Part shown: positions 1 to 64,000 of the stretch, one piece after another
Position numbering within the stretch: position 1 is the first letter of the stretch
Layout of the letters: the number at the start of each line of letters is the position of its first letter
Translations under genes and position numbers: made by a program
Assembly (NCBI GenBank): GCA_016748015.1
Contig: JAAOMT010000710.1
Span: 62,001-126,000, forward strand
DNA length: 64,000 nucleotides
Direction of reading: 5' to 3'
From: Geosiphon pyriformis uo1
Lineage: Eukaryota > Fungi > Glomeromycota
The notes under the pieces: model-generated
The model's input: only the letters and a program-made list of their open reading frames with translations
Databases searched by the model: none
What the model was told of the DNA's origin: nothing

Positions 1-1993
1 AAGCCCAAAAGTTTTTAATAACAGATTAGTTAATAAGCTAATCTTTTCTTTTATAGTTTTTACATCAGATGCTGTTAGTACTTTTTTTCTGAAAAAAATG
101 ATCAAAAAAACCAAAAATTCAGAAAAGTAAGGACAATTGTTTACTTTTGCTATTGTTATATTGAACTTTTTTGTGATTTTTAATAAGATCTTAAATAAAA
201 TTTTTGTTGTTTTATTCAGTATATTGTCTAAAATAGGCCAAGATCAACCATTGACTATATTACCAAATGTAATGTTATTCAATAAATTTTTGTTAGTTAT
301 AGAAGCAAAACAACTATTTCTTGTAGAGTTATCTGTTCTTAAAAGCTGGACTAATCAAATAAAAACTAAATCATTTTCTCTGCTGGTTTCTAATACTGTT
401 GTTAATGGTGCTTAAGAAACTATTATTAATTGTTAAAGATTTGCTGAATAAGTGGCCTTCAATTTGGTGTTTGATGCTATTTTTAAAATTAAATTGGCTC
501 ATGTTAAGACTGTTTTTCAGTTTATATATGGTTTTTTAAATACAAAATCAATATTAAAGAACAATATAAAGCTTTTTTGTATGAAATTTGTTTATTAAAA
601 GTCTTTAAAAGCTGTCTTTTTGGTTGAATTTACAAGCTTTGTTTATTTAGCCACTCTTAAAATTGTCAAGTCTTTAGTAATTTCTGAGTTTGGTTCCTTT
701 TTTGTTGCTGTTATACTGTATGATATACTTTTAAGTATATTTGTTGTTAACATTAAAACAGCTTTTAGTGTGTTTGATAAAATTACTTGGATTGTACAAA
801 AGCCTGCTGGTATTTGGTAATATGTGGTAATTTATTTTGAAAAACTGAACTCTGTTATATCTGCTTTAAATCATTGATTGGTTTTGGTAGGTAAAGATAG
901 TATTAAGATTCTTTTTTTGGTAAATTAAAATAAGACTATTCTGTTTCATAATAAATTTAAAGCCAAATTGGTTAATTTTTTTTTAATTGTATTATATTTA
1001 AAATCAGTAATATGATCTCTTAAGTTGGTAGTCAAATGTGTTTCATTCTTTATTTTTCTGATTCTGGTTATTATTTCTGGTTTGTTTTGGTTATATTTAA
1101 ATTTCAGATTAATTTGAATGCTGCTATTGTTAAGATTAATACACTAAAAAAGTATTATATTTGGTAGAAAACTCTTGATTGTTAATACTGTTTTAGGTGT
1201 CAAGAAATAAGCTATCTGGTTATAGACTATAAGGTTTTTTTACTTTTTTCTTCTAAGACTTTTAAGATATTTGCTCTATGTTTTGTAAATATAAAGTTTT
1301 ATGTTAAGGTGGCTGTTCCTTTAAGCTTTTTTGAGTTCTTTCTATTGGTAACTTCTGCTTTTTTTTCTAAGGTTGAAGATAATCTTTTAATTTTGTCTTG
1401 GTTGGTGTTTTTGGAATCTGATTTGGCCAAGTTGTTTACTTTAGTTAGATTTATTATTAATCTTGTTGACATATTGGTAACTATTTTTAAACAATTTGTT
1501 AAAAGTAATTTTGTGATAAACAGCAAGCTTAAAAACAAAAATAAATAAGCTTATAGTGTATTTGAATGCTTTTAGCAAATCTGTTAATAAGTTGGAAAAA
1601 AAAGTAGTGGCTTTAAAAACAAAGTGTAACATAAAAGATATTAATATGTTTAGTAATTATGGAATTTTAATTGAAGTAAATAAAAAAATGTTTGGCAAGT
1701 TAATAGTACTTTGAAAATTTGAATCTCTTAAAGTTAAGTCTTGTTTCATAAAAACAGCCAAATAACTTATTGAATTGGTTCCTAGTAGTCTTACTTTGTT
1801 TAATATTGTTCAAAAAATGTCTATTTTAAACAAATTTTCTTGTAAGATAACAGTATAGTATAGTCCAAACTGGCTTGAATAACTGATTATATGTAGAAAG
1901 TATATAAACTATACTTAGTTTAGAATACTTAGTTTTTTCTAAAGTACTAGATAATAGTTGGATTATATTTATTAAACTTTAATAATAATAAAA
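1..1993 (+). mobile_element. Decayed ORF1-only (HAL1-like) non-autonomous LINE derivative, 5' end outside window
   Basis: Broken ORF1-like frames (KPAGIW, LVGKDS, degenerate CxxC-x4-H knuckle near 1190-1230) resemble ORF1 of the LINE at 2638. The segment 1861-1993 aligns by eye with that LINE's 3' UTR (9405-9530) and ends in an A-rich tail. No ORF2 lies between. Confidence 0.65.
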
Positions 1994-2249
1994 ATTAATA
2001 TAATTAGACACAAATTGATTAATTATATTTTTTGAGAACTATTTTTAAATAATAATTGCAGATTTGAAATATTAAATTATTTAAATAAGATATATAAAAA
2101 TCTTAAAACATAACAAAACTATTATTATTAAATTATATATATTAATATTAAATTTTTATTAATGTTTTTTAGTTTGTTAAAATTTTTTATATTTAATTTA
2201 AATAAAAATACAAAACTTTTTATTTTGTTGATTTTTTACTCATAATAAA

Positions 2250-2637
2250 ACCACTAAAATTTAAAAAAATTTAGTTATATTTATTTATTTATTTTTCTAT
2301 TTTTTTTACTTACTTTAACTATTTCTTTTAATATAAATCTGTTTATAATTATAAAACAGACTAATATGTTAATTGGTTTTGCAAATACTAATAAAATTAA
2401 AGTAATAAATCGTTTTAACACAAAAAACTGTAACTTACATATTTATATACTTAAAAACTTTATTTAAAAGTTGAAAAAATTAATTGCTAATTCTAATTTT
2501 GTGAATTTTTTAGCTAAGTTTTTAGTTATTAATATGCTAAAAACTAATAATACTCTTAAAAATCACTTTTGAGACAATAAAGTTAAGAATAAAAAAATAA
2601 CATTAATAATTAGTCTAATATAAATAACTTAAAAATA
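2250..2637 (+). mobile_element. Old LINE ORF1 remnant, segment 1 (host of the younger LINE)
   Basis: AT-eroded similarity to the start of ORF1 of the 2638-9530 LINE; continues colinearly at 9531. Left boundary approximate. Confidence 0.5.
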
Positions 2638-2769
2638 ATCTTTAATTTTAAATCTTTTTTTTGTTGATCCCCCAGTTACAACGAAAGCGAGATATTGTTG
2701 AAGAAAAAGTTTCCCTTATTTCTTATTCTTTTTGTATTTTAACTATTTCTTTAGACATATCTTTGTTTG

Positions 2770-4729
2770 TAAATATAGAACTGGCAAATCTTGTTGCTGG
2801 TGGCTTTAGATCTACTTTTGCTGAGTTGGAGAACCAGCCTGATATGAAAAAAAAAAGGTAAATAGTGTATACTTATGCAGTACATCTTACAAGAAACTGA
2901 GGAATCCTAAAGTCAAAGTCGGTGTGATTGACTCATTTGCTGGACCATTGGGTCTGACTAATATTGGTGTTGTTGATAGTAAGTTTTTGAAATCTTGGGG
3001 CAGTGAAATGGAAAGCAAAGCAAGTAGTGTGGACAGCCTATCAGACTTGAAGAACATGAAAAATATTGTTGCTGAAGAAACTAGTTATGCTAACTTGGAT
3101 AATTTTGTGGTCAATAACATAGAGGATGATGTCATGCCCAGAAAAACATGTACTTGCACATATGTGTTAGGTCAACCTTCGAAAACTCTTTTATTTGATG
3201 TTTTGAGTGGTGATAAGGATATGGTGGCTCTTTTGTCTCTTAAGTTTAAAGATTCTAATCAGCTGCTGAATATTAAGTCATGTGTTTCGGAAAAAAAAAA
3301 CTTTGAGCCAGTAAAATTTTTTGCACTAGATATTGAGCTTTTGGCTATTTCAGAAAAATCTGTTAGTGACAAATTGATTTCAATAAAAAAAATTTTTTAT
3401 CGAGTTGATGGTTTTGGGGGAGGCTCTGCTTCTTCAAAATTTCCAGAGATCATTAGGTCTTTATTTACTTTGGAATTAAGCTTAAATAAGACTAAAGAAA
3501 TGGCAATATGTGAAAAAATTCTTGTTAATGATAATCTTAGGAAGGCAAACAGCCAATCGGATTGGGAAGTAATCATCAAGGAAATTTCAGTGAATCTTCC
3601 CAAATTGGCAATTGAATTAGTGTTTTATAAATTTGGTTAGATGATTTTGATTAGGATGCAATTGATTGGGCTTTGGCAAAAGACTATAATAGTATTTGAA
3701 TCATCATATGTGGCTAGATCAGTTGCTTCCAAATAATCAGTTCTCATAAGTAAAGATTCTGTTTGTGTTATATTGGTTATGGATAACAAAGAATTGTGAG
3801 TAATTAGGAATTGTCATTAGGTATTATTGTACACTTTGCCAATAGGCATGACTGCTCATGATTTATCAAATTTGTTGAACTCTTATGATAAAAAAACTTG
3901 CTTTATTGGCTATAATTCTAGTTCATATGTTTGTAATAGATGTATAGTGGTCTGTTTTGATAATGAGGCATTCAAATTGGTTGCTATTGGTTCTGTTCCA
4001 GTTTATAAAGGCATAAATTTGCACTGGGCTGGTTTTTTTTTGGCTTGCTGTGCTAAGTGTAAACAACTTGGTCATATTTCTGATGTGTGTTCAATTAGTG
4101 AGAATTTTGGAATTTGTCATAAGCAGGTGGTGTCTTCTCAAAATCAGGTCTATTTAGCTAATATTTATAGAAAAAAGCAGGCTCTGGTTGTTCATCCAGT
4201 GTCTTTTGGTGGAAAAACTTGGGCTCAGATTGTGGGTAGCTCTTCTTTTTATGTAGTCTTGTTAGTTCTTTCTGGTGCTGGTTCGCTTTTAAGTACAAAA
4301 TCTTTGGTGTTGACTTCTAACCCTCTTAATAATTCTGGTTTGGCCAACTATATGACTTCTTTGGAGTGCTCTATAGAGTTTTTGTCAGACCAAGTTTCTG
4401 AGATTCTGAGGAAATTGAGCTTTGTAGATTTGGTGTCAGTGTTATCTCCATCTTATGTTCTCCCTCTTGTTGTTGCTGTTCTCTTAGACTCAGCTTTGGT
4501 TTTAGATATGGCTGTGAATAGTATGGTAGTGCCCTCTTCTCCTTCCCTTTTGGTAATTGATAATGCTATCTTTAACTTAAGTTTGAGCAGCTCAAAGGTT
4601 CTTACTACCAAGGTGGGTGGTTTGGAATCAAAGATGATGGCTTTGGAAATTTCAGTCAGTTTGGTTTTGACAAGATTAGACTTTTTGTGTTCTAGTTTGG
4701 GTTTGTCAACTTTTTCTCCATTTCAATGA
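2770..4729 (+). pseudogene. LINE ORF1 (RRM-like regions + CCHC knuckle)
   Basis: ORF fragments 2924-3640 and 3827-4729; knuckle CAKCKQLGHISDVC; internal stops. Start approximate. Confidence 0.85.
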
Positions 4730-7700
4730 TTGATTTTGTTTGGAAAATTGCTATATGCAATGTCAAAGGAATGAACAATCCAGCTAAACAAGATAATATT
4801 GTGCATTGGCATAAAGACATAAACAATCTGGTTTCAATTTTTACAGAAACAAAGCTAAAAGAAAAGTCTCACCCATGGATTGCTAACAAATTTAGTGATG
4901 TCTAAGTGTTTATCTCAGGTTTGAACTCTGGATACTTGGGTTCGGGTGTTGCTATAATTATGGACAATTTTTTGACAAGGCATGTGAGTAAGATTTCTGA
5001 GGTAGCTGGTCATCTTATTTTTATCAAGTTGTTCTTTAAAAATAGACTTTCTGTTTTGATTCTGGGGCTCTATGCTGGCACTTTTTCTGCAGTTCATTTC
5101 TTCCAAGCTGATGTTATTAACTCTTTTATTGCCAAAACTACTAATAAGTCCACTTTTGTTGTCCTTGGCAGTAACTTCAATGAAAATGGTTTTTACAAAT
5201 GTGTGAGTTTTAAAAAGTGTTTTGGTTTGGGTCTGGTTAATTTTTTAGCTGGTAGCTCAGTAGCCAAAATGCCTACATAAGAAAATTCTAGAGGTGTTGT
5301 TAAAACAATTGACTATGTTTTTGTTTTTTCAAATTTAATCAATGTAATTCTGTGCTGTAATGTTCTGGGTGTTAGCAAGCACTTTAATACTGATTATTGT
5401 GCTGTTTCTGTGTCCGTAAGTTTGAGTGGACTTTTAGATATGCAGTTGAACTCTTTTTGCAAACAGACAAACAGAAATCACTGGAAATTTAACATTAAAA
5501 ATGCTAATGAGATTACATGGAGTGAGTTTAAGGATACTATGATGGCCAATGCTGCTATGTTCTCTAATGAATTTGCCACATCTAAGAAGTGTTCGGATCT
5601 GGATGCTATGTGAGACATTGTTCGCAAAGTAGTGTCTCTTTTGGCTAATGGGGTTTTCAAAAAAAAATGGTTTAAAGGCTATGATAAGGTGTTTACTAAT
5701 GAGTTGTCCAGATTTTACAAACTAGAAGTTCTGGTTTCAAGATTGGCTAAGGCTTTTTATAACATGGTGTCTAACAGGTTTTTTTCCTTTTTGAAACATT
5801 GGAACTCTTTGGATCCTGATAAGGCATCTGTCATTCAGGTTCTTGTTGGCTCTAGTGCAGACTCTGATTGTATATGTTCTGCTTTCTTTGGTGTGAGAAA
5901 ATCTTATCATACATCTAAACTGGCTGAGTTTTTATGTGCTGAGGAGTCAGGCATCAGATCTGCTATTGAAAAATGAATGAAAAGTTTTACAGTCAACAAA
6001 AACCACACAATCCATAATGTTTTAGAATGTCTTTTTTGGAAAGTGGTGCTAGACTACCTGGTTTCTAATGGTAGTTTAATTGTGGACCCAGTTGATGTTA
6101 AAAAATAATGTTGACAAGATTATGAAAGATTGGACAAGAAAGAGGGTAGTGCCATATAACATTTTTGATTTGTGGCAATGTTAATACCTGCCATTAGATT
6201 ATGCCAACAATAATGCTTTTTCTGAAGTAATAGACATTATTAGCTATGAAAATTTGGTATGTGTGGTCAAAGATTTGTCAGATGGCAAAGCTGCTGGTTT
6301 GTCTGGTATTACAAATAAACTTTGGAAATATTGTGATGGTTTCATGCTTGGTATACTGTTAGATCTCTTAAATATCTGTTTGGTCCGTGAATCTGTACCC
6401 CAATGCTAGAAAGAGGCTTGAGTGTCTATAATTCCTAAGCCTTATGAGTGAAAAAATGTTCTGATCAATACTAGACTAATTGCTTTAATTAAGACTGCTC
6501 GTAAAGTTCTCTCTAAGCTACTTTCTGATAGAATTTTGTCAGCATGTAATGTGTTTAATGTTCTTCATGACAATTTTTCTATGCTTAAGGGCACTATTAC
6601 CCAGTCTCCTATTTTTGCCATTGGTTCAGTTGTTGAAAATGCTTTAAAAAAAAATCGTGAGCTTTAACTTGTCTTACAGGATATGTGGAAGGCCTATAAC
6701 TCTGTGAGTTGGCCCCATTTGCAAAATAGTTTGGTTTAGATTAAGATGTGTGATCATTTCATCAGATTCTTTGGGAGTATTCACAATAATTGTGTCAATT
6801 ATGTTATGACTAATTTTGGCCTAACTGATAAATACTGAATACATAATAGTCTTGACCAGGATGAGGTGTTTTTTCTCTTACTGTGAAGAATCTTCTACAA
6901 TCTTCTTTTATGTGAAGTTAAGAGACAAGAGAGTTTGTGTGGATACTGTATTGACTCCAAGTTTGTTGCTAAAACTGGCAGATTGGAGACCCATGGTGGT
7001 TTGACCTTATTTTTGGCAGCTGGTGCTTTTGTTGATGACACAATTTGGGTAAGAAGTAGCCAGGCTGTTACTCAGTACATTCTGGACATTGCAAGTGAAT
7101 TTTTCAGTATAAACAATATCTCCATTAATAATAAAAAGACTGTGGCTATTCTTATTAACAGAAAGATAGAGAAAGTGTTATTGTCAATAAGTGGTCTGCC
7201 AATTTTGATTGCTCATAAAGAAGAGTCTTATAGGTATCTTGGGATCTATTTGTCATTTGAGAATTTGTCCAAACCCAGTTTGGCAAAAGCTCATTCAGAT
7301 GTTAGGTTCTTTGTTAATTTGATTTTGAGGAAGACCATTTTAGACAAACAGTTTCTTTATCTGGTTTCAGCTGTGTTGCAACCTATTGTCAGTTATAAAT
7401 CTCAGTTTAGTTTTCTTTCTAAAAGTGTGTATATTAAGTGAGACACATTAATTAGGAAAGGTTTAAGGCTTAAGGCTGGACTACCAAAGAATTTTCCTAA
7501 TGAGGCTTTTCATCATCCATCCTTGTATGGTTTGAAGTCTTTTAAACAGTTGCAGGCTGAGTGCAAAATAGTTTTTGTGCTGAGTTTCTCAAATGCTGGT
7601 GGGATTCTGGATCACTTGTTTATTTATAAGTCTCTTGATTTACAGGTTCTGAGTTGGTTACCTGTTCACTCTTTATGTCACCCAGTTAGGTTACATATTA

Positions 7701-9395
7701 ATCTGGTCAACAATTATCTGGCTGGTGTTGTAAGAATTTTTTTGAATTGTGATGTGTCTCTTGGAAACTTTTTTCATATAGCATTCCGTTTTTTTGGTGG
7801 GACACCAATGTTTTTAGTTCTGGAGGATTATTTGTTTTATGAAGTTTTACACTCACTCAAGAAATTTGGAGTCACTTTTGTTAAACAGCTGTATATCAAG
7901 AAGGGTTTGGAAAAGCTTCTGCCATTAAAAAAAGCTCAACCCAAGGGGTCCAATTCCTTATTAGTTCAATTTGGCATGTGATTTTCTGGCCTGCTCCTCT
8001 CCTTATAATAATCTCCCTGTTGCTGAACTCCAGTCACCAGATATTAGTAGTTTGAAGGATGTTCTTCAGCTGAAGCAATGTTTTTTCACTTCTAATTTAA
8101 ATGTTATTGAGGTTTACACAGATGGATTTTTGAAAAATTTTGGTATGCGGGAGATGAGATGTAGTGCAGCTGCTTACTTCTTGGATGTGGATCTGGGTAT
8201 TGGCATTAAGGTTGGTGGGTTGGTTTCTTCTACTTTGGTGGAATTGCAGATGATTGCTTTAGCTTTGGAATGTGTTCCTTCTCACAGTTGTATTGTGGTT
8301 TATTCAGACAGTCAGACTGCCTTAGATGCTTGTGTTGTTGAATCAGTTTTGGTTTCTTCGGACTTCCATAATTATTGTTGGATGAAATGGTGTGGTGTTG
8401 TGAATCTGATTAAGAATAAAAGGCTTAGTGTTTCTTGGCATAAGGTTAAAGGACATTCAAGTGTCATGGGTAACAACCATGCTGACAAGTTGGCTAATTC
8501 AGCTGCAGGTTCAAGTTTGGTGCTTTCTGTTTTGATTAAGGAAATATTCATAGAGGCTGGTGGAGTGGTGGTGTCTGGTAATGTTTAGTATTTTGCTTGG
8601 AGTATTTTTAAGACTGTAAATTGTGCTGGTTGGGAGGTTGGATCTAGTTCTGCTGTTATTGACAGTGGTTTAATTGGTGATGTGGATTGGGTTCGTTTTG
8701 CTTTGGTCTGGCATCCTTACTTACATATAATGGCTGGGTTTACCAACAAGTCTACCACTAGTCTGTGCTTATATTTTTTGAAAGCTCTGTACTACTGCCT
8801 GCCAGTTGTTGTGTAAAAGCACTTGTATGATAAAAATTATTCAAGTGTTTTTTGTCTTCATTGTGGAGAGGTGAAGAGCTCTGATCACTCTTTTGTGTGT
8901 GTATTTGACTCTAATGTTCATAAGGATCTGCTTGCTTCTTATTTAGCTAAGTGGTATGCTATGTCTGGTTTGGGCCTTCCTTTGTCTCGGATCTTACAGA
9001 TGCTTTCTTTGTGCATTTCTGATAATGTGCTATACACTGCTTTGAGCAAAGACTTTTTATTCAGGGATTGGTATCTGGAGGCTGTAGCTGTTTTGGATGA
9101 TGCTAAGTCTGCAGGAAAAGTTATTATTGACTTTGTTTGAGATTTTGGTGCTGCTCACTATGTTGAGATATAGATGATTAAGGCCAAATATAGAGTCTTT
9201 ATGGAAAAAAGTGGTTTAATTCATTGTAATAATTCTGTTTTTTTTGTGACCCATGGTCTTTTGTCTTTGCTTTTGGCTAGAGTAGTTAGGTTGCTTGGAA
9301 TTGCTGAGACAATAAGTATCTGTTTTGGTTTTTATAAACCCTGCTATTTTTTTTCTGATTTTGATAGTGTGGTGTCCATTATGATAGATTCATAG
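4726..9395 (+). pseudogene. LINE ORF2: AP endonuclease, reverse transcriptase, RNase H, C-terminal CCHC
   Basis: APE motifs CNVKG, ETKL, GSNFNE, IDYV; RT motifs QDMWKAYNSV, AFVDD; RNase H motifs VYTDG, YSDSQ, WHKVKGHS, GNNHADKLA; CLHCGEVKSSDHSFVC. ATG overlaps the ORF1 stop (ATGA, 4726-4729). Confidence 0.92.
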
Positions 9396-9530
9396 TGTTG
9401 CTTTGATTGGTCCAAATGGCTGGTTATGTGTAAAAAATGCATAATTTGTGCCTAGTTTAAATCGCTTAGTTTGATGTATTACACTAGGTAATATTTGGGC
9501 CTCACTTATTAAATGTTAATAAAAAAAAAA

Positions 9531-10079
9531 TTAAAAATACTATAATAGAAAAAATCAGTTTTATAGACTTTAATAGCTCCAATAATAACAAAAACATAAA
9601 TAAAATAACACTTAAAAATACTTATGTTTGTTTTTACAATTTGGACAAACTTCTTAAAATTTTGGTTTTTGGTAACTTTAATAATAAAAAAACAAGTTTT
9701 TCTGTTCTTTTGGTTTTTTTTTAATTAGTTTTATTTTCTAATTTTTTATATATATTAAGAAAAAAAGTGTTTCAATCCAATTAAATTTTACACATTAAAT
9801 ATTAATTTTATAGCTGTATTTAACAAAAATTTAAATGAAAAAGTTATATTTGTCAAAAAATTATTTTATAATATAAATAGTTTTAAAAAATCATTAACTT
9901 TCTTAAAATTCTAAAGCATTATTAAAGTATTGATTATGTTTAAAGCTAGTTTTAAAGCTGTCAAGCAGCTAACTATAGAAAAAAAATTTTGGTTAATACT
10001 AATCTTAAAAAAATCAATATTTAATTACATTAAAAAATTATTATTAAGAAAATTCTGGTAAATTTGCCTAAATTGATAT
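9531..10079 (+). mobile_element. Old LINE ORF1 remnant, segment 2
   Basis: Eroded match to ORF1 (KKLFY...ILVNLPKL); resumes at 30200 after element A. Confidence 0.65.
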
Positions 10080-11162
10080 TGTTACCCAAGTAAAAAAACC
10101 GATCCAAAGTTATGAAAAAACATAACCAAAACGTGACATAATACAGAATAATACGCAATAACGTTGAATAATGCATTATAACATAAGATAATGTGTTATA
10201 ATACAGGATAACACAGAATAGCACACAATAACATAGGATAACGTGTTATAATGCAGGATAACACAAAATAACATGTAATAATGTCAGATAACGTATTATA
10301 ACATAGAATAACTAGCAATAACATAGAAAAACAAAGCAATAACAGAAACAACAAAGCAATAGTTAGCAATAACAAGACAATTGAAAGCAATTCTGTAAAA
10401 CCAAAAGAATATATAAAAGCAAGTAGTTGTAGAAGTGAGAAAAAACAGACAGATAAATACGAACCTTTAGACAAGAATTAAATATCCATATCCCTTCATC
10501 CTTTATTATCTTCCCTATTTCATCTCCTGAAATAAACCAATTATTAAAAGAAATCAGAATCACAAATTCATGTTCTCAAACTTTGTAGAATTTACATAAA
10601 TTAACCCTTGTCTCATATCTCTATTCTAGGACAGATGCTCTTAGCATAACCGCCTTGAACCTATTAATGATTTGGACTAATTGCTCTTGATTACAGTGAT
10701 TGACGATACTAATTTATCTTTTTTCTCTTTCTTTTTCTTTTCTTTTTTCTTTTTCTTTCTTTTTCTGTCTATTTTGGTGGAGTGGCAACATAGTAAAATC
10801 AACTGTCTGAGAATAGATTTCGTGATAGCCTGGTAAAAGAGGGAAGCTCTCCCTAAGTTTTGGATATTAACATTATCTTGTTAGCTTACTAGAAGGGTGA
10901 AAAGACAACGCCAGACCCTAATGACTGTGCTCATTAGCTCAGAGAAGAAAACTCACATTTACGAAAAACGTTGCAATCAACAAAAGACAAACTCTGTGCC
11001 TTATAACCAAAAAACTCAATGGGTAAATTCACATCCAAGAATAGACCTTCAGAGACTGATAATCAAGACTAAAGCCAACAGAATTACACGGAAAATGCAT
11101 CATCAATAATTGAAAGCACCAAACGTTACCATTTCCCATACCCATTAAGTTTACCCATAACA
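10080..11162 (+). repeat. Element A 5' LTR (1083 bp)
   Basis: Direct repeat of 29118-30199; U3 tandem array about 10130-10330; TATA-like TATATAAAAG about 10410. Confidence 0.95.
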
Positions 11163-11181
11163 TTTAGTGCTCCCTGTGAGA
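11163..11181 (+). promoter_or_regulatory. Primer binding site of A (TT-T[G>A]GTGCTCCCTGTGAG)
   Basis: Directly follows the LTR; same motif in D and E; resembles the complement of the 3' end of elongator Met or Ile(UAU) tRNA (identity unverified). Confidence 0.8.
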
Positions 11182-11224
11182 TTATAAATCCACAGAGACA
11201 GAGCACCCCCAAAAATACATAAAA

Positions 11225-14200
11225 GTGGCGACTATTGGAACAATAGGAAAGAACCACTCCTCGTACAGAAAAGCACTATTTCAATATTTTCAAAAAGACC
11301 TAGGAATACCAGTAGAAACTACTTACGCAGAAAATAATTTTTGTAACTATATCAATGCAAAAATCAACTGCTTGTTAGGCCACACAACTGATACAGGAAG
11401 ACTTGGAAAACAAATCTATCAAAGCTTACTAGGATACTCAACAGCCACGACTACCCAAGCAATTGCTGAAACTCTGTGTATAATCGATATAGACATTAAA
11501 TATTACGTGGCACAACAATTCTCTCAAGTACAACAACCAGTGGAATCCAACTCTGAAGAATACGAAAACAAATCCAACAATCCTGTAACTGCTTAAGCCA
11601 AGTTCATGGTCAACAAAAAACCAAGAGTCCTCTTCTCAACAACTCCATCATACTATCAGACATCCCAAAGTAGAATTGTATTCAACCCACTCCTGGAAAC
11701 CCAGTCAGAAACACCACAAACTCCTGGAAATCCACATCCTTGGAATCAACACAGTTGGACCAAATCACTAGAAGAATATAAATCACTGTTTAGAAATCTT
11801 ACCCCAGCAGACGGTCAAACAGAAAGAAATCCGTCAACTTGAAAACAGCCACCAGCACAAAACCTAGCAGAATCAGCATCTCCTCTGATAGAAGAAACAG
11901 CTATCTTACAACTTATTGGTTCAAGTGACAAAGGAAAGCAACCAGCATTAGCACCCGGAGAACACTCGAATACGTGAACACCAATCCCTTTAAACATAAC
12001 CAGTAACACCCTACTCATTAACTAGATCATGGCTTACCGGAATATCACTAAATTAGAAAAATTTTCTGGTGAAGAAGATAATGCATATTCTTGGATCGTG
12101 GACGCCGAGAAAGCAATTACCGCTAATGGTTGGAATGACGATTACACAATTTAGGCACTACTGTTCTTTCTGACCAGAACTGCCGATTTATGGTATCAGA
12201 GCCTAGCAGAGAAGCCTACCTCCTTTACCAAGTTTAAACTCGCATTTCTACAATACTTCTGTGACCCCAATACGTTAATTCAATTGCAGAATCAATTCAG
12301 CATAATTAAACAAAAAGATCATAAAGCAGTAACTACTTATCTCGAATGATTTAATCAAATCCTGCGTCAAATATTAACTATTGAAAGGGACTACTACACC
12401 ACAGTGCAAGTTCTTAATCAATTCATTAAAGAATTGTGGAATGGTATTCTAAGATCCATAAGACCCTGCCATCCGACCAGTTTACAAAATGCCGTCGCTC
12501 TCGTTTGCGATTTTGAGTCTGCAGAACAAGAAGCAAACCATACCCAAGCTGTTAATTTAGCCATTAATGGAACCTCTGACATTGATGCAAAGATAACCCA
12601 ATTGAGTGAGAAACTAACTCAGAAAATTGAGGGATTCTTAGCCGGAACTACAGGAACTTACCAACCACCCCAATGGAAAGAAAATAACAACAACAGCAGA
12701 TACTCACAGCAACAGAACTGTCAGCAACAGCAACAACCTTGAAAATCCGATCCCCACAACTGTTACTACTGCCAGAAACCTGGACACATTGCCTGTGACT
12801 GCAGAAGGAAGATCATGGACCAAAATCAAGGAAACTCATACCAGCAATCCAGATATCAGCAAAACATGATACCCCAATATTTTATATCTCAGAATCAACT
12901 ACCCCTATATGCACAACAAGTCCCGTATACTCAACCACCACCCCAGAATTATTATCAACTACCACCAATGACACAAGCAATCCCTCACTATCAAACTTCC
13001 CCTTACAGCCCATCCAGACCTCGAGCTATAGACTATAATCAGGAATGGAAGAATCCCAACAACAATTAGGTACAAACCAACAGTAGACCATCTCGACCAA
13101 TCCCTCACAGTCCTGTCCAATCTCGACCAACACTAACTGGATACCCGAATCAAGCTTTCTATTTCAGTCTTATGGAAGACCAGAGTTTTGATAAATCTAC
13201 ACCTGTAGAAGGGGGGGATATAGAACAAATCTTTCAACCTTCCAAGCAAACAAAAAGCAATATCTCATCAGCCACTATTACTGAAGACACCATTCTAGCC
13301 ACCATATTTTCTTTTGACATCAATAATTTGAATACCCATAGCCTTTTTAGTGGAGCAGCCATCAATCAGGATAAACCAATAATGGCCCTATACACTAATA
13401 CCAGAGTTGGAAGAATAGACATTAAATTAATCTTAGATAGTGGATCAGCTGGTAGCATAATCACGAAGCAGCTCATGGACCAACTAGGTCACCGAGTAGA
13501 CCGTGCTGCTACCATCCAGATTATTACAGCGGATGGAAACACAAAACCCCAATAGGAGAAATTGACAACTTCCCCTTCGAGATTAATGGAATCCAAATCT
13601 CTACCAAAGTACTCATCATAGAAGCTACTCAATATTAAGCTCTAGTAGGAAACAACTGGTTGTCAAAAATCAATGCTACTCTCAACTGGAACACCCAAGA
13701 ACTTCAACTTACGTTTAACGAATAGCATGCCTGAGTTCCAGCTACATATGGACACTTTAAAACCCAATGTACCGAGGAACCCCTTATTAAATTCAAAGAC
13801 ACATCAATGCCACCAACTATCAAGACCTATCAGGTTTCATGGGTGGATAATTATCGAATTGAACTACCTCTACCACCAACCTGGGAAGAAAAAGGAAAAG
13901 GCAGAGCCAAAGAAGAACCCCAATCGTCATCACTAGAATACGTAACCTCGGACCAAAAAAACTTATTTTACCAACCCCCAAGACTAATATGTGTTGATTG
14001 TGGAAAAAAACTATTCACTATGGGCACATGTATTGGGAACAACAAAGAATGGCCCATCACCACTAAATACTATTGCAGACTTTGTTTACTGGAAAAATTT
14101 GGACAACTAAAACAACAAGGCAAGTGAAACAACATATCATGCCTTACATATGGCAAAATCTTGCCAGATGAAGGACTTTGGAATGATGTGCCTGGCAAAG

Positions 14201-16085
14201 GAGGAACATGCGACAAGGCTTGTCAATACACCATATTAATCAACGATTGGGTACAAAAGGGAACCTCCATCAAGGATGCTTGGAAATGAGCCCTCAACAG
14301 ACTGGACAGTTATCCACATGATGACCACAAAATCTGGAGAATGACAAGCACCAAGGCTGAAGGCACCATGTCCAAAGAAATATGAGAAATCAAGAACAAC
14401 TCTTGGATGCCCAAATATGATAGACCCAACTATTCCGAAAATGATTTCTTTACAGATGACCCAGACACATTTCAGAACTGATATCAGGAATTGGCCCCAA
14501 CTCATAAAGAACAGGAGCAAAGATTGGCCAATTTAAATACCAAACTGTGCGATCACTGTTTGATCCCCTGTTACTTCCAGTACTGTAACAAATGTGATCT
14601 CATGTTCAATCCATCTCCAAGAATACTGTTTCTAATCACTGAACTACTTGAGCCCAAAAAAGAAGTATTAATCACCGAGAACATGTTGTTTCAAGATCCA
14701 ACTGAGAATACCAAAACAGAACAATATCTCGTGTATTCCAACCTATCCAAAAAACTAGAGCTAAAATGGTATAGTGACAATGAAGAAGGAATCTGCCCTG
14801 AAAAAGTGCATGACACCAATGCTGGTTTCGATCTACGATACTCCAGATAATTACCCATTATTATAGCCCCACATTCCTTTGTAAAAATAGATCTTAAGAT
14901 AGTGTTAGAAATTCTTGTTAGTACAATGGTACAAGTTGTCTCTCGATCTAGTCTAGCCAAAAAAGGAATCGACATAAAAGGAAAAATCATCAATGCTGGT
15001 TACATGGGAAACATTATTGTGATGCTACAGAACAATTCGAACAGACCCTATAAAATAGAATCACAAGAAAAAATTGCCCAAGCTATCTTCCTACCCCTAG
15101 TCAAAATACTCCAATTAACTCCAATAACAACTTGAGAAAAGTTAGGCCTCACTGCCTGAGAAATCAATGGGTTTGGATTAAGTGGAAGAGAAAACATACC
15201 AGTTAATTTCTCGGAGGAAGACAGTGACCAGGTAGAATTTATCAACACTGACACCATTATCTCCATTCCCCTATACTGACAATACATCCTCAAGATAAAT
15301 CAAAAGATTCAAGATCAAGCCCTGTTATTCGAAGCCAGTCCCAAAATCTGTTCTCTAGCCAATGTTGCTAATCTATACCTACCAGCCAAAGCTCATAAAC
15401 ACTTCAAAATCTCTATCCACAACTTGACAAAAAATGTCATTGAAATCTCCGAAAGGACCCTCATTGGTTCTATATCTGCAGATATTCAGAATTCTGAAAA
15501 AACCCAGTTTATTCCAAATTTTGCACAATTATTCTTATTCTGTGACATTACTTCACAAGTATGGAATTTCCCAAAAGAAAGTTACTTGTTCACACCAGAG
15601 GAGATCAATAAATTGAATTTAGGAAATTTAAGTATACTGCAACAAATACAACTCAAAGTCCTTCTAAATCAGTATGTTGATGTCTTTGCCAGTGAAAATG
15701 AGTTCGGATGCACTGATATTGTGAAGCATCAGATTGATACGGGAGACGCTCGACCGATTAAGCAATGAGTTTACCGCATACCCCCATCTGGCAATAACCT
15801 AATTAAGCAAAAAGTGTAATGGATGCTTAATAACAGCCTAATCAAAGAATTGTTAAGCCTTTGGTTCTCTCCAGTAGTCTTGGTCACCAAGAAAAACGGA
15901 AAAGTGCAATTCTGTGTAAATTATCGAAAACTAAAATAGCATCATGCGAGGAGATAGTTATTCCACTCCTCTCATCCAGGAAATTCTGGACAATCTAGGG
16001 AAAAAGAAATGGTTCTTGTTATTAGATTTAGCAAGTGGTTACTGGCAAGTTGAAATGAACCCCAAAGACAAAGGAAAAACAGTAT
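11225..16085 (+). pseudogene. Element A gag-pol, 5' part (gag, CCHC, protease, Cys-rich domain, dUTPase, start of RT)
   Basis: KLEKFSGEED capsid start, CYYCQKPGHIACDC, LILDSGS protease, AGFDL/SRSSLA/KIAQ dUTPase motifs, LDLASGYWQV; many stops. Confidence 0.93.
14790..15185 (+). pseudogene. dUTPase domain in element A pol
   Basis: Motifs AGFDL, SRSS, IINAGYMG, KIAQ, GFG. Confidence 0.9.
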
Positions 16086-17066
16086 TGTTACCAGACAAAA
16101 TTAGAGATATTGTTTAGCATGAAATTACCTTTATAAATTTTATCATTAATTAGCATATATTATTGTTTTAAATTATCACTTATTACATTAGCAAAATGTC
16201 CGAAATTATCATTTAATTAATAACTCAATTTGCACATAACACAAATATAACCTAAGTGCAATAATCAAATCATACAATACCCCGAAATATGTAACATTCA
16301 AAAGTTTGCCAAAATTTGTAGAAATTTGCTGAAATAATTGATAGTTCACCAAAATATCTAATAGTTCGCAGAAATAACTTGTAGTTTGCCGAAATGTATC
16401 TTTAGTTCAGTAAAATTGTAGAAAAAAAGCAAAGTTCAAGTTCATAGAATAGTGTTACAACAAGTTGTATAAAAGAAGAGCTTCTCTCTTCGAAAAAATA
16501 TATCTTACTTTAGATTTATTACTTAGAACTATTTCTACACACACAAAAAAAAATAAATATCAAATAATTTGAAAAACCAAATTCTTTAATTATTGCACTT
16601 GGAAGATTCTCAAAACCCAACTAATGTTTTGAAATTGATTAGCTACCAATTTCAGTAAACTGTTAGTGACTCCAGGCCTGGATAGAAAACGTTTCCCTTA
16701 ACAGAATTCTATTTCTTTTACATTTCTTTTATTTTTTTTTTCTTTTCTTATTACAATCATTAGGGTAGCCTACAGACAAGATTCCTGTAGAAAAATTGAC
16801 TTTCACAGCAAAGTAACTACACATTTTTAGTGAGCTTCCAGATGAGCAATTCCTGGAAAAAAGTTGACATTTACTACAATGTAACTATATAAAGTAACTG
16901 GCAAAGAATTGGCCATTCCACTTATAAGCCCAGTAGTTCAAATTATAGGAGATAATTTGAAAATAAATTCAGTTACTGGAGGTTCAACTACTTCCTGGAA
17001 ATGTGAATTCACAGCAAATCAACATCAACAATATTCAAGAAAAGAGACCAAAAACCTCCGGTAACA
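16086..17066 (+). repeat. Element B 5' LTR (981 bp)
   Basis: TGTTACC...GGTAACA; direct repeat of 24998-25977. Confidence 0.95.
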
Positions 17067-17111
17067 TTTGGTGCTCTCCCACAAAAATAACACAGCAACA
17101 ACAAATTCAAA

Positions 17112-20100
17112 GTGGCAACCACATCAGACACAACAACTCTAGAGTATTACCAGTCAATTTACACCCACTGCAAGCAAATATTCAACATTCCAGACAGAAT
17201 TGAAGTTGTCAAGAAATCAGTATACCAATACATTGAAAACCGCATCAACAATTATTTTTTTGAAAACTACAATATCTCAGAAGTTAGAAGCAATCTTTAC
17301 AATAATTTAGCACACTATTCACAGTTGAGAACTGAAGACCTTAACAGTGAAACACTTGCCACTTACTTTTAAGAACTTAATTTTAACATTATCAAGTACT
17401 GTGAAGAAACATATCTAGTGCAGTCTTAATACTCTATTGATTTTGAATTAGAAACAGAAACAAGCAACAAAGGCAAACACAATTTGAAACAATACTCAAA
17501 AACCATCCCAAATACTCCAATACTACCAAAGACAACTGCCAAACACTTACAAACACCTGAACAAGGAACCAGTTCAAAACTCCCACTTACTATTACACCT
17601 TTTTCAGCTTTATTTGTACAAGCACAAACACCTAATTCACTCTTGAATTGATTTGCAAGACCAGAAGATTTTACATTACTCAGAAGTCCCACCAGACAGC
17701 AAGAACTCCTTCAAACTAGTTCCAATCTTCTTGACTTTCTAGCTGAAAATCAAAGTGAACACTCTGAGACAGCAATGAATAAAGAAAACAACTCTGAAAT
17801 AACTGAAGAGGAATCAATAGACAGTGAAAACAAAGAAGACAAAATGACAACATACATTGCAAAAATCTCTGAATTCAATGGAGAAAACATTGAGACCAGT
17901 CCCCAAGAATGGCTTGACCAAGTTACTAAAGCTGAAGATGCAAATGGATGGAATGCTGCCAGAATGTTAAGAACAATTCCCTACTTTCTCAAAAGAACAG
18001 CAGGAGAATAATTTAAAAACTTGGCTGCTCTATTCAATGATTGGGACACTTTCAAAGCAGTCTTCCTTAAACAGTTCACTAACAATAATACCTTTATCAC
18101 TCTTCGAAATCGGTTTCACAATATCAAACAAGAATCCTCCGAATTTGTTATGACTTATATTGGGAAATTCAACAAACTTCTCAGACAAATTCGCCAACTT
18201 GAAACTAATGATTATTATTCCAATGCTCAAATCTTGGATCAATTTATTGCTGGTTTAAAAAATAAACTGATTAAAAAGGTTTACCCACATGCCCTAGAAG
18301 ATTTAAATTCTGCCATTCAGCATGCAAAGAGATATAAAATGGCCATGGAAGAAGCCAATTGTACAAAACTCATGAACTTAGCCATTGAAGAAACCAGCTC
18401 AGCAGCTGAAGAGAAAATTGACCAACTTGTAAAAAAAGTCGAAAACTATTTCATCAACCAACAACAACAGCAACCCCAAAGATATCAACCACCAAAAACA
18501 GAATCAAAACAACTTCACATCACCTTCTAATAACCAGTCTCAGAGTTGCCATTACTATGAAATTCCTGGCCACTGGAAAAGAGATTGCAGAAAGCTACAA
18601 CAAGACCAACAAAATAGAAGTAATCAACATTACTCTCCACCACAGCAATCTTATTATCAACCACCACCACCAGCCTACTATCTACCAAGACCCCAATATC
18701 AAAGTAACTATTATCAGCCTGTTCCACAGCCAATCCAACAGCAATACCAACAACCATCCACACAACATTATCAAGTGTCTGCTCGAAGATTAATCCCACA
18801 AAATCAATTTACACCACAAAACTGATACCAAGTAAACAACAATAGAATTAATTCGAATAACCAATTAGTTCCCTGAAATTCAGCTCAGCCAAGACCCACT
18901 CATTATCATACTCAACCTAGCTATCTTATAATACCTGAAGAACAGGATTTTCACCATACTACACCCTTGGAAGATAGAACTGCAGCATGACAACAAAACC
19001 CTTTCTATACTCCTACCACAATTCCACCAGCCAGAATTGCTGAAAATGCCAACCTCTCAGACATATTCCCTTTTGAGTTTGAAGCAAATGAGTCACTATT
19101 TCTGCTTAGCAATGTGGCCACCAATGAACAAAAAGCAATTACTGCTATGTACACTGAAACAGAAGTCAAAAGAAAGGCAATTTGCTTGATCCTAGACAAT
19201 GGATCTACCAGAAGCATTATCACCTACCAGTTAATACAACAGTTAAAGAGAAATGTTGACTGACCAGCTCAAACAGTAATCGTTACTGCCAATGGCATGA
19301 AAAAGATTCCAGTAGGAGAAATTGACAATTTTCTATTCACTCTTGATGGAATTACCATTCCAGTCAAAGTTTTTGTAATAGATGTGCCCCAGTACCAAGC
19401 TCTTGTTGGAAATGATTGGCTTTAAAAAGCCAATGCTAATCTGAATTGGGAGACACAAGAGTTAAAAATCTCCTATCAAGAACAACACGCCCAGGTACCT
19501 GCCACTTGTAGTACATTCAACAAATGCTCCGAAAAAGCCCCAGTTTTTGAATTCGAACTAGAAGAAGAAAAGCCCATCATTGAAACATTTATGGCACTTG
19601 GATCAACCTCCAATTGGGCCAATGAAACTGAACAACAGTATTTTTCAACAAATGATTCTTCTGAAACAAAAGAACTAGTGACAACCGGATGGAATGTCCC
19701 CTATTCAAAACCAGAAGCATGAAAACAATGCCCCTATATTCCACTCAAATGCAAGGACTGCCACAAGAAACTCTCATCAATGGGAGCCTGCATTTTACCT
19801 GAAGAAGAATATAAAAATCATACTTGTTATTACTGCAAGGCTTGCTATAGAGAATGATAGGGCCATCTAATAAAAAGAAGTGGAAAATAGGATAACACTC
19901 TTTGTTTGACTTGTGGAGATATGCTATTGGAAGAATGCAATTGGATTGATATAGCAATGAGAGGGGAAGTCTGCGATCAAACCTGCCAATATGCTTTATC
20001 AATTTCAGAAAAAGTAAAAAGAGGAACACCCTTTAATGCAGCATACAACAGTGCTCTCAACAAACTTTATCACTACTCCCATGATGCTGAAATGATTTTT

Positions 20101-22721
20101 GACCTAGCAATAGCATTAATTAATAGAGCTACCAAAGAAGATGTCCGTCAAATAAAGAAAGCAAAATACATTAAATACATCATGGAATTAGCTGGATTCG
20201 ATTATGAAGATGAAGTAGAAGTCTACCACCAAATTGCAAGTCACATCTACTCAACTCAAGAAGCTCAAATTCAATGATTAGAGCAAATAAATATTAGGTT
20301 ATGTAAAGAATGCATTATGCCTTGTAATGAACAGTGGTGTCCTGAATGCTATGCTCTTAGCATTCTTCTGCTCAGTAAAAACAATGAGAACGAAATTGAA
20401 TTTGAAGAACCTGAAGCAACGAAAAAAATTGAAACAACACCCATCTATCTTGTTGAAAATCAGCCTGTCTTATAACTCAAATACTTTAACAACAATGGAC
20501 AAGGAATCAAACTCGAAAAAGCACACGAAATTGATGCTAGATATGACCTAAGATATTCAGACAAGAATACTCTTGTTCTCAAACCCAAATTTCTCACAAA
20601 AATCAATCTCAAAATTGCACCCGAAATCCCACCAGGAGCAATGGTTCAAATTGTCTCCTGGTCTTTTCTGGCAAGCAAAGAAATCAATGTTAGAGGAGGA
20701 ATAATCAATGGTGGATATACTGGAGACATTACAGTGATGTTTCAAAATGAAACTGACAAACCATTCAAAATCAAACATGCTGAAAAAATTGCCCAAGCTA
20801 TTTACTTACCCCTAATCAACATTTTGGGTTTGCAACTAGTCAATCAAAGAGAACAATTAGGAAAAAACAATAAAAAAACCCAAGATTTTGGTTCAACTGG
20901 ACAATTCACAATTCCAGTTAATATAGCTCTTAACACACAGAACAAATCCCACCAGATTCTTAGACTTCCACAACCAATTATTATCTTACCCTTTGAAGAA
21001 CATCCAGAAATCTACATCTGCCCAAAGCCAACAACCACACAACAAATTTTTGAGTCCAATGAACAAGTCTGCTTGGAACATAATATTTTGATCCCAAACA
21101 TTTATATTCCAGAAGGAACAAAGAAAGTCCAAGTTACTTTTTACAATCCCAATAATTACTCCATAGTTTTATTAAATAATTTAGATATCAGAGTTATTCA
21201 CAGTAATATATTTCAGCAAGAATTACCTCAAACAGTCCCCGATTTTTCTGAAATTATTGGACATTCACTACCAAAAATCAACCCAAACCCCAGCTCTGAA
21301 AACTACCATGTTGTTATGGAAAAACTATTTTGAATCAACATGGAACAACTTGAACCACAACAACAAAACCAGCTCAAAGAGCTAATTGCAGAATTTGCTG
21401 ATATCTTTGCCAAAAACAACAATGACTTAGGAAAAACCGATTTGGTTCAACATTAAATCTACACAGGAGATGCTAAACTGAGATGACAACAAGCCTACTG
21501 AGTTGCTCCAAAAAGCCACCAATTTATCCAAGAAGAAGTACAACAAATGCCTCCATGAGTCCTTGGGCTTCACCTGTAGTGCTAATTAAAAAGAAAAATA
21601 GAAAAATACAATTTTGTGTTGACTATTGACAACTCAACAATGTTACAATTAGAGATGCCTACCCTCTTCCCCAAATTGATGACATGTTAGATGCCCTTGG
21701 AAAATCCAAATATTTTTCAATACTAGATTTAGAAAGCGGTTACTGGCAAGTTGCTATGGATCTCAAAGATCGCCCCAAAACAGCATTTACCACCCAAGGC
21801 AGAAATTACGAGTTCAACATAATGCCTTTCGGATTATGTAATGTACCAGCAATGTTTCAGAGATTAATGGATGTTGTGTACCAAGGACTCTTTTGGAAGT
21901 CAGTAGTCGTTTATCTTAATGATACTGATGTTTATTCTTTATCATTCGAATTACACTTAAAACACCTGTGAAAAGTTTTTCAATAATTATGAAAAGCAGG
22001 ACTAAAACTCAACATTGAAAAATGCTACTTTAAAAAAACAAGCTTGGCCTTTCTTGGTTATATTGTTAGTAAAGATGGAATCAAACCAGACTCTGGAAAA
22101 ATCAGTGCTGTCAAAAACTTCAAAACTCCTCGAAACACTACAGAACTAAGAGGATTCATAGGATTAGCCTCCTACTATCGGAAGTTTATTAAAAAATTCT
22201 CAGAAATTGCAAAACCTTTCAACCAGCTTACCACTAAAAATGTCAAATACAAATAGATTACTGAATGCCAAAATGCATTTAAAATCCTCAAAAAAAAACT
22301 AACAACAGCTTCAATTCTCACCTACCCAGATTTCAGCAACCAATTCTGATTAGCAACAGATACATCTTATACTGCCTTTGGTACTATCCTATCACAACTG
22401 GATGACAATGGAAATGAGCAAGTAATTGCCTATACTAGCAGAACATTAAAACCAGCTGAAAAAAATTATTCTGCCACTGAATTGGAAACAGCAGCTGTAA
22501 TTTGGGCCCTATATCATTTCAACCTTTATCTCCGGCCAAAGAAATTCGATATTATCACTGATAATATTGGACTCAAATAGCTTCAAAACAAAAATACTCA
22601 GCTAAATGCAAAACAAACCTGATGGACAGGATTTCTAGCAAACTATCGATACATAGTACATTACAAACCAGGAAAACTCCACACCAATGTTAACTGTTTC
22701 TCCAGAATGAGACAAGATTAG
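17112..22721 (+). pseudogene. Element B gag-pol (gag, protease, Cys-rich domain, dUTPase, RT, RNase H)
   Basis: YIAKISEFNGE, LILDNGS, GGIINGGYTG/KIAQ/DFGSTG, LDLESGYWQV, MPFGL, VVYLND, ends SRMRQD*. Confidence 0.93.
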
Positions 22722-22772
22722 AAAACACAAAAACCAACACTCAACTTAACCAACCAAAACAGCCAACAAACA

Positions 22773-24158
22773 ATGAATTCGGAAAACTACAACAATCTCA
22801 AACAATATTTGGAAATATTAACAATCCCAACAGATTGGTTTCCAGATGAAAAACATCAACTACAATAACAAGCCAAATAATATTTTCTACACAACAACAT
22901 TATTTATCATTGAAATTTCAAAAACCCAGACAAACCACTTAGATTAATACAAGAACAGAAAAAAGAAACCATATTATACAACATGCACTCAAATCCTTCA
23001 TTAGCACACTTTGGAAAAGACAACACCACCCAAAGAACATGAGAATACTACTTTTGGCCTCAAATAAGAAAAAACATTCACAAATATGTCGAATCTTGTA
23101 ATAGTTGTTAAAGAAGAGGAGGAACACATCCTACTGAACCATTAAATCTGATTAAAGTTGGACAACCCTTTGACTGGGTTGGTATCAATTTAGTTGGACC
23201 ACTATCTATCACCATGTAAGAAAACCATTATATTGCAGTAGCTGTAGACTATCTTACTAAATGGCCCGAAGCCAGAGCCATTCAATGAGCAGATGCGAAA
23301 TCAGTAGTAAATTTTATCTACAAAGACATCATTTGTAGACATGGATGTCCAATTAAACTTTTATTCGATCAAGGGACACATTTTGTGAACAACCTGATAC
23401 AAAAAATTTGCGAACAATTCAATGTCAAAAGACCTCTGTCTTCACCCTACCATCCACAAACAAATGGACTTGTGGAACATTTTAACAGAACATTATGTAA
23501 GTCATTAGCCAAAGTCTCAACCAATTTTGAGCAAGAGTGGGATATCTTTATTCCATCAGTGTTACTAGCATACAGAACACTAAAACAAGATACCACAAAA
23601 CACACACCATTTGATCTAACTTATGGAAGGACAGCAATATTACCAATTAGTTTTACAATAGAAACATACCCAGCACAACCAATCGATAAAAACAATTTCC
23701 AGGAAATGCTTCAATGAAGAGCCTACACGCTTCTTAGCACATTGGAAGAAAGATGACGAAGAGCAGCCACCTATATTGAACACTTCCAAACTCAACAAAA
23801 AGAACGGCATGACAACAAATTGCCTTCAGTTACCAATAATTTTAAAGTTGGAAACAAAGTTCTCCTACACAGAACTAAAGCTAAAAAACAATGGAGTGGA
23901 AAATTTGAAAATAAATGGGATGGACCATTCTTTATCCATGAAATACTAGGCAATAGATCATACAAGTTAAGACTTGATGACAAAATCCTAGCAAAAGTTG
24001 CACATAGAGATCATTTAAAACACTATTATTCCAAAAACAATCCTGAACCATTAATTCCACAAATTGGTACACATTCCCTTTTAGTCAATCCTGAAGATAT
24101 TCTCTGAAACTTAGAACCAATAGTTGTCATTGAACAACCATTCAACTTAAACACTTAA
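22773..24158 (+). pseudogene. Element B integrase (separate ORF)
   Basis: Starts MNSENYNNLKQYL; HHCC, DYLTKWPEA, YHPQTNGLVE, KWDGPF (GPY/F module), tail LEPIVVIE. Confidence 0.9.
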
Positions 24159-24309
24159 TTTAATTTTACTAGTTATTCCCTTATAATTTAAAAAATAACT
24201 TCACAAAAACAAAACAAAACAAAACAAAACACACTGAAAGACAAAAATAACATAAAAATCTACATACCAAAAATAATTTTAATCTATTTTTCTCACTCAA
24301 ATTTTTATA

Positions 24310-25029
24310 ATGACTATCCCTCAAAATATTCAACAAATATCTCAAAAATTAATGCTAACTTTAAAGACAATACCTGAATTATCTATCACTATTACAGGAA
24401 AACATATTAATTATACCCAAACAGAAATAGTTGCCAATTTAGCCCCAAATTCACAAAATTATCACCCCTACAAAAAAAACACAAAAAGTTACTCTGGAAT
24501 TCAACTACCAGAACTTTTGAAGCTTGCTTTAAAAGAAAATTTAATGTTCACTCCTATTAGTATTCTACCAAATGCTACTATTCAACAAAAACTTCAACTG
24601 TGTCTTAATGAAGAAAACCATGATTATACTCCAATATATAGATATTTCTACATTGGAAAAACACTTCATGAACAAAAACGGGAGCTTACAGCAGCAAACC
24701 TCACAAAAGAAGCTATTCAAAAACAACTTCACAACGAATTCAAAACAACAGCTGGACCTACAAACAGTTATTATAAATTAAGAGCTGTTCTTAGACTTTA
24801 TAACCTATTTCACACCTGTGAAAACGTCTTACAAAACCCAATTTTACAGTCTTTGAAGATTCAATACATTGGAAAGCTCACAGAACTGAAATTTCAACAA
24901 TTTTCAGACCAAATTTCTTCAATAATTTTGGATTATTATCTGGAAATTATGGACAGTACTTGGACTTTGATGGAGCTCAGTCTTGAAGAGAAGGTTATGT
25001 TACCAGACAAAATTAGAGATATTGTTTAG
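24310..25029 (+). CDS. Element B ORF3, unknown protein (probable ancestral stop at 24986)
   Basis: 239-aa open frame homologous to ORF3 of A, C, D and E; the DFDGAQS* end shared with other copies lies in a shifted frame. Confidence 0.8.
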   Translation: MTIPQNIQQISQKLMLTLKTIPELSITITGKHINYTQTEIVANLAPNSQNYHPYKKNTKSYSGIQLPELLKLALKENLMFTPISILPNATIQQKLQLCLNEENHDYTPIYRYFYIGKTLHEQKRELTAANLTKEAIQKQLHNEFKTTAGPTNSYYKLRAVLRLYNLFHTCENVLQNPILQSLKIQYIGKLTELKFQQFSDQISSIILDYYLEIMDSTWTLMELSLEEKVMLPDKIRDIV

Positions 25030-25977
25030 CATGAAATTACCCTTATAAATCTTATCATTAATTAGCATATATTATCGTTTCAAATTATCACTTATTACAT
25101 TAGCAAAATATCTGAAATTATTATTTAATTAATAACCCAATTTGTACATAACACAAATGTAACCTAAGTGCAATGATCAATCATGCAATACCCTGAAATA
25201 TGTAACATTCAAAAGTTTGCTGAAATTTGTAGAAATTTGTAGAAATAATTAATAGTTCACCAAAATATCTAATAGTTTGCAGAAATAACTTGTAGTTCAC
25301 CGAAATGTATCTTTAGTTCAGCGAAATTGTAGAAAAAAAGCAAAGTTCAAATTCATAGAATAGTGTTACAACAAGTTGTATAAAAGAAGAGCTTCTTTCT
25401 TTGAGAAAATGTATCTTACTTTAGATTTATCACTTAGAATCATTCCTACACACACAAAAAAAAATAAATATCAAATAATTCAAAAAACCAAATTCTTTAA
25501 TTATTGCACTTGGAAGATCCTCAAAACCCAACTAACATTTTGAAATTGATTAGCTACCAATTTCAGTAAACTGTTAGTGACTCCAGACCTGGATAAAAAA
25601 CGTTTCCCTTAACAAAATTCTATTTCTTTTACATTTCTTTTATTTTTCTTTTCTTTTCTTATTACAATCATTAGAATAGTCTACAGATGAGATTCCTGTA
25701 GAAGAGTTGACTTTCACAGCAAAGTAACTACACATTTTTAGTGAGCTTCTAGACAAGCAATTCCTGGGAAAGAGTTGATGTTTACTACAACGTAACTATA
25801 TAAAGTAACTGGCAAGAAATTGGCCATTCCACTTATAAGCCCAGCAGTTCAAATTATAGGAGATAATTTGAAGATAAATTCAGTTACTGAAGGTTCAACT
25901 ACTTCCTGGAAACGTGAATTTACAGCAAATCAACATCAACAATATTCAAGAAAAAAGACCAAAAACCTCCAGTAACA
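24998..25977 (+). repeat. Element B 3' LTR (980 bp)
   Basis: Direct repeat of 16086-17066, preceded by PPT. Confidence 0.95.
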
Positions 25978-26910
25978 GCGTTTACCACTCGAAACAGAAA
26001 CTTCAAGTTTAACATAATGCCTTTTGGACTTTGTAATGCTCCTGCCACATTTCAATGCCTAATGAATGTAGTATACAAAGAAATCCTTTGGAAATCAGTA
26101 GTAGTCTACCTAGACAACACAAACATGTTCTCCAAAACATTCGATAACCATCTGCTCCACCTGCAACAAGTCTTTGAATGCCTTCATAATGCTAGATTGA
26201 AACTCAATCCCGAGAAGTGCTTCTTTGGAAAAACCGAGTTAAAATTCCTAGGACATGTAATCGGCAAGAATGGAGTTAAACCCGATTCAGATAAAGTACA
26301 AAAAGTTAAGAATTTTCCAGCCCCAATCAACCTCAGAGAATTACAAGGATTTTTAGGATTGGCAGGATATTATTGTCAATTTGTCAAAGGTTTCTGGAAC
26401 ATCGCAAAACCACTTCATCAATTGTTGTCCAAATACATATTGTACTTGTGGAAGGAAGATCAACAGAAAGCATTTGACTATCTCAAGCAGCGATTGATCA
26501 CATCCCCAATTCTGATTTACCCAGATTTCACTAAATGATTCATTGTCGCTACAGATGCCTCAAAAAATGCTCTAGGAGCAGTCTTATCACAGATAAGACT
26601 GGACAATAGAGAACATCTAGTTGCCTACACTAGTCACAGCACTAGCCCAGCAGAAAAGAATTACAGCACAACAGATCTAGAATGTCTCGCTATTTATTAG
26701 GCCGTACAGACTTGAAAACATTATCTCAATTAACTATTTGACCTATATACCGATCACAAAGGACTTATTTGGTTACTCAACAATCTACAACTAGAAGAAA
26801 AATATGTGAGATGGAGTACTTATCTGCAATAATTCTCACTCAAAGTCTATTACAAGGAAGGATCCAAGAACACCAATGCTGACAGTTTGTCGAGGATGCC
26901 ACAAACCTAA
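25978..26910 (+). pseudogene. Element A pol, 3' part (RT core, RNase H)
   Basis: MPFGLCNAPATF, VVYLDN, ATDAS, YTDHKGL, ends NADSLSRMPQT*. Confidence 0.93.
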
Positions 26911-26920
26911 TCCCAAATCC

Positions 26921-28288
26921 ATGAATACACTTACTTATCAACGACTATATTAATACCTATTAACACTATGTTTCAAGGAGATATTATCTCAATAGGAACA
27001 AAGTACCATACAAAAACAAGCCCAAAATTATTTTATTTAAGACAACCAACTATATTGACGAGAACACCAAAACCACCCCAACCCACAATGACTAATCAAG
27101 AACAGTGAAAGAGAAACTATACTATATAGCATGCACTCAGATCTGACTGCAGGACACTTTAACAAAGATGCTACTCTCGAAAGAACACTAAACTTATACT
27201 ATTGGCCAATGATGTACAAAGACATTTTCAAATACGTGCTCAATTGTGACACATGCCAGCAAAGAGGAGGAGCAAGATCAACAGAACCACTTCGACTCAT
27301 TCCAGTTGAAAATCTATTTGATAGAATCGGGATCAACTTGGTTGGACCTCTTTCAATTACATCCCAAGAAAATTGCTATATTATTGTAGCCATAGACTAT
27401 CTTACAAAATGACCAGAAGCCAGAGCAATCCAAGTGGCTGATGCCAAAACAGTAGCCAAATTTGTGCATCAAGACCTAATTTGCCGACATAGATGTCTGA
27501 AAAAATTATTATCTGATTAGGAAACACACTTCGTTAATAATATGCTGACTGAACTAAGCCAATGGTTTAGAATAAAGAGACCCTTATTGTTATTATATCA
27601 CCCACAAACAAATGGACTGGTAGAATGATTTAACAAAACACTGTGCAAAGCACTAGCAAAAATAAGTCATGAAAACAAACAAGAATGGGACTTATTCATA
27701 CTTTCTGTACTCTTTGCATACCGAACATTGAACCAAAATATGACTCAGTTCACACCATTCAAACTAGTCTATGGAAAAAAAACTACATTACTAATTGAGC
27801 GAGTGATACTGTTATACCCAACAGAAACAATCAATGAAGAGAATTTTGAAGCTACCTTACACCAAAGAACATACCAGCTAATGAAAACATTAGAAAACAA
27901 TCGAAGAACAGCAGCTGACAATATTAGTCACGCTCAAGAACGACAAAAAGAAAGACATGATAAACACCTATCAGAACAACCAATGGAATTCAAAATTGGA
28001 GACCAAGTACTGTTACATTATACAAAAGCTGAGAAACAGTGGAGTGAAAAGTTTGACCCAAAGTGGGACGGTCTATTTTACATACATGAAGCATTAGGAA
28101 ATGGAGCTTACAAATTACGATTGGAAGACAGGATTTTAAAGAAAGTAGCACATGGAAATCAGTTAAAAATTTATCATGAAAAACAGGAATTATCATCATC
28201 AATACCTCAACTAGGAACACAAATTTCATTAATCAGACCAGAAGATATACCACAAGATTTGGAACCAATCATCATCATTGAAACGTAG
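26921..28288 (+). pseudogene. Element A integrase (separate ORF)
   Basis: ATG 10 nt after the pol stop; MHSDLTAGH...CDTC, DYLTK, YHPQTNG, KWDG, ends LEPIIIIET*. Confidence 0.9.
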
Positions 28289-28368
28289 ACAATGGGCAGC
28301 AAATTAAATTAGAGAATTCAAATATATATAGCATTCGAAAAGCAGCAAGAAACGATAGAAATTTCAAC

Positions 28369-29103
28369 ATGGACCTTTCAGATCAAATTTTAAAATTATC
28401 TAAACAATTATTTGAAACAATTCAAAAATTGACATTTCAAATAGAAATAACAATTGATAAAAAAGAAATACGGTACAAAGATAAGAACAGGAGAGGGGAG
28501 GACGAGAGTTTAATTAGAACTAAATGTTCCCTTTTCTACCCACCACCCGAAAGGCAATGTTGGAGGAAAAATTGCCTTCAGGCAGAAGGTAGAAAAGAAG
28601 GAAGCAAAAAACGAGAAAAAGGTTACAAAAGAAGATACTTGGTCCCTGAGCTCAAAGAAATAAAAGAAGCTTTAGCTCGTGAGACCAAACTCCTCAAAAC
28701 AGGAGAGTGGACACCTGACAACGTCCTGGAATGGAAAGAAAGACTTCCTCCAGCTTATTGGTTCTACAAAATTGGAGAACAGCTTGATTTGAAAACACCA
28801 TATGAAGACCTCAGCTAGAAAACGTTCAACAAAAAAGCAATACAACAAGTAGAAAAATTCATAGGGAAAAACAATCTGACCCTACATTACAAAGCAATAT
28901 ACTGACTATACGCCACCTTCCAGCATTGCCCAAATGTACTACTAAACAGATCTATGAAAACCATAACGGTTAACAACATAGAATGAATAACCAATCAACA
29001 GTTCAAAGACCTACAAAAGACAATACTTGAGACAACAATCAAACATTACACAAACGAAGCCACGATAACAGATACATACGGTTTTGCAGAAGCTCAATTT
29101 TAA
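28369..29103 (+). pseudogene. Element A ORF3, unknown protein of about 244 aa
   Basis: One frame with three internal stops explicable as transitions; ends GFAEAQF* at the PPT. Confidence 0.8.
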
Positions 29104-29117
29104 AAAGAGAGGAATAA

Positions 29118-30199
29118 TGTTACCTGAGTAGAAAAACCAATCCAAAGTTATGAAAAAACGTGACCAAAATGTGACATAACACAGAATAATGTGCAATAAT
29201 GTTGGATAACGCATTATAACATAGAATAATGTGTTATAATGCAGGATAACACAGAATAGCGTACAATAACGTAGGATAACATGTTATAACACAGAATAAC
29301 ACAGAATAACATGTAATAACATCAGATAACGTGTTATAATATAGGATAACTAGTAATAACGTAAAAAAACGAAGCAATAACAGAAACAACAAAGCAATAG
29401 CTAGTGATAGCAAGACAATTGAAAGCAATTCTATAAAACCAAAAGAATGTATAAAAGCAAGTAATTGTAGAAGTGAGAAAAGACAGACAGATAGATACGA
29501 ACCTCTAGACAAGAATTAAATATCCATACTCCTTTATCCTTTATTATCTTCCCTATTTTATTTCCTGAAATAAACCAATTATTAAAAGAAATCAAAATCA
29601 TGAATTCATGTTTTCAAACTTTGTGGAATTTATGTGAATTAACTCTTGTCTCGTACCTTTATTCTAGGACAGATGCTTTTAGCATAACTGCCTCAAACCT
29701 ATTAATGATTTGAACTAATTGCTTTTGATCACAGCAATTGATAATACTAATTTATCTTTTCTCTTTTTCTTTTTTTTTTCTTTTTTTTTTTCTTTCTTTT
29801 TCTGTCTATTTTGGTGGAGTGGCAACATAGTAAAATTGACTGTCTGGAAATAGACTTTGTGATAGCCTGGTAAAAGAGAGAAGCTTCCCCTAAGTTTTGG
29901 ATATTAACATTATCTTGTTAGCTTACCAGAAGGGCGAAAAGACAATGCCAGACCCTAACGACTGCACTCATTAGCTCAGAGAAGAAAGCTCACATTTATG
30001 AAAAACGTTGCAATTGATGAAAGACAAACTTTGTGCCTTATAACCAAAAAACTCAACGGGTAAATTCACATTCAGAAATAGATCTTCAGAGACTGATAAT
30101 CAAGACTAAAGCCAACAGAATTACGTGGAAAACACATCATTAATAATTGAGAGCACCAAACATTATCATTTCCCATACCCACCAAGTTTACCCATAACA
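29118..30199 (+). repeat. Element A 3' LTR (1082 bp)
   Basis: Direct repeat of 10080-11162; PPT AAAAAGAGAGGAA upstream. Confidence 0.95.
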
Positions 30200-31204
30200 A
30201 CATTTAAATTAGCATTATTTAAGTTTGGTAAAGTTGTTTCTATTAAAATACTGCTAATTAATTTTTATTAAAAAGCTTTGGTTAAATTTAAAAGTTTTAA
30301 AGTTGCTGATTTAATTGTTTTTAAATAATTGATTTCACTAAGAAAAGATTTAATATATATTGGGAAAATTAATACTGATAAACAAATATGGAATTTAAAA
30401 AACTGCTATCATACTTTTTTATATGTTTTGCTAATAAACACTACTGTTTACAATATTTTAAGCTTAATTTTGGCTTATAGTAAGAAAACTTGTTTTATGT
30501 TTTATAATTCTGTCTTTTATATACAAATATATTATATTATTATGTATTTTGAGTTTGTTATAATAAGAATATTACTATTTATTTAACTTCTATTTTTAAA
30601 AACATTGATTTGGTTTGAACTGATTTATAATTTTTTAAATATACTATGTATAAGAACTTGAATTATATTTTAAATATTTGTAAAAATAGTTTTAAATTAC
30701 TTAGTTAAAACTTAAAAAAATTTTTGAATTTAATAAAAAGCATTTTACTTTTATTTATAGCAAAAAGCAGATTTTTATGTCTTGTTTAATTTTTTTTAGT
30801 AATATAATCTGAATTTGTAATAAATAGCAGTTTAAAAACTTTTCTGTTTATATTGTTTTTTAATATTTTATTGGTAGATATGTTAGTCAATAATCTTAAA
30901 GATAGTTTTATTATTTTGGTTTTAATTTTTTAATTTGGATACAATAAAATATTTTTTGAAGCTTTTTTTTAATCATGTTTTCAAGATTGCTTATAAATTA
31001 ATTGATTTTTTATTATTATTATTATTAAATTAAATAATAAATTTATCTATTTCTGTTATTGATTTAATAATAAATATAGCTATTAACAAATTATTACTTA
31101 TTTTTTTGTTTTATATATTGGTTTTGATATCTTTTAGAATTTGTTTTTTAGTAGATTCAAAGTTTTAATTGGCAAAATTAGTGGTCTAAAGACAAATATG
31201 ATAA
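30200..31204 (+). mobile_element. Old LINE ORF1 remnant, segment 3
   Basis: LFKFGKVVSIK...ALVKF...CYHTFLYVL continues the ORF1 frame interrupted at 10079. Confidence 0.65.
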
Positions 31205-33025
31205 TATTATTAGCCAAAATTCAAAATATTATTTAGCATAAAATTATTTTTATAATTTTTACTATTAATTAGCATATTATTATTTTAATTTATTACTTAT
31301 TATTTTATTAAATTATCCAAATTATTATTTAATTAATAACTTAATTTATACAGAACATAAATAAAACCAAATTGTAATAATTAAATTATGTAATATACTA
31401 AACTATTTAATATTCAAAATTTGTTAAAATATTTGGTAATTTAATAAAATATTCAATAGTTTACAAAAATAATTTATAGTTTATAAAAATAATTTATAGT
31501 TCAACAAAATATATTTTTAATTGTTAAAACATTAGAAAAAAAAGTGATAAATTATAAAATAATACTATAACAAATTGTTTAAAAGAAAAGCTTTTTTTTT
31601 GAAAAAATATATCTTAGTTAGAATTCATTTTAATTAAAACCAATATTTTTTTAAATATTTTTTTTACAAATTAACTCAAATAAAACTTACTTAAAAATAT
31701 AAATTTTTTAATTATTTTATTTCGAAATTAATTATTCTATACTAATATTTTAAAATTAATTAGTTACTAAATCCAGTAACTATTAGTAATTTCTAAGCTT
31801 AAATCTAAAACAAATTTCTTAACACATTTTTTATTTCTTTTTTTTAGTTTATTTTTTTTATTTTTTTTTATTTTTTTATTATTGAATAGTTTACAGTCAA
31901 AATTTTTTGTTAAAAAGTTAACTTTATAGTATAATAACTACACACATTTTTAAAAAGCTTAAAGATAAAATTTTTCTGTAAAAAAATCAATTTTTATCAC
32001 AAAATAACTATACAAATAATTAACATAAAATTAGCTATTTTATTATAAGTCTAATAACATACATAATTCAAAATGTAAAAAAATACTTTGAAAAAAGAAT
32101 TAGCTTATCAAAAGTTTATTAACTTTTATTAATAGCAGAATTAACAACAAAACAGTATTAACAACATTAAAAAAAAATAAAAAAATCTTTAGTAATATTT
32201 GGTGCTTTTTTAAAAATAACACAGCAACAATTAAATCAAAGTGGCAATTATATTAGACATAACAATTCTAAAGTACTATTAATTAATTTACATTCACTAT
32301 AAACAATAATTTAAAATTTAAGATAGAATTACAGTTTTTAAAAAACTTTTTTTCAATACATTAAAAACCAAATTAACAATTATTTTTTTAAAAACTACAT
32401 ATTACAGAAGTTAAGTAAAATCTTTTTGAAAATTTCATTTACTACTTAAATAAAAACCCCAAAAAAATTAGTGCTGATATTTGTGCTACTTATTTTAAAG
32501 AACTTAACTACAATATTATTAAGTTTTGTAAAGAAAAGTATCTTGTTAATTTACAATTTGTTTTTAAACTTAAGTTTAAATCCAAAACAAACAACAAAGA
32601 CAAAAAAAACATTTAATCAGTTTATATAACTTTTAACACAGTAAAAGACAACTTTTTAATATTTGCAAGCATCTAAACAAAGAACTAGTTTTAAAATACT
32701 ATTTTTAATTACATCTTTTTTAGCTTTATTTGCTTAAATACAAATATCTAATTTATCTTTTAACCAATTTTTAGAACCAGAAAACTTTATCAAAAGTCCA
32801 ATTTAACAGCCAGAACTAATTTATATTAGCACTAATCTTCTTGATTTTTTAGCAGAAAATTAAAATAAATATTCAAAAATGCTAACCAATAAAAAAACAC
32901 TTCTGAATTTATTAAAAAAACAAACAAAAAGAAAACAAAAAAATAGCAACTTTTTATATTGTAAAAATCTTTGATTTTTTCAGAAAAAACATTAAAATTA
33001 GCTTTTAAAAGTAGTTTGACTTAAA
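31205..33025 (+). mobile_element. Hyper-mutated truncated B-family element (LTR 31205-32197, PBS, start of gag)
   Basis: Colinear with 16086-17920; retains TTTGGTGC PBS and AAAGTGGCAA; most C and G replaced by T and A. Confidence 0.85.
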
Positions 33026-33599
33026 TAATAATACATAATAGCATATTTTTTTATCTTAAATTAATATAATTTTTATAATAAAAGCATTTAATAAGATAAT
33101 TATATCAAATAATACAACCAAAAACAACAGTTTTTATATTGTTACAGATAAAACTTTTATTTTTAAAAATTTTTTTTTATTTTTTTAATTATAATTAATT
33201 ATATATATTAGTCATTAATGTTATATAATTAGTCAATTTATTTTTAGAATAATTTATTAACTTGATTATTAATCTGGTTATTAATTAAATCATTAATGTA
33301 ATCATTAATTTTTTTTTGATTATATGTAATTAAGATATTTCAAAAATTGTAGAAAAATATTTACATTTAAATTACATTTAAATTAATATAACAATATCAA
33401 CTTTTTTATTTTTTTTTTACTATTTTTTTACTATTTTTTTTTAATTTATATAATTATTAGTTTTATAAAATATATTGAATAAATGTTTACTGAAAAGTAC
33501 AACTAATATTTAATATTAAATACTAAAAATATTAACATAAAGCATAGAATTATAATAGTATATTATCTTTTGTTGACAATAAAAATTATTTTTTTACTT

Positions 33600-35343
33600 T
33601 TAGACTTAGAGTTCTGATTAAACTAAACTGAACTGAACTTTGAGTGTTGTTCAAGTTTAGTTCAAATTACAAACTGAACTTAAACTGAACTAATTTTTCA
33701 AAGTAAGTTTAATTTAAGTTTGGAATTAAACTTTTTTAACAAGTCTAAGTTTGGTTTAAGTGTGGTTTGAAATTTACAAACTTATTTAAGTTTAATAAAA
33801 TTAAAAAAAAATATAACTTGTACTACTTATTTATTAATTATTATTTTGTTTAATTAAAGAGATATATAAAACTATATATGTATAACAACTCTACTTTTTA
33901 ATTTATCAAAATGAATTTATTGTTGATATTATTCAATGTTATCAAAAATTTAAAATTCGAAATAACAGAATTTAATAATCTAAATAGTTCAAATATTAAT
34001 ATATTTAGTAAATATAGTTTTTAAAGTGAAATATAGAACTATTTTAATAAGTTTGAGTAGATAAAAAAAACAGCTAAATATATGGTTTTAAAATATGTAT
34101 ATAAACTATTTTCTTGTAAAACTATGAGCATTACCAAACTTTTATAATACTATTTAGAGACTTTTTACTAAACAGTATATATTATAATAAAAGAATATTA
34201 TAAGAAAAGACAAAATATCCAGAAAAATTACAAATTAATTAAAGAAATGTTTTAACAAGTAAAATTACTATTTTTTTTTGATTTTTGGCCAATCTAACTA
34301 GAAAACTGCTCTAATCTTTTGTAATAACTGCTATTGACATTAATAATAAAAAAACTTTATAACATGATTACTATTTGGCTTATCAATTGCTAGCAACTAT
34401 TTTTTATAGTAAAAGGCTCTGAATTAATCAAATTATTCTAATATTTGAACTCTACTTCTCAATCTGTTTATGCTGATACAATTAAGAATAAAGTTATAGA
34501 ACTTTATGTTTTAAGTAGACAAAAATTAAGAATAAACACTATGTTTTTATTATGAAAATTTTTTTTTCACTTATATTTATAATGTGATAAGTATACTTAG
34601 ATATTATCAAGTCCAAAATTTTTTTTACATCAGATCTCTAAACATCTTTTAATAACAAAGTTTTTGTTTTTATTATCATTTATTATATTAATAATAATTA
34701 GAACTTTTAATAAACAATAATTAATTTTAAATTAATGAGTAAACAATATAATAAAATAAATATTGTGAATGGATTTTTTAAAGTATTAAAAGATTATAGA
34801 ATTATATTAAAAATATGTATGTATATTTTTGTATAAATTTAGATTAATTAAAAGCCAATAATAAAATTAGAATATTATATAGCATATTAATATTATTTGA
34901 GATTTAAAGTTATTATAATGCTTATATTATTAAAAATTACATTTTCTTAATGTTGGCTTAAGTTGGTTTTTATTATTACTCCAAAGCTGAATTTTTATTA
35001 TTAATATTATTTAAAGCTTAGAGTTACAATAATATCCATATAATTGAAAATTATATTAGCTTAAGTGGTTTTTATCATTGCTTTGAGCCGAATTTTCAGC
35101 CAAAAAAGTTAAGAAAAAAGTTTAAAAAAGAATTACACTTACTCTTTTTTTATATAAATTTACCATTAATTTTATTAGTTATAACTTATTTTTTTTTAAT
35201 AGCTTCTTACTATTACCCTTAATAATGTTGCAAATAATAGAACTTTAATAAAAAAATTAATGAAAAAATTAGAAAAAAAAACATTCAATAAAACTTGAAA
35301 AACCTTTGATTTTAATACTTTGATTATATTCTAAACTTGGCAG
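33600..35343 (+). mobile_element. hAT DNA transposon relic, 5' part
   Basis: Subterminal AAACTGAAC repeats in both orientations (33620-33790); eroded TSDL(W)TS, ITL(D)NVANN and ILNLA motifs; AT-rich intron-like gaps. Confidence 0.7.
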
Positions 35344-35885
35344 TATTACTCATAAAATATAGGAAGTATATATTAGCATAAATTAGCCAATCAGAAGTAA
35401 CCATAGTAAATATGGAATTCTAGGATTCCAAGAATTTCAGAATTCTTGTACAAGGAATTGCAAGATTCTAAGAATTTCAGGATTCCTGGTGTGAAAAATT
35501 GAGGAATTAAGGAATCTCAATTATGTATATATAGTGGTAGAGTTAGAAGTAGAAAAAACAGAACTGCTCAGTTTAGATTTAATCTAAACAATCTTCCAAA
35601 ATTCACAAATATTAATAAATAATTATCTAATATCTCAATCTACTCTTTACTATTAACACTTTATGTTAATAATCTCAAATACTTAACCATACTGGAATAA
35701 TAGCTCTTGATCACAGCTATTGACAAAATACTAATCAGTATTGTCTTGGCTTATTTTTATTTGTTTTCTTTTATTTTCTTTTGTTATTTCTTTTGTTTTA
35801 TTAACTTGATTATAAAGATTCATATATGGAGATACTGATGTCAAGATATAGCACTGGTAAAAAACCCAGAAATAAGGGTAAACAC
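35344..35885 (+). repeat. Element D 5' LTR, first part
   Basis: Matches 62067-62690; CCAAT box about 35387, TATATATAG about 35526; interrupted by C. Confidence 0.9.
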
Positions 35886-36643
35886 TGTTACAGTTTAAGA
35901 ATTTAGAAAAAAGAATCATAAAAATAATACAAACTATTCAATTATAATATAGCACAGTAATAATCTTAGAAAGGTAATGATTAACATAGTAGCAAACACC
36001 ATCTCGCAATAGTGGCAAGCACCAGTTCACAATAGCAGCCAACACCAACTGGTGATAGCAGCAAACACCAGGTTGAAATATCAAAAAGAAAGTATTTTCT
36101 TGTAGAACTACAAACATGTATATATACAGTAGTTTTAATATTGGGAAATAATCAATCAAGTAATAAAAANNNNNNNNNNNNNNNNNNNNTATCACAACCC
36201 AAAGTATTAAGAAACTTACTTGTATTATTTATTGAATGAAACTATCATTCATCAACTGAATCCCTTGGAAGAATAATCCTTGATCAAGATTATTCACGTT
36301 GTTACTAATTGATAAAAGCTTTATTGTGAGAATTAGAAAAGCGCTAAAGACTATTAACATTCTGTGTTTCTAGATTAGAGAAACACATCAGGCAATTGCA
36401 AGAATAGCCTCAGAGAAGACCCCAAACAGTGGGTAGATTTCAGTTCAGCCTCTGAGAAGGAGTACATAAACACACACAACAATCAAGAATTAAAGAATAA
36501 CTTACATTACAACAGTAAAAAAAAAGCCTTCAGTGTAACAGTGACATTATCACACAAATAGAACTGAGGAACTCACAAAAGACTGATTGCAATTAAAGCG
36601 GGATATCAGCAATTAAATATAACAAGAAAACCATCCCGTAACA
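35886..36643 (+). repeat. Element C 5' LTR (contains assembly gap)
   Basis: Direct repeat of 42744-43609; N-run 36170-36189. Confidence 0.93.
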
Positions 36644-36725
36644 TTTGGTGAACCCTACGAGGAAAGAAAATCAAAAAGGAAATAATAATTAGCAATAATT
36701 CATTGCTAAAAAGGAAAAGACAAAA

Positions 36726-39700
36726 GTGGCGACAAAAACCCCTAATCTTACTGTTCTTGAATTCTGCCGTGCTATTTACACACAAAATCAAAGTGATCTT
36801 GGATTACCAGAAGGGTGTTGTCCAGCAGAATCTGCCCTCACTTATTATATCAACGCCAGAATAAATTATCATATAGGAAAGGAAGAAGAACCACACGACG
36901 CAAAACTTGGATTGTATAGAGAATTATCACAATACACTACAAAAGAAGTAGCAGTAATAGCCGCAACTATTGTCAAAATCCATCGAGAAATTGAGCAATA
37001 CGCCAACGAAAATTTTCCAATATCCACAGGAAACACTAGAGAACGCGCCAACAAAACCAAAGAAAATTTAGAAACTAATCAGGAAAGTAACCAGCAAAAA
37101 CTAGAAACACCAGCTCAAATGCCAAAGAAAACTGTCACTTAATCAATAAAGAAACAACGTATTTATTCACCAGAAGATAAATCATACCATTTTTTACCAG
37201 AAAATAAGATACAAATTCCATTAGGAGCTGCATCATCATCAACATCAACTCCACAAATGCCAAGAACTCCTAGTTATATTGATAAAATTAAACAACGTAA
37301 CTGGGGAGACATACCAATTACAGGAGGATATTCATCACTATTCCAAAACCCTCTTTTTCAGCCAAAATTTAGAACGGGGTTTGAAAACCGTGAAGAGGAG
37401 TCTGAATCAGAATCCGAAAAAGAGACCAGCGAAAAAACAATCACAAGACNNNNNNNNNNNNNNNNNNNNAAACTCGTGATCAAGAGGAAGAACCGGATAT
37501 AAGGGAAGCCACCTTTAGGAACGCTCAAGGAAATATTATCCCACCTCCTCTTAGACCAATAAACCCACCAGCAGAAAACGGCAACAAAATGACCACACCA
37601 TACATTGCAAGACTAACAGATTTCTCAGGAGAGGAAGAAGAAACGGACGTGCACACATGGCTCAGAGAAGCACAAAAAGCCATTCAGGCAAATAACTGGA
37701 ATGACCAAAGAGCAATTCAAACATTACTTTTCTTCCTCAAAGGCACAGCCGACTCGTGGTATCAAAGCCTGGAAACAAAACCCACAAGCTTCACCGAATT
37801 TAAAAATGCACTCCTGGAGTATTTTAGCGACCCAAACGCCATAATCCAACTACAGAACGAATTCAATACTATCAAGCAAAATACTGGTGAAACTGTCACC
37901 CAATATCTTGCTCAATTCAATCGAATTCGCCGTCAGATTGAAGCGATTGAACAAGGATACTACACTGATCCTCAGGTTTTAAATCAGTTTATTAGAGGAT
38001 TAAAAAGCAGCATTTTAGGAAGAGTACGCCCTGCCCACCCTAATTCCTTACCAGAAGCCATTACGCTCACCAGAGCCCTTGAATTGGCTGAGAAAGAAGC
38101 TAACCATAGTCAAATGGTTAACATGGTAATGGAGGAAAATAAGACAGAAACATTAGAGAAAAGAGTAACGCGATTAGGGGAGGAACTCTCTAAGAAAATA
38201 GAAAGTTACCTCATCCCGGATCCGAGAAAAAATACATACCAACCACCCCAAAGACGCAGCCAGGAAGTCAGCGACAGTCGAAATAATCGCTCGTCGCGCC
38301 AGGAATTCAGAACAGAAACACGCGCCTGCCATTTTTGCAAACACGTAGGACATTTGATTAGTCAATGTCAAACGCAAATGATACAGGAAGCACGCGAAAA
38401 TAATTATTATGCGCCACCCCAAATGCTCAGAAACCAGTACATGCCAATACCATGCCAATATCCCACCACGTATCAAAATCAAGGAGCTTACCAGCAACAG
38501 CCCATAATAGCCAACCCGAATTGGCGTCCCGAGGCCCGAAATCAGCCCATGTGGAACCAGAATGCATTGGTCCAGAGGAATCCAAACTGTGCCGGAACCA
38601 ATCAGCAAACCAATCCAAACTACCAAAATTATCAACAAACTTACTTTAATATACCGGAAAACCTGATCATCGGAAACAATGATGGTAGAAACATAAACAA
38701 AACCAAAAATTCCTCCAAATTGAGCCAGACAATACCACCAGCAGTTGCCACCGAAGATAGCAGCCTCGCAGCTATTTTTCCTTTTGAATTAGAGGAAAAC
38801 GAGGCTATGTTCAGTGGAGCAGCATTGGACAAAAAACGCCCAATCACTGCTATGTATACGGAAGCCACTGTAAACAATACTCCAATCAAACTTATCTTAG
38901 ACAGCGGATCCGCTGGAAGCATCGTAATGCTTCAACTAGTAAACCAACTAGGTTTCAAAGTTGATCGTGCCATGATGTCCCAAATCATAACAGCCGATGG
39001 AAGTACAAAGCTGCCTTATGGCAAAATCGACTCATTCCCTTTTGAAATTAACGGCATAGTAATACCTACAAAAGTATTAGTAATGGACGCTACACAATAT
39101 CAAGCATTAGTAGGGAATGACTGGCTAACAAAAGCCAACGCCACCCTAGACTGGACCACCCAAGAGCTTCTGATCAATTATAATGGCCACCAGGCCAAAA
39201 TTCCAGCCACTTGTGGCCACTTCCAAAAACCCAGCGCCAACCAAAGACCTACCTTCAAATTTGAGGAAAATCCAGCACTACCAGCCATCGAAACCTATTA
39301 GCTCTCTTGGGCTGATGACCAAAGAACAGGACTACCAGCCGTACCAATATGGACCAGCGAAGAAAGATCCAAATGGAACCAGGTAAGTTCACGAAGAAAC
39401 TACCAGCGACACAGACCAAAGCTAGAATGCTCGGTTTGCAAGAAGAAACTCTTGTCTATGACTGCGTGCAGCGCACCGGACGAAGACCCAAGAAACCCCA
39501 CCCACTACTATTGTAACTGTTGTAACAAAGAAAAATACGGTTACCCAGAAAGACACGGAAAATGGGACGAGAAACCGTGTCTCGCTTGTGGAGAACCATT
39601 ACCAAGAGGGTGCAACTGGAATGACTTACCAAGCAGAGGAGGAACGTGTGACGCAACTTGTCAATACATGATCCTCATCTGTGACTGGGTAAGAGGAGGA

Positions 39701-42324
39701 ATGCTGTTCGAAGCAGCGTTCAACAGAGCGTTAAAAAGACTACAGCACTACTCACACAACGAGGACGAGTTGTACAATACCGCACAAGCCAAAGTAAGAG
39801 GAGGAACCGCCAAAGAAATACGACGTTGGAAAGAGTCAGCCGAAGTAGCCGACGAAGTCGTCAGCTACAACATGTTTGACCCAGTGGACAAATTCCAGGA
39901 CTACTACCAACAACTATGCCCACTCGACAAGAGCAAGAACAATACCTTGCCCAAATCAACACTTACCTCTGCGAAAACTGTCTCATCCTGTGCCAAAGTC
40001 AGTGCTGTGAAGAGTGTTAAGACGAAAGGGACTTAGAAAGAAAAATGGAAATTGAGAATCAGCAGTCTCAAAATCAATCAATAAATCAACAAGACTTACC
40101 TGATGGTCCCGAGTCAGAAAAATTTGTAGCCTATACCGACCTAGAACAGGTGACCAACATCCAATACTTCGACAATAGGCACTTAGGAATAATACCCGAA
40201 AGAGCCTATCCAACCGACGCCGAATTCGATTTACGTTATCCGAAAGACCAATCCACAACATTACCACCCAGGAGCATCACCAAAATCGACCTAAAAATAG
40301 CAGTTGAAATTCCGCCAGGAATAATGGTTCAAATGGCATCGCGATCAAGCCTCGCGAAAAAAGGAATAAGCATTCAAGAAGGAGTAATTGACTCCGAATA
40401 CACTGGAAATTTGATGGTTTTGCTACAGAACAATTCAGAAAAGCCTTATACCATTGAATCTAAGGAAAAGATTGCACAAGCAATTTTCCTACCATTGGTA
40501 AAAATTGGGAAATTCGTGCCAGTAGAAAATTGTGAGGAATTGTCACAAACAACGAGAGGAACTTTTGGTTTCAGATCGACAGGAAAAGAAATTGAAGCGA
40601 ATTTCGCTGATACAATAGAGGAAAAAGACGAAGTAATTAAAAATGAGCAGTCTATTACACTCCTACCATATGGAAAATCAGAAATAAGAATAAAAAGAAC
40701 AATTAAAAAAAAAAACCTAATATTTGAGCCCTACCCAGAAACTTGCCAACAGTTTTTTATAGGACTTACTAACCTTTTTATTTCAGCTGATAAAGCTCAA
40801 TGGATAAAAATTCCTATCGCAAACACCACAGAAGAACCCGTTTACATTCCGGAAGATACTATCATTGGATACCTCAGAACGGAACTAGAAAACGCGTCAA
40901 CACCACAAGAAATTCTAAATTTCCCAGAAATTGCCCTCTACTGTGAACTCACTTCAATAAATTGGCAACAACCGGTAGAATGCTATCAATTTACACCAGA
41001 AGAATTGGCCAAATTAAACATTGGAACAATGGATCCCGACCAACAGCGACAATTAAAAGCATTAATTTTAAAATACTCTGATATATTTTCAAGAAATGGC
41101 GAATTTGGAAGAACCAACTTGGTTTAACACCAAATCCCCACTGGAGATGCCAGACCTGAAAAACAATGCACTTACCGTGTCCCACTAATAGAGCATAATT
41201 TTATCAGAGAAGAAGTCCAAAGCATGTTGGAAAAAGGAATAATACAACCATCAATGAGCTCATGGTCCTCACCAGTTGTTTTAGTAAAGAAAAAGAACGG
41301 AAAAATTAGATTTTGTGTTGACTATCGCAAATTAAACAGCAAAACAACCAAAGACTCATACCCAATACCATTAATTGACGAAATCTTTGACGTTTTTGGA
41401 GGAGCAAAATGGTTTTCTACACTAGACTTGACCAGTGAGTACTGGCAAGTGGAAATGGACCCAAAGGACAGGCATAAAACAGCATTCACAACACAAAATG
41501 GCAATTATGAGTTCAATGTAATGCCATTTGGATTAACAAACGCTCCCGCGACATTCCAAAGACTAATGGACGTAATTTACTCCGGAATCCTGTGGCAATC
41601 CGTTGTAGTCTACTTGGATGATACAAATGTTTTCTCATCAAAATTCACAGATCATTTCCAACATTTACAACAAGTTTTTGAGAGATTGAGACATGCTGGA
41701 CTTAAACTAAATCTAGAAAAATGTTTCTTTGGGAAAAATGAGCTAGCATTTTTAGGACACGTAGTTGGAAAAGATGGAATAAAACCANNNNNNNNNNNNN
41801 NNNNNNNAAACATCGCCAAACCCCTTAATTACCTACTATCTAAAAATGTGAAGTTTGAATGGACTGAAGCACAACAAAAAGCTTTTGAGTACCTTAGACA
41901 AAAGCTCATTGAATCACCAATAATGATCTATCCGAATTTCAACAAGAAATTCATTTTGGCCACAGATGCCTCTGGAACTGGACTTGGAGCCATTCTGTCA
42001 CAAAAAGATGATAATGGAAGAGAACGTGTAATCGCTTATGCCAGCAGAAGTCTCAGTACGGCAGAACAAAACTACACAGCACATGAACTTGAATGCTTAG
42101 CAGTAGTCTGGAGTTGTGTTCACTTTGACACATATTTACGGTACCAACCCTTTGAGATTACGACAGATTATAGAGGTCTGGTCTGGTTAAATAACAAGAA
42201 AGCGCTAAAAGGAAAATACACCAGATGGTCACAAATATTAGTACCATACAATTATATTATCAAATACAAAGAAGGTACCAAAAATGCTAATGCCGACTGT
42301 TTGTCAAGAATGAGACACACATAA
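36726..42324 (+). pseudogene. Element C gag-pol (gag, CCHC, protease, Cys-rich domain, dUTPase, RT, RNase H), nearly intact
   Basis: Long ORFs 37589-39301 (gag and protease in one frame), 40045-41127 (dUTPase), 41224-42324 (YLDD, ATDAS, NADCLSR). Confidence 0.95.
40185..40580 (+). pseudogene. dUTPase domain in element C pol
   Basis: DAEFDL, ASRSSLA, GVIDSEYTG, KIAQ, RGTFGFRST. Confidence 0.93.
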
Positions 42325-42353
42325 AAATCACCAACCCACCCGCCACAACAACA

Positions 42354-42730
42354 ATGAACAACCACCTTTACAAAAACCTCAGCCAATACTTGGAAACACT
42401 ACAAATAGACGAAAAAATGCCAGTAAAAGAGCTAATTAAGCTCCAAAAATTAGCAAAACAACTATCCAACTATTAGAACCTTTCATTGGAAAAACCAACA
42501 CTACATTCTATTCAAAAACAGTTTACAGAATTTTCAAAGCATTTGAAAACTGTCACAAATTATTGTTGGACCCAACCATGAACATAATAACAACCAACAG
42601 TATTGGACGACTTACCAACTTGCAATTTCAAGAATTACAACAACAAATTAATAACACAGTATTGAACCACTATAGTAACTTAGAATTTAATGAAGAAATT
42701 AACTTCGATTTCGACGGAGCTCAATCTTGA
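42354..42730 (+). pseudogene. Element C: integrase N-terminal stub joined to ORF3 C-terminus
   Basis: MNNHLYKNLSQYLETL...KLAKQ, then in another frame FIGKTN...YRIFKAF...DFDGAQS*. Confidence 0.85.
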
Positions 42731-42743
42731 AAGGAGGGAATAA

Positions 42744-43609
42744 TGTTATAGTTTAAGAATTTAGAAAAAAGAATCATAAAAATAATACAAACTATTCAAT
42801 TATAATATAGCACAGTAATAATCTTAGAAAGGTAATGATTAACATAGTAGCAAACACCATCTTGCAATAGTGGCAAGCACCAGTTCACAATAGCAGCCAA
42901 CACCAACTGGTGATAGCAGCAAACACCAGGTTGAAATATCAAAAAGAAAGTATTTTCTTGTAGAACTACAAACATGTATATATACAGTAGTTTTAATATT
43001 GGGAAATAATCAATCAAGTAATAAAAATCATAACTTATCAAGCAATAGATCCAATTTTATCCAACAAACTCCACTTTAAATCATACTTTCAAATTAAATA
43101 TCCCAAGAAACCTTTAAAATCAAAAAGAAATGAAAAAGAATATTTAGAACTGAACTATCACAACCCAAAGTATTAAGAAACTTACTTGTATTATTTATTG
43201 AATGAAACTATCATTCATCAACTGAATCCCTTGGAAGAATAATCCTTGATCAAGATTATTCACATTGTTACTAATTGATAAAAGCTTTATTGTGAGAATT
43301 AGAAAAGCACTAAAGACTATTAACATTCTGTGTTTCTAAATTAGAGAAACACATCAGGCAATTGCAAGGATTGCCTCAGAGAAGACCCCAGACAGTGGGT
43401 AGATTTCAGTTCAGCCTCTGAGAAGGAGTACATAAACACACACAACAATCAAGAATTAAAGAATAACTTACATCACAACAGTAAAAAGAAAGTCTTTAGT
43501 GTAACAGTGACATTATCACACAAATAGAACTGAGGAACTCACGAAAGACTGATTGCAATTAAAGCGGGATATCAGCAATTAAATATAACAAGAAAACCAT
43601 CCCGTAACA
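42744..43609 (+). repeat. Element C 3' LTR (866 bp)
   Basis: TGTTA...GTAACA direct repeat. Confidence 0.95.
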
Positions 43610-43613
43610 ACAC

Positions 43614-43858
43614 TTGGAATTGAAAATATCTTACTAAAAGGATTACTGGTCATCACACTGAGAAAAAAATTGACGAAACTGCAGTTTTGGAAAGCTATGG
43701 ATAAAACTATCAATTAAATATCTGTCTATTATACAAAGAACTCCACAACAACACCTTCAGATCAACCAAACCTTCAGATATCAACACCAGAATATCAATC
43801 AAACACCAAGTTATGGGTTTGTTATTTGATTTGAGACCCCAAGTAAACACTTGTAATA
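43614..43858 (+). repeat. Element D 5' LTR, second part
   Basis: Matches 62690-62932; followed by PBS. Confidence 0.9.
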
Positions 43859-43920
43859 TTTAGTGCTCCCTGTAAGATATAATCTTACAAAGAACCAGCA
43901 CCAATAACAATCATTCAAAA

Positions 43921-46900
43921 GTGGCAGAACCAGAAAACATAGGAACAAACCATTTAGGATTTGCCAAATTTTTGTTCCAACAGTATAGCCAACAACTAAG
44001 ATTAAACAACAACCATTATTCAGCAGAATCTACTTTCAATTTTTACGTTAATGAAAAGATTACAGACTATCTAAGAAGAACAGTTAACATTGAATCAGCA
44101 AGAAAAAATTTCTATACAAAATTATTTCAACACACCAGCTTACCAAAAAATTACACCAATCATCAGAAAAATTAATCAAACTATTGAAAGATATACACAA
44201 CAACAATTCCCAATTACCTATGCAGACAAAGGAAAGAGAAAACTACAAATACCAACAGCGACACCAAAAAAAATTTAACCACCCACTTGGAAAAAAACCA
44301 GAGTTGAATCACCAACAAATCCATCATACCACTATACACTCAGAAACATTATCAACATCTCATTAACAGGTACATTTACATCAAATGCAATATCAACATT
44401 TGAATAACTCCTCTTCCAAAGTAAACAAAAGAAAGCAGAGTTATTAGGGACCTACAGCGATTATTTTGAAGAATTTAAATTGTGATCAACCACCTCATTA
44501 AGATACCAATCACTGCCATCTCCACCAGATTTTGGAACAGTTGACCTGTGAAAAATAATGGAATCAGAAAAGAAGAAAGAAAAAGAAGCCAAAAATCAGG
44601 AATTTATTTACCAGAACTCGATTTCAGAAAACCCAAACATTGAAACCCCAAACTTTCAGACTTAACAAGATCCAAATTTAGAAAATCTGGAAGTTGAAAC
44701 TCTGAATATTCAACTATCACAAAATCAGAATAATCCAAACCCCAAATTAATTAATCAACCAAATATACCTCCAATAATCATCATCAATCAGCCACTGATT
44801 AATCCAATAGCCAAGTCTTTACAACTAAATCAACAAATTCAACAATCTCTTCAACAATCACAACAGCTGCAACAACCACCCCAACAACAAAATATGAATC
44901 TAGTGGCCTATATTCTCATCACTAAACTTGAAAAATTCATTGGTGAAAAAGACGATGCCCAAGTATGAATCAATGACATTACCAAAGCCATTATTGTCAA
45001 TAACTGGGATGATGCCAAACCACTGCAAGCAATTCCTTATTTTCTTCAGGATGTTGCCAACTTGTGGTATCATAGTCTAGTTTAGAAACCCCAAACATTT
45101 GATGTATTTAAATTAAAATTTTTAAGATATTTCAGTAATAATAACAGTATTAATTGCCTAGCCAACACCTTTACCACCATTAAACAAGAAAAAACTGAAG
45201 CAGTTACCACTTACTTAAGACATTTTCACAAGAATTTGCACCAAATTCAAGCAATCCAAGCTGACTATTTTATAGCACTACAGATTCTAAACCAGTTCAT
45301 CTGTGAACTGTGTAGTAGTCTTCTCTAACGCATACACCCAATGCACTTACAAACTTTCCAGAACACAGTCACTAATGCAAGAAATTTTAAATTAGCAAAA
45401 CTTGAAGCAAACTATGTTCAAGCCATTAACCTAGTCATGAATAGATCATCTGACTTGGATTCCAAATTAAAACAACTCAGTGATTTACTTAATCAGAAAT
45501 TGGAAGGATACTTAGCTGACAATTGCACAATTTATCAGCCACCTCAATAATGTAATAATTCTAGAAGCATAAATTGCCCTCAAAATCAGTCATGTCTATC
45601 ATCATTATCCAATCAGCAGTGGCAACAAGAAATGCACATCTGCCACAATTGTGGTAAACAAGATTATTTGAAAATTAATTGTCATACTTATAATAATAAT
45701 TCATGATTAGGAAATCAATATTAAAACTCTGATCACTGGTTTCAAGTCCCAAATTATCAACCCAACTTAGCACCATATCAACCAAATTATCTACCTATGA
45801 CACAGCAGCCAATCTATTAACCACCAGTATATTAAACTCCAATTTATCAGCCACAGCCACAAGTAATATATTAATTGCAGTCACCAGTAATCTATCAACT
45901 CCAACAAATTCAAACACCACCACAAAACTTATCTCAAAATAGAACCCACAGGCCAAGAATAACACAACAAAACTGGAGATTGGCAATAGTAGTTTACCAA
46001 CCAATTATCAGTTCATCAGACCAACAATTAGGATCTCATTAACAGAATTCAGGCACCAGTCATGTCCAAAACCTAAGTTTCCAGAACTATTTAAGTCTCC
46101 TGATTACCCCAGAAGATGCCTCATCCAACAATCTGAAACCCAATCAGAAGCAGCCACTTATTAGCAATATCTCACCAGCAACTATCTCTAATAATAAATT
46201 CCTAGCAGCTATTTTTCCTTTTAAACTTGAGGAAACCACACCAGTCTCATTATTTAGTAGAGCCATTCTTGACACCAAACCAATCATTGCTATGTACACT
46301 AATGTGAAAGTTGATGGCCATGCCATCAAACTGATCCTAAACAGTAAATCAGCTGGTAGTATTATTACATAACAATTCATGGACCAATTAAGTTGCCAAA
46401 TTGATCATGCTGTCAGCACATGCATAATCACTGCTGATAAAGCAACTAAAACTCCAATTGGCGAGATTGATGACCTCCCTATAGAGATCAATGGCATCAT
46501 CATGTCAATCAAAGTATTAGTCATGGAGGCCACCCAATATCAAGCTCTAGTTAGAAACAATTGGCTGTCCAAAACCAATATAATACTTGACTGGATTACC
46601 TAAAAGTTGCAAATCAGCCAAAATGGCCAATACACACAAACACCAGCTATGTGTAGTTATTTTAAGACCACTAATCCACCAGCACTATTAATCAAACTTG
46701 AAAAAGAAGTAAGCAAACCTTTTTGGAAAGCCTATCAAGTCTCATGGGCTGATGAGAACCACAATGAGCTACTGCCAATACTTTCATGGGATGACCAAAA
46801 AAAAAAAAAAGTGCACAGAAAAACTTACCTAAAGGATTTACAACAACCAAAGTGAAATGTTACCAATGTGGATATGGGAAAAGAAAGAAAAAGGGAAAAA

Positions 46901-49900
46901 GGAAAGACCAGAACTAGCCACTACCCCAACATATACTCCATATACTTACTCTTAACCACCACAATCGCATTATTGTTAACCAAAGCTCATTTGCATTGAT
47001 TGTGACAAGAAATTGTCATCAATAGGCACATGCTGTGGCAACAATAAGAAATATCTAACAACAACTAAATTTTATTGCCACCTCTGCATCATTGAATGCT
47101 TTGGAAGACCAAAATGAGTTGGAAAATAAGATAATGAGTTGTGCTTAGCTTGTGGAGAAACTCTCCTTAACAAAAGAATGTGGAACAACATTCTTGGGAG
47201 AGGAAAAACATGCAACAAATTGTGTTAGTACATGATTCTCATCAGCAACTAAGTAAGAAAAGGAACACCCATAGATCCTGCCTGAAGACAAACAGTCAAA
47301 CACTTGGATGAATATCCTTATGATGATAACAAGATTTGGCAAATAGCCTTTGCCAAAATCAAAAGAGCATTACCAGAAGAAATAAGGACAATCAAAAATA
47401 ACCCTCCCAAGTCCATAGAACTTGACTGGGACCCAGAACCAGTCATAAATCTTTTGGATCCAGAACAATTTCATAAGCACTACCAAAAATTGGCACCCAT
47501 CAGAGAAGAGCAAGAGCAATGGTTAAAAGAAATAAACACAAGACTATGTGACCACTGTTTGATCCCATGTGACTTCCAATATTGTAATAAGTGTGATCTC
47601 ATTTATAATTCACCACGTGACTTCCAATATTGTAATAAGTGTGATCTCATTTATAATTCACCACCACACATGATGTACACAATCGCAAAAGAGGACAAAC
47701 CAATTAGCAGCTGTGCATCAGAATTGGAATCAATTTTCAATCCCAATTCAAACTCCAACAATAATGATAACAAAAACAATGGTTCCAGCTCCACTTAATA
47801 TAGCAATAGAAATAACAATGATTCAAACTCTAAAACATACATTGCACTCTCAGATCTCATCAAAGAGCAAGAACTGAAATGGTTTAGCAATAATAGTGAA
47901 GGTATTATGCCAGAACTTGTGTATAATACTAATGTAGGGTTTGATCTGAGATATCCTAGAAAAGATGCCATCAAATTGGAACCACATTCACACACATGCA
48001 TTGATCTCAAAATAGCATTGGAAATCCCAACAACAACAATGGTTCAATTAGTATCCAAAAGTAGCTTAGCAAAAAGAAGAATAAATATCAGAGAAGGAAT
48101 AATTAATGCAAGATATATAGAAAATATTATTGCAATGCTATAAAATGACTCAAAAAAAGTCTATACAATAGAGCCAAATAAAAAGATAGCTCAGACAATA
48201 TTTTTGCCTTTGGTTAAAATAGCTCAGCTAGTGTTAGTGAAAAACAGAGAAAAATTGGGAATAACGGCAATAGGAATACAAGGATTTGGATTAATGAGTA
48301 AAGTAGATATACCAGTTAATATGACAGAAAAAGAGATTATTAACAAAGAAGAAATTATCTCCACCTGTCAACCAATTTCCATTTCACCATATGACTAGTA
48401 TATAATAGTAATAAAAAGAAAAGTAAAGAACCAGAATCAGATTTTTGAAGCAAAAACAACACTTTGTGAATTAAGAAAAATTGAATTAGTTAATTTATAC
48501 ATACCAGCCAAGAACTATAGCCACATCAAAATTTCTATTTACAACAACACAGAAGATATCATCAAGATACCAGAAGGAACCACTATTGGATATTTAACCA
48601 CTGAAATTAAAGACCAACTGCCAAATACTATTCCAGACTTTCCATAACTATGCAGATATGTAGATATCACATCTTAAACAATATACAGATAAGAAGAATA
48701 TTATCTACTCCAACCAGAACAGTTGGAACAGATAAACATGAGAAACTTAGATCTACTTTAATGTATGCAGCTCAAGATGTTACTCAACAATTTCAATAAC
48801 ATTTTTGCCAGTAAAAACAAATTTGGTAGAACTGATATAATCTAGTACCAAATCAAAACTGAAGATATGATGCCAATTAAACAAAGAGCATACAAAGTAC
48901 CACCAGCCAGCCATGAAATCATTTGTCAAAAAATCAATCAAATGCTTGACAATGGGCTAATTCAGCTATCAATGAGCCTATAGTCATTACTAATGGTACT
49001 AATTCATAAAAAAAATAGAAAAATCCGATTTTGTGTGGATTATTGGAAACAAAATAGAGTAATCAAAGAAGATAGCTATCTAACTTCAAAGATCCAAGAA
49101 CTTTTTGATGCTTTTGGAGAAAAAAAATGGTTCTCAACATTAGACTTAGATAGTAGTTATTGGTAGGTAGCCATAAAACTGGAAGACAAGAAGAAAACAG
49201 CTTTTACCACACAAGAAAAAAATTTTGAATTTGAAGTTATGCCATTTGGCTTGATGAATGCTCCAGCCACATTTCAATGGCTCATGGAAATTGTCTATAC
49301 AGGACTACTATAGAAAGCAGTAGTCATATATCTGAATGACACCAATGTGTTCTCAAAAACATTTAATGATTATCTGCATTATCTCTAACAAGTATTTGAA
49401 AAACTCAGATGAGCAGGATTGAAATTAAATGCCAACAAATACTTCTTTGGTAAAACAGAACTCAAGTTTTTGGGACATGTTGTGAGCAAAGATGATATCA
49501 AAACAGATCCAGATAAGATTGAAATTGTCAAGAACTTTCCAGTACCAAATAATCTTACAGAATTAAGAGCATTCTTATGATTTGCAGGATACTACTGCTG
49601 CTTTATCAAAGACTTTTTCAAAATAGCTCAACCACTACACCAGTTCCAAACAAAGAACACCAAATATGAATGGACAGAAATCCAGTAAGAAGCTTTTGAT
49701 ATATTAAGAAGAAAGCTTATTCAAGCTCTAGTACTAATCTATTTAGATCATAGCAAGCCATTCATAATCACAACTGATGCATCTGGTCAAGCATTGGGAG
49801 CAATATTATCTCAGAAAAAACCAGACGGACAAGAATATTTAGTAGCTTATGCCAGTAGAAGCTTAAGTCCAGCTGAAAAAAACTATGGAACTCCAATACT

Positions 49901-50132
49901 AGAACACTTAATTATCTATTGGGCTGTCATCAAATGGAAAAAATACTTGAGTCAAAAGTTTGATGTGTACACTGATCATAAAGGATTGACTTCAATTCAG
50001 AAGCAAGAATTTGGAAACAATCACCATGCCAGATAGAAAATAGAACTTTTACTATTTAATTATAAAGTACATTACAAAAAAGGAAAAAAAAATAGAAATG
50101 CTAATGGATTGTTGCAAATAAGACAAATCTAA
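43921..50132 (+). pseudogene. Element D gag-pol, heavily decayed
   Basis: KLEKFIGEKD, CHNCGKQ, LILNS, Cys-rich block, VGFDL dUTPase (about 47900-48295), MPFGL, TTDAS, ends RQI*. Confidence 0.92.
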
Positions 50133-50164
50133 AAACATTTCAACTCAAAAATATAACAAAAAAG

Positions 50165-50923
50165 ATGAATATACAAAAATATTAACAACTTTAACATTAT
50201 ATAAATACCCAATTGTTCAAGAAGAAATTATCTCAAAAGGAACAAAACAACATAAAACAACAATATAAATATTTTATCAATTACCAAAATATACTTTACT
50301 GAAAAAACAGAAAGAATTCAGATCAACCAACCAGAGTAATCACAGAATCAGAGAAAGAAACAATATTGTTCAACATGTACTCAGATCCAACAGCAGGACA
50401 TTTCCATAAAGAAGCAATAATAAAAAGAACCAGAAAAAGATACTATTAGCCATCAATGTATTCGGACATAATCCAATATGTTCAAAATTGTAATGCTTGT
50501 TAAAGAAGAGGTAGAACAAAACACAGTGAACCATTAAGACCAATTAAAGTAGAACAACTATTTGACAGAATTGAAATTGACTTAATTGGACCATTAACAA
50601 TTACCAGCAGAGGCAACAGATATATCACAGTAGCCATGAATTATCTCACAAAATGGCTAGAAGCAAAAGCCATTCAAAGAGCAGATGCAGAATCTATTGA
50701 CGAATTTGTTCATCAAAATTTGATCTATTGACATAGATGTCCAAAAGAACTATTATCAGATCAAGGAACCCACTTTGTGAATAGAACATTGGCAGAATTA
50801 AGTCAAAGATTTGAAATAAAAAGACTATTATTATTACTATACCATCCACAAACAAATGGATTAGTTGAAAAGTTTAACAGAACATTGTGTGAAGCAATCA
50901 CCAAAATCAGTCAAGAAAGCCAG
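50165..50923 (+). pseudogene. Element D integrase, 5' part
   Basis: MNIQKY start, SDPTAGHF, YLTKWLEA, YHPQTNG; interrupted by E. Confidence 0.9.
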
Positions 50924-51619
50924 TATTACAGATGATTATTTGGGGTTTCAAAGCAAATAACAAACCCATAACTTGGTGCTCAATTAATATAAATGCTTGG
51001 GAATATCTAAAGATGTTGTTTTATCTGAAGATTTTGTTGTGAAGTCTTTTGTATAATGAACAGAGATTCAATAGTGATGTAGTTAGTTGTTGAGTTGTTT
51101 TTTCAATTTCTGTCTTTAGCTTGGTAACTGGTTTATTCTGGCAGTTGTGTCCTTCTAGTAAGCTATTTGTTAATATATATAATTCTACCCTTATTTCTGA
51201 GTCTTTTACCAGACTGTCTGTGATGTCAATTACTCAGTGCTTTAATTTTTAATTAATTAGTATACAACAATAAAATCAAAGAAAAAAAAAAAAAGAAAAA
51301 AAAAGAAAAATAAAGAAATGAGCCAAGGCAATGTGCAAGTTAGTATCTATCAATAGCTGTGATCAAGAACTATTGTTCCAGTGGAGTTAAGTAGCAATTA
51401 CTATCAACATGAAATGTTGATAGTAAAGAGTGGATTGAGATGACAAATAATTATTTATTGATATTGGTGATGTAAAAGGTTTCTAATTAATGGATCTTTT
51501 TCTACTTCTAACACTACTAGTATATATACATAATTTGGGTTCTATGAGATCACTCACATTCTCAAGCAATGTGCTATAATTTCTCAAGCAATGCTCACAT
51601 TGCTGAGCAATGTGTCATA
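50924..51619 (-). repeat. Element E 3' LTR (U3 end truncated)
   Basis: Matches 59901-60596; about 146 bp shorter than the 5' LTR. Confidence 0.9.
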
Positions 51620-51633
51620 TTATCTCCTTCTTT

Positions 51634-52255
51634 TTAATATTGAGCTCTATCGAAATCTTCATTTTAAATTAATTCTAATACTTCTTTTTCAAGTATTGTT
51701 TGTTCGACTCTGTTCTTCACGTCTTCTACTTATGTATTGTTCATTCTTTTTCATTGGTTAATGGTTATGATTTCCATGTCAGAATGTAACAGTATTTCTG
51801 GATAGTTCTGAAATATGCTGTATTTTAACATGTAGTGTTGAATTCATTTTCTTTCTGATGAATTCTTTAATTTGTTGTATTATGTCTTGGTTAAATATTC
51901 TCTTGAATTTTTCGATATACAACTCTTAAATATTCAACTTTTGATCTAACTAGTAGTAGCAATATGATATTGAAAGTTGTTTTGTCCATTGCTTCTAATT
52001 CTTCTTTGTAAATTCTTCTGTTGGTGCCATAATAAGTATTTTCCCAAAAGTGTTTTTCACTTTTTCTATTAAGTTATCTGTTCAGTTTTTTTCATTCTTT
52101 GATAACCGCTAATATGGTGTGTTCTTTGTCTTTTTTTTGATGTTTTAATAGCAAATTGTTTGGTTGTTAACAATAATTTCTATGTTTAACAATTGTTGAC
52201 TTAAGGCTTGGAACAGTTGTTAAGCTATAGTGTAAATATGATCTGGTATTTCCAT
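51634..52255 (-). pseudogene. Element E ORF3
   Basis: MEIPDHIYTIA*QLFQAL...IEIIVNNQTI to DFDRAQY*. Confidence 0.75.
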
Positions 52256-52310
52256 TTTTCTTGGTTGCTTTTGTTGCATGTACTGTGTCTTTATATACTC
52301 TTTTGTTTGT

Positions 52311-53676
52311 TCAATTTGATGTGTTTGATTCAATAACTATGATTGGTTCCAGATCTTGTAGAATCTCATCTGGTTGGACTAGTATTTTTTGTACTCCCAG
52401 TTGTGGAATGTTATTGGTAGATGATGATACTGTCTGGTAATATTGTTTTAGTTAATCATTATGTGCTGTTTTGACTAAGATTTTGTTGTCCCATCTTAAT
52501 TTATAAGCTTCATTTCTAAGAATTTCTTCTATGTGAAATGGTCCGTTCCATTTGGGGTCAAATTTTTTATTCCATTGTTTTTCTGCTTTGGTACAATGTA
52601 AAAGTACTTTGTCTCCAATCTTGAATTCAACTGGTTTATCTGGTAGTTGGCTATTGTGTCTTTCTTTTTGTTTCTCTTGTAACTTTTGAATGTTATTAGC
52701 TGCTTTCCATTGTCTGTTTTCTAGTGTTTCTATTAAGTCATATGTTCTTCTCAACAATGTTTCTTGGAAATTGGCTTCTGTTATTGGTTTAGTTGGATAT
52801 GTATTGACTTCTATCTCAACTGGTAATGTTGCTGTTCTACCATATACTAATTCAAATAGTATTGCTTATGTAGTGTCTTGCTTCATTGTCCAATAAGCAA
52901 ATAGTACTGATAGTATAACCAAATCCCATTTATCCTGGTTTTCCTGACTGATCTTAGCAATTGCTTCACACAGTGTTCTATTAAATCTTTCTACTAATCC
53001 ATTGGTTTATGGATGATATGGTAATAATAATGGTCTTTTTATTTCAAATCTTTGACTTAATTCTGTCAATGTTCTGTTTATAAAATGAGTTTCTTGATCT
53101 GATAGTAGTTCTTTTGGACATCCATATTGACAAATCAAATCTTGATAAACAAATTCAGCAACTGATTTTGCATCTGCTCTTTGAATGGCTTTTGCTTCTG
53201 GCCATTTAGTGAGATAGTCCATGACTACTGCAATATATCTGTTGCCTCTGCTAGTAATTTTTAATGGCTCTACTAAGTTAATTCCAATGCAATCAAATGG
53301 TTGTCTCACTTTGATTGGCCTTAATGGTTCCCTGGGTCTTGTTCCTTCTCTCCTCTGGCAAGCATCACAATTTTGGACATATTGAATGATGTCTGGATAC
53401 ATTGATGGCCAATAGTATCTTTTTCTAGTTCTTTCCATGGTTGCTTCTTTATAAAAATGTCCTGCTGTTAAATCTGAATGCATGTTGAATAATATTGTCT
53501 CTTTCTCTGGTTGGTTAATCTGAATTTCTTCTGTTCTTTTGATAAAGTATGTTTTGATGGTTGATAAAATATTTTGATTGTTGTTTTATGTTCTTTTGTT
53601 CTTTTTGAGATAATTTCTCATTAAACAGTTGGGTATTTAAATAATGTTGGAGTTGTTAGTATTTTTGTATATTCAT
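52311..53676 (-). pseudogene. Element E integrase (separate ORF)
   Basis: MNIQKY start; ORFs 53007-53483 and 52452-52757 with HHCC, DYLTKWPEA, KWNGPF. Confidence 0.9.
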
Positions 53677-53706
53677 CTTTTACTATATTTTTGGGTTGAA
53701 ATGGTT

Positions 53707-56700
53707 TTAAATTTGTCTTATTTGTGACAAACTGTTGGCATTTCCATTGTCTTTTCCCTTTTTATAATGTACTGTATAATTGAATAGTGAGAGTTCTATT
53801 TTCTATCTGGCATGGTAATCATCTTCAAATTCTTGCTTCTGAATTGAAGTCAATCCTTTGTAATCAGTATATATATCAAACTTTTGGCTTAAGTATTCTC
53901 TCCACTTAATGACAGCCCAATAGATTGCTAAATATTCCAGTGCTGGTGTTCCATAGTTTTTTTTGGCTGGACTTAAGCTTCTACTGGCATAAGCTACTGA
54001 ATGTTCTCTTCCATCTGGTCTTTTCTGTGATAGTACTGCTTCCAATGCTTCACCTGATGCATTAGTAGTGATAATGAATGGCTTGCTATAATTCAGATAG
54101 ATCAGTATTGAAGCCTGAATAAGCTTTCTTCTTAGTGTATTAAAAGCTTTTTGCTGTGTTTCTGTCTATTTATATTTGGTGTTCTTTGCTTGGAGCTGAT
54201 GTAGTGGTTGAGCTATTTTAGAAAAGTCTTTGATAAAATGGTGGTAGTATCCAGCAAATCCCAAGAATGCTCTCAATTTTGTAATATTATTTGGTACTAA
54301 AAAGTTTTTTACAATCGCAATTTTGTCTGGATCTGTTTTGATTCCATTTTTGTTCACCACATGTCCCAAAAACTTGAGCTCAGTTTTTCCAAAGAAACAT
54401 TTGGTTGTGTTTAGTTTCAATCCAGCTCTTCTTAATCTTTCGAACACTTGTTGGAGATGATGTAAATGATCATTAAATGTTTTTGAGAACACATTGGTGT
54501 CATCTAAGTATATGACTACTGATTTCTATAGTAATACAGTATAGACAATTTCCATGAGTCATTGGAATGTTGCTGGAGCATTTATTAAGCCAAATGGCAT
54601 AACTTCAAATTCAAAGTTCCCTTCTTTTGTTGTGAATGCTGTCTTTTCTTTGTCAGCTAAATCCATAGTTACTTGCCAGTAACTACTGTTTAGATCTAAT
54701 GTTGAGAACCATTTATTTCCTCCAAAGGCTTCAAATAGTTCTTGAATTTTTGGAGTTGGATAGCTATCACCTTTGGTTACTCTATTTAGTTTTCAATAAT
54801 CCACACAGAACTGGATCTTTCTATTCTTCTTCTGAACTAGTACTACTGGTGACGATTATAGACTTATTGATGGTTGAATTAGCTTATTGTCAAGCATTTA
54901 ATTGATTTCCTAATGAATAATCTCATGGCTGGCTGGTGGTACTCTGTACACTCTTTGTTTAATTGACATTGCATCTTCAGTTTTGATCTAATGCTAGATG
55001 ATGTTGGTGCGGCCAAATTTATTTTTGCTTGCAAAGATGTCATTAAAATTGCTGAGTAACATCTTTAGTTACATTTGTTGAAGTGGGTCTAGATTCCCCA
55101 TATTTATCTGTTTCAATTGTTCTGGTTGGAGCAGATAACATTCACTTTGTCTATATATAGTCTGTGATATAATATTCACAAAGCTGTGAAAAGTCTGAAA
55201 TGTGGTTCAGTAATTGCTCCTCAACTTTAGTGGTTAAATATCCAATGATGGTTCTCTTTGGTATTTCGATGACATTTTTCATTGTGTTGTAGATGGGAAT
55301 TTTTATATTTTTGGGGTTCTTGGCTGATATGTAGAGATTAGTAAGTCCAATCTCTCCTGATTCACAAATAGTAGCTTCTGCTTCAAACAACTGAGCTTAA
55401 TTCTTTACTTCTCTTTTTATGGCTAACATATATTGATTATATGGTAAAATAGAAATTGTTTAACAGTTTGAGATAATTTCTCCTTTGTCAATAACCTCTT
55501 TTTCCACCATATTAACTAGTATATCTATTCTATTTATTGATCCGAATCTCTGTATCTTTCTAGCTGTGATCCCTAATTCTTTTCTGTTTCCCACTGACAC
55601 TAACTGAGCTACTTTCACCAGAGGTAGGAATATTGTCTGTGCTATCTTTTTGTTTGGATCTATGGTATATGTTTTTTCTGAGTCATTTTGTAGCATAGTA
55701 ATGATATTTTCTATGTATTTTGTGTCAATTATTCCTCCTCTGATGTTGATTCCTCTTTTTGCTAAACTACTCCTGGATGCTAATTGAACCATAGTTGTTG
55801 CTGGAATTTCCAGTGCTATTTTCAAATCAATGCAAGTGCATAAATGTGGTTCTAATTTGATGGAATCTTTCTCCAAATATCTCAGATCAAATCCTGCATC
55901 AGTATCATGCATGCATTTAGACATGATATCTTCATTATTATCACTGAACCATTTTAGTTCTTGTTCCTTGGTGAAGTTGGGCAGTGCAATATATTGTTCA
56001 GAGTTTGAATTGAAGTTTGAATCTGGGTTAAAATCATTGTTGTTCTGAATGAAGCTAGAACCATTATTTTTATCATTATTGTCAGAGTTTGAATTGGGAT
56101 TGAAAATCAATTCCAATTCTGACGCACAGCTGCTCATTGGTTCGTCTTCCTCTGGAATTGTGTAGATTATGCATAGTAGTGGATTGTAAATGAGGTCATA
56201 CTCATTACAATATTGAAAGTCACAGGAAATTAAACAATAGTCACATAGTCAAGTGTTGATTTCTTCCAACCATTGCTCTTATTTCTCTTTAGTGGATGCT
56301 AATTCCTGATAATGTTTGTGGAATTCTTCTGGATTTAGAAGATATATAACTGGTTTTGGGTCCCAGTCTAATTCTATGGGTTCAGGTGGATTATCTTTAA
56401 TTGTTTTTATTTCTTCTGGTGATGCTCCTTTAATTTTGGCGAGTGCCATTCACCAGATTTTGTTATCATTATGTAGACATCTATCTAAACGTTTGATGGC
56501 TTATCTCTAGGCAGCATCTATGGGCATTCTTTTTCTCACCCAGTCACTTATGAGAATCATGTATTGACACAATTTGTTGTACGTTCCTTCTTACCCAAAA
56601 ATGTTATTCCACATTCTTTTGTCCAGAAGAGTTTTTCTACAAGCTAAGCATGGTTTATTGTCCCATTTTTCAACCCATTTTGGTCTTCCAAAGTGTTCAA

Positions 56701-59700
56701 TGATGCATAGACGGCAGTAGAATTTTGTTGCCGAAGTGTATTCCTCATCATTACTACAACAAGCATCTATTGATGACAATTTCTTGCCACAATCAACACA
56801 TACCAGTTTTGGGTGGCAATAAGCAGATCGTTGGGGTGTAAGATAGGAATTATAAGTGGGGTTGCTGTTAGGTGTTGGTTCTTCTTCCTTTTTTTTTCCT
56901 TTTTCCTTTTTGTTTTCCTTCCATTCCCAGTTTATTAATTCTTCCTGGTCATTGTCAATTTCCCAGACTTGGTTGGCTTTCCAGATAAGTTCTTCTTTCT
57001 GTTTTCCTTTGCTGTTGTCATTCCATGAAAGTACTGGCAGCAGCTTGTTGTGTTTGGAATTGGCCCAGGAAACTTGGTAGGCTTCCCAAATAGGTTTCAT
57101 CTCTTCTTCCTTGAATTCGATAAGTGGGGTTGTCAAGTTGGTGGTCTTGAAATGGCCACACATGACTGGTACACGTGTGTATTGACCATTCTGGCTGAGC
57201 TGTAATTCTTGCATATTCCAGTTGAGCACAGCATTTGTCTTGACTAACCAGTCATTACCAACTAATGCTTAGTATTGAGTTGCTTTTATCACTAGGACTT
57301 TGATGGGAATGATGATACTATTGTTAAAAGGGAAGTCATTAATCTTACCAATGGGAGTCTTGGTTACTCCATTGGTGGTTATAATTCTGGCATTGGCAGT
57401 GCAATCAACTCAGTAACTTAATTGGTCCATGAGTTGTCTTGTAATAATGCTGCCAGTTGATTCACTATCTAGAATCAGTTTGATAGCATGGCCATCAACT
57501 TTTGTGTCAGTATACATGGCGGTGATCAGTTTGGTGTCAAGAACAGCTCCACTAAATAATGGTGTGGTTGATGGTTCTTTAAGTTGAAATAGAAAGATGA
57601 CATCTAAGGATTTGTTTTCGGTGATAGTAGCTAGTGGAATGTTACTGGTGAGTAATTGTTTTTGGTTGGTTTCTGGATTATTGGATGGCACGTCTTTTGG
57701 AATAACCAGAAAACTTAAATAGTTCTGGAAATTCGGGTTTTGGGTGTACCCGGTGCCTGAATTTTGTTGTCAAAATCCTGCTGGTTGTGTGGAAAAACTG
57801 AGGATCAGTTGGTGGACTACTATTGACAATTTCCAGCTTTGTTGGGTTAATCTTGGCCTTTGGGTTCTGTTTTGAGGTAAGTTCTGTGGCAGTATTTGAA
57901 TTTGTTGGGGCTGATAGATTATCTGAGGCTGCAGTTGATAAATGGATTGTGATTATGGCTGATAAATTGCTGGTATTGTTGGCTGATAAATTGGCATTTG
58001 ATATATCAGTAGTTAATAAAGTGGCTGCTATGTCATAGATAAGTAATTCTGATAATATGGCTCTGAGTTTGGAGGATTATTCAGAATTTGAAACTGGTGA
58101 TTGGGGTTTTGATATTGATTTTCCAATCATTGGTTATTTAAGCAATAACAGCAATCGATTTGTAGGTGTCCTTGTTTACCACAATAATGGCAAACACGCA
58201 TTTCCTGTTGCCACTGTTGATTGGTCAACAATGATGAACATAACTGATTCTAAAAATGATTTGTGTTTCCAGAATTATTGCATCATTGTGGTGGTTAATA
58301 AATTGCACAATTGTCAGCTAAGTACCTTTCAAGCTTCTGATTAATTGAATCACTGAATTGTTTCAATTTGGAATCCAATTCAAATGATCCATTCATTACT
58401 AAATTAACAGCTTAGGCATAATTAGCTTCAAGTTCAGCAGCTTCAAAATCTCTGGCATTGGTGACAGCTGCTTGTAGATTAACAGGATGTATTGGATGTA
58501 TGTGTTGCAAAATGCTACTATATAATTTGCGAATAAATTAATTTAGGATCTGGGCCACTGTGAAATAATTGGCGTTGATGGCTTAAATCTGGTGCAGATT
58601 CCTGTGGAAGCATCTTAAGTAAGTGGTAACTGCTTCTGTTTCTCCTTGTTTAATGGTGGTGAAGATATTTGCCAGCCTGTTAATGCTGTTATTATTACTG
58701 AAGTATCTCAAGAACTCAGTTTTGAATGTATTGAAATCTTGAGGTTTGTTGACCAAGCTTTAGTACTATGAGTTGGCCATGTTCTAAAGAAAATATGGAA
58801 TGGCTTGCATGGCTCTGGTGTCATTCCATCTATTAGCCACGATGACTTTTTCTATGTCATTCAGCCATACTTAGGTGTCATCTTCTTTGCTGGTGAATTT
58901 TTTGATTTTGGCAATTGGTGCATATGTCATTTGTTGTGGCTGTTAAAACAGCTGCTGTGGTTGTTAAGATGGTTGATGTAGTTGTTGGAAGGGTTGTTGA
59001 AGTGGCTGATCGATGATAATTATTGGAGGTAAGTTTTGCTGCTTAATTGTTTCGGAGTTTGTATTGTTCGGATTTGGCAGATTTTAAAAATTCGGAGTTT
59101 CAATTTCTGAGTTTTCAGTGATTGAGTTCTAGTAAATAAATTCTTGATCTTCAGATTTTTTTTCCTCTTCTTTTTGTTCTCCTTCTGATTCCATTACTTC
59201 TCAGGAACTCGTGGTTCCAAAATCTGGTTAAGGTAGCAGAGATCAAAATCCTGATGGCATTGGCAATCATGACTTAAATCCTTCGAAATACGTGCTGTAT
59301 GGTCCTAGGAGATCTTCTTTCCTTTGTTTACTGTGAAATATGAATTGTCCAAAGGTTGACATCACATTTGATGTGGCTGCGCCTGCTGATGTAATATTGA
59401 TGACACTTTCGGGTGTATAATGGTATGAGATTAGTTGGTAATTCAACTTTTGTTTTCTTCCAAGTGGATGGTTGTATTCTTTGAGATATTACTGCTGGCA
59501 TTTGTAGTTTTCCTTTGCCTTTGTTTGCATAGGTAATTGGATATCTTTGTTGAGTGTGAATTTCAATTTCTTTATTGATTTCAGTGAGGATTGCTGTAAA
59601 ATTATAGTTTGCTGGTAGACTAGTATTCTGGATTAATTTATTGTAGAAGTTTCCTCTGACCAAGTCAGTTTCTATGGGTACTCTTAGCAAATATGAGATT

Positions 59701-59837
59701 CTCTCATTGACGTAGAAATTGAAAGCTGATTCTGCTGATAAGTGATTGTTGGTTAATCCTAAATGCTGACAGTAGTGTTGGAATAAGAATTTTGCAAATC
59801 CTAAATAGTTTGTTCTTGTTTCTTCAGATTCTGCCAC
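53707..59837 (-). pseudogene. Element E gag-pol with Cys-rich domain and dUTPase
   Basis: LILDSES protease; DAGFDL, ASRSSLA, GGIIDTKY, KIAQ (about 55535-55930); RT YLDD; RNase H. Confidence 0.92.
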
Positions 59838-59900
59838 TGTTTGAATGGGTATTGTTGATGCTAGTTCTCTGTAGAATTATACTTCACAGAAAACACCAAA

Positions 59901-60742
59901 TGTTATAGGTGATTATTTGGGGTCTCAAAGCAAATAACAAATTCATAACTTGGTGCTTAATTGATATAAATGCTTGGGGATATCTGAAGGTGTTGTTTTA
60001 TTTGAAGGTTTTGTTGTGGAGTTTTTTGTATAATGAACAGAGATTCAACAGTAATGTAGTTGGTTGTTGAGTTGTTTTCTCAATTTTTGTCTTCAGCTTG
60101 GTGGCTGGTTTATTCTGACAGTTATGCTCTTTTGGTAAGCTATCTGTTAATATATATAATTCTACTCTTATTTCTGGGTCTTTTACCAGGTTGTCTATGA
60201 TGTCAATTACTTAGTGCTTTAATCCTTAATCAATTAGTATACAACAATAAAATCAAAGAAAAGAAAAAAAAGAAAATAAAAGAAAAATAAAGAAATGAGC
60301 CAAGGCAATGTACAAATTAATATTCGTCAATAGCCATAATCAAGAGCTATTGTTCCAGTGGAGTTAAGTAGCAATTACTATCAACATAAAATATTGATAG
60401 TGGAGAGTGGATTGAAATAACAAATAATTATTTATTGATATTAGTGATGTGAAAGATTTCTAACTAATGGATCTCTTTCTACTTCTAGCACTACTACTAT
60501 ATATACATAATTTGGGTTCTATGAAATTGCTCACATTCTCAAGTGATGTGCTATAATTTCTCAAGCAATGCTCACATTGCTGAGCAATGTGTCATATCTT
60601 CTAAACATTGCTCCACATTGCTGAGCAATGTGCCATGATTTCTAACATTGCTCCACATTGTTGAACAATGTGCTCATGTGCTAACTACTATTTGCTTATT
60701 GGTCTACTATTTTTTATATTTGTTTTCTTTTTATGAGTAACA
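59901..60742 (-). repeat. Element E 5' LTR (842 bp)
   Basis: TGTTACTCAT...TAACA on the minus strand; palindromic U3 repeats. Confidence 0.93.
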
Positions 60743-60746
60743 ACAG

Positions 60747-61364
60747 GATGAATAGGATTTGTTTATACCATCAGTATTATTTGCTTATCAGACAATAAAG
60801 CAAGACATTACACAAGCAACACCATTTGAATTAGTATATGGTAGAACAGCAACATTACCAGTTGAGATAGAAGTCAAAACATATCCAACAGAACTAATAA
60901 CAAAGGAGAATTTCCAAAAAACATTATTAAGAAGAACATATAACTTAATGGAGACATTAGAAAACACATGATGAAAAGCAGCTAATAACATACAAAAGTT
61001 ACAAAAAAAACAAAAAAAAAAACATGATAACCAATTATTAGAGAAACCAGTTGAATTCAAGATTGAAGACAAAGTATTTTTATATTATATCAAAGTAAAA
61101 AAACAATGGAGTGGAAAATTTGACCCCAAATGGGACAAACTATTTCATATAGAAGAAATTCTTAGAAATAGAGTTTATAAATTAAGGTTAAACAACAAAA
61201 GCTTAACCAAAGCAACACATGGTAATCGACTGAAACAATATTACCATATAGCATCATCATTCACCAGTAATATTCCACAATTAGGAGTACAAAGAATACT
61301 AGTCAAACCAAATGAGATTCTATAAGATCTAAAACCAATTATAATTATTGAACCAAACACATAA
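60747..61364 (+). pseudogene. Element D integrase, 3' part
   Basis: FIPSVLFAY, TPFELVYG, KFDPKWD, ends PIIIIEPNT*. Confidence 0.9.
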
Positions 61365-61422
61365 AATTGAACAACCAAAGAGTATATAAAGACATGGTAT
61401 ATGCGACAAAAAACAGCAAAAA

Positions 61423-62052
61423 AAGGAGATTACTGACAACATTCACTCACTAACACAACAACTCTTTTAACTAATCCAACAACAGAAAATAGAAATTACA
61501 ATCAACCAATAAACTATCAAATACACAAACACCATGAAAGAAATACAAGATAAAATATGGAGAAAAACAGGAAACACTGTTAACAAAATAATTGAAAAAG
61601 TAAAATTGGCAATAGAAACACAACCAAAAGTAACTCAATATCAAGAACTAACTATAGAAACTTGAAATTGGTAGAGACAACAATTTCCAAAAAACTTTTG
61701 TTACTTTTATTTGGAACAACACTTGAACATTCAAAACTTGTATATAGATAAAACAAAACAATTATTTAACACTACAATACTGCAACAATTGGAACAATTT
61801 GTGAGAGAGAACAATTTGATTACACAAGCAAAAGCCATTTATTGGCTATATACTGGATTTCAAGATTGACCAGAAATCTTACTCAATCCAAAAATAGACT
61901 CCATTACCATTAACCAAATAGAAAAAATATTCAATGCTTAATTCGAAGACTTACAAAACAAGATAACATAAGTAATTCTTAAAAAAAAAGTTCAAGAAAT
62001 TCTCAAAGATGAAGAATTAGAATTAAAAGATTTCAATGGAACTCAATATTAA
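61423..62052 (+). pseudogene. Element D ORF3
   Basis: Homologous to A and E ORF3; ends DFNGTQY* at the PPT; start codon eroded. Confidence 0.7.
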
Positions 62053-62066
62053 AAAAGAAGAAATAA

Positions 62067-62932
62067 TATTACTCATAGAATATAGGAAGTATATATTAAC
62101 ATAAATTAGCCAATCAGAAGTAACTGTAGTAAATGTAGAATTCTAGGATTCCTCTTAGAAAAATTGCAGAATTCCAAAAATTTCAGGATTCTCATACAAA
62201 GAATTGCAGAATTCCAGAATTCCAGAATTCCTCTCAAAGAAATTACAGGATTCCAGGAATTGCAGGATTCCAAAAATTCCAGGATTCCTGGTATAAAAAA
62301 TTGAGGAATTGAGGAATCTTGATTATGTATATATAGCAGTAGAGTTAAAAGTAGAAAAGACAGAATTGCTTAATTTAGATTTAATTTAAACAACCTTCCA
62401 AAATTCACAAATATTAATAAATAATTATCTAATATCTCAATCCACTCTTTACTATCAACACTTCATGTTGATAGTCTCAAATACTTAACCATGCTGGAAC
62501 AATAGCTCTTGATCACAGCTATTGATGGGATACTATCTAGTATTGCCTTAGCTTATTTTTATTTGTTTTATTTTATTTTCTTTTGTTATTTCTTTTGTTT
62601 TATTAACTTGATTATAAAGATTTACATGCAGAAGTACTAATGTCAGGATATAGCATTGGTAAAAGACTCAGAAATAAGGATAGACACTCAAGATTGAGAA
62701 TATCTTATCAGGAGGATTACTGGCCATTATGCTGAAAAAAAAATTGATAAAACTGTGGTTTTGGAAAGCTATGGATAAAACTATTAGTTAAATCTCTGTT
62801 CATTATACAAAGAACTCTACAACAACACCTTCAGATCAACCAAACCTTCAGATATTAACACCAGAATATTAATTAAGCACCAAGTTATGAGTTTGTTATT
62901 TGATTTGAGACTCCAAGTAAACACCTGTAACA
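62067..62932 (+). repeat. Element D 3' LTR (866 bp)
   Basis: Repeat of the split 5' LTR; ends CCTGTAACA. Confidence 0.93.
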
Positions 62933-64000
62933 GTAGTATAAATAGTTTTAGATAAAATAAAAAATGATATTTTCAAAGTATTTGTTAAAAACCCAAACCA
63001 AATATATTTATTTGAAATTTTCTTAATATAAACTTTGTATAAATTAAAGATTAAGAAACTTAACTCTGCAATTCATATCTTGTTTCAATGTTTTGAGTTT
63101 TTAAATACATCTGTAATATATGTCAAATTAAATACCATAAACTCATTTTAGATTGTCCTACTCAGTAGAATTTTATTTACAATATAATTAGAAATAAGTT
63201 ATCTTTTAAATTGGCAAGTTATTTATTTTTAATTCTATATATTTTAAATACAAAAATTCTAACTGTAAATTTATAGGCATTAAATATTCTTATTAACAAT
63301 TACATTAATTTCTATTAATATGCTATTTTACATAATTAATGAGCTGTTTTTAATAAAATTGCTAAATTTCTTGAATTATTTAAGAATATTACAGTTAAAA
63401 TATTAGCCAATTCAAATAATACTGCTTTTTTAATTATTTTTTTTTTTAATATCGTTTTTAATTATGTCAAAGATATGATTAATAATAATAAATCTGGTAA
63501 AATATTATAATCTTGATTATATTTATTTAGTTATTTATTTAACATATTTAATATTAGATTTATTATTTGTCACAGTGATTAAGGCAATAAAAAAAAGTTA
63601 GTTGAATATTATTCTAAAACAAATACAATTGTAATGCTCTGTACTGTATTGAATTTAAAAAAAAAATTCTATTATTTTACCAAAAAAAAATTTTTAGATG
63701 ATAATATTAATAAAATAAAAGAATTTTAAGTTATTAATTTATTTAAATGGTTTTATTTTTCAACTCTCACACAATAAATAAATCTTTAGAATGTATACTT
63801 TTTTTGAAACAGAGTACATACTGAATATTATATCAATATTAAATAACAGTTTTTTATATAATAGCAATTTTAATGATATTATAGCATTAATTATATAATC
63901 TATATTAAAGACAAACTTTAATGATGATAAAAAAAAAAACTTAACAAAATTGATTGTTATATCTCTGAAAAAGTGGCCAATAAGAAAATGAATATAAAAG
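62933..64000 (+). mobile_element. hAT transposase relic, 3' continuation
   Basis: ILDCPT(R)(W)N..Y at about 63140-63185 (hAT DxxTRWNS motif) and KLVEYYSKTN...MLCTVL at about 63590-63655; continues the frame broken at 35343. Confidence 0.75.

Follow-up and report, generated by a model that had tools for sequence, protein, structure and literature searches.

In LTR retrotransposons and retroviruses, the integrase (IN) is taken to reach the particle within Pol. The accessible part of a fungal survey describes elements whose gag and pol are either fused into one ORF or encoded by two, some of them with additional ORFs of unknown function (PMC2864245). A dUTPase between protease (PR) and RT has been published for the fungal gypsy elements PosPlaTy3-5 of Postia, Phanerochaete elements, and Tuber Tmt1, whose descriptions, as far as accessible and compared here as descriptions only, mention no separate integrase (PMC2864245, PMC6431247). 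The bdelloid rotifer elements Juno, Vesta, and TelKA combine a dUTPase in pol with a third ORF; in the accessible portion of their report, IN lies in pol and the ORF3s are of env, TM, GDSL, or DEDDy type (PMC5408684). Troyka, an LTR element of animal hosts with the order PR-RT-RH-IN, is described in the text available as having IN within Gag-Pol, a 3-bp TSD, and CG..CG ends (PMC12440569).

The five elements presented here, from the fungus Geosiphon pyriformis, resemble non-chromoviral Ty3/gypsy elements (Metaviridae) in their TG..CA LTRs, 4-bp TSD, Ty3-type capsid, CCHC knuckle, PR-RT-RH-IN order, an integrase with H2C2, rve, and SH3 domains, and putative PBS and PPT. In contrast to the canonical arrangement, their integrase lies outside Pol, the gag-pol ORF starts with GTG, and a third ORF is present. 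They share the dUTPase between PR and RT with the fungal elements, the dUTPase in pol and the third ORF with the rotifer elements, and the domain order with Troyka. Identity with Troyka was rejected on the basis of the 4-bp TSDs and TG..CA ends, and kuafuorterviruses, also checked, did not fit. A literature search that covered few subscription journals turned up no account of gypsy elements in which integrase has its own ORF, nor of these Geosiphon families. The split integrase appears to be undescribed; PR-dUTPase-RT and the dUTPase-like domain are not special. We assign a probability of roughly 60% to the reading that the five elements are decayed copies of one lineage in which integrase and ORF3 are downstream genes, Gag-Pol begins at GUG, and integrase is produced by translational restart.

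The window, i.e., the entire 64-kb stretch of DNA analysed, contains five nested Ty3/gypsy LTR elements, A to E (Table 1). B sits within RT of A, C within the 5′ LTR of D, and E within the integrase of D; assuming a 4-bp duplication for B and E puts the interrupted RT and IN, respectively, back in frame. All five TSDs are 4 bp long, and the LTR ends are of the TG..CA type with some termini decayed to TA. Each 5′ LTR is followed by TT-TGGTG or TT-TAGTG (putative PBS; no tRNA gene was found in the window), and a purine tract (putative PPT) precedes each 3′ LTR.

Table 1. Coordinates of elements A to E and their features in the window.
Feature	Position	Strand	Remarks
Element A	10080..30199	+	~10.2 kb without B; LTRs 10080-11162 / 29118-30199, 89.7% identical; TSD ATAT/ACAT
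A gag-pol	11225..26910	+	GTG to TAA (stop codon 26908); B interrupts at 16086-25981
A Cys-rich	13834-14493	+	
A dUTPase	14722-15192	+	
A integrase ORF	26921..28288	+	ATG (26921) 10 nt past pol stop, +1 frame
A ORF3	28369..29103	+	244 codons, internal stops
Element B	16086..25977	+	9.9 kb; LTRs 16086-17066 / 24998-25977, 93.4% identical; TSD GTAT/GCGT
B gag-pol	17112..22721	+	GTG to TAG (stop codon 22719)
B integrase ORF	22773..24158	+	ATG (22773) 51 nt past pol stop, same frame
B ORF3	24310..25029	+	open, 239 codons; runs through PPT into 3′ LTR
Element C	35886..43609	+	LTRs 35886-36643 / 42744-43609, 98.2% identical (youngest element); TSD ACAC/ACAC, perfect
C gag-pol	36726..42324	+	GTG to TAA (stop codon 42322); capsid, CCHC knuckle, PR, Cys-rich, dUTPase, dUTPase-like, RT, RH
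C Cys-rich	39302-39916	+	
C dUTPase	~40150-40599	+	
C dUTPase-like	40600-40950	+	
C integrase start	42354..42730	+	ATG (42354) 29 nt past pol stop, +2 frame
C antisense spliced path	36654..42640	-	contigs of runs X2, X3
Element D	35344..62932	+	~10.0 kb without C, E; LTRs 35344-43858 (C inside) / 62067-62932, 89.8% identical; TSD GCAG/GTAG
D gag-pol	43921..50132	+	GTG to TAA (stop codon 50130)
D integrase ORF	50165..61364	+	ATG (50165) 32 nt past pol stop; E (50924-60746) inside
D ORF3	61423..62052	+	start codon decayed; start approximate
Element E	50924..60742	-	9.8 kb; 5′ LTR 60742-59901, 3′ LTR 51619-50924 (first ~150 bp missing), ~90% identical; TSD CCAG/ACAG
E gag-pol	53707..59837	-	GTG to TAA (stop codon 53709)
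E integrase ORF	52311..53676	-	ATG (53676) 30 nt past pol stop, same frame
E ORF3	51634..52255	-	

Local LTR scores between families range from 24 to 77, with D-E (360) as the exception, in agreement with the first-pass annotation, which had called the LTRs mostly dissimilar and only D and E clearly related. The common order with 4-bp TSDs that it had proposed was likewise recovered: gag-PR-Cys-rich-dUTPase-dUTPase-like-RT-RH was seen in 5/5 elements by tblastn and Pfam, with the zinc-knuckle stretch of C giving no match in B, and TSDs were found at all five. The Pfam families matched along gag-PR-RT-RH-IN are PF19259, PF03732, PF13975, PF00078, PF17917, PF17921, and PF00665. C has indeed lost most of its integrase, as annotated, through a deletion near 42455-42460 that joins the integrase start to the 3′ half of ORF3, the first half of which is gone as well. 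Common to A to E is a three-gene plan: gag-pol ending at RH, followed by an ATG integrase ORF and ORF3. Stops and frameshifts break all five elements (0/5 intact); this architecture, read from five decayed copies, is almost certainly real in these elements.

Capsid and protease share one frame in 4/5 elements, with one shift in B, and Geosiphon gene models join PR, Cys-rich domain, and dUTPase in one frame. The gag-pol ORF of C holds two assembly gaps (N runs). Its TAG at 39299 is a sense codon in other genomic copies (67,248/69,067 of the depth), and some of them carry an extra base at its frameshift. Gag-Pol is predicted to be one product of some 1,870-2,070 codons, cut by the element's own protease. 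Its candidate start codon stands in the context [AC]A[AC]A-GTG-GC, 45-82 nt downstream of the 5′ LTR, in 5/5 elements with no earlier ATG, and the context is also kept in a sixth relic. Since decay proceeds from G to A, it would not be expected to produce the conserved GTG. Moreover, the intact P0032 family has V as its first residue in one source and M in another, with the next Met at position 181, which implies a non-ATG start. From this sequence conservation, Gag-Pol probably begins at GUG.

The dUTPase, located between PR and RT in A to E, matches PF00692 in C (E 3e-25) and aligns across all five; it would keep uracil out of the cDNA. That the PR-dUTPase-RT order was already known in fungal elements, as annotated, is borne out by the accessible parts of the published descriptions (PMC2864245, PMC6431247). 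The adjoining dUTPase-like domain matches the dUTPase profile with an hhalign probability of 94.5 (P 7.8e-8) when an enlarged profile is used from which one true dUTPase hit had been removed (controls, P 0.34 and 0.66); the profile from the five window rows alone gives P 0.14. Profile similarity thus suggests a second, degenerate domain of the trimeric dUTPase fold. Many ordinary gypsy elements of the fused type also carry this pre-RT domain, so that it does not mark the lineage. For the Cys-rich domain, we obtained no Pfam or PDB sequence match of note, and its model (pLDDT 58) gave no Foldseek match, a best Z of 6.1, and an Atlas score of 0.81. We predict that it binds zinc and is cut free as a module from between PR and dUTPase.

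The central deviation from known gypsy elements is the end of pol, which lies 3-4 codons past the RNase H end motif in 5/5 elements. One explanation is decay, whereby the stop after RNase H arose by mutation in a standard single gag-pol. Many stops are present in all five elements, CAA or CAG to stop is the common change, and LTR differences amount to 330 transitions vs 8 transversions. The comparison of B with other genomic copies shows no variant row at its pol stop or IN ATG and does not settle the status of this stop; it is weak evidence, as 2/5 internal IN stops in the same stretch likewise lack a variant row. Against decay, the stop occupies the same position in five families that differ in spacer and frame.

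Relatives speak to the same point. RT-RH identity among A to E is only 50-60% (77% for D-E), yet they are monophyletic in the RT-RH tree (100 in FastTree, 99/98 in IQ-TREE), which was built without named reference elements (GyDB, REXdb, Repbase), and are nested within a larger clade with 99/95 support. The 120 matches listed include 75 clade proteins, of which 74 lack integrase; 50 terminate no more than 12 residues from the RH motif, many of these in multi-member clusters of identical length; 17 other members carry tails of 61-396 residues with no integrase, and one, P0095, has a fused integrase. In a control set of 138 gypsy loci whose RH end could be read, the frame continues for more than 30 codons in 130. 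Most loci from scans of metagenomes and prokaryote genomes were gypsies of the ordinary fused type; a split was apparent only in L002, L011, L017, and L123, and reading past the stop is ambiguous in L017 and L123. L002 and L011 are intact split loci with a stop followed by a separate ATG integrase ORF, and in a 160-row integrase tree they are the nearest rows to the window integrases, with low support (78). Scans of viral contigs yielded four loci, none split, and no match for P0385 or P0043. Because clade relatives end at the same motif, and in view of the trees and the two intact split loci, the integrase split is inherited and not a product of decay, and the common layout of five related families proposed at first holds. 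The decay explanation is largely refuted already and is the least probable of those considered.

The named cluster members are Rhizophagus irregularis, R. clarus, Cetraspora pellucida, and Funneliformis geosporum, so that all named clade members besides Geosiphon are other Glomeromycotina. The split elements of Rhizophagus, Funneliformis, and Cetraspora have neither dUTPase nor Cys-rich domain, and in L002 gag and pol lie in different frames; consequently, a single Gag-Pol is not clade-wide. The first-pass annotation had taken the full combination of features to mark a distinct, possibly undescribed lineage. A large lineage for which we found no description does exist, marked by the split integrase; the full combination is not its mark, since the split reaches far wider, into elements that lack both domains. 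A chromovirus assignment was rejected: by RT, A to E lie across a 100/100 branch from the group with the chromodomain-bearing Closterium P0016. In contrast to chromoviruses, which carry a chromodomain at the integrase C-terminus, the integrases of A and B show H2C2, rve, and SH3 domains and no chromodomain in Pfam.

How is the integrase made? A leaky stop or frameshifting could yield an ordinary RT-RH-IN polyprotein at low level. IN is in frame with pol in B, where the spacer holds no further stop, and in E, and D and E differ by 2 nt within an A-rich run. Relative to pol, however, the IN ATGs of A to E lie in frames +1, 0, +2, +2, and 0, so that no single readthrough or frameshift fits. Moreover, further in-frame stops occur in the spacers of E (two) and L002 (one), and every IN starts at an ATG in homologous position. 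We regard this route as very improbable, only slightly less so than decay.

In the reading we prefer, the Gag-Pol frame ends at RNase H, and the RNA that encodes it would also yield integrase, through ribosomes that re-initiate or enter internally at the spacers, which span 10-51 nt, have no predicted structure, and contain 0-7% G. The odds that integrase is translated from full-length RNA appear even to us. Its output would be lower than that of Gag-Pol, and it would enter the particle in trans, via RNA or Gag binding. Ribosomes normally re-initiate poorly downstream of ORFs as long as 5.6-6.2 kb, and viral termination-reinitiation signals comprise an overlapping or adjacent stop/start and an upstream UGGGA-type motif. 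Here, stop and start codons overlap in 0/5 elements and lie within 18 nt of each other only in A, and TGGGA is absent from the 120 nt upstream of the pol stop in 5/5 decayed copies. This lowers the likelihood of a viral-type restart, not that of another restart route.

The same features, 10-51 nt spacers with neither overlap nor TGGGA motif, favour subgenomic RNAs as the source of IN and ORF3 under the same three-gene plan; these would arise by splicing from the 5′ LTR or by transcription from internal promoters. The accessible text on the rotifer elements attributes ORF3 expression to spliced messages (PMC5408684), and family C undergoes splicing in this host, at least antisense: in contigs from two studies, 8/12 antisense joints are GT..AG on the minus strand, and this multiply spliced copy is probably RNA-derived. 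On the window copy, the antisense path holds no ATG ORF over 93 codons; A-runs at 40682 and 40715 were rejected as a poly(A) tail, as they flank a genomic A run. The spacers, however, share no splice acceptor (AG is absent in A and C, a U-rich tract in all), and sense-strand GT..AG was found at 0 among 15 of 27 joints, a weak point given that C has lost most of IN. Subgenomic RNAs are a serious contender, less likely than translation from the full-length RNA.

ORF3 comprises ~220-245 codons and is homologous among the five families. A profile search returned 101 matches, among them the metagenome proteins P0385 and P0393, full-length homologs of ~30% identity that end in the same motif read from PPT and LTR. 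No Pfam match was obtained for ORF3 at E 0.05, and P0123, P0385, and P0393 likewise gave no Pfam match, whether to GDSL/SGNH, DEDDy, or any other domain. Foldseek searches of PDB and BFVD with the AlphaFold model (mean pLDDT 57) gave nothing at E 0.001; the best VIA-align Z was 5.9, and the first Atlas match scored 0.91 with low recognition, while a closterovirus coat row (Atlas 0.89) was treated as chance. Both the Cys-rich domain and ORF3 are orphans, and the blank searches do not demonstrate new folds. A resemblance of ORF3 to a common Rhizophagus hypothetical family is supported by no named match among the 10 of 101 looked up. In contrast to the rotifer ORF3s, it has neither a Pfam family nor a TM segment: the maximum 19-residue Kyte-Doolittle mean of the five proteins is 0.46-1.29. 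An envelope glycoprotein was rejected on these grounds, and because ORF3 lacks a membrane segment, the initial label “complex-retrovirus-like” is overstated. ORF3 is predicted to be a soluble, mostly helical accessory protein; among possible roles, an expression regulator or a counter to host silencing, rather than an envelope, comes first, as a doubtful assignment.

For a large lineage with stand-alone integrase, the question arises by what route the enzyme is produced, in what amount, and how it enters the particle. Tentatively, and at well below even odds, we envisage an undescribed Glomeromycotina-wide clade with restart-made, trans-packaged IN, to which the Geosiphon branch would add a regulated multi-gene genome with a GUG-initiated Gag-Pol, dUTPase and a new zinc domain, the conserved orphan ORF3, and an antisense RNA that starts from the 3′ end and is spliced. 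If true, a fungal element without an envelope would be regulated in the manner of complex retroviruses. Annotation is affected as well, with ORF3 copies standing as orphan genes: in the G. pyriformis genome, at least 119 proteins annotated as “hypothetical” are such copies, and part of the Geosiphon orphan gene set is thus transposon. According to the available text of a genome report, LTR sequence makes up 41.2% of this genome, a figure for all LTR elements and not for this lineage's share (PMC11952901). As decay is nearly purely by transitions, LTR-based ages in this genome are probably inflated.

In each of the five nested, decayed Ty3/gypsy LTR elements of the window (A–E, with E on the minus strand), the gag-pol frame ends three to four codons past the end motif of RNase H (RH), and integrase (IN) begins at its own ATG 10 (A), 51 (B), 29 (C), 32 (D), or 30 nt (E) past the pol stop. 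The separate, ATG-started IN ORF proposed in the first-pass annotation is thus present throughout. The IN ORFs span 454–461 codons and contain H2C2, rve, and SH3 domains; a domain search found no chromodomain in them. The spacers are C/A-rich (G 0–7%) and unstructured. Relative to pol, IN lies in frame +1 in A, 0 in B and E, and +2 in C and D; frameshifting into IN is unlikely, as is readthrough of the pol stop. In reads at the B junction, most copies show a reverted codon for three of the five stops inside IN; the pol stop and the IN ATG have no variant row, but neither do the other two internal stops, so these reads fit either an original or a decayed pol stop in B. Overall, that the stop after RH is a product of decay is improbable.

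Among the longer relatives of the C reverse transcriptase (RT)-RH, 120 of 7,735 matches were listed. Trees of 204 rows (FastTree, 10 short rows dropped) and 54 rows (IQ-TREE) place A–E in a monophyletic group (support 100 and 99/98, respectively) within a larger clade (98 and 99/95). Of the 75 clade proteins among the matches listed, 50 end at most 12 residues from the RH motif and six end 13–35 residues from it, 17 carry tails of 61–396 residues without integrase, one breaks off at the RH motif, and P0095 alone has a fused IN. As a control, RH reads on for more than 30 codons in 130 of 138 gypsy loci. Moreover, two further gypsy loci, L002 and L011, show the split in intact form, with spacers of 30 and about 74 nt; in the IN tree, their integrases lie closest to those of the window, with weak support. 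Together, the junctions, trees, ends of the relatives, control, and split loci indicate that the integrase split is inherited. Named fungi in the clade clusters are R. irregularis, R. clarus, Cetraspora pellucida, and Funneliformis geosporum (5 of 20 clusters looked up).

P0095 is a fully fused gag-PR-RT-RH-IN protein of 1,530 aa (PR, protease), which may represent the ancestral state or a re-fusion. Tails of 200–400 residues after RNase H occur in P0039, P0055, P0088, P0090, P0091, P0096, and P0106; the two clade relatives scanned gave no Pfam match in their tails.

Given this architecture, we assign a probability of about 0.5 to translation of IN from the full-length RNA. Gag-Pol would be initiated at GUG and cut by its own protease. 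Ribosomes restarting or entering internally on the spacer of this RNA would supply IN, at lower output than Gag, for packaging in trans. None of A–E has an overlapping stop/start at the pol-IN junction or TGGGA in the 120 nt ahead of the pol stop, which makes a subgenomic IN mRNA a close rival that we hold to be possible rather than probable.

GUG initiation is suggested by a conserved [AC]A[AC]A-GTG-GC motif 45–82 nt past the 5′ LTR, at which the alignable protein begins; in A–E, the stretch from the 5′ LTR to this motif is free of ATG. An old, very AT-rich, B-like relic, comprising LTR and gag start, retains the motif AAAGTGGC. Since decay runs C to T and G to A, the GTG is not a decayed ATG. 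In the P0032 cluster, an intact relative family (1321 aa), residue 1 is V or M depending on the source and the next Met is residue 181, implying a non-ATG start there too.

Pfam and tblastn recover the order capsid, PR, Cys-rich, dUTPase, second beta-domain, RT, RH in all five elements, in line with the shared plan first described. Capsid and PR are in frame with each other in all elements but B, which has a single shift, and no frameshift site common to the five was found. At 39299, where C has a stop, sequencing run X1 shows a sense codon (67,248 of 69,067 depth), and eight X1 contigs and the X2 contig carry one more base after 39918 of C; the stops at 41125 and 42322 are absent from the 40 of 221 C copy variants listed. 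Geosiphon gene models hold PR-Cys-dUTPase in one frame, which is weaker evidence because models can splice round stops.

dUTPase motifs are recognisable in all five elements. The PR-dUTPase-RT order had rightly been called known: PMC2864245, PMC6431247, and PMC5408684 describe a dUTPase at this position in Postia, Phanerochaete, Tuber, and rotifer elements, and it is likewise published for planarian elements. Among the matches listed, four clade relatives carry a dUTPase between PR and RT (46–48% identity), in P0110 a more divergent dUTPase follows RH, and P0084, P0094, and P0117 contain a NUDIX domain; enzymes of this kind are thus gained and lost within the clade. Profile comparison shows the second domain to be a degenerate dUTPase (P 7.8e-8; the five window rows alone are not significant). 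With an iterated profile it is also recovered from 83 further rows, almost all of them ordinary fused gypsies. This distribution identifies it as old cargo. Of the distinct lineage initially proposed, the A–E clade and the inherited split hold, and the dUTPase-like domain does not define it.

The Cys-rich domain (about 200 aa, 35–38% identity) has seven invariant Cys, including two CxxC pairs, and matches no known family; in a word-limited search, all 32 longer proteins containing it were from Geosiphon. ORF3, the third ORF, starts 55–151 nt past the IN stop and is homologous in all five elements. For B ORF3, 119 of 120 listed matches (of 199) are Geosiphon pyriformis hypothetical proteins and the remaining one is the window's own. 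Together with the Cys-rich matches, this points to Geosiphon pyriformis, a fungus of the Glomeromycotina, as the host of the elements. An ORF3 profile has 101 matches among 1.84 billion representatives; the ten looked up comprise six from Geosiphon and four unnamed metagenome proteins. P0385 and P0393 are full-length homologues (about 30% identity) sharing the terminal PPT/LTR-read motif of B, and probably belong, as ORF3s, to related elements of other hosts. ORF3 contains no hydrophobic segment, and its predicted model is helical with low confidence. It is not env, and the complex-retrovirus-like plan once suggested is not borne out. GA[GA]CTCA precedes the PPT in all five although the B frame differs, which points to a likely cis signal.

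Self-comparison of the window yielded five LTR pairs, with borders, termini, and TSDs read directly. B interrupts the RT of A, and D is interrupted twice, by C in its 5′ LTR and by the inverted E in its IN; LTR identities are 89.7% (A), 93.4% (B), 89.8% (D), 98.2% (C), and about 90% (E), every inner element having at least the identity of its host. As first described, relatedness between the LTRs is confined to D and E (local score 360 versus 24–77 between other families), and TSDs are 4 bp throughout (free of mismatches in one element, with a single mismatch in three and two mismatches in one), a reading that restores the interrupted frame at the B and E insertions. Without inserts, A, B, D, and E measure 9.8–10.2 kb and C 7.7 kb; a deletion fusing the IN start to the second half of ORF3 has removed most of the C IN, as also noted initially. 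Loose contig ends at 42454 and 42460 mark sequence present in other C copies, and the Geosiphon model P0366 is a complete C-type ORF3 (96.6% identity over the C remnant). The pairs differ by 330 transitions and 8 transversions, and 60 window-specific changes fall at CpG (36), CpA (13), CpT (7), and CpC (4); CpG observed/expected drops from 0.72 in C to 0.08 in D. This pattern suggests methylation-driven decay, by which LTR-based ages would be inflated. LTR cover of G. pyriformis is 41.2% in a published survey (PMC11952901).

Features located in the window
Feature	Position	Strand	Remarks
Decayed non-LTR retrotransposon	about 2800–9400	plus	RT and RNase H (Pfam PF00078, PF00075); resembles other Geosiphon models
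B-like relic	31204–33000
GA[GA]CTCA	29085 (A), 24972 (B), 42718 (C), 62038 (D), 51645 (E)
20-N placeholders (three, all within C)	36170–36189, 37450–37469, 41788–41807		RT one hides about 30 codons
Putative spliced antisense path of C	36654–42640	minus	X2 and X3 contig joints
3′ LTR of E	51619 versus 60742		first ~150 bp missing; region of short tandem repeats

Contigs of runs X2 and X3 (two studies; record types "DNA?" and "RNA?, probably DNA") omit 12 segments of C, of which 11 measure 68–167 nt and one 1,686 nt. Minus-strand GT..AG flanks eight of the 12 joints (donors such as GTAAGT and GTATGT), versus 1.1% of random segments, and none of the joints occurs among 14,825 aligned contigs of the high-copy run X1. 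The simplest reading is that an antisense RNA from a less decayed copy of C was spliced, its path leading from the C 3′ end towards the PBS. A processed DNA copy is a conceivable source. The antisense path in the window copy has no ATG ORF above 93 codons, and the RNA may be regulatory or read-through noise.

A–E have the features of Ty3/gypsy elements except that IN lies outside Pol. They belong neither to the chromoviruses, their IN being without a chromodomain, nor to Troyka, nor, given ORF3, to the env-bearing elements. The literature searched, including PMC2864245, PMC5408684, PMC12440569, PMC11952901, PMC3248453, PMC2774666, PMC6431247, PMC11673190, and bioRxiv 10.1101/2021.03.30.436303, yielded no description of a split IN or of these families; a Repbase entry with the same layout may exist. 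A–E follow a genuine variant of the gypsy plan that has been inherited, distinguished by the inferred GTG start, the Cys-rich domain, the conserved orphan ORF3, and putative antisense splicing. Gypsy RT-RH was also seen at 79 loci in prokaryotic genome assemblies (L085–L163), probably eukaryotic contamination of bins; one of them, L123, may be of the split type.

Follow-up and report, generated by a model that had tools for sequence, protein, structure and literature searches.

In LTR retrotransposons and retroviruses as described in textbooks, integrase enters the particle as part of Pol. The integrase of Ty3 is cut from a polyprotein, and in both Ty3 and Ty1 integrase provided alone in trans failed to rescue reverse transcription, according to the accessible portion of PMC5371799. 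Two surveys of fungal elements, in the parts available, place integrase in pol, in elements of one or two ORFs. The Pol of foamy viruses is made without fusion to Gag and needs a separate route into the particle (PMC3705302 and PMC3196705, both in excerpt), which shows that an enzyme can be packaged without being fused to Gag (excerpt of PMC3705302). Translational restart after a long ORF has fungal and retrotransposon precedents in HvV190S, CHV1 and SART1, where it is marked by stop-start overlaps (PMC10275272, in excerpt). Full-text searches of the literature gave no account of an LTR retrotransposon whose integrase has an ORF to itself, and neither did the accessible portions of 10.1101/2021.03.30.436303, PMC13465315, PMC6431247, PMC5911963, PMC3248453, PMC2864245, PMC2774666 and PMC2836005; Repbase, subscription journals and supplements may hold a mention.

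The window analysed here, a whole stretch of 64,000 nucleotides from Geosiphon pyriformis, contains elements that resemble Ty3 in their LTRs with TG..CA ends, primer-binding site, polypurine tract, 4-bp target duplication, and gag followed by PR-RT-RH-IN. They differ from it in a Pol that terminates with RNase H, an integrase that begins at its own ATG, a dUTPase ahead of RT and an extra ORF behind integrase. With Ginger1 they share a free-standing gypsy-like integrase carrying YPYY, HHCC, DDE and GPY/F features, and the two are neighbours in trees. However, Ginger1 lacks RT, is bounded by terminal inverted repeats and carries a protease at its C-terminus, whereas the window elements have LTRs, gag and RT, and no OTU/Ulp1 domain was found in their integrases. 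Gmr1-type gypsy elements (a name taken from the excerpted PMC2774666) also show a non-standard integrase arrangement, but there integrase lies before RT, and no integrase upstream of RT was found in the window. In foamy viruses the whole Pol, including integrase, comes from a spliced RNA, whereas in the window elements integrase alone is detached from Pol and splicing finds no support. Finally, HvV190S, CHV1, the caliciviruses and the non-LTR element SART1 provide a likeness in their downstream ORF behind a long ORF and their RNA structure at the junction, with TAATG or ATGA present in some relatives of our elements (PMC10275272, in excerpt). In contrast to these restart systems, the gaps in the window measure 10-51 nt, without overlap and without a TURBS-like TGGGA in the 120 nt before the stop, and the hairpins of relatives lie between stop and start.

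Nested Ty3/gypsy elements and their RNase H-integrase junctions

The window contains a nest of five decayed Ty3/gypsy copies, with B lying within A, and C and E within D. Pfam matches cover Gag, protease, dUTPase, RT, RNase H and integrase, and Pfam together with mapping gives the order Gag, aspartic protease, RT, RNase H, integrase that is typical of Ty3/gypsy. Direct LTRs with the expected ends, primer-binding site and polypurine tract are present (termini were read for A, B and C), and LTR pairs are 89-98% identical across the window elements. The target duplication is exact in C and shows one or two changes in A and B. The integrases have the HHCC, the DDE core and a GPY/F-type end, with catalytic residues decayed in the window copies. 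Among solved structures, the integrase profile matches Ty3 Gag-Pol best (E 1e-48). The C-terminal chromodomain that marks chromoviruses was found neither in the integrase end of A nor, as PF00385, among the 120 nearest integrases. The features are as follows.

10080..30199, forward strand: element A, Ty3/gypsy LTR retrotransposon; LTRs at about 10080-11162 and 29118-30199, 89.6% identical; B lies inside its RT
26872..26910, forward strand: RNase H end of A; NADSLSR, then 4 residues, then TAA at 26908-26910
26911..26920, forward strand: spacer of A; 10 nt, without G and without ATG
26921..28288, forward strand: integrase ORF of A with its own ATG at 26921; YPYY-type N-terminus, HHCC, core and SH3-like end; single frame with 8 decay stops
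28282..28818, forward strand: extra ORF of A after integrase, an open stretch without Pfam match
16086..25977, forward strand: element B, nested in A; LTRs 93.3% identical
22719..22772, forward strand: RNase H stop of B (TAG at 22719-22721) and 51-nt spacer
22773..24107, forward strand: integrase ORF of B with its own ATG at 22773; single frame, decayed
35886..43609, forward strand: element C, nested in the 5' LTR of D; LTRs 97.3-97.6% identical, 4-bp target duplication; gag-PR-unknown-dUTPase-RT-RH
42322..42353, forward strand: RNase H stop of C (TAA at 42322-42324) and 29-nt spacer; no stop variant of at least 12% in run X1
42354..42460, forward strand: integrase of C, first ~35 codons from the ATG at 42354, then an internal deletion with loose ends at 42454 and 42460
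50130..50164, forward strand: RNase H stop of D (TAA at 50130-50132) and 32-nt spacer
50165..50925, forward strand: 5' part of the integrase of D with its own ATG at 50165; interrupted by E, resuming near 60700-61325
50926..60597, reverse strand: element E, inserted in the integrase of D; LTRs 90.2% identical
53677..53709, reverse strand: RNase H stop of E (TAA at 53709-53707) and 30-nt spacer
52310..53676, reverse strand: integrase ORF of E with its own ATG at 53676; decayed, one frameshift, lower end approximate

All five junctions, with their stops and ATGs, were re-read and lie where the initial annotation had put them. In every copy the RNase H stop is codon +5, exactly 4 residues after the NxD.LSR-type motif. 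The last 165 RNase H codons of the five copies contain 5, 4, 0, 2 and 2 premature stops, and the chance of five stops at the same codon is then about 1e-9 (rate product 6.5e-10, with the 0 set to 1/165). As the RT-RH regions of D and E are 78% identical, these two are close kin, which leaves about four independent families and a chance figure nearer 5e-8. The spacers between stop and integrase ATG measure 10, 51, 29, 32 and 30 nt in A to E and place integrase in frames +1, 0, +2, +2 and 0 relative to Pol, which agrees with the earlier reading of differing frames with B and E in frame. They are also C/A-rich as first described: their 152 bases comprise 82 A, 47 C, 18 T and 5 G, while G makes up 4-15% of other non-coding parts of the same elements. 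The junction observation is thus confirmed in the window itself.

Three further features of the window can be mentioned. Element C has lost most of its integrase internally (42454-42460) and the break shows a short overlap, yet its two LTRs are nearly identical and its target duplication is exact; integrase may have been supplied in trans at its integration, or the deletion may have come later. A Cys-rich segment between protease and dUTPase (39302-40036) has no Pfam match, and a decayed element at 2843-8588, with a weak RT and a match to RNase H (PF00075), is probably of the non-LTR type.

The split junction in family C and in relatives

The initial annotation had proposed that these stops are not products of decay and had called for a consensus of the junction over many copies. 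This was obtained for family C from contigs of the DNA run X1 placed on its junction (1165 pieces, summed depth ~135,000 in the bin of the stop); X1 is possibly the source sample, and the result describes family C rather than an independent organism. Among 26 variants of at least 12% at the junction, none touches the stop or the ATG, and the spacer has no indel. As a control, the decay stop at 39299 in the polyprotein of C was compared: at this position the base C accounts for 67,248 of a depth of 69,067, and the codon is a sense codon in 97%. The split is thus fixed in family C.

Two other runs gave contigs over element C. X2 is labelled DNA but behaves as RNA, and the contigs of X3 likewise behave as RNA. 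Over 36751-43609 these contigs show many GT..AG introns on the minus strand, corresponding to an antisense transcript spliced many times, which covers LTR, gag, PR and dUTPase; one of its introns extends across the RNase H stop.

An RNase H end together with integrase is present in 29 of 82 metagenome and viral loci. Of these junctions 21 are split and 8 are fused, the latter belonging to more distant relatives (30-38% identity), so that a continuous RNase H-integrase frame, which the initial annotation had regarded as contrary to its proposal if found in most families, is in the minority. Integrase inside the Pol polyprotein, the canonical layout, is found at none of the five window junctions. 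Genome contigs added two further split loci, and viral contigs held only two integrase loci, both distant. Both sides are open in 11 of the 20 split loci tested, so relatives with intact ORFs are split as well. Three loci flagged as split by our script (L097, L103 and L107) proved to be decayed copies of the fused type and were left uncounted, and L087 is fused. The gypsy elements L083-L112 lie inside prokaryotic genome assemblies; they most likely represent contaminating eukaryotic DNA in MAGs and in a Glomeribacter assembly.

With the window included and three near-duplicates dropped, 25 non-redundant junctions could be compared. Frames 0, +1 and +2 occur in 8, 5 and 12 of them, and spacers range from -8 to 727 nt (13 of at most 51 nt, 12 longer, five within 18 nt). 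Stop and start overlap at three junctions, as TAATG (-1), as ATGA (-4) and by -8 (L016, L033 and L068), and at none of the five in the window. Since all three frames and such a range of spacers occur, no single readthrough or frameshift rule fits.

Protein searches point in the same direction. An integrase Pfam domain is absent from 45 of the best 50 RNase H homologs. Among the 120 listed of 333 such homologs, 25 end at most 4 residues past the motif and a further group finishes with an acidic tail of unrelated sequence, although some of those without a tail are possibly cut by contig ends. Of the nearest 120 among 1129 integrase homologs (250-797 aa only), 99 open with a Met that lies 64-73 residues ahead of the first zinc His. 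A search for longer, fused forms (120 of 644 listed) gave six rows at least 44% identical, of which P0345 is a true fusion and five are NCBI gene models, two of these jumping from inside RNase H into integrase. The nearest named homologs come from Rhizophagus and Cetraspora (Glomeromycota fungi), which makes a host of this phylum likely, and lone integrase genes are already listed by NCBI in R. irregularis.

Taken with the trees described below, the data on family C and on intact relatives support the initial claim that integrase is a separate, ATG-initiated ORF, and we regard a split RNase H and a free, ATG-initiated integrase as the virtually certain architecture of this lineage. That the stops are decay, or that a fixed readthrough or frameshift restores one polyprotein, is largely refuted and in our opinion very improbable. 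The window copies are indeed heavily decayed, 8 of the 25 junctions are in frame, and fusion exists nearby, in P0345 and in some NCBI gene models. Nevertheless, the stop is invariant in family C, intact relatives are split, all three frames and overlaps occur, and in the fused models P0341, P0343 and P0120 the sequence passes into integrase from within RNase H or from the NxD motif, as though an intron had been predicted across the stop. Gene callers appear to do one of two things, either spanning the stop by an intron or annotating integrase as a gene by itself, so that the annotation of these elements in mycorrhizal genomes is probably wrong. The Pol-integrase rule is broken in a large lineage that includes intact copies, which shows that the link is dispensable.

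Proposed expression of the free integrase

We interpret the window as decayed copies of a Ty3/gypsy lineage in which Pol stops after RNase H and the free integrase is likely produced from full-length RNA by restart or internal entry, a reading to which we give a probability of about 0.6. As to the translation step, restart in the families of the window and structure-assisted entry elsewhere on the full-length RNA seem to us somewhat better than an even bet from the sequences at hand. In the window families, a ribosome finishing Pol would scan a short, unstructured, G-poor and ATG-free spacer up to a start in strong context. In other branches, an overlap of stop and start codons, mini-ORFs acting as relays or a small structured RNA just before the ATG would lead to the same outcome. 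Integrase made in cis would then join the particle or the cDNA by a putative binding to element RNA or to Gag-Pol, without covalent link. Because integrase gave no trans rescue in Ty3 and Ty1, this lineage must have relaxed or replaced that link.

Several signals at the integrase start bear on this reading. Over 51 junctions (near-duplicates included), a purine is present at -3 in 45 and G at +4 in 41; nine loci without an in-frame ATG by script were omitted from this count (four cut by contig ends, three with ATA where the ATG would be expected and two apparently shifted). Upstream ATGs are depleted, with 18 observed against 36.9 expected. In L017, L018, L039, L040 and L042, mini-ORFs run up to or across the start of integrase, and the ORF that follows integrase is similarly spaced, at -29 to 131 nt (11 loci). 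Against this reading, most junctions are not closely spaced, and some long spacers (L004, L018 and L024) contain several ATGs, for which plain restart does not account. Upstream folding of the window copies gave z values of -1.05 to +1.52, their spacers are unfolded, and no covarying upstream fold was found in these copies, which are decayed and diverged. A 7-bp stem right before the stop was considered as a signal and rejected; it shows no two-sided change and follows the codons.

In relatives, two structured RNA motifs were found. The first is a hairpin of 36 nt that carries an 11-nt bulge and is placed 4-38 nt upstream of the integrase ATG; in nine sequences, 96% of cells pair and 7 of 11 pairs show two-sided changes. 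Its covariation score was reached by none of 500 shuffles and collapses in slid controls, with the structure derived from the same sequences on which it was scored and the shuffles ignoring kinship. The hairpin model matches 12 loci, all just before an integrase ATG, namely the original nine plus L013, L055 and L010, of which L013 is a near-duplicate of L012 (positions include L005:586-621, L013:4464-4499 and L014:295-330). Most of them belong to a branch with a long acidic, Cys/His-containing Pol tail. The model has no match in the window, and the hairpin pattern has none in viral contigs. A second, larger structured motif lies upstream of integrase or of the start of a coupled mini-ORF in about eight other loci (L042:110-245, L075:18-145, L076:222-347, L024, L039, L040, L061 and L065); with only three sequences folded and two-sided change in 3 of 30 pairs, it is a lead. 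We use 'T-loop-like' for it as a provisional label. A resemblance of either motif to ribozymes, to T-box stems or to IRESs of viruses found no confirmation, and none is claimed. An Rfam scan of 20 loci returned four weak matches, none at the gathering score, and matched neither motif. The position of both motifs suggests that they may act in initiation; a role as leader or in packaging would also fit. Being compact and well delimited, the covarying hairpins are candidates for novel signals in translation or packaging.

Stop-start overlaps, coupled mini-ORFs and the covarying hairpin together point to ribosomal restart or internal initiation. Among the routes listed in the initial annotation, it is accordingly re-initiation, or internal initiation, that is favoured, while splicing loses ground and a subgenomic RNA remains a rival. 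The latter, with integrase translated from its own subgenomic mRNA made from an internal promoter in RNase H or the spacer and the hairpins serving as 5'-leader or packaging signals, appears to us the main rival, though the less likely of the two. A strong start context and ATG-poor leaders would also suit scanning from a cap, the freedom of spacer length and frame fits an internal-promoter mRNA, and the T-rich or TATA-like tracts seen in the spacers of L001, L014, L024, L031 and L083 could be promoters. On the other hand, the overlapping stop-start codons (L016, L033, L068) and coupled mini-ORFs are unneeded under an internal promoter, and the window spacers of 10-51 nt are too short for one.

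Production of integrase from a spliced mRNA, in the manner of foamy-virus Pol or gypsy env, has a precedent in foamy Pol (PMC3705302, in excerpt) and a host that splices antisense C transcripts many times. We nonetheless consider it unlikely. A YAG with a branch-like word precedes integrase in 11 of 35 loci, above the 16% found inside the integrase coding region, but this falls in the range of shuffles (8.8 +/- 2.6), and a YAG free of an upstream ATG is lacking in 10 of the 35 loci, A, C and D among them. A conserved splice acceptor before the integrase start, such as foamy-like expression predicts, is not enriched in these 35 loci. No sense GT..AG joint is present among the joints listed for C; the spliced contigs seen in X2 and X3 are antisense only, and none of their contigs bridges the stop of C in sense form, which counts neither way.

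Translation from the full-length RNA could also be part of a wider picture, in which a deep fungal lineage is truly polycistronic and makes Gag-Pol, integrase and a third protein from one RNA, through stop-start coupling in some branches and, in others, through compact RNA elements (the 36-nt bulged hairpin and the larger T-loop-like motif) that would signal internal entry or restart. Integrase would then reach its target outside Pol, and the free integrase gene would be the type of intermediate that could give rise to Ginger1 DNA transposons. We advance this only tentatively. Delivery of integrase without Gag, and fungal translation behind a very long ORF, become testable with these elements.

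Origin of the split and neighbouring ORFs

In integrase trees, split and lone integrases fall in one deep group with modest support, and the RT-RH tree contains a 56-row group without any fused member (SH 83); the query profile came from lone integrases, and the sampling is biased in their favour. Nine fused rows lie within the same unresolved 80-row integrase group as the split ones. Trees constrained to unite the 21 split rows verified in DNA remain acceptable (p-AU 0.586), and a single origin of the split is possible on the basis of these alignments. Rows with integrase before RT among the fetched loci form a separate clade.

Concerning origin rather than expression, the free integrase might be a captured Ginger1 DNA-transposon gene that took the place of the original one. 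The integrase begins just before a YPYY-type motif that is common to Ginger1 (excerpt of PMC2836005), and Ginger1-like proteins with Ulp1 domains branch beside the split group, with weak support. Fused gypsy integrases, however, lie between or among the split and Ginger1 ones, and the fused L044/P0362, P0066 and P0092 are near the split group in RT-RH and integrase trees alike, which suits fission in place; we find such a capture unlikely.

Other domains were found around the junction. Past RNase H, the Pol of L013:3494-4441, L083, L024, P0009 and P0023 carries a non-integrase tail of 200-590 aa with no clear Pfam match, and the R. clarus model P0011 has a P-loop kinase-like domain at this place. 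In L017:623-1237, an ORF resembling Mrr restriction endonucleases (Pfam E 4e-9) is stop-start coupled to integrase. A third ORF of ~120-250 aa follows integrase; its window copies at 28282-28818 and 24283-25029 have no Pfam match.

Follow-up and report, generated by a model that had tools for sequence, protein, structure and literature searches.

Five nested Gypsy elements and their third reading frame

The window, a 64-kb stretch of Geosiphon pyriformis DNA, contains five nested Ty3/Gypsy elements that bear dUTPase, A to E, as delimited by self-comparison and by the junctions between them. Element A spans 10080-30199 on the plus strand, according to LTR pairing and self-comparison; its 5' LTR (10080..11162, plus strand) is followed by a primer-binding-site-like sequence, and its 3' LTR (29118..30199, plus strand) displays 89.6% identity to the 5' LTR, with 111 transitions and 0 transversions between them. 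Element B (16086..25977, plus strand, with LTRs at 16086-17066 and 24998-25977) lies inside the reverse transcriptase of A. Element D (~35344 to 62932, plus strand) is split by elements C (35886-43609, plus strand) and E (50926-60597, minus strand), which both lie inside it. Target-site duplications of 4 bp accompany C (ACAC/ACAC), A (ATAT/ACAT) and B (GTAT/GCGT), and no clear duplication was found at the junctions of E. The carriers display gag followed by PR-RT-RH-INT, paired LTRs with TG...CA ends, a primer-binding site and a polypurine tract, all features of Ty3/Gypsy elements, and the Pfam domains found across C and E follow the Gypsy order: Ty3_capsid, aspartyl protease, dUTPase, RVT_1, RT_RNaseH and Integrase_H2C2/rve. 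The dUTPase domains, located between protease and reverse transcriptase, occupy 40021-41127 (C), 20476-21333 (B) and 55460-56248 (E). The 3' open part of the integrase of A (27629..28288, plus strand) ends in an SH3-like (GPY/F) domain, whose match to SH3_Tf2-1 (E 6e-6) is under the curated cut-off of that profile, and Pfam searches revealed no match to the Chromo profile in either integrase or ORF3.

Some features of the window lie outside this common plan. The LTRs of element C are the most alike of all (97-99%), yet its integrase and the first half of ORF3 are gone (42400-42452), which may reflect non-autonomous mobility or a deletion after insertion; the assembly gaps in this element are three 20-base runs of N at 36170, 37450 and 41788. 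A decayed LINE-like element occupies about 1-10000 on the plus strand, with a reverse transcriptase at 6887-7441, an RNase H at 7965-8588 and unnamed upstream ORFs at 2843-4729. A remnant at 31200-33000, with ~16% GC and 68-70% similarity to the LTR and 5' region of element B, is an older, more heavily mutated relative of that element.

ORF3 is a sense frame between integrase and the 3' LTR, present in all five of the window's Gypsy elements with a mapped 3' internal region, and a family profile built partly from the window copies finds exactly five places in the window at E < 0.05. The ORF3 of A (28369..29103, plus strand) begins 80 nt past the integrase stop and comprises 244 codons with three internal stops (28816, 28903 and 28984); its longest open stretch from the ATG is 149 aa. 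An intact 244-aa relative from the A family (P0122) is 79% identical to this copy. In the contigs of one DNA run, position 28816 is C in 20853 of 20918 units of depth, which we do not take as copy number, and the stop at 28816 is therefore private to the window copy. The ORF3 of B (24310..25029, plus strand) is open, encodes 239 aa and continues 32 nt into the 3' LTR. In C, a 3' remnant holds the last 92 codons (42452..42730, plus strand), and a fuller member of its family exists (P0183). The copy in D (61423..62052, plus strand) has 209 codons and seven stops, with a homologous start that is not ATG, and that in E (51634..52255, minus strand) has ten stops and a frameshift; each has an intact relative (P0166 for D, P0165 for E). 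The preliminary description of this DNA had listed an ORF of 205-245 aa after integrase in A, B, D, E and partly C. Homologous frames indeed lie at all five places, but only that of B is open, and the copies in A, D and E do not stand as intact ORFs.

Ty3/Gypsy elements have a known class of additional sense ORFs, termed aORF-3S, which lie between pol and the 3' LTR and are kept across copies (Vicient and Casacuberta 2020, PMC7264820). ORF3 belongs to this class, being a separate sense ORF in the same interval, kept across copies and under selection.

Conservation and range of the protein family

Intact representatives of ORF3 are 209-244 aa long, and share 22-40% identity between families, with BLASTP E values of 1e-50 to 4e-4 over most of their length. 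The cross-family alignment, made of intact representatives of A, B, D and E and the first 200 residues of the C member, displays two conserved modules flanking a variable linker: an N-terminal pattern, M.I...I....QQL.........EITIN...I.Y, and a core pattern, Y.Y..G...GK.N...[KR]..YRL...F......LL.........N.IG..TN.QF. The conserved N-terminus and the conserved core reported from the window alone are thus both borne out by the family.

We collected 258 ORF3-related proteins, 105 of them near-full-length and falling into seven subfamilies. In three protein searches the named matches were all G. pyriformis proteins labelled 'hypothetical protein' (119 of the best 120 of 199 matches, 37 of 38, and 102 of 102), and the two remaining matches were the window's own proteins. 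Searching 1.84 billion representatives with a profile returned 132 matches at E<=0.001, of which 98 were new, nine of these being less than 50% identical to earlier matches. Seventeen distinct profile matches were looked up and proved to be 11 proteins of G. pyriformis and six environmental proteins from metagenomes. The six metagenomic relatives (196-234 aa) retain both modules at 24-32% identity, with E values of 1e-26 to 4e-5, and the family is therefore not confined to Geosiphon. DNA context was obtained for one of them, at two loci (L191 and L192). The order in L191 is an upstream ORF, a TATA box, ORF3, the cis element described below, a purine run and an LTR-like start. The upstream ORF ends in IRPQDI, resembling the tail of the A integrase, IRPEDI; this putative integrase gave no Pfam match and no alignment above threshold. 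ORF3 homologues were found neither in a scan of viral contigs nor in the first scan of metagenome DNA. An abundant protein family of Rhizophagus presumably carries a similar pattern, 'A..IY.LF...G...I...S...I..LT'; no named member of it appeared among the looked-up matches of the profile search.

Searches of Pfam, PHROGs, NCBIfam and PDB sequences returned no confident match to ORF3. The best PDB sequence matches, RGS18 (E 0.26), importin-5 (E 0.16) and CALM-1 (E 0.65), were taken as chance. Another candidate, phrog_23683 (Bacillus prophage protein BC1856), was set aside: its best E value of 1.4e-4, seen in a B-heavy alignment with 36 of 65 members, corresponded to an hhalign probability of 8.5% over one helix. 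A description of ORF3 was not found in the literature searched, most subscription papers lying outside its coverage. ORF3 constitutes an undescribed protein family in a known slot.

Selection on ORF3

Protein-guided codon alignments give pN/pS ratios of 0.34-0.77 in all ten family pairs, with bootstrap upper limits of 0.51-0.97, values that carry no correction for transition bias or for the protein-guided alignment. Synonymous sites are near saturation between families (pS 0.72 for D and E). The protein-guided method favours low ratios, and the test was therefore redone on DNA-only alignments. In such an alignment of the D and E copies, differences at the first, second and third codon positions amount to 0.42, 0.25 and 0.45 (p 4e-5), and the ratio of second to third positions is 0.56, lower than in any of 200 neutral simulations that included transition bias (lowest value 0.67). 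The codon-position pattern appears at p<0.05 in four of the six DNA-aligned pairs, two pairs with B display no codon signal (p 0.21 and 0.89), and the pattern is absent from the LTR controls. Two close metagenomic copies differ by eight synonymous and nine non-synonymous codon changes in 216, a mild signal. The D/E integrase tail, with differences of 0.18, 0.16 and 0.13 at the three positions (73 transitions, 11 transversions), has no codon signal. Selection acts between lineages, and to judge from this tail inserted copies decay neutrally.

The suggestion that ORF3 is an accessory gene kept by selection is upheld by the ratios below 1 in every family pair and by the codon-position signal, where a dN/dS near 1 would have spoken for neutrality; nor does the family merge with a known one in Pfam, PHROGs or NCBIfam. 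On these comparisons ORF3 is almost certainly a selected accessory protein of the element. The opposite reading is that ORF3 is a captured fragment, from the host or from another transposon, that brings no benefit and whose frame survives by chance or through a constraint at the DNA level. In favour of such a passenger are the broken state of four of the five window copies, the apparently neutral changes after insertion, seen in the D/E integrase tail, and the FDGAQ end discussed below, which is a DNA constraint. However, pol is just as broken in these copies, the best integrase frames containing 7 stops in A, 10 in B and 3 in E. The five families and the six metagenomic relatives retain the two modules at the identities given above, with selection visible in the codon positions, and we consider a passenger very improbable.

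Predicted solubility of the encoded protein

The highest 19-residue Kyte-Doolittle mean lies between 0.27 and 1.28 in all six representatives, and by hydropathy none of the six has a signal peptide or a membrane helix, which agrees with the preliminary description and implies that ORF3 is not env. The proteins are basic (pI 8.5-9.7), the pI being inflated by G-to-A mutation, which converts Glu to Lys. By its place on the sense strand in the env position, ORF3 might be taken for a diverged env or env-like protein serving spread between cells or nuclei; a length of 209-244 aa with neither signal peptide nor transmembrane segment, the lack of a cysteine pattern conserved across families, and the soluble, mostly helical structure predicted by AlphaFold make this extremely improbable.

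A conserved DNA element before the polypurine tract

The 3' end of ORF3 coincides with a conserved DNA element. In A this element occupies 29080..29117 (plus strand), reads FAEAQF and includes the polypurine tract at 29102-29114; elsewhere it lies at 24963-24997 (B), 42707-42743 (C), 62029-62065 (D), 51657-51623 (E) and 1406-1442 of L191. The C-terminus had been described as F(D/A)GAQ and one more residue, with the stop abutting the polypurine tract. The placement stands in A, where the stop of ORF3 overlaps the purine tract, but B ends otherwise: there DFDGAQS is in another frame than ORF3, which continues across the purine tract and enters the LTR. Among the 120 B-family proteins listed, 90 read the element as W-T-S/L-T/M-E-L-S-L and none ends in GAQ, and the metagenomic relatives P0290 and P0299 also use the B frame across it. 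In L191, ORF3 stops 60 nt earlier, and a similar element is non-coding and lies directly before the purine run and a TGTTA start. Being off-frame in B and non-coding in L191, FDGAQ has to be abandoned as a protein motif. The presence of one DNA element in three reading states points to a cis function, perhaps in plus-strand priming or integration.

The conserved cis element adjoining ORF3 lends some interest to the idea that the protein is an RNA-binding export or packaging factor, comparable to CERV or retroviral Rev, which would recognise a structured part of the element RNA, for instance this motif before the purine tract. ORF3 is small, basic and soluble, and CERV offers a precedent for a protein of such kind encoded by an LTR retrotransposon (PMC10309623). 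Nevertheless, the cis element folds weakly (-1.1 to -7.0 kcal/mol), its position points towards plus-strand priming or integration, and no arginine-rich motif is conserved in ORF3; we regard an RNA factor as rather unlikely.

Structure models and remote similarities

AlphaFold models were obtained for a B member (65 rows, mean pLDDT 71, pTM 0.60) and a D member (63 rows, mean pLDDT 77, pTM 0.67), with most core blocks at pLDDT 80-94 in both. In both models the N-terminus consists of a helix and a beta-hairpin, predicted with moderate confidence, and is followed by a disordered linker and a confidently predicted helical core. Within this core, a helix is followed by a conserved G-K-x-N turn and by a helix bearing the conserved K/R-x-x-x-R-L-Y-x-x-F.

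Hints of likeness over this core to DUF1016_N (PF17761) and to the ParB/KorB-type HTH (PF17762) come from profile and fold comparisons alike, with all scores below significance. The shared layout is Y-[FW]-x-I-G, a helix, a G-K turn and a helix with R-x-Y-x-x-F. In Pfam searches DUF1016_N reached E 0.095 in two of 13 members, at ~13 bits against a cut-off of 32.8, and gave no match in 11 further ORF3 proteins. Alignment of ORF3 with DUF1016_N by hhalign yielded E values of 0.002-0.017 and probabilities of 3-13% over 56-64 columns, against E 0.18-0.6 in reversed-alignment controls; the probability dropped with a broadened alignment, and DUF1016_N had been chosen from the faint match, so the profile-profile test is not independent of it. 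With reference alignments of 15 and 25 domain sequences, the positive control, DUF1016_N against the ParB HTH, matched at 94.6%, and ORF3 against the ParB HTH directly stayed below 1%. ParB-family chains were placed over the core in both fold searches, with VIA Z scores of 2.9-4.0 (SopB and Spo0J): Spo0J 1vz0 had Z 4.0 and rmsd 5.6 over 90 aligned residues, and SopB 3mkw had Z 3.0 and rmsd 5.0 over 92. A sigma-F region (1l0o) had Z 4.7 and rmsd 2.4 with 57 of 57 residues aligned. Such Z values are within reach of unrelated helical proteins; the best VIA Z scores were 5.1 and 4.0. Foldseek returned no match at E<=0.001 in PDB or viral models, a result with no bearing on fold novelty. In the ESM Atlas, unnamed clusters (0.89-0.92, with 141-160 shared features) and DUF6192 (0.86-0.90) were found and are treated as leads only; two DUF6192 sequences were found, both partial.

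ORF3 differs from the DUF1016 and ParB proteins in a turn longer by approximately two residues, in the N-terminal helix-hairpin module and in carrying neither a nuclease nor a CTPase domain, and it is filed in neither the DUF1016_N nor the ParB HTH family. From the modelled core we infer an HTH-like DNA-binding unit, the leads being weak and none of them significant. On the same models, the odds that ORF3 binds nucleic acid appear slightly better than even.

A candidate internal promoter

ORF3 is either out of frame with pol or lies behind its stop, and its translation therefore requires an mRNA of its own or reinitiation. In A, a TATA-box-like motif (28323..28330, plus strand) is located within the 80-nt spacer that separates the integrase stop from ORF3, 46 nt before the ATG. 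The motif TATAWAWR is found in three of four spacers, at -46 (A), -40 (D) and -42 (E), against a background of nine occurrences in 34,725 nt of element interiors, or 0.016 expected per 60 nt. The spacer of D and E is common by descent, which leaves two independent cases in the window, not three. The spacer of B contains only TATAAT, at about -128, and in L191 the TATA box lies about 100 nt before the ATG. On the strength of these motifs, ORF3 is probably transcribed from an internal promoter of its own.

Comparison of the spacers with the U3 regions of their own elements revealed no common sequence beyond that seen in shuffles (p 0.28-0.99 in five own-LTR comparisons), though sites that are short or degenerate would be missed where the copies are heavily mutated. 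The U3 regions contain family-specific arrays of short tandem repeats (29150-29380 and 62130-62290 in the window, 1600-1670 in L191 and 915-1030 in L192), which are possible binding sites for ORF3 or for host factors.

C-to-T mutation and a probable exchange of ORF3

The LTR pairs of A to E together display 325 transitions against seven transversions. Transitions are most frequent in CpG (0.33-0.59 where unchanged CpG remain) and also occur in CpA, CpT and CpC (0.15-0.46 in A, B, D and E, the four older pairs). This excess is consistent with a RIP-like or methylation-driven hypermutation, and the stops in ORF3 would fit the same process. Such hypermutation would make insertion ages estimated from LTR divergence too high. 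In Gigaspora margarita and Mucoromycotina, RIP signatures have reportedly not been detected (bioRxiv 2021.03.30.436303), and PMC12543289 makes no mention of Geosiphon or Glomeromycotina.

Divergence between D and E is uneven along the elements. Transversions per site amount to 0.09 in gag, 0.013-0.03 in integrase and 0.21-0.22 in ORF3, and to 0.14 overall in the LTRs (0.03-0.27 by block), so that ORF3 and LTR are both far more diverged than integrase. The step in divergence lies just past the shared TATA spacer (52320-51634 on the minus strand of E against 61365-62052 of D). Synonymous sites jump as well, which argues for a crossover just after the spacer and not for fast protein evolution alone. 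To judge by this step, ORF3 was likely swapped between the lineages D and E by recombination.

These observations bear on two further accounts of ORF3. One is an anti-silencing factor acting against host cytosine methylation and the ensuing C-to-T mutation, and swapped between lineages under that conflict. The predominance of transitions in the LTR pairs, most of all in CpG, the peak of D/E divergence in ORF3, the dUTPase in the same elements, and the high CG methylation of transposable element loci in the relative Rhizophagus irregularis (bioRxiv 2021.03.30.436303) would all suit such a factor. Still, neither sequences nor models hint at a demethylase, a deaminase inhibitor or an RNA-silencing suppressor, the saturated synonymous sites of D and E fit recombination without an arms race, and the copies that carry ORF3 were mutated nonetheless; an anti-silencing role therefore seems unlikely. 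The other account makes ORF3 an integration-targeting tether, which would bind integrase and chromatin in place of the absent chromodomain. In its favour, integrase ends without a chromodomain, the five elements are nested within one another and within AT-rich repeats, and a fold search placed the C-terminal domain of CHD1 (2n39) near the top (Z 5.0, rmsd 3.0, 80 aligned). This Z score is not above background, though, and the integrase tails of D and E are near-same in transversions whereas their ORF3 proteins are only ~40% identical, a pattern ill-suited to a tight partner of integrase; a tether is quite improbable.

A putative regulator of the element's own LTR

The best explanation of ORF3, to which we assign a probability of roughly 40%, is a separately transcribed, soluble DNA-binding regulator that promotes transcription from the element's LTR. 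A low-level transcript from the internal TATA promoter behind integrase would give rise to ORF3, which would bind DNA by its helix-turn-helix-like core, and the N-terminal module might oligomerise. By analogy with foamy-virus Tas, the target would be the U3 of the same element, and transcription from the cognate LTR would thereby be raised. ORF3 would be needed only during the transposition of the lineage, and inserted copies would then decay by C-to-T mutation. The codivergence of ORF3 and LTR between D and E is expected for a regulator that travels with its target, and physical linkage alone also explains their travelling together. That ORF3 regulates the transcription of its own element remains, on the models, a tentative proposition. 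Set against the three functions offered in the preliminary description (transactivator, silencing suppressor or targeting factor), the evidence favours a DNA-binding regulator without being decisive.

Tas (Bel1) is produced from an internal promoter and activates both that promoter and the LTR (PMC8670036, PMC4929722, PMC13220597). Like Tas, ORF3 is a small accessory gene close to the 3' LTR and preceded by a candidate internal promoter, and the ORF3 frame of B overlaps U3. In contrast to Tas, the host is a fungus and the element is without env, no sequence match of ORF3 to a named viral protein was found, and the comparison of spacer and U3 revealed no common response element, so that Tas serves as a working analogy only. 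CERV of the C. elegans element Cer1 is likewise a Gypsy-type accessory protein outside gag and pol; it is made from a spliced mRNA and exports genomic RNA (PMC10309623), and no homology between it and ORF3 was seen.

Among Gypsy elements, sense additional ORFs of plants are env-like, have membrane segments and can be spliced (PMC7264820), whereas ORF3 is predicted to be soluble, possesses its own TATA motif and belongs to none of the families in Pfam, PHROGs or NCBIfam by sequence match. Fungal Gypsy elements with an 'add. ORF with unknown function' and with dUTPase between protease and reverse transcriptase have been described (Novikova 2010, PMC2864245), the latter arrangement being shared by PosPlaTy3-5 and the window elements; Tcn1-like elements carry a chromodomain, which the window elements do not. 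The available text of PMC3248453 mentions neither dUTPase nor an additional ORF of this kind. An extra Gypsy ORF without an assigned function is thus a known kind of gene, and the ORF3 protein family itself is new.

Significance

For genome annotation, the finding means that more than 250 annotated 'hypothetical proteins' of G. pyriformis are copies or chimeras of a transposon ORF3 and not host genes. We also observed gene-caller chimeras in which ORF3 is fused with integrase tails, gag, protease or the LINE reverse transcriptase and RNase H of neighbouring elements (P0132, P0048, P0267, P0270 and P0281).

Gag and pol are held to be sufficient for LTR retrotransposition, and to our knowledge few accessory proteins of LTR elements have a known job. 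Intact natural copies in four families (G9A89_015195 for A, G9A89_006498 for B, G9A89_013590 for D and G9A89_010852 for E) make the idea of a regulator testable. LTR sequence makes up 41.2% of the G. pyriformis genome (PMC11952901), and a regulator of the expanded Gypsy families would accordingly offer a handle on their multiplication under strong C-to-T attack. A further-reaching possibility, which we hold to be unlikely, is that ORF3 represents a new retrotransposon HTH family remotely related to prokaryotic ParB and DUF1016 proteins, expressed from an internal promoter and exchanged as a cassette with its LTR, which it would activate or de-silence against a fungal C-to-T hypermutation defence as yet undescribed in Glomeromycotina. 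If true, such activation or de-silencing would account in part for the expansion of LTR elements to about 41% of the Geosiphon genome.

Follow-up and report, generated by a model that had tools for sequence, protein, structure and literature searches.

The apical loop of the HIV-1 DIS comprises nine nucleotides, in which a palindrome is flanked by two bases on one side and one on the other. The DIS is reported to depend on its flanking purines and to follow the PBS; its hairpin, SL1, has a GC-rich hexamer and a stem that is interrupted by internal loops and able to form an extended duplex (PMC5874298, PMC7599994). The ALV L3 and MuLV SL-A and SL-B hairpins are likewise short, with a palindromic or pseudopalindromic loop leading to an extended duplex (PMC5874298). 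The accounts cited here map retrotransposon dimer signals in no elements other than yeast Ty1 and Ty3, each studied singly at the bench (PMC4974528, PMC11381356, PMC5454406). Ty3 dimers formed in vitro are described as requiring the GC-rich palindrome CUGCAG in GAG, five other palindromes being insufficient; one of these, UAGCUA, appears to be base-paired (PMC11381356). Ty1 uses AU-rich kissing motifs near its 5' end (PMC5454406, PMC4974528), and divergence between Ty1 families has been proposed to block mixed dimers (PMC5454406). A supposed dimer signal in the BARE1 LTR was not confirmed, the cited text of PMC3735527 giving none for BARE.

Here we describe a hairpin in the LTRs of Ty3/Gypsy elements from Geosiphon pyriformis, a fungus in which LTR elements make up a reported 41.2% of the genome (PMC11952901). 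A sequence-only reading of the locus had likened the hairpin to the HIV-1 DIS. The 6-nt palindrome in a 9-nt apical loop and the stem able to form an extended duplex are indeed shared; the purine flanks, the GC-rich hexamer, the internal loops of the stem and the position after the PBS are not. The loop bases flanking the hexamer are mostly pyrimidines (CU/A in family C, CU or UU/C in A, D and E, AU/C in B), and the hexamer has two G-C pairs, compared with four to six in a GC-rich one. Because of its mostly pyrimidine flanks, its weak AU-rich hexamer and its position upstream of the PBS, the hairpin is not a member of the HIV-1 DIS type. The ALV and MuLV hairpins are retroviral and experimentally established, and bear no sequence relation to ours; Rfam gives two chance matches in the window, none inside the LTRs.

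The Ty3 dimer site (DS/PAL6) also belongs to a Ty3/Gypsy element and also carries a 6-nt palindrome at the tip of a short hairpin, within the 5' portion of its RNA, where a kissing-loop start has been proposed (PMC11381356). It differs in being GC-rich, in lying in GAG and in having been found by SHAPE and deletion, whereas ours is AU-rich, lies in the LTR and was recognised by conservation only. The Ty1 contacts (SL1a with PAL1/PAL2, and SL1a-SL3a) resemble ours in joining RNAs at the 5' end through AU-rich complementary motifs, but Ty1 is a Copia element, its kiss joins two different hairpins and its palindromes lie in a stem (PMC5454406). Thus, the palindromic dimer sites of Ty1 and Ty3 make this a kind of mechanism already known in retrotransposons. 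We found no description of the present hairpin in the literature at the level of titles and abstracts, and the cited parts of two transposon papers on these fungi describe none (PMC11952901, bioRxiv 2021.03.30.436303); supplements or repeat libraries may annotate these LTRs.

Five nested Ty3/Gypsy elements

Self-comparison and Pfam searches resolved the window, the 64-kb stretch of DNA analysed here, into a nest of five LTR elements, families A to E (Table 1). Across them, Pfam identified Ty3 capsid, protease, dUTPase, RT, RNase H and integrase domains. The order is gag-PR-RT-RH-IN with a Ty3-type capsid, and the elements have the LTR pairs with TG...CA-like ends, the PBS, the polypurine tract and the target duplication of Ty3/Gypsy elements. 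The 4-bp duplication is exact in C and one or two transitions off in A, B and D; none was seen for E. The dUTPase lies between PR and RT, as it does in the fungal Gypsy element PosPlaTy3-5; Tmt1 also carries one in pol. The likeness to these two elements concerns the dUTPase only, the cited text covering dUTPase, PBS and target duplications and not LTR hairpins (PMC2864245).

The two LTRs of an element are 89.7-97.6% identical, and 293 of the 299 differences within LTR pairs are transitions. The RTs of the five families, broken frames being read with X, form one clade (100/99) with the topology (B,(C,(A,(D,E)))); they are 48-57% identical between families, and 77% between D and E. Named RT relatives are mostly from Glomeromycotina, and all 86 matches to the start of the family C gag are G. 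pyriformis gene models, the best of them 96% identical. Family C is very abundant in run X1 (4382 contigs). In element C, the youngest, most of the integrase is missing at 42324-42743, where both ends of the integrase ORF region are kept.

The gag-homologous frame opens at an A-rich GTG-GC(A/G), 43-83 nt past the LTR, and contains no ATG in its first 190 nt. This GTG was found by script in five of six elements and by eye in E. At the corresponding position, 60 of 68 aligned family C gene models have Val and three have Met. GUG is a candidate Gag start, the alternative being a spliced upstream exon, as predicted in many of the gene models. In the five families, pol stops three or four codons past the RNase H end motif and integrase opens at its own ATG 10-55 nt further on. 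Among 120 relatives listed, in a search limited by length and biased accordingly, 69 have the RNase H end motif and 49 of these end within 14 residues. An integrase with an ORF of its own would, to our knowledge, be an uncommon arrangement among Gypsy elements.

Table 1. Coordinates in the window of the LTRs, hairpins and associated features
Feature	Position	Strand	Remarks
Family A 5' LTR	10080..11162	+	3' LTR 29118-30199; pair 89.7% identical
Family B 5' LTR	16086..17066	+	3' LTR 24998-25977; pair 93.4% identical; inserted in RT of A
Family C 5' LTR	35886..36643	+	inserted in 5' LTR of D, 4-bp target duplication
Family C 3' LTR	42744..43609	+	97.6% identity with 5' copy (454 nt compared); TATA-like box at 42977, AATAAA at 43020-43025
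Family D 3' LTR	62067..62932	+	5' LTR 35344-43858, split by C
Family E 5' LTR	59901..60596	-	3' LTR 50924-51619; inserted, inverted, in integrase region of D
Family A hairpin, 5' LTR	10678..10702	+	decayed, palindrome broken
Family A hairpin, 3' LTR	29716..29740	+	7 Watson-Crick bp (from 29717) plus outer pair U-G
Family B hairpin, 5' LTR	16630..16654	+	8 bp, loop AT-TAGCTA-C
Family B hairpin, 3' LTR	25541..25565	+	8-bp stem
Family C hairpin, 5' LTR	36271..36295	+	8-bp stem, loop CT-TGATCA-A; covariance model match
Family C hairpin, 3' LTR	43237..43261	+	identical to 5' copy; stem pair probability 0.78-0.99
Family D hairpin, 5' LTR	35698..35722	+	7 Watson-Crick bp (from 35699) plus outer pair U-G
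Family D hairpin, 3' LTR	62500..62524	+	8 bp, loop CT-TGATCA-C
Family E hairpin, 5' LTR	60328..60352	-	decayed, palindrome broken
Family E hairpin, 3' LTR	51351..51375	-	decayed, one U-G pair
Hairpin remnant in old B-like LTR	31751..31775	+	decayed, folding lost
Antisense exon containing C hairpin	43184..43270	-	87 nt; X2/X3 contigs; hairpin unchanged in both
PBS-like sequence of element C	36646..36662	+	starts TGG; read from sequence
GTG opening gag-homologous frame of C	36726..36728	+	conserved; candidate non-AUG start
Gag-frame GTG, A	11225
Gag-frame GTG, B	17112
Gag-frame GTG, D	43921
Gag-frame GTG, E	~59837	-
Gag-frame GTG, decayed B-like element	32241
Gag-PR-dUTPase-RT-RNase H region of element C	36726..42324	+	broken; Pfam, tblastn
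Pol stop, A	26910
Pol stop, B	~22721
Pol stop, C	42324
Pol stop, D	50132
Pol stop, E	53709	-

A hairpin with a palindromic loop

Families A, C, D and E share an 8-bp stem with a nearly invariant 9-nt loop that contains the hexamer TGATCA. Family B has the same geometry with the hexamer TAGCTA. All ten hairpins listed in the sequence-only reading have the sequences given there, and the 7-8-bp stem closing a loop of two bases, a 6-nt palindrome and one base (2+6+1) is Watson-Crick-perfect over 7-8 bp in seven of them. The decayed copies are those in the 5' LTR of A and in both LTRs of E, the palindrome being broken (TGATTA) in the two 5' copies. A hairpin had been claimed for every LTR family; all of A to E have it, but a sixth, heavily decayed B-like LTR (31204-32198) has lost it. 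The hexamer lies 163-276 nt past the TATA-like box, close to the 160-270 nt proposed before.

A scan of both strands of the 64 kb for a stem of at least 7 bp closing a 2+6+1 palindromic loop returned nine hairpins, seven of which are those in these LTRs. When five LTRs were shuffled with dinucleotides preserved, the exact geometry arose in 1-6 of 1000 shuffles per LTR; for a looser class, in which the stem has at least 7 bp and the loop need only include a 6-nt palindrome, the rate was 2.3-7.3% in 300 shuffles. The recurrence of the hairpin exceeds chance. The copies represent about three independent stems (A/D/E, C and B) rather than ten, D and E being identical apart from decay.

RT searches yielded 15 viral and 77 genome loci as an outgroup. 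These are distant Gypsy elements (RT at most 48% identical), shorter and GC-richer, and so an imperfect control. Of 22 direct repeats, 10,488 nt in all, that we treated as putative LTRs, none has the 2+6+1 hairpin and one has a hairpin of the looser class, its palindromic loop closed by 7 bp or more; in the 92 loci, a covariance model of the A/C/D/E hairpin found no match below E=0.85. Searches for additional LTRs of this lineage brought none: a PBS pattern retrieved 12 loci from metagenome contigs, none of them matching the element proteins, and two DNA patterns had no match in viral contigs. A search with the dUTPase region in the five genomes behind RT loci gave three weak matches, in two genomes.

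Covariation of the stem

The eight A/C/D/E copies, seven of them distinct, align without gaps; all 56 cells of the alignment pair, and five of the eight base pairs have changed on both sides. None of 500 shuffles matched the observed pairing, and controls with slid partners paired in 12-51%. Given that the shuffles ignore the relatedness of the copies, we added a simulation of random change. With four changes per arm, a C-like stem came out fully Watson-Crick in 1.2% of cases at 98% transitions, and in 0.03-0.2% with more transversions. Three of the four changes between the C and D stems are double transitions, which decay can mimic. The double transversions G-C/C-G (in C) and U-A/A-U (in A) are not open to this explanation.

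All seven non-Watson-Crick cells are G-U on the sense strand; allowing for CpG decay, only two or three of these pairs would have been inherited, a weak pointer to sense RNA. Divergence of the hairpin tracks the RT tree. The earlier claim that stem sequences differ while pairing is kept is thus borne out by compensatory changes in both the alignment and the simulation. Because every cell pairs and five of eight pairs have changed on both sides, two of them by double transversion, selection on structure is well supported, and comparison of the sequences makes it very probable that this is a conserved, selected RNA hairpin.

The loop of family B

Family B, the deepest branch, shares with A, C, D and E the stem length, the loop length and loop bases 2, 3, 8 and 9, and its hairpin lies at a similar distance from the TATA-like box and AATAAA. 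The A/C/D/E covariance model gives its eight training copies 40-48 bits; B is absent among its 40 matches down to E=10, and MAFFT places B 7 nt out of register with the other families. Any covariation of the loop would have to come from B. As the model misses B, the swap of TGATCA for TAGCTA is not a demonstrated covariation and may reflect either deep homology or convergence. It would be the only loop change that keeps self-complementarity. Single transitions passing through G-U pairs would connect the two hexamers, but one such change counts for little. A duplex between the two hexamers is unfavourable (+1.6 kcal/mol).

Position in the RNA and transcripts

In the eight LTR copies measured, the hexamer lies 88-227 nt past the first AATAAA, the likely polyA signal, and 363-475 nt before the end of the LTR; the family C 5' LTR contains a run of N, and spacings were therefore taken from its 3' copy. 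In Rhizophagus irregularis, AAUAAA is the main polyA signal, reported within 50 nt of the tail at 56.7% of sites (bioRxiv 2022.10.19.511543). To judge from the TATA-like box and AATAAA, R is probably short and the hairpin probably lies in U5, which would confine it to the 5' end of the RNA. Since it is downstream of the TATA-like box, we infer that it is transcribed.

When the predicted leaders of the five intact copies were folded, the stem formed with a probability of 0.75-1.0 and the hexamer was unpaired with a probability of 0.87-0.97; in the three decayed copies the stem probability falls to 0.08-0.40. Among the palindromes of the leader, the hexamer ranks first for exposure in four of the five intact copies and fourth in the 3' LTR copy of D, behind three A/T-only hexamers. 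On the antisense strand of whole leaders it is also mostly unpaired (0.83-0.97), a small difference from the sense strand; when short fragments are folded, the C and B loops shrink to 5 nt on the antisense strand and stay at 9 nt on the sense strand. The 900 nt past the PBS showed no conserved rival palindrome. An intramolecular partner for the loop was considered and rejected, as further copies of the hexamer have no shared position.

Read data are confined to the 3' LTR of family C. In contigs of X2 and X3, from two studies, 43110-43183 and 43271-43471 are skipped; both stretches have CT..AC ends and so read as minus-strand GT..AG introns, their donors being GTAAGT. X3 additionally skips 42966-43086. 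We read both runs as RNA, the run type being presumed, and contigs cannot show start or strand. What these contigs show is antisense spliced forms and not sense RNA, and the sole transcript evidence is antisense. The joined antisense exons of C contain no long open frame. Antisense spliced forms of C, with GT..AG introns, span 42693-43609 and 36655-36751 (minus strand); one more antisense skip, deduced from a loose end, takes out the GTG together with part of the PBS.

Function of the hairpin

We rank a dimer signal ahead of a protein-binding loop, translation control, RNA processing and a DNA-level repeat, and regard the hairpin, probably in U5, as a candidate dimerisation site of the genomic RNA; from sequence and modelling, this is the best explanation, to which we give somewhat less than an even chance. 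In its favour are the compensated stem, the exposed hexamer of intact copies, the lack of a conserved rival palindrome in the 900 nt past the PBS and the precedents of Ty1 and Ty3. Transcription would start past the TATA-like box and the 3' end would form past the first AATAAA, leaving the hairpin solely at the 5' end. Two RNAs would kiss through the hexamer, or through 8 nt in family C, where self-complementarity extends to eight loop bases, and Gag would chaperone the kiss into an extended duplex of ~25 nt for packaging. That so short a stretch separates the LTR end from the gag frame would account for the place of the signal in a long U5 and not after the PBS. The duplex energies of the two hexamers are -5.0 and -5.1 kcal/mol, compared with -7.9 and -10.9 kcal/mol for the two HIV types. 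A hexamer at the weak end counts against dimerisation; AU-rich contacts nonetheless have precedent in retrotransposons. We did not count the extended-duplex energies of the palindrome-bearing copies (-9.9 to -15.2 kcal/mol), as any such hairpin gives such values.

So do the flanks without the purines of HIV-1, the failure of UAGCUA and four other palindromes to support Ty3 dimers, the small number of independent stems, the exposure of the hexamer on the antisense strand too, and transcripts seen in antisense only. It also counts against dimerisation that, without B, the loop is invariant and fits protein binding equally well. An invariant loop on a covarying stem is the usual pattern of a loop read by a protein, and this is what A, C, D and E present, with flanking TGGAA and TACTAA motifs kept too. 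The hairpin could then be a protein-binding element of the 5' leader, serving Gag packaging, nuclear export or stability, with the palindromy of the loop incidental. We consider this unlikely: B keeps a palindrome in the same geometry with the four central bases changed, and a 9-nt loop with a centred palindrome is rare in shuffles. Less likely again is a part in translation control, by internal entry or shunting, the hairpin then forming one domain of a larger structure in a 600-750-nt leader ending at a GUG start. The gag frame has no opening ATG, GTG in an A-rich context is kept in five families, the leaders carry 2-8 upstream ATGs and further conserved helices, and a long U tract follows the hexamer by 31-67 nt in A, B, D and E. 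Such a role leaves the palindrome unexplained, however, and the hairpin lies 360-475 nt from the end of the LTR, with no U tract in C.

The two remaining readings seem to us very unlikely, and to a similar degree. The hairpin could suppress or place polyadenylation, or adjoin a splice signal: the conserved TACTAA looks like a branch point when read in sense and like an acceptor when read in antisense, the C copy is used as an antisense acceptor in the contigs of both studies, and in A, D and E the motif and the U tract after it are similar to a 3' splice site. But no conserved sense donor occurs between the TATA box and the U tract, for which reason a sense intron removing the hairpin was rejected; the distance to AATAAA also speaks against processing, as does B, which has no TACTAA at the corresponding place, and the palindrome again goes unexplained. 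Alternatively, the inverted repeat could act as DNA (protein site or cruciform), or be a neutral quasi-palindrome kept by template switching in reverse transcription. Watson-Crick stems can form equally on either strand, hairpins abound in these LTRs (2-4 with a stem of at least 7 bp, where ~1 is expected), and compensation can be imitated by C-to-T and G-to-A decay of the two arms. Against this, the arms vary between families beyond what a DNA-binding protein could accept, and some of the changes are double transversions. The 9-nt spacer and the position do not vary, the wobble pairs without exception fit the sense strand, and dead copies decay without repair.

A wider proposal can be built on the dimerisation reading, namely that a U5 kissing-loop signal has been kept across Ty3/Gypsy families down to ~50% RT identity, in a lineage with a GUG Gag start and a separate integrase ORF whose long U5 took over the leader work usually done past the PBS. 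The change from UGAUCA to UAGCUA would shut B out of mixed dimers; the other four families, not being separable by a hexamer common to all of them, would be able to co-package. Drawn from sequence comparison, this remains rather doubtful. A site conserved by covariation across families would mark the palindromic hairpin as an old, selected Gypsy feature that can sit inside an LTR. The hairpin offers a 25-nt target and a natural swap variant for a gel test of family separation, and since LTR elements cover so much of the genome, it holds copies enough for a strong covariation test.

Other features of the LTRs and the window

The U5 regions contain further paired elements. In A, D and E, CTGGTAA and a complementary TTACCAG ~55 nt further on enclose a small hairpin (29867-29929, 60189-60133 on the minus strand, and 62656-62712); the element is perfect in the 3' LTR of A and decayed elsewhere, and a comparable hairpin, ACCC-N8-GGGT, occurs in C at 43385. 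In C (43198-43216), D (62451-62475) and E (51400-51428, minus strand), the palindromic hairpin is preceded, at a distance of 38-50 nt, by another whose loop is short. The B 5' LTR has a 12-nt GC-rich palindrome at 16671-16682, a second candidate dimer site, which one change breaks in the 3' LTR copy. Long T tracts (30-35 T in 40 nt) occur in the U5 of A, B, D and E (10719-10765, 16707-16750, 62556-62600, and 51270-51320 on the minus strand) and are absent from C.

Outside the five elements, an old B-like element at 31204-32993 is down to ~16% GC, its decay far beyond that of its neighbours. At least 260 stretches with Ty3/Gypsy RT are found in a prokaryote genome collection, most likely eukaryotic contigs binned into MAGs. 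A broken element at 2843-9140, with RT and RNase H matches, no LTR pair and a base skew opposite to that of the Gypsy elements, is likely a LINE.

Follow-up and report, generated by a model that had tools for sequence, protein, structure and literature searches.

This locus raises the question of what occupies the interval between protease and dUTPase in a group of fungal LTR retrotransposons. The parts list of retrotransposon polyproteins is usually regarded as short and familiar. The window (the whole stretch of Geosiphon pyriformis DNA that was analysed, 64,000 nucleotides) is a nest of five decayed elements, A-E, assigned to Ty3/gypsy by their paired LTRs, Ty3-type capsid and the order protease-reverse transcriptase (RT)-RNase H-integrase. 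The LTRs are 89-98% identical within the five pairs. Element A (plus strand; LTRs 10076-11162 and 29114-30199) carries element B (plus strand) within its RT, element C (35869..43609, plus strand; LTRs 35869-36643 and 42729-43609, 97-98% identical) sits in the 5' LTR of D, and element E is nested within the integrase of D; three of the five elements lie within others. Integrase follows RT in A, B, D and E and has been lost in C, where Pfam found Ty3_capsid, gag-asp_proteas, RVT_1 and RT_RNaseH. A scan of the open integrase tails of A and B gave SH3_Tf2-1 only and no C-terminal chromodomain. Gag has its own CCHC knuckle, upstream of the protease. Decay by C>T change is heavy, with 98 of 144 inferred CpG sites differing between LTR pairs; the changes are strand-symmetric and post-insertion and thus give no sign of cDNA editing, so that strand-biased editing was rejected as their source.

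In each of the five elements a domain of about 200 aa lies in the Gag-Pol frame, and the order protease-domain-dUTPase-RT holds in all five, as the earlier note had proposed; its estimate of 200-250 aa was right at the low end. The motifs it listed are present in their places in every element, and the layout is CxxC-x24-CxxC (cluster 1), CxxC-x19-CxxxC (cluster 2, 18 residues further on), about 100 helical residues and CxxC-x3-C-x4-CxxC (cluster 3). Profile matches place copy A at 13972-14595, copy B at 19732-20355 and copy C, in two parts, at 39410-39952 and 39910-40017, all on the plus strand; copy D (46974-47606, plus strand) has the end of cluster 3 tandemly duplicated, and copy E runs from 56821 to 56198 on the minus strand. 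The five copies score 262-336 bits against -2.3 bits for the best of 10 shuffled windows, scores that are partly circular because the profile was built including the window copies; their pairwise identity, 37-69%, is free of this circularity. The domain has the same place in P0273, an uninterrupted reading of 1064 aa through protease, domain, dUTPase and RT. Two motifs are narrowed by that reading: YxHD is present in the window copies but its His is not universal, and the CxxC that opens CxxCxKKLxxMxxC stands but the lone Cys after it does not, both residues being replaced in P0273. The flanking linkers vary freely in length, the domain does not, and hydrophobic motifs recur at fixed positions in both otherwise variable linkers, the one before dUTPase lying 11-12 residues ahead of its core in all subfamilies.

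Element C illustrates the arrangement, all on the plus strand: protease (38843..39211), an Arg-rich basic arm ahead of the first finger (39353..39427), the Cys-rich domain (39410..40017), dUTPase (40159..40584) and RT with RNase H (41143..42321), the last without integrase downstream. The domain comprises basic cluster 1 (39428..39523), cluster 2 with an invariant Trp (39578..39661), the helical part of about 100 aa (39662..39969) and acidic cluster 3 (39970..40017), the clusters being predicted zinc fingers 1, 2 and 3. The motifs claimed for this copy are there, but a one-base lesion near 39918 shifts the last cluster into another frame and a stop at 39299-39301 splits the domain from the protease; copies from the database and from runs are uninterrupted at both sites. 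Separately, an undecayed copy of the C family gives rise to a ten-intron antisense RNA across the domain region (spliced contigs with 10 joints, spanning 37470..40963 on the minus strand). As to an antisense protein, the longest ATG-started frame in the spliced forms, read in the window letters, is 93 aa.

Substitution patterns indicate that the domain was under purifying selection. Between D and E, dN/dS is 0.18 for the domain, 0.24 for dUTPase and 0.14 for RT, and in the other nine copy pairs synonymous sites are near saturation with 37-48% identity retained. In the 14 Cys columns of the alignment 2165 of 2323 residues are Cys and 125 are Tyr, the Tyr being a product of G>A decay. Thirteen cysteines in CxxC-type pairs are kept across subfamilies that are 37-48% identical, and for this reason three zinc ions are probably bound; we regard it as close to certain that the domain is functional and binds metal. 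Against the window copies P0273 is 37-45% identical in the domain, 50-59% in dUTPase and 54-74% in the RT pieces, and on these identities the domain evolves faster than the neighbouring enzymes.

The taxonomic distribution, on which the earlier note had left a question, is narrow. Relatives number in the hundreds and, among those listed, always sit inside such elements; of the flanks of database copies, 128 of 130 on the N-terminal side and 134 of 134 on the C-terminal side match these elements. All of the named relatives among those examined are from Geosiphon; two further relatives are divergent. A pattern scan of viral contigs gave no relatives, none of 36 pattern matches in prokaryote genomes was a relative, phages gave matches at E>=2 only, and the four pattern matches in metagenomes were all in stop-ridden frames.

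In the four least decayed copies, from three subfamilies, the basic arm has a net charge of +3 to +5 and cluster 1 of +2 to +6, and clusters 2-3 and the helical part are acidic. The whole domain is acidic in these copies (pI 4.6-5.3), unlike nucleocapsid. The decayed copies A, D and E are without a clean charge pattern, blurred by E>K and D>N decay. The predicted fold has three small zinc fingers arranged about a core of helices; in the model of the B-family copy the first three helices have 10-residue mean pLDDT values of 77-94, and the finger regions are weak (mean pLDDT 65, pTM 0.41).

The explanation we favour, with rather less confidence than doubt, is that the domain is an adaptor in the particle, its basic end binding element RNA or cDNA and its acidic remainder holding a protein partner. 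It belongs to the single Gag-Pol polyprotein encoded by one fungal Ty3/gypsy lineage and would be packaged with this polyprotein into the retrotransposon particle, where the basic front end of the zinc-stabilised domain would grip the nucleic acid and the rest would hold, most simply, the adjoining dUTPase or the reverse-transcription complex. The benefit would be less uracil in the cDNA, because dUTPase would act at the site of DNA synthesis. Release by the protease is plausible, given the fixed hydrophobic motifs in both linkers, but the domain may instead stay fused to dUTPase. The place of the domain in all five elements and P0273, the Cys conservation, selection, flanks and charge pattern all count for an adaptor, as does the precedent of betaretroviral NC-dUTPase, in which a nucleic-acid binder with zinc fingers is fused in front of the enzyme. 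Against it count the acidity of the whole domain, the knuckle already present in Gag, the lack of a clean charge pattern in A, D and E, the weak modelling of the fingers and the faster evolution; a host-facing role would fit the last of these too. The hydrophobic motif ahead of dUTPase may itself be a protease site, and cleavage there would part the domain from dUTPase. Other dUTPase-bearing fungal elements are, in the relevant portions of one survey, described without such a domain (PMC2864245).

The main rival is a role at host chromatin or against silencing, in which the protease-released domain would be a reader or adaptor steering integration into repeat-rich DNA, or would counter methylation silencing; we judge this possible, if on the unlikely side. 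Acidic fingers and a helical core suit the binding of a basic protein, and the arm, being rich in Arg, may act as a nuclear signal. Cluster 2 may resemble ADD or PHD histone readers, which combine a GATA-like finger with a cross-braced PHD finger; among Pfam models, PHD, ADD, CXXC and MYM gave no match. No chromodomain appears in the integrase tails of A or B and yet three of five elements lie inside others, but with 41.2% of the genome reported to be LTR sequence (PMC11952901) chance alone would be expected to produce such nesting. The heavy C>T decay at CpG sites and the divergence of the domain, faster than that of the enzymes, also count for this rival, and the LTR element Cer1 is reported to have an accessory protein with Cys fingers and a role in the nucleus (PMC10309623). 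Against these stands the making of the domain within Gag-Pol only, far from integrase.

The claim that this is not a standard pol domain held: it is an unrecognised, selected Cys-rich module without a match above noise in Pfam, PHROG, PDB, Foldseek or VIA, and no confident match to a described gypsy domain arose. Pfam gave no family match for the window copies, 30 and 65 alignment members, single clusters or P0273, and neither did PHROGs or PDB sequences; a PDB ankyrin row for cluster 1 (E 7e-4) aligns no cysteine and was rejected. Foldseek against PDB and viral structures gave no rows at E<=0.001, with the fingers poorly modelled. The best VIA row (Z 6.5, rmsd 2.9, 56 aligned) relates the helical part to generic three-helix arrangements only, and since the VIA rows span residues 74-139 the fingers were barely tested. 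The best ESM Atlas score was 0.76 with no usable named match, which speaks for neither absence nor novelty. In the literature covered no paper describes the domain; a curated description may exist elsewhere, in Repbase, GyDB or supplements.

A more doubtful alternative is that the domain is a captured zinc finger of a known family (LIM, TRASH/MYM or His-Me/HNH) that has degenerated too far for the searches used. Weak LIM rows do recur in Foldseek (E 1.5-7), and one of 65 members matches LIM (PF00412) at 2.7e-4. LIM domains have two fingers, only two residues apart, with a conserved His; here the LIM-like His and adjacent Cys occur in subfamily B only and the clusters are 18 residues apart. The spacing of cluster 2 fits TRASH/MYM-type fingers (CxxC-x19-22-CxxxC), with one Foldseek row (E 4.3) in which the finger is poorly modelled and no Pfam match. 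T4 endonuclease VII appears in a single weak Foldseek row, and two PHROG endonuclease families are each matched by one of 30 members (0.045 and 0.14). HNH/His-Me nucleases have a catalytic His and Asn conserved between the Cys pairs, and no His or Asn is conserved in cluster 1 across subfamilies. None of these matches is significant, and none is common to the members.

About as improbable is a counter-defence in uracil handling or host restriction, the domain either blocking uracil-DNA glycosylase by acidic mimicry of DNA or, as an adaptor, bringing about the degradation of a restriction factor, in a cassette with dUTPase. The fixed adjacency to dUTPase and the acidic surface fit, and known viral inhibitors offer an analogy; the domain matches no such inhibitor in sequence or fold, however, and the LTR changes carry no trace of editing. 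A bolder proposal, that a released, nuclear domain blocking methylation silencing or uracil excision forms a new class of retrotransposon counter-defence and let the lineage grow to about 40% of the genome of Geosiphon, an early-branching symbiotic fungus, we also think improbable. That the domain is a functionless spacer carried in the polyprotein, as broken copies throughout the window might suggest, is highly improbable and largely refuted by the dN/dS result, given the 13 cysteines kept despite saturated synonymous sites and a length that is constant between freely varying linkers.

A selected domain of about 200 residues for which no relatives turned up beyond one lineage is a new part and a lineage marker, and it explains hundreds of Geosiphon 'hypothetical proteins' as retrotransposon debris. 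If it counters host silencing, it would bear on the LTR richness of this genome. Matching no catalogued family, likely to bind three zinc ions and proposed as an adaptor that would grip nucleic acid, the domain adds genuinely, if modestly, to the known parts of such elements, and its range is narrow.

Among known folds, clusters 1 and 2 presumably resemble treble-clef zinc fingers, each having a CxxC pair, a loop and then another Cys pair that runs into a helix; the treble-clef families (LIM, TRASH/MYM, His-Me) gave weak Foldseek rows, with no significant match and their family-specific residues not conserved. Among known elements, PosPlaTy3-5 of Postia placenta and elements of Phanerochaete and Tuber are dUTPase-bearing fungal Ty3/gypsy elements and, as here, encode a Gag-Pol in which dUTPase follows protease and precedes RT; unlike here, no Cys-rich domain is described ahead of dUTPase, between it and protease, in the relevant portions of the survey, which centres on chromoviruses (PMC2864245). 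Chromoviruses have a chromodomain, of which the open integrase tails of A and B showed none. CERV of Cer1 in C. elegans is, by description, likewise a Cys-finger protein that serves an LTR retrotransposon as a lineage-specific accessory, but is the product of a spliced mRNA whereas the present domain lies within Pol (PMC10309623). Bdelloid rotifer Juno LTR retrotransposons also have an extra zinc motif beside dUTPase in the protease-RT interval, a single knuckle after dUTPase (PMC5408684), where the present elements have three clusters plus a helical core ahead of dUTPase. In betaretroviral NC-dUTPase a zinc-finger region directly precedes a trimeric dUTPase in the polyprotein, as here (PMC4531489, PMC1802613), and has been suggested to deliver the enzyme to the places where DNA is made (PMC4531489). 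There it is a basic Gag NC of 81-95 aa joined by frameshift (PMC4531489, PMC1802613), whereas here it is a separate, mostly acidic, all-Cys domain of 200 aa downstream of the protease, without CX2CX4HX4C, and the knuckle stays in Gag. By this analogy, our best reading is that the adaptor would work like betaretroviral NC-dUTPase without being one.

The motifs listed in the earlier note occur as one set per element, and in every case between protease and dUTPase (A, 13972..14595; B, 19732..20355; C, 39410..40017; D, 46974..47606, all on the plus strand; E, 56198..56821 on the minus strand). A profile of the domain scored 262-336 bits against the window and at most -2.3 bits against 10 shuffled windows. 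In element C a stop at 39299 severs the domain copy from the protease and a frameshift near 39918 displaces the last cysteine cluster, and both lesions are read through in related database proteins and in contigs of the sequencing runs compared with the window. Gag and protease share a common frame in four of the five elements, and in the database protein P0273 an unbroken reading runs from the end of Gag across protease, domain and dUTPase and on into RT; the domain is therefore part of a single Gag-Pol polyprotein.

The domain is about 200 residues long and contains three predicted zinc fingers: cluster 1 (CxxC-x24-CxxC), cluster 2 (CxxC-x19-CxxxC, in which one Trp is invariant) and, past a helical part of about 100 residues, cluster 3 (CxxC-x3-C-x4-CxxC). 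An alignment of 301 segments (257 proteins) has 2323 residues in its 14 Cys columns, of which 2165 are Cys and 125 Tyr. The divergent P0273 retains Cys in 13 of those columns; it has neither the lone Cys of cluster 1 nor the His of the helical part. The mean pLDDT of the AlphaFold2 model rose from 53 to 65 when the input grew from 6 to 65 sequences; the first three helices are confident and the fingers are not. In the four least decayed proteins examined (P0150, P0152, P0164 and P0273), cluster 1 and the 25 residues preceding it are basic and all parts after the cluster are acidic, with a whole-domain pI of 4.6-5.3; in the three decayed window copies examined the charge pattern is mixed. By eye, the linkers on both sides of the domain vary in length and carry hydrophobic motifs at constant places, with an FEFE-like word flanking the protease on both sides and an aromatic-aliphatic word 11-12 residues ahead of the dUTPase core; these motifs are candidate protease sites. 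Between D and E, dN/dS is 0.18 for the domain (computed on its first 148 codons), 0.24 for dUTPase, 0.14 for RT and 0.09 for the protease half; in the remaining nine element pairs (37-48% identity) synonymous differences are saturated or nearly so (pS 0.66-0.88).

The named homologues examined are without exception Geosiphon pyriformis "hypothetical proteins". A word-seeded search matched 30 of 415 candidates (29 from Geosiphon, one identical to the window's own), a wider one 328 of 2209 (among the 120 listed, 119 from Geosiphon plus the window's own), and one of longer proteins at E<=10 283 of 7541 (120 of the 120 matches listed from Geosiphon). An exhaustive profile search (E<=0.001) gave 401 representatives, the best 150 of which include 125 absent from the earlier searches. 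Twenty of these 125, picked from the most divergent, were looked up: 18 are from Geosiphon and two are ENA records, P0273 and P0369 (49% and 44% identity to the nearest earlier match), which may come from another organism. Of the flanks at least 60 residues long, 128 of 130 on the N side and 134 of 134 on the C side match these elements, and none of them places the domain in a host-gene context.

The five Ty3/gypsy LTR retrotransposons form two nests: the RT of A holds B, and D holds two insertions, C in its 5' LTR and E, inverted, in its integrase. Pfam identified capsid, aspartic protease, dUTPase, RT, RNase H and integrase pieces, and stops or frameshifts break every copy. The 5' LTRs of C and A begin TGTTA and end TAACA, followed immediately by a primer-binding-site-like sequence (36644-36665 and 11163-11185, respectively). 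Element C has no integrase, its RNase H ending almost at the 3' LTR (42321-42729), yet its LTR pair is the youngest of the five (1.4-2.4% apart), which suggests a non-autonomous copy mobilised in trans. B and A carry open frames of 248 aa (24283-25029) and 178 aa (28282-28818), respectively, between integrase and 3' LTR; these have no Pfam match and are possible extra ORFs. Between dUTPase and RT (40621-41124 and equivalents) lies another region of about 170 aa, 26-47% identical among elements and without a Pfam name, which might represent a second, degenerate dUTPase-like fold. The window also contains a decayed non-LTR (LINE-like) element with RT and RNase H pieces (2843-9140, plus strand) and a remnant (31204-32993) resembling the LTR and 5' region of B at about 68% identity. 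The five LTR pairs (10076-62930) differ by 318 transitions and 9 transversions, with 98 of 144 inferred CpG sites changed and CpA and CpT sites also, at about 16%; in the protein copies E>K occurs 274 times and K>E never. This decay is methylation-driven or RIP-like and affects both strands. LTR sequence makes up 41.2% of the Geosiphon genome, according to the accessible part of one study (PMC11952901).

Contigs of X2 and X3, runs from two studies whose labels are uncertain, align to element C and show 10 joints in 37613-40774, nine common to both and one in X3 only. The contigs span 37470-40963 on the minus strand, antisense to Gag, protease, domain and dUTPase, and skip pieces of 68-219 bases that, allowing a shift of a few bases, read as GT...AG introns on that strand (with a chance of about 0.01 per joint). 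Of the six joints inside 38800-40800, the 5292 contigs of a further run, X1, contain none. At 61 of 62 differing places X2 departs from the window by A>G or T>C, and X2/X3 differences are almost solely of these types, as expected if the contigs derive from an undecayed C-family copy. In window letters the spliced forms hold no ATG-started frame above 93 aa. We read the contigs as a spliced and probably non-coding antisense RNA, whose strand and level are beyond what contigs can show, and they carry no information on expression of the domain itself.

The earlier note did not recognise the domain, and neither did our searches: Pfam, PHROGs, PDB sequences, Foldseek (PDB and viral), VIA and ESM Atlas gave no significant match, and the literature searched, which did not extend to curated entries (Repbase, GyDB) or paper supplements, holds no description. 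We conclude that the domain is real, under selection and uncatalogued, an accessory part of a single fungal gypsy lineage with a function that we infer. Tentatively, we favour an adaptor within the particle, in which the basic arm and finger 1 would grip RNA or cDNA and the rest would hold a protein partner, keeping dUTPase close to DNA synthesis. This model is built on the Gag-Pol position, the conserved cysteines, selection, the basic-then-acidic charge and the adjacency to dUTPase, an intact-looking copy of which the domain invariably adjoins. Against it, the domain is acidic overall, a candidate cleavage motif precedes dUTPase, and the domain diverges faster than its neighbours.

A role directed at the host, by chromatin targeting or against silencing, is rather unlikely; the integrases of A and B have no chromodomain and element copies show heavy C>T decay, but neither is linked to the domain itself. 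That the domain is a degenerate member of a known finger family is improbable. LIM domains recur among weak, non-significant rows, which we take to agree with small treble-clef-like fingers and not with LIM membership. VIA rows are restricted to helical residues 74-139 (Z<=6.5). A role against uracil repair or restriction is quite improbable, and absence of function barely credible.

The particle adaptor has a parallel in betaretroviral NC-dUTPase, which the sections available of two papers (PMC4531489; PMC1802613) propose to keep dUTPase near DNA synthesis. In what is accessible of the respective reports, dUTPase lies between protease and RT in fungal (PMC2864245) and rotifer (PMC5408684) elements, and among the latter Juno carries an extra Zn knuckle.
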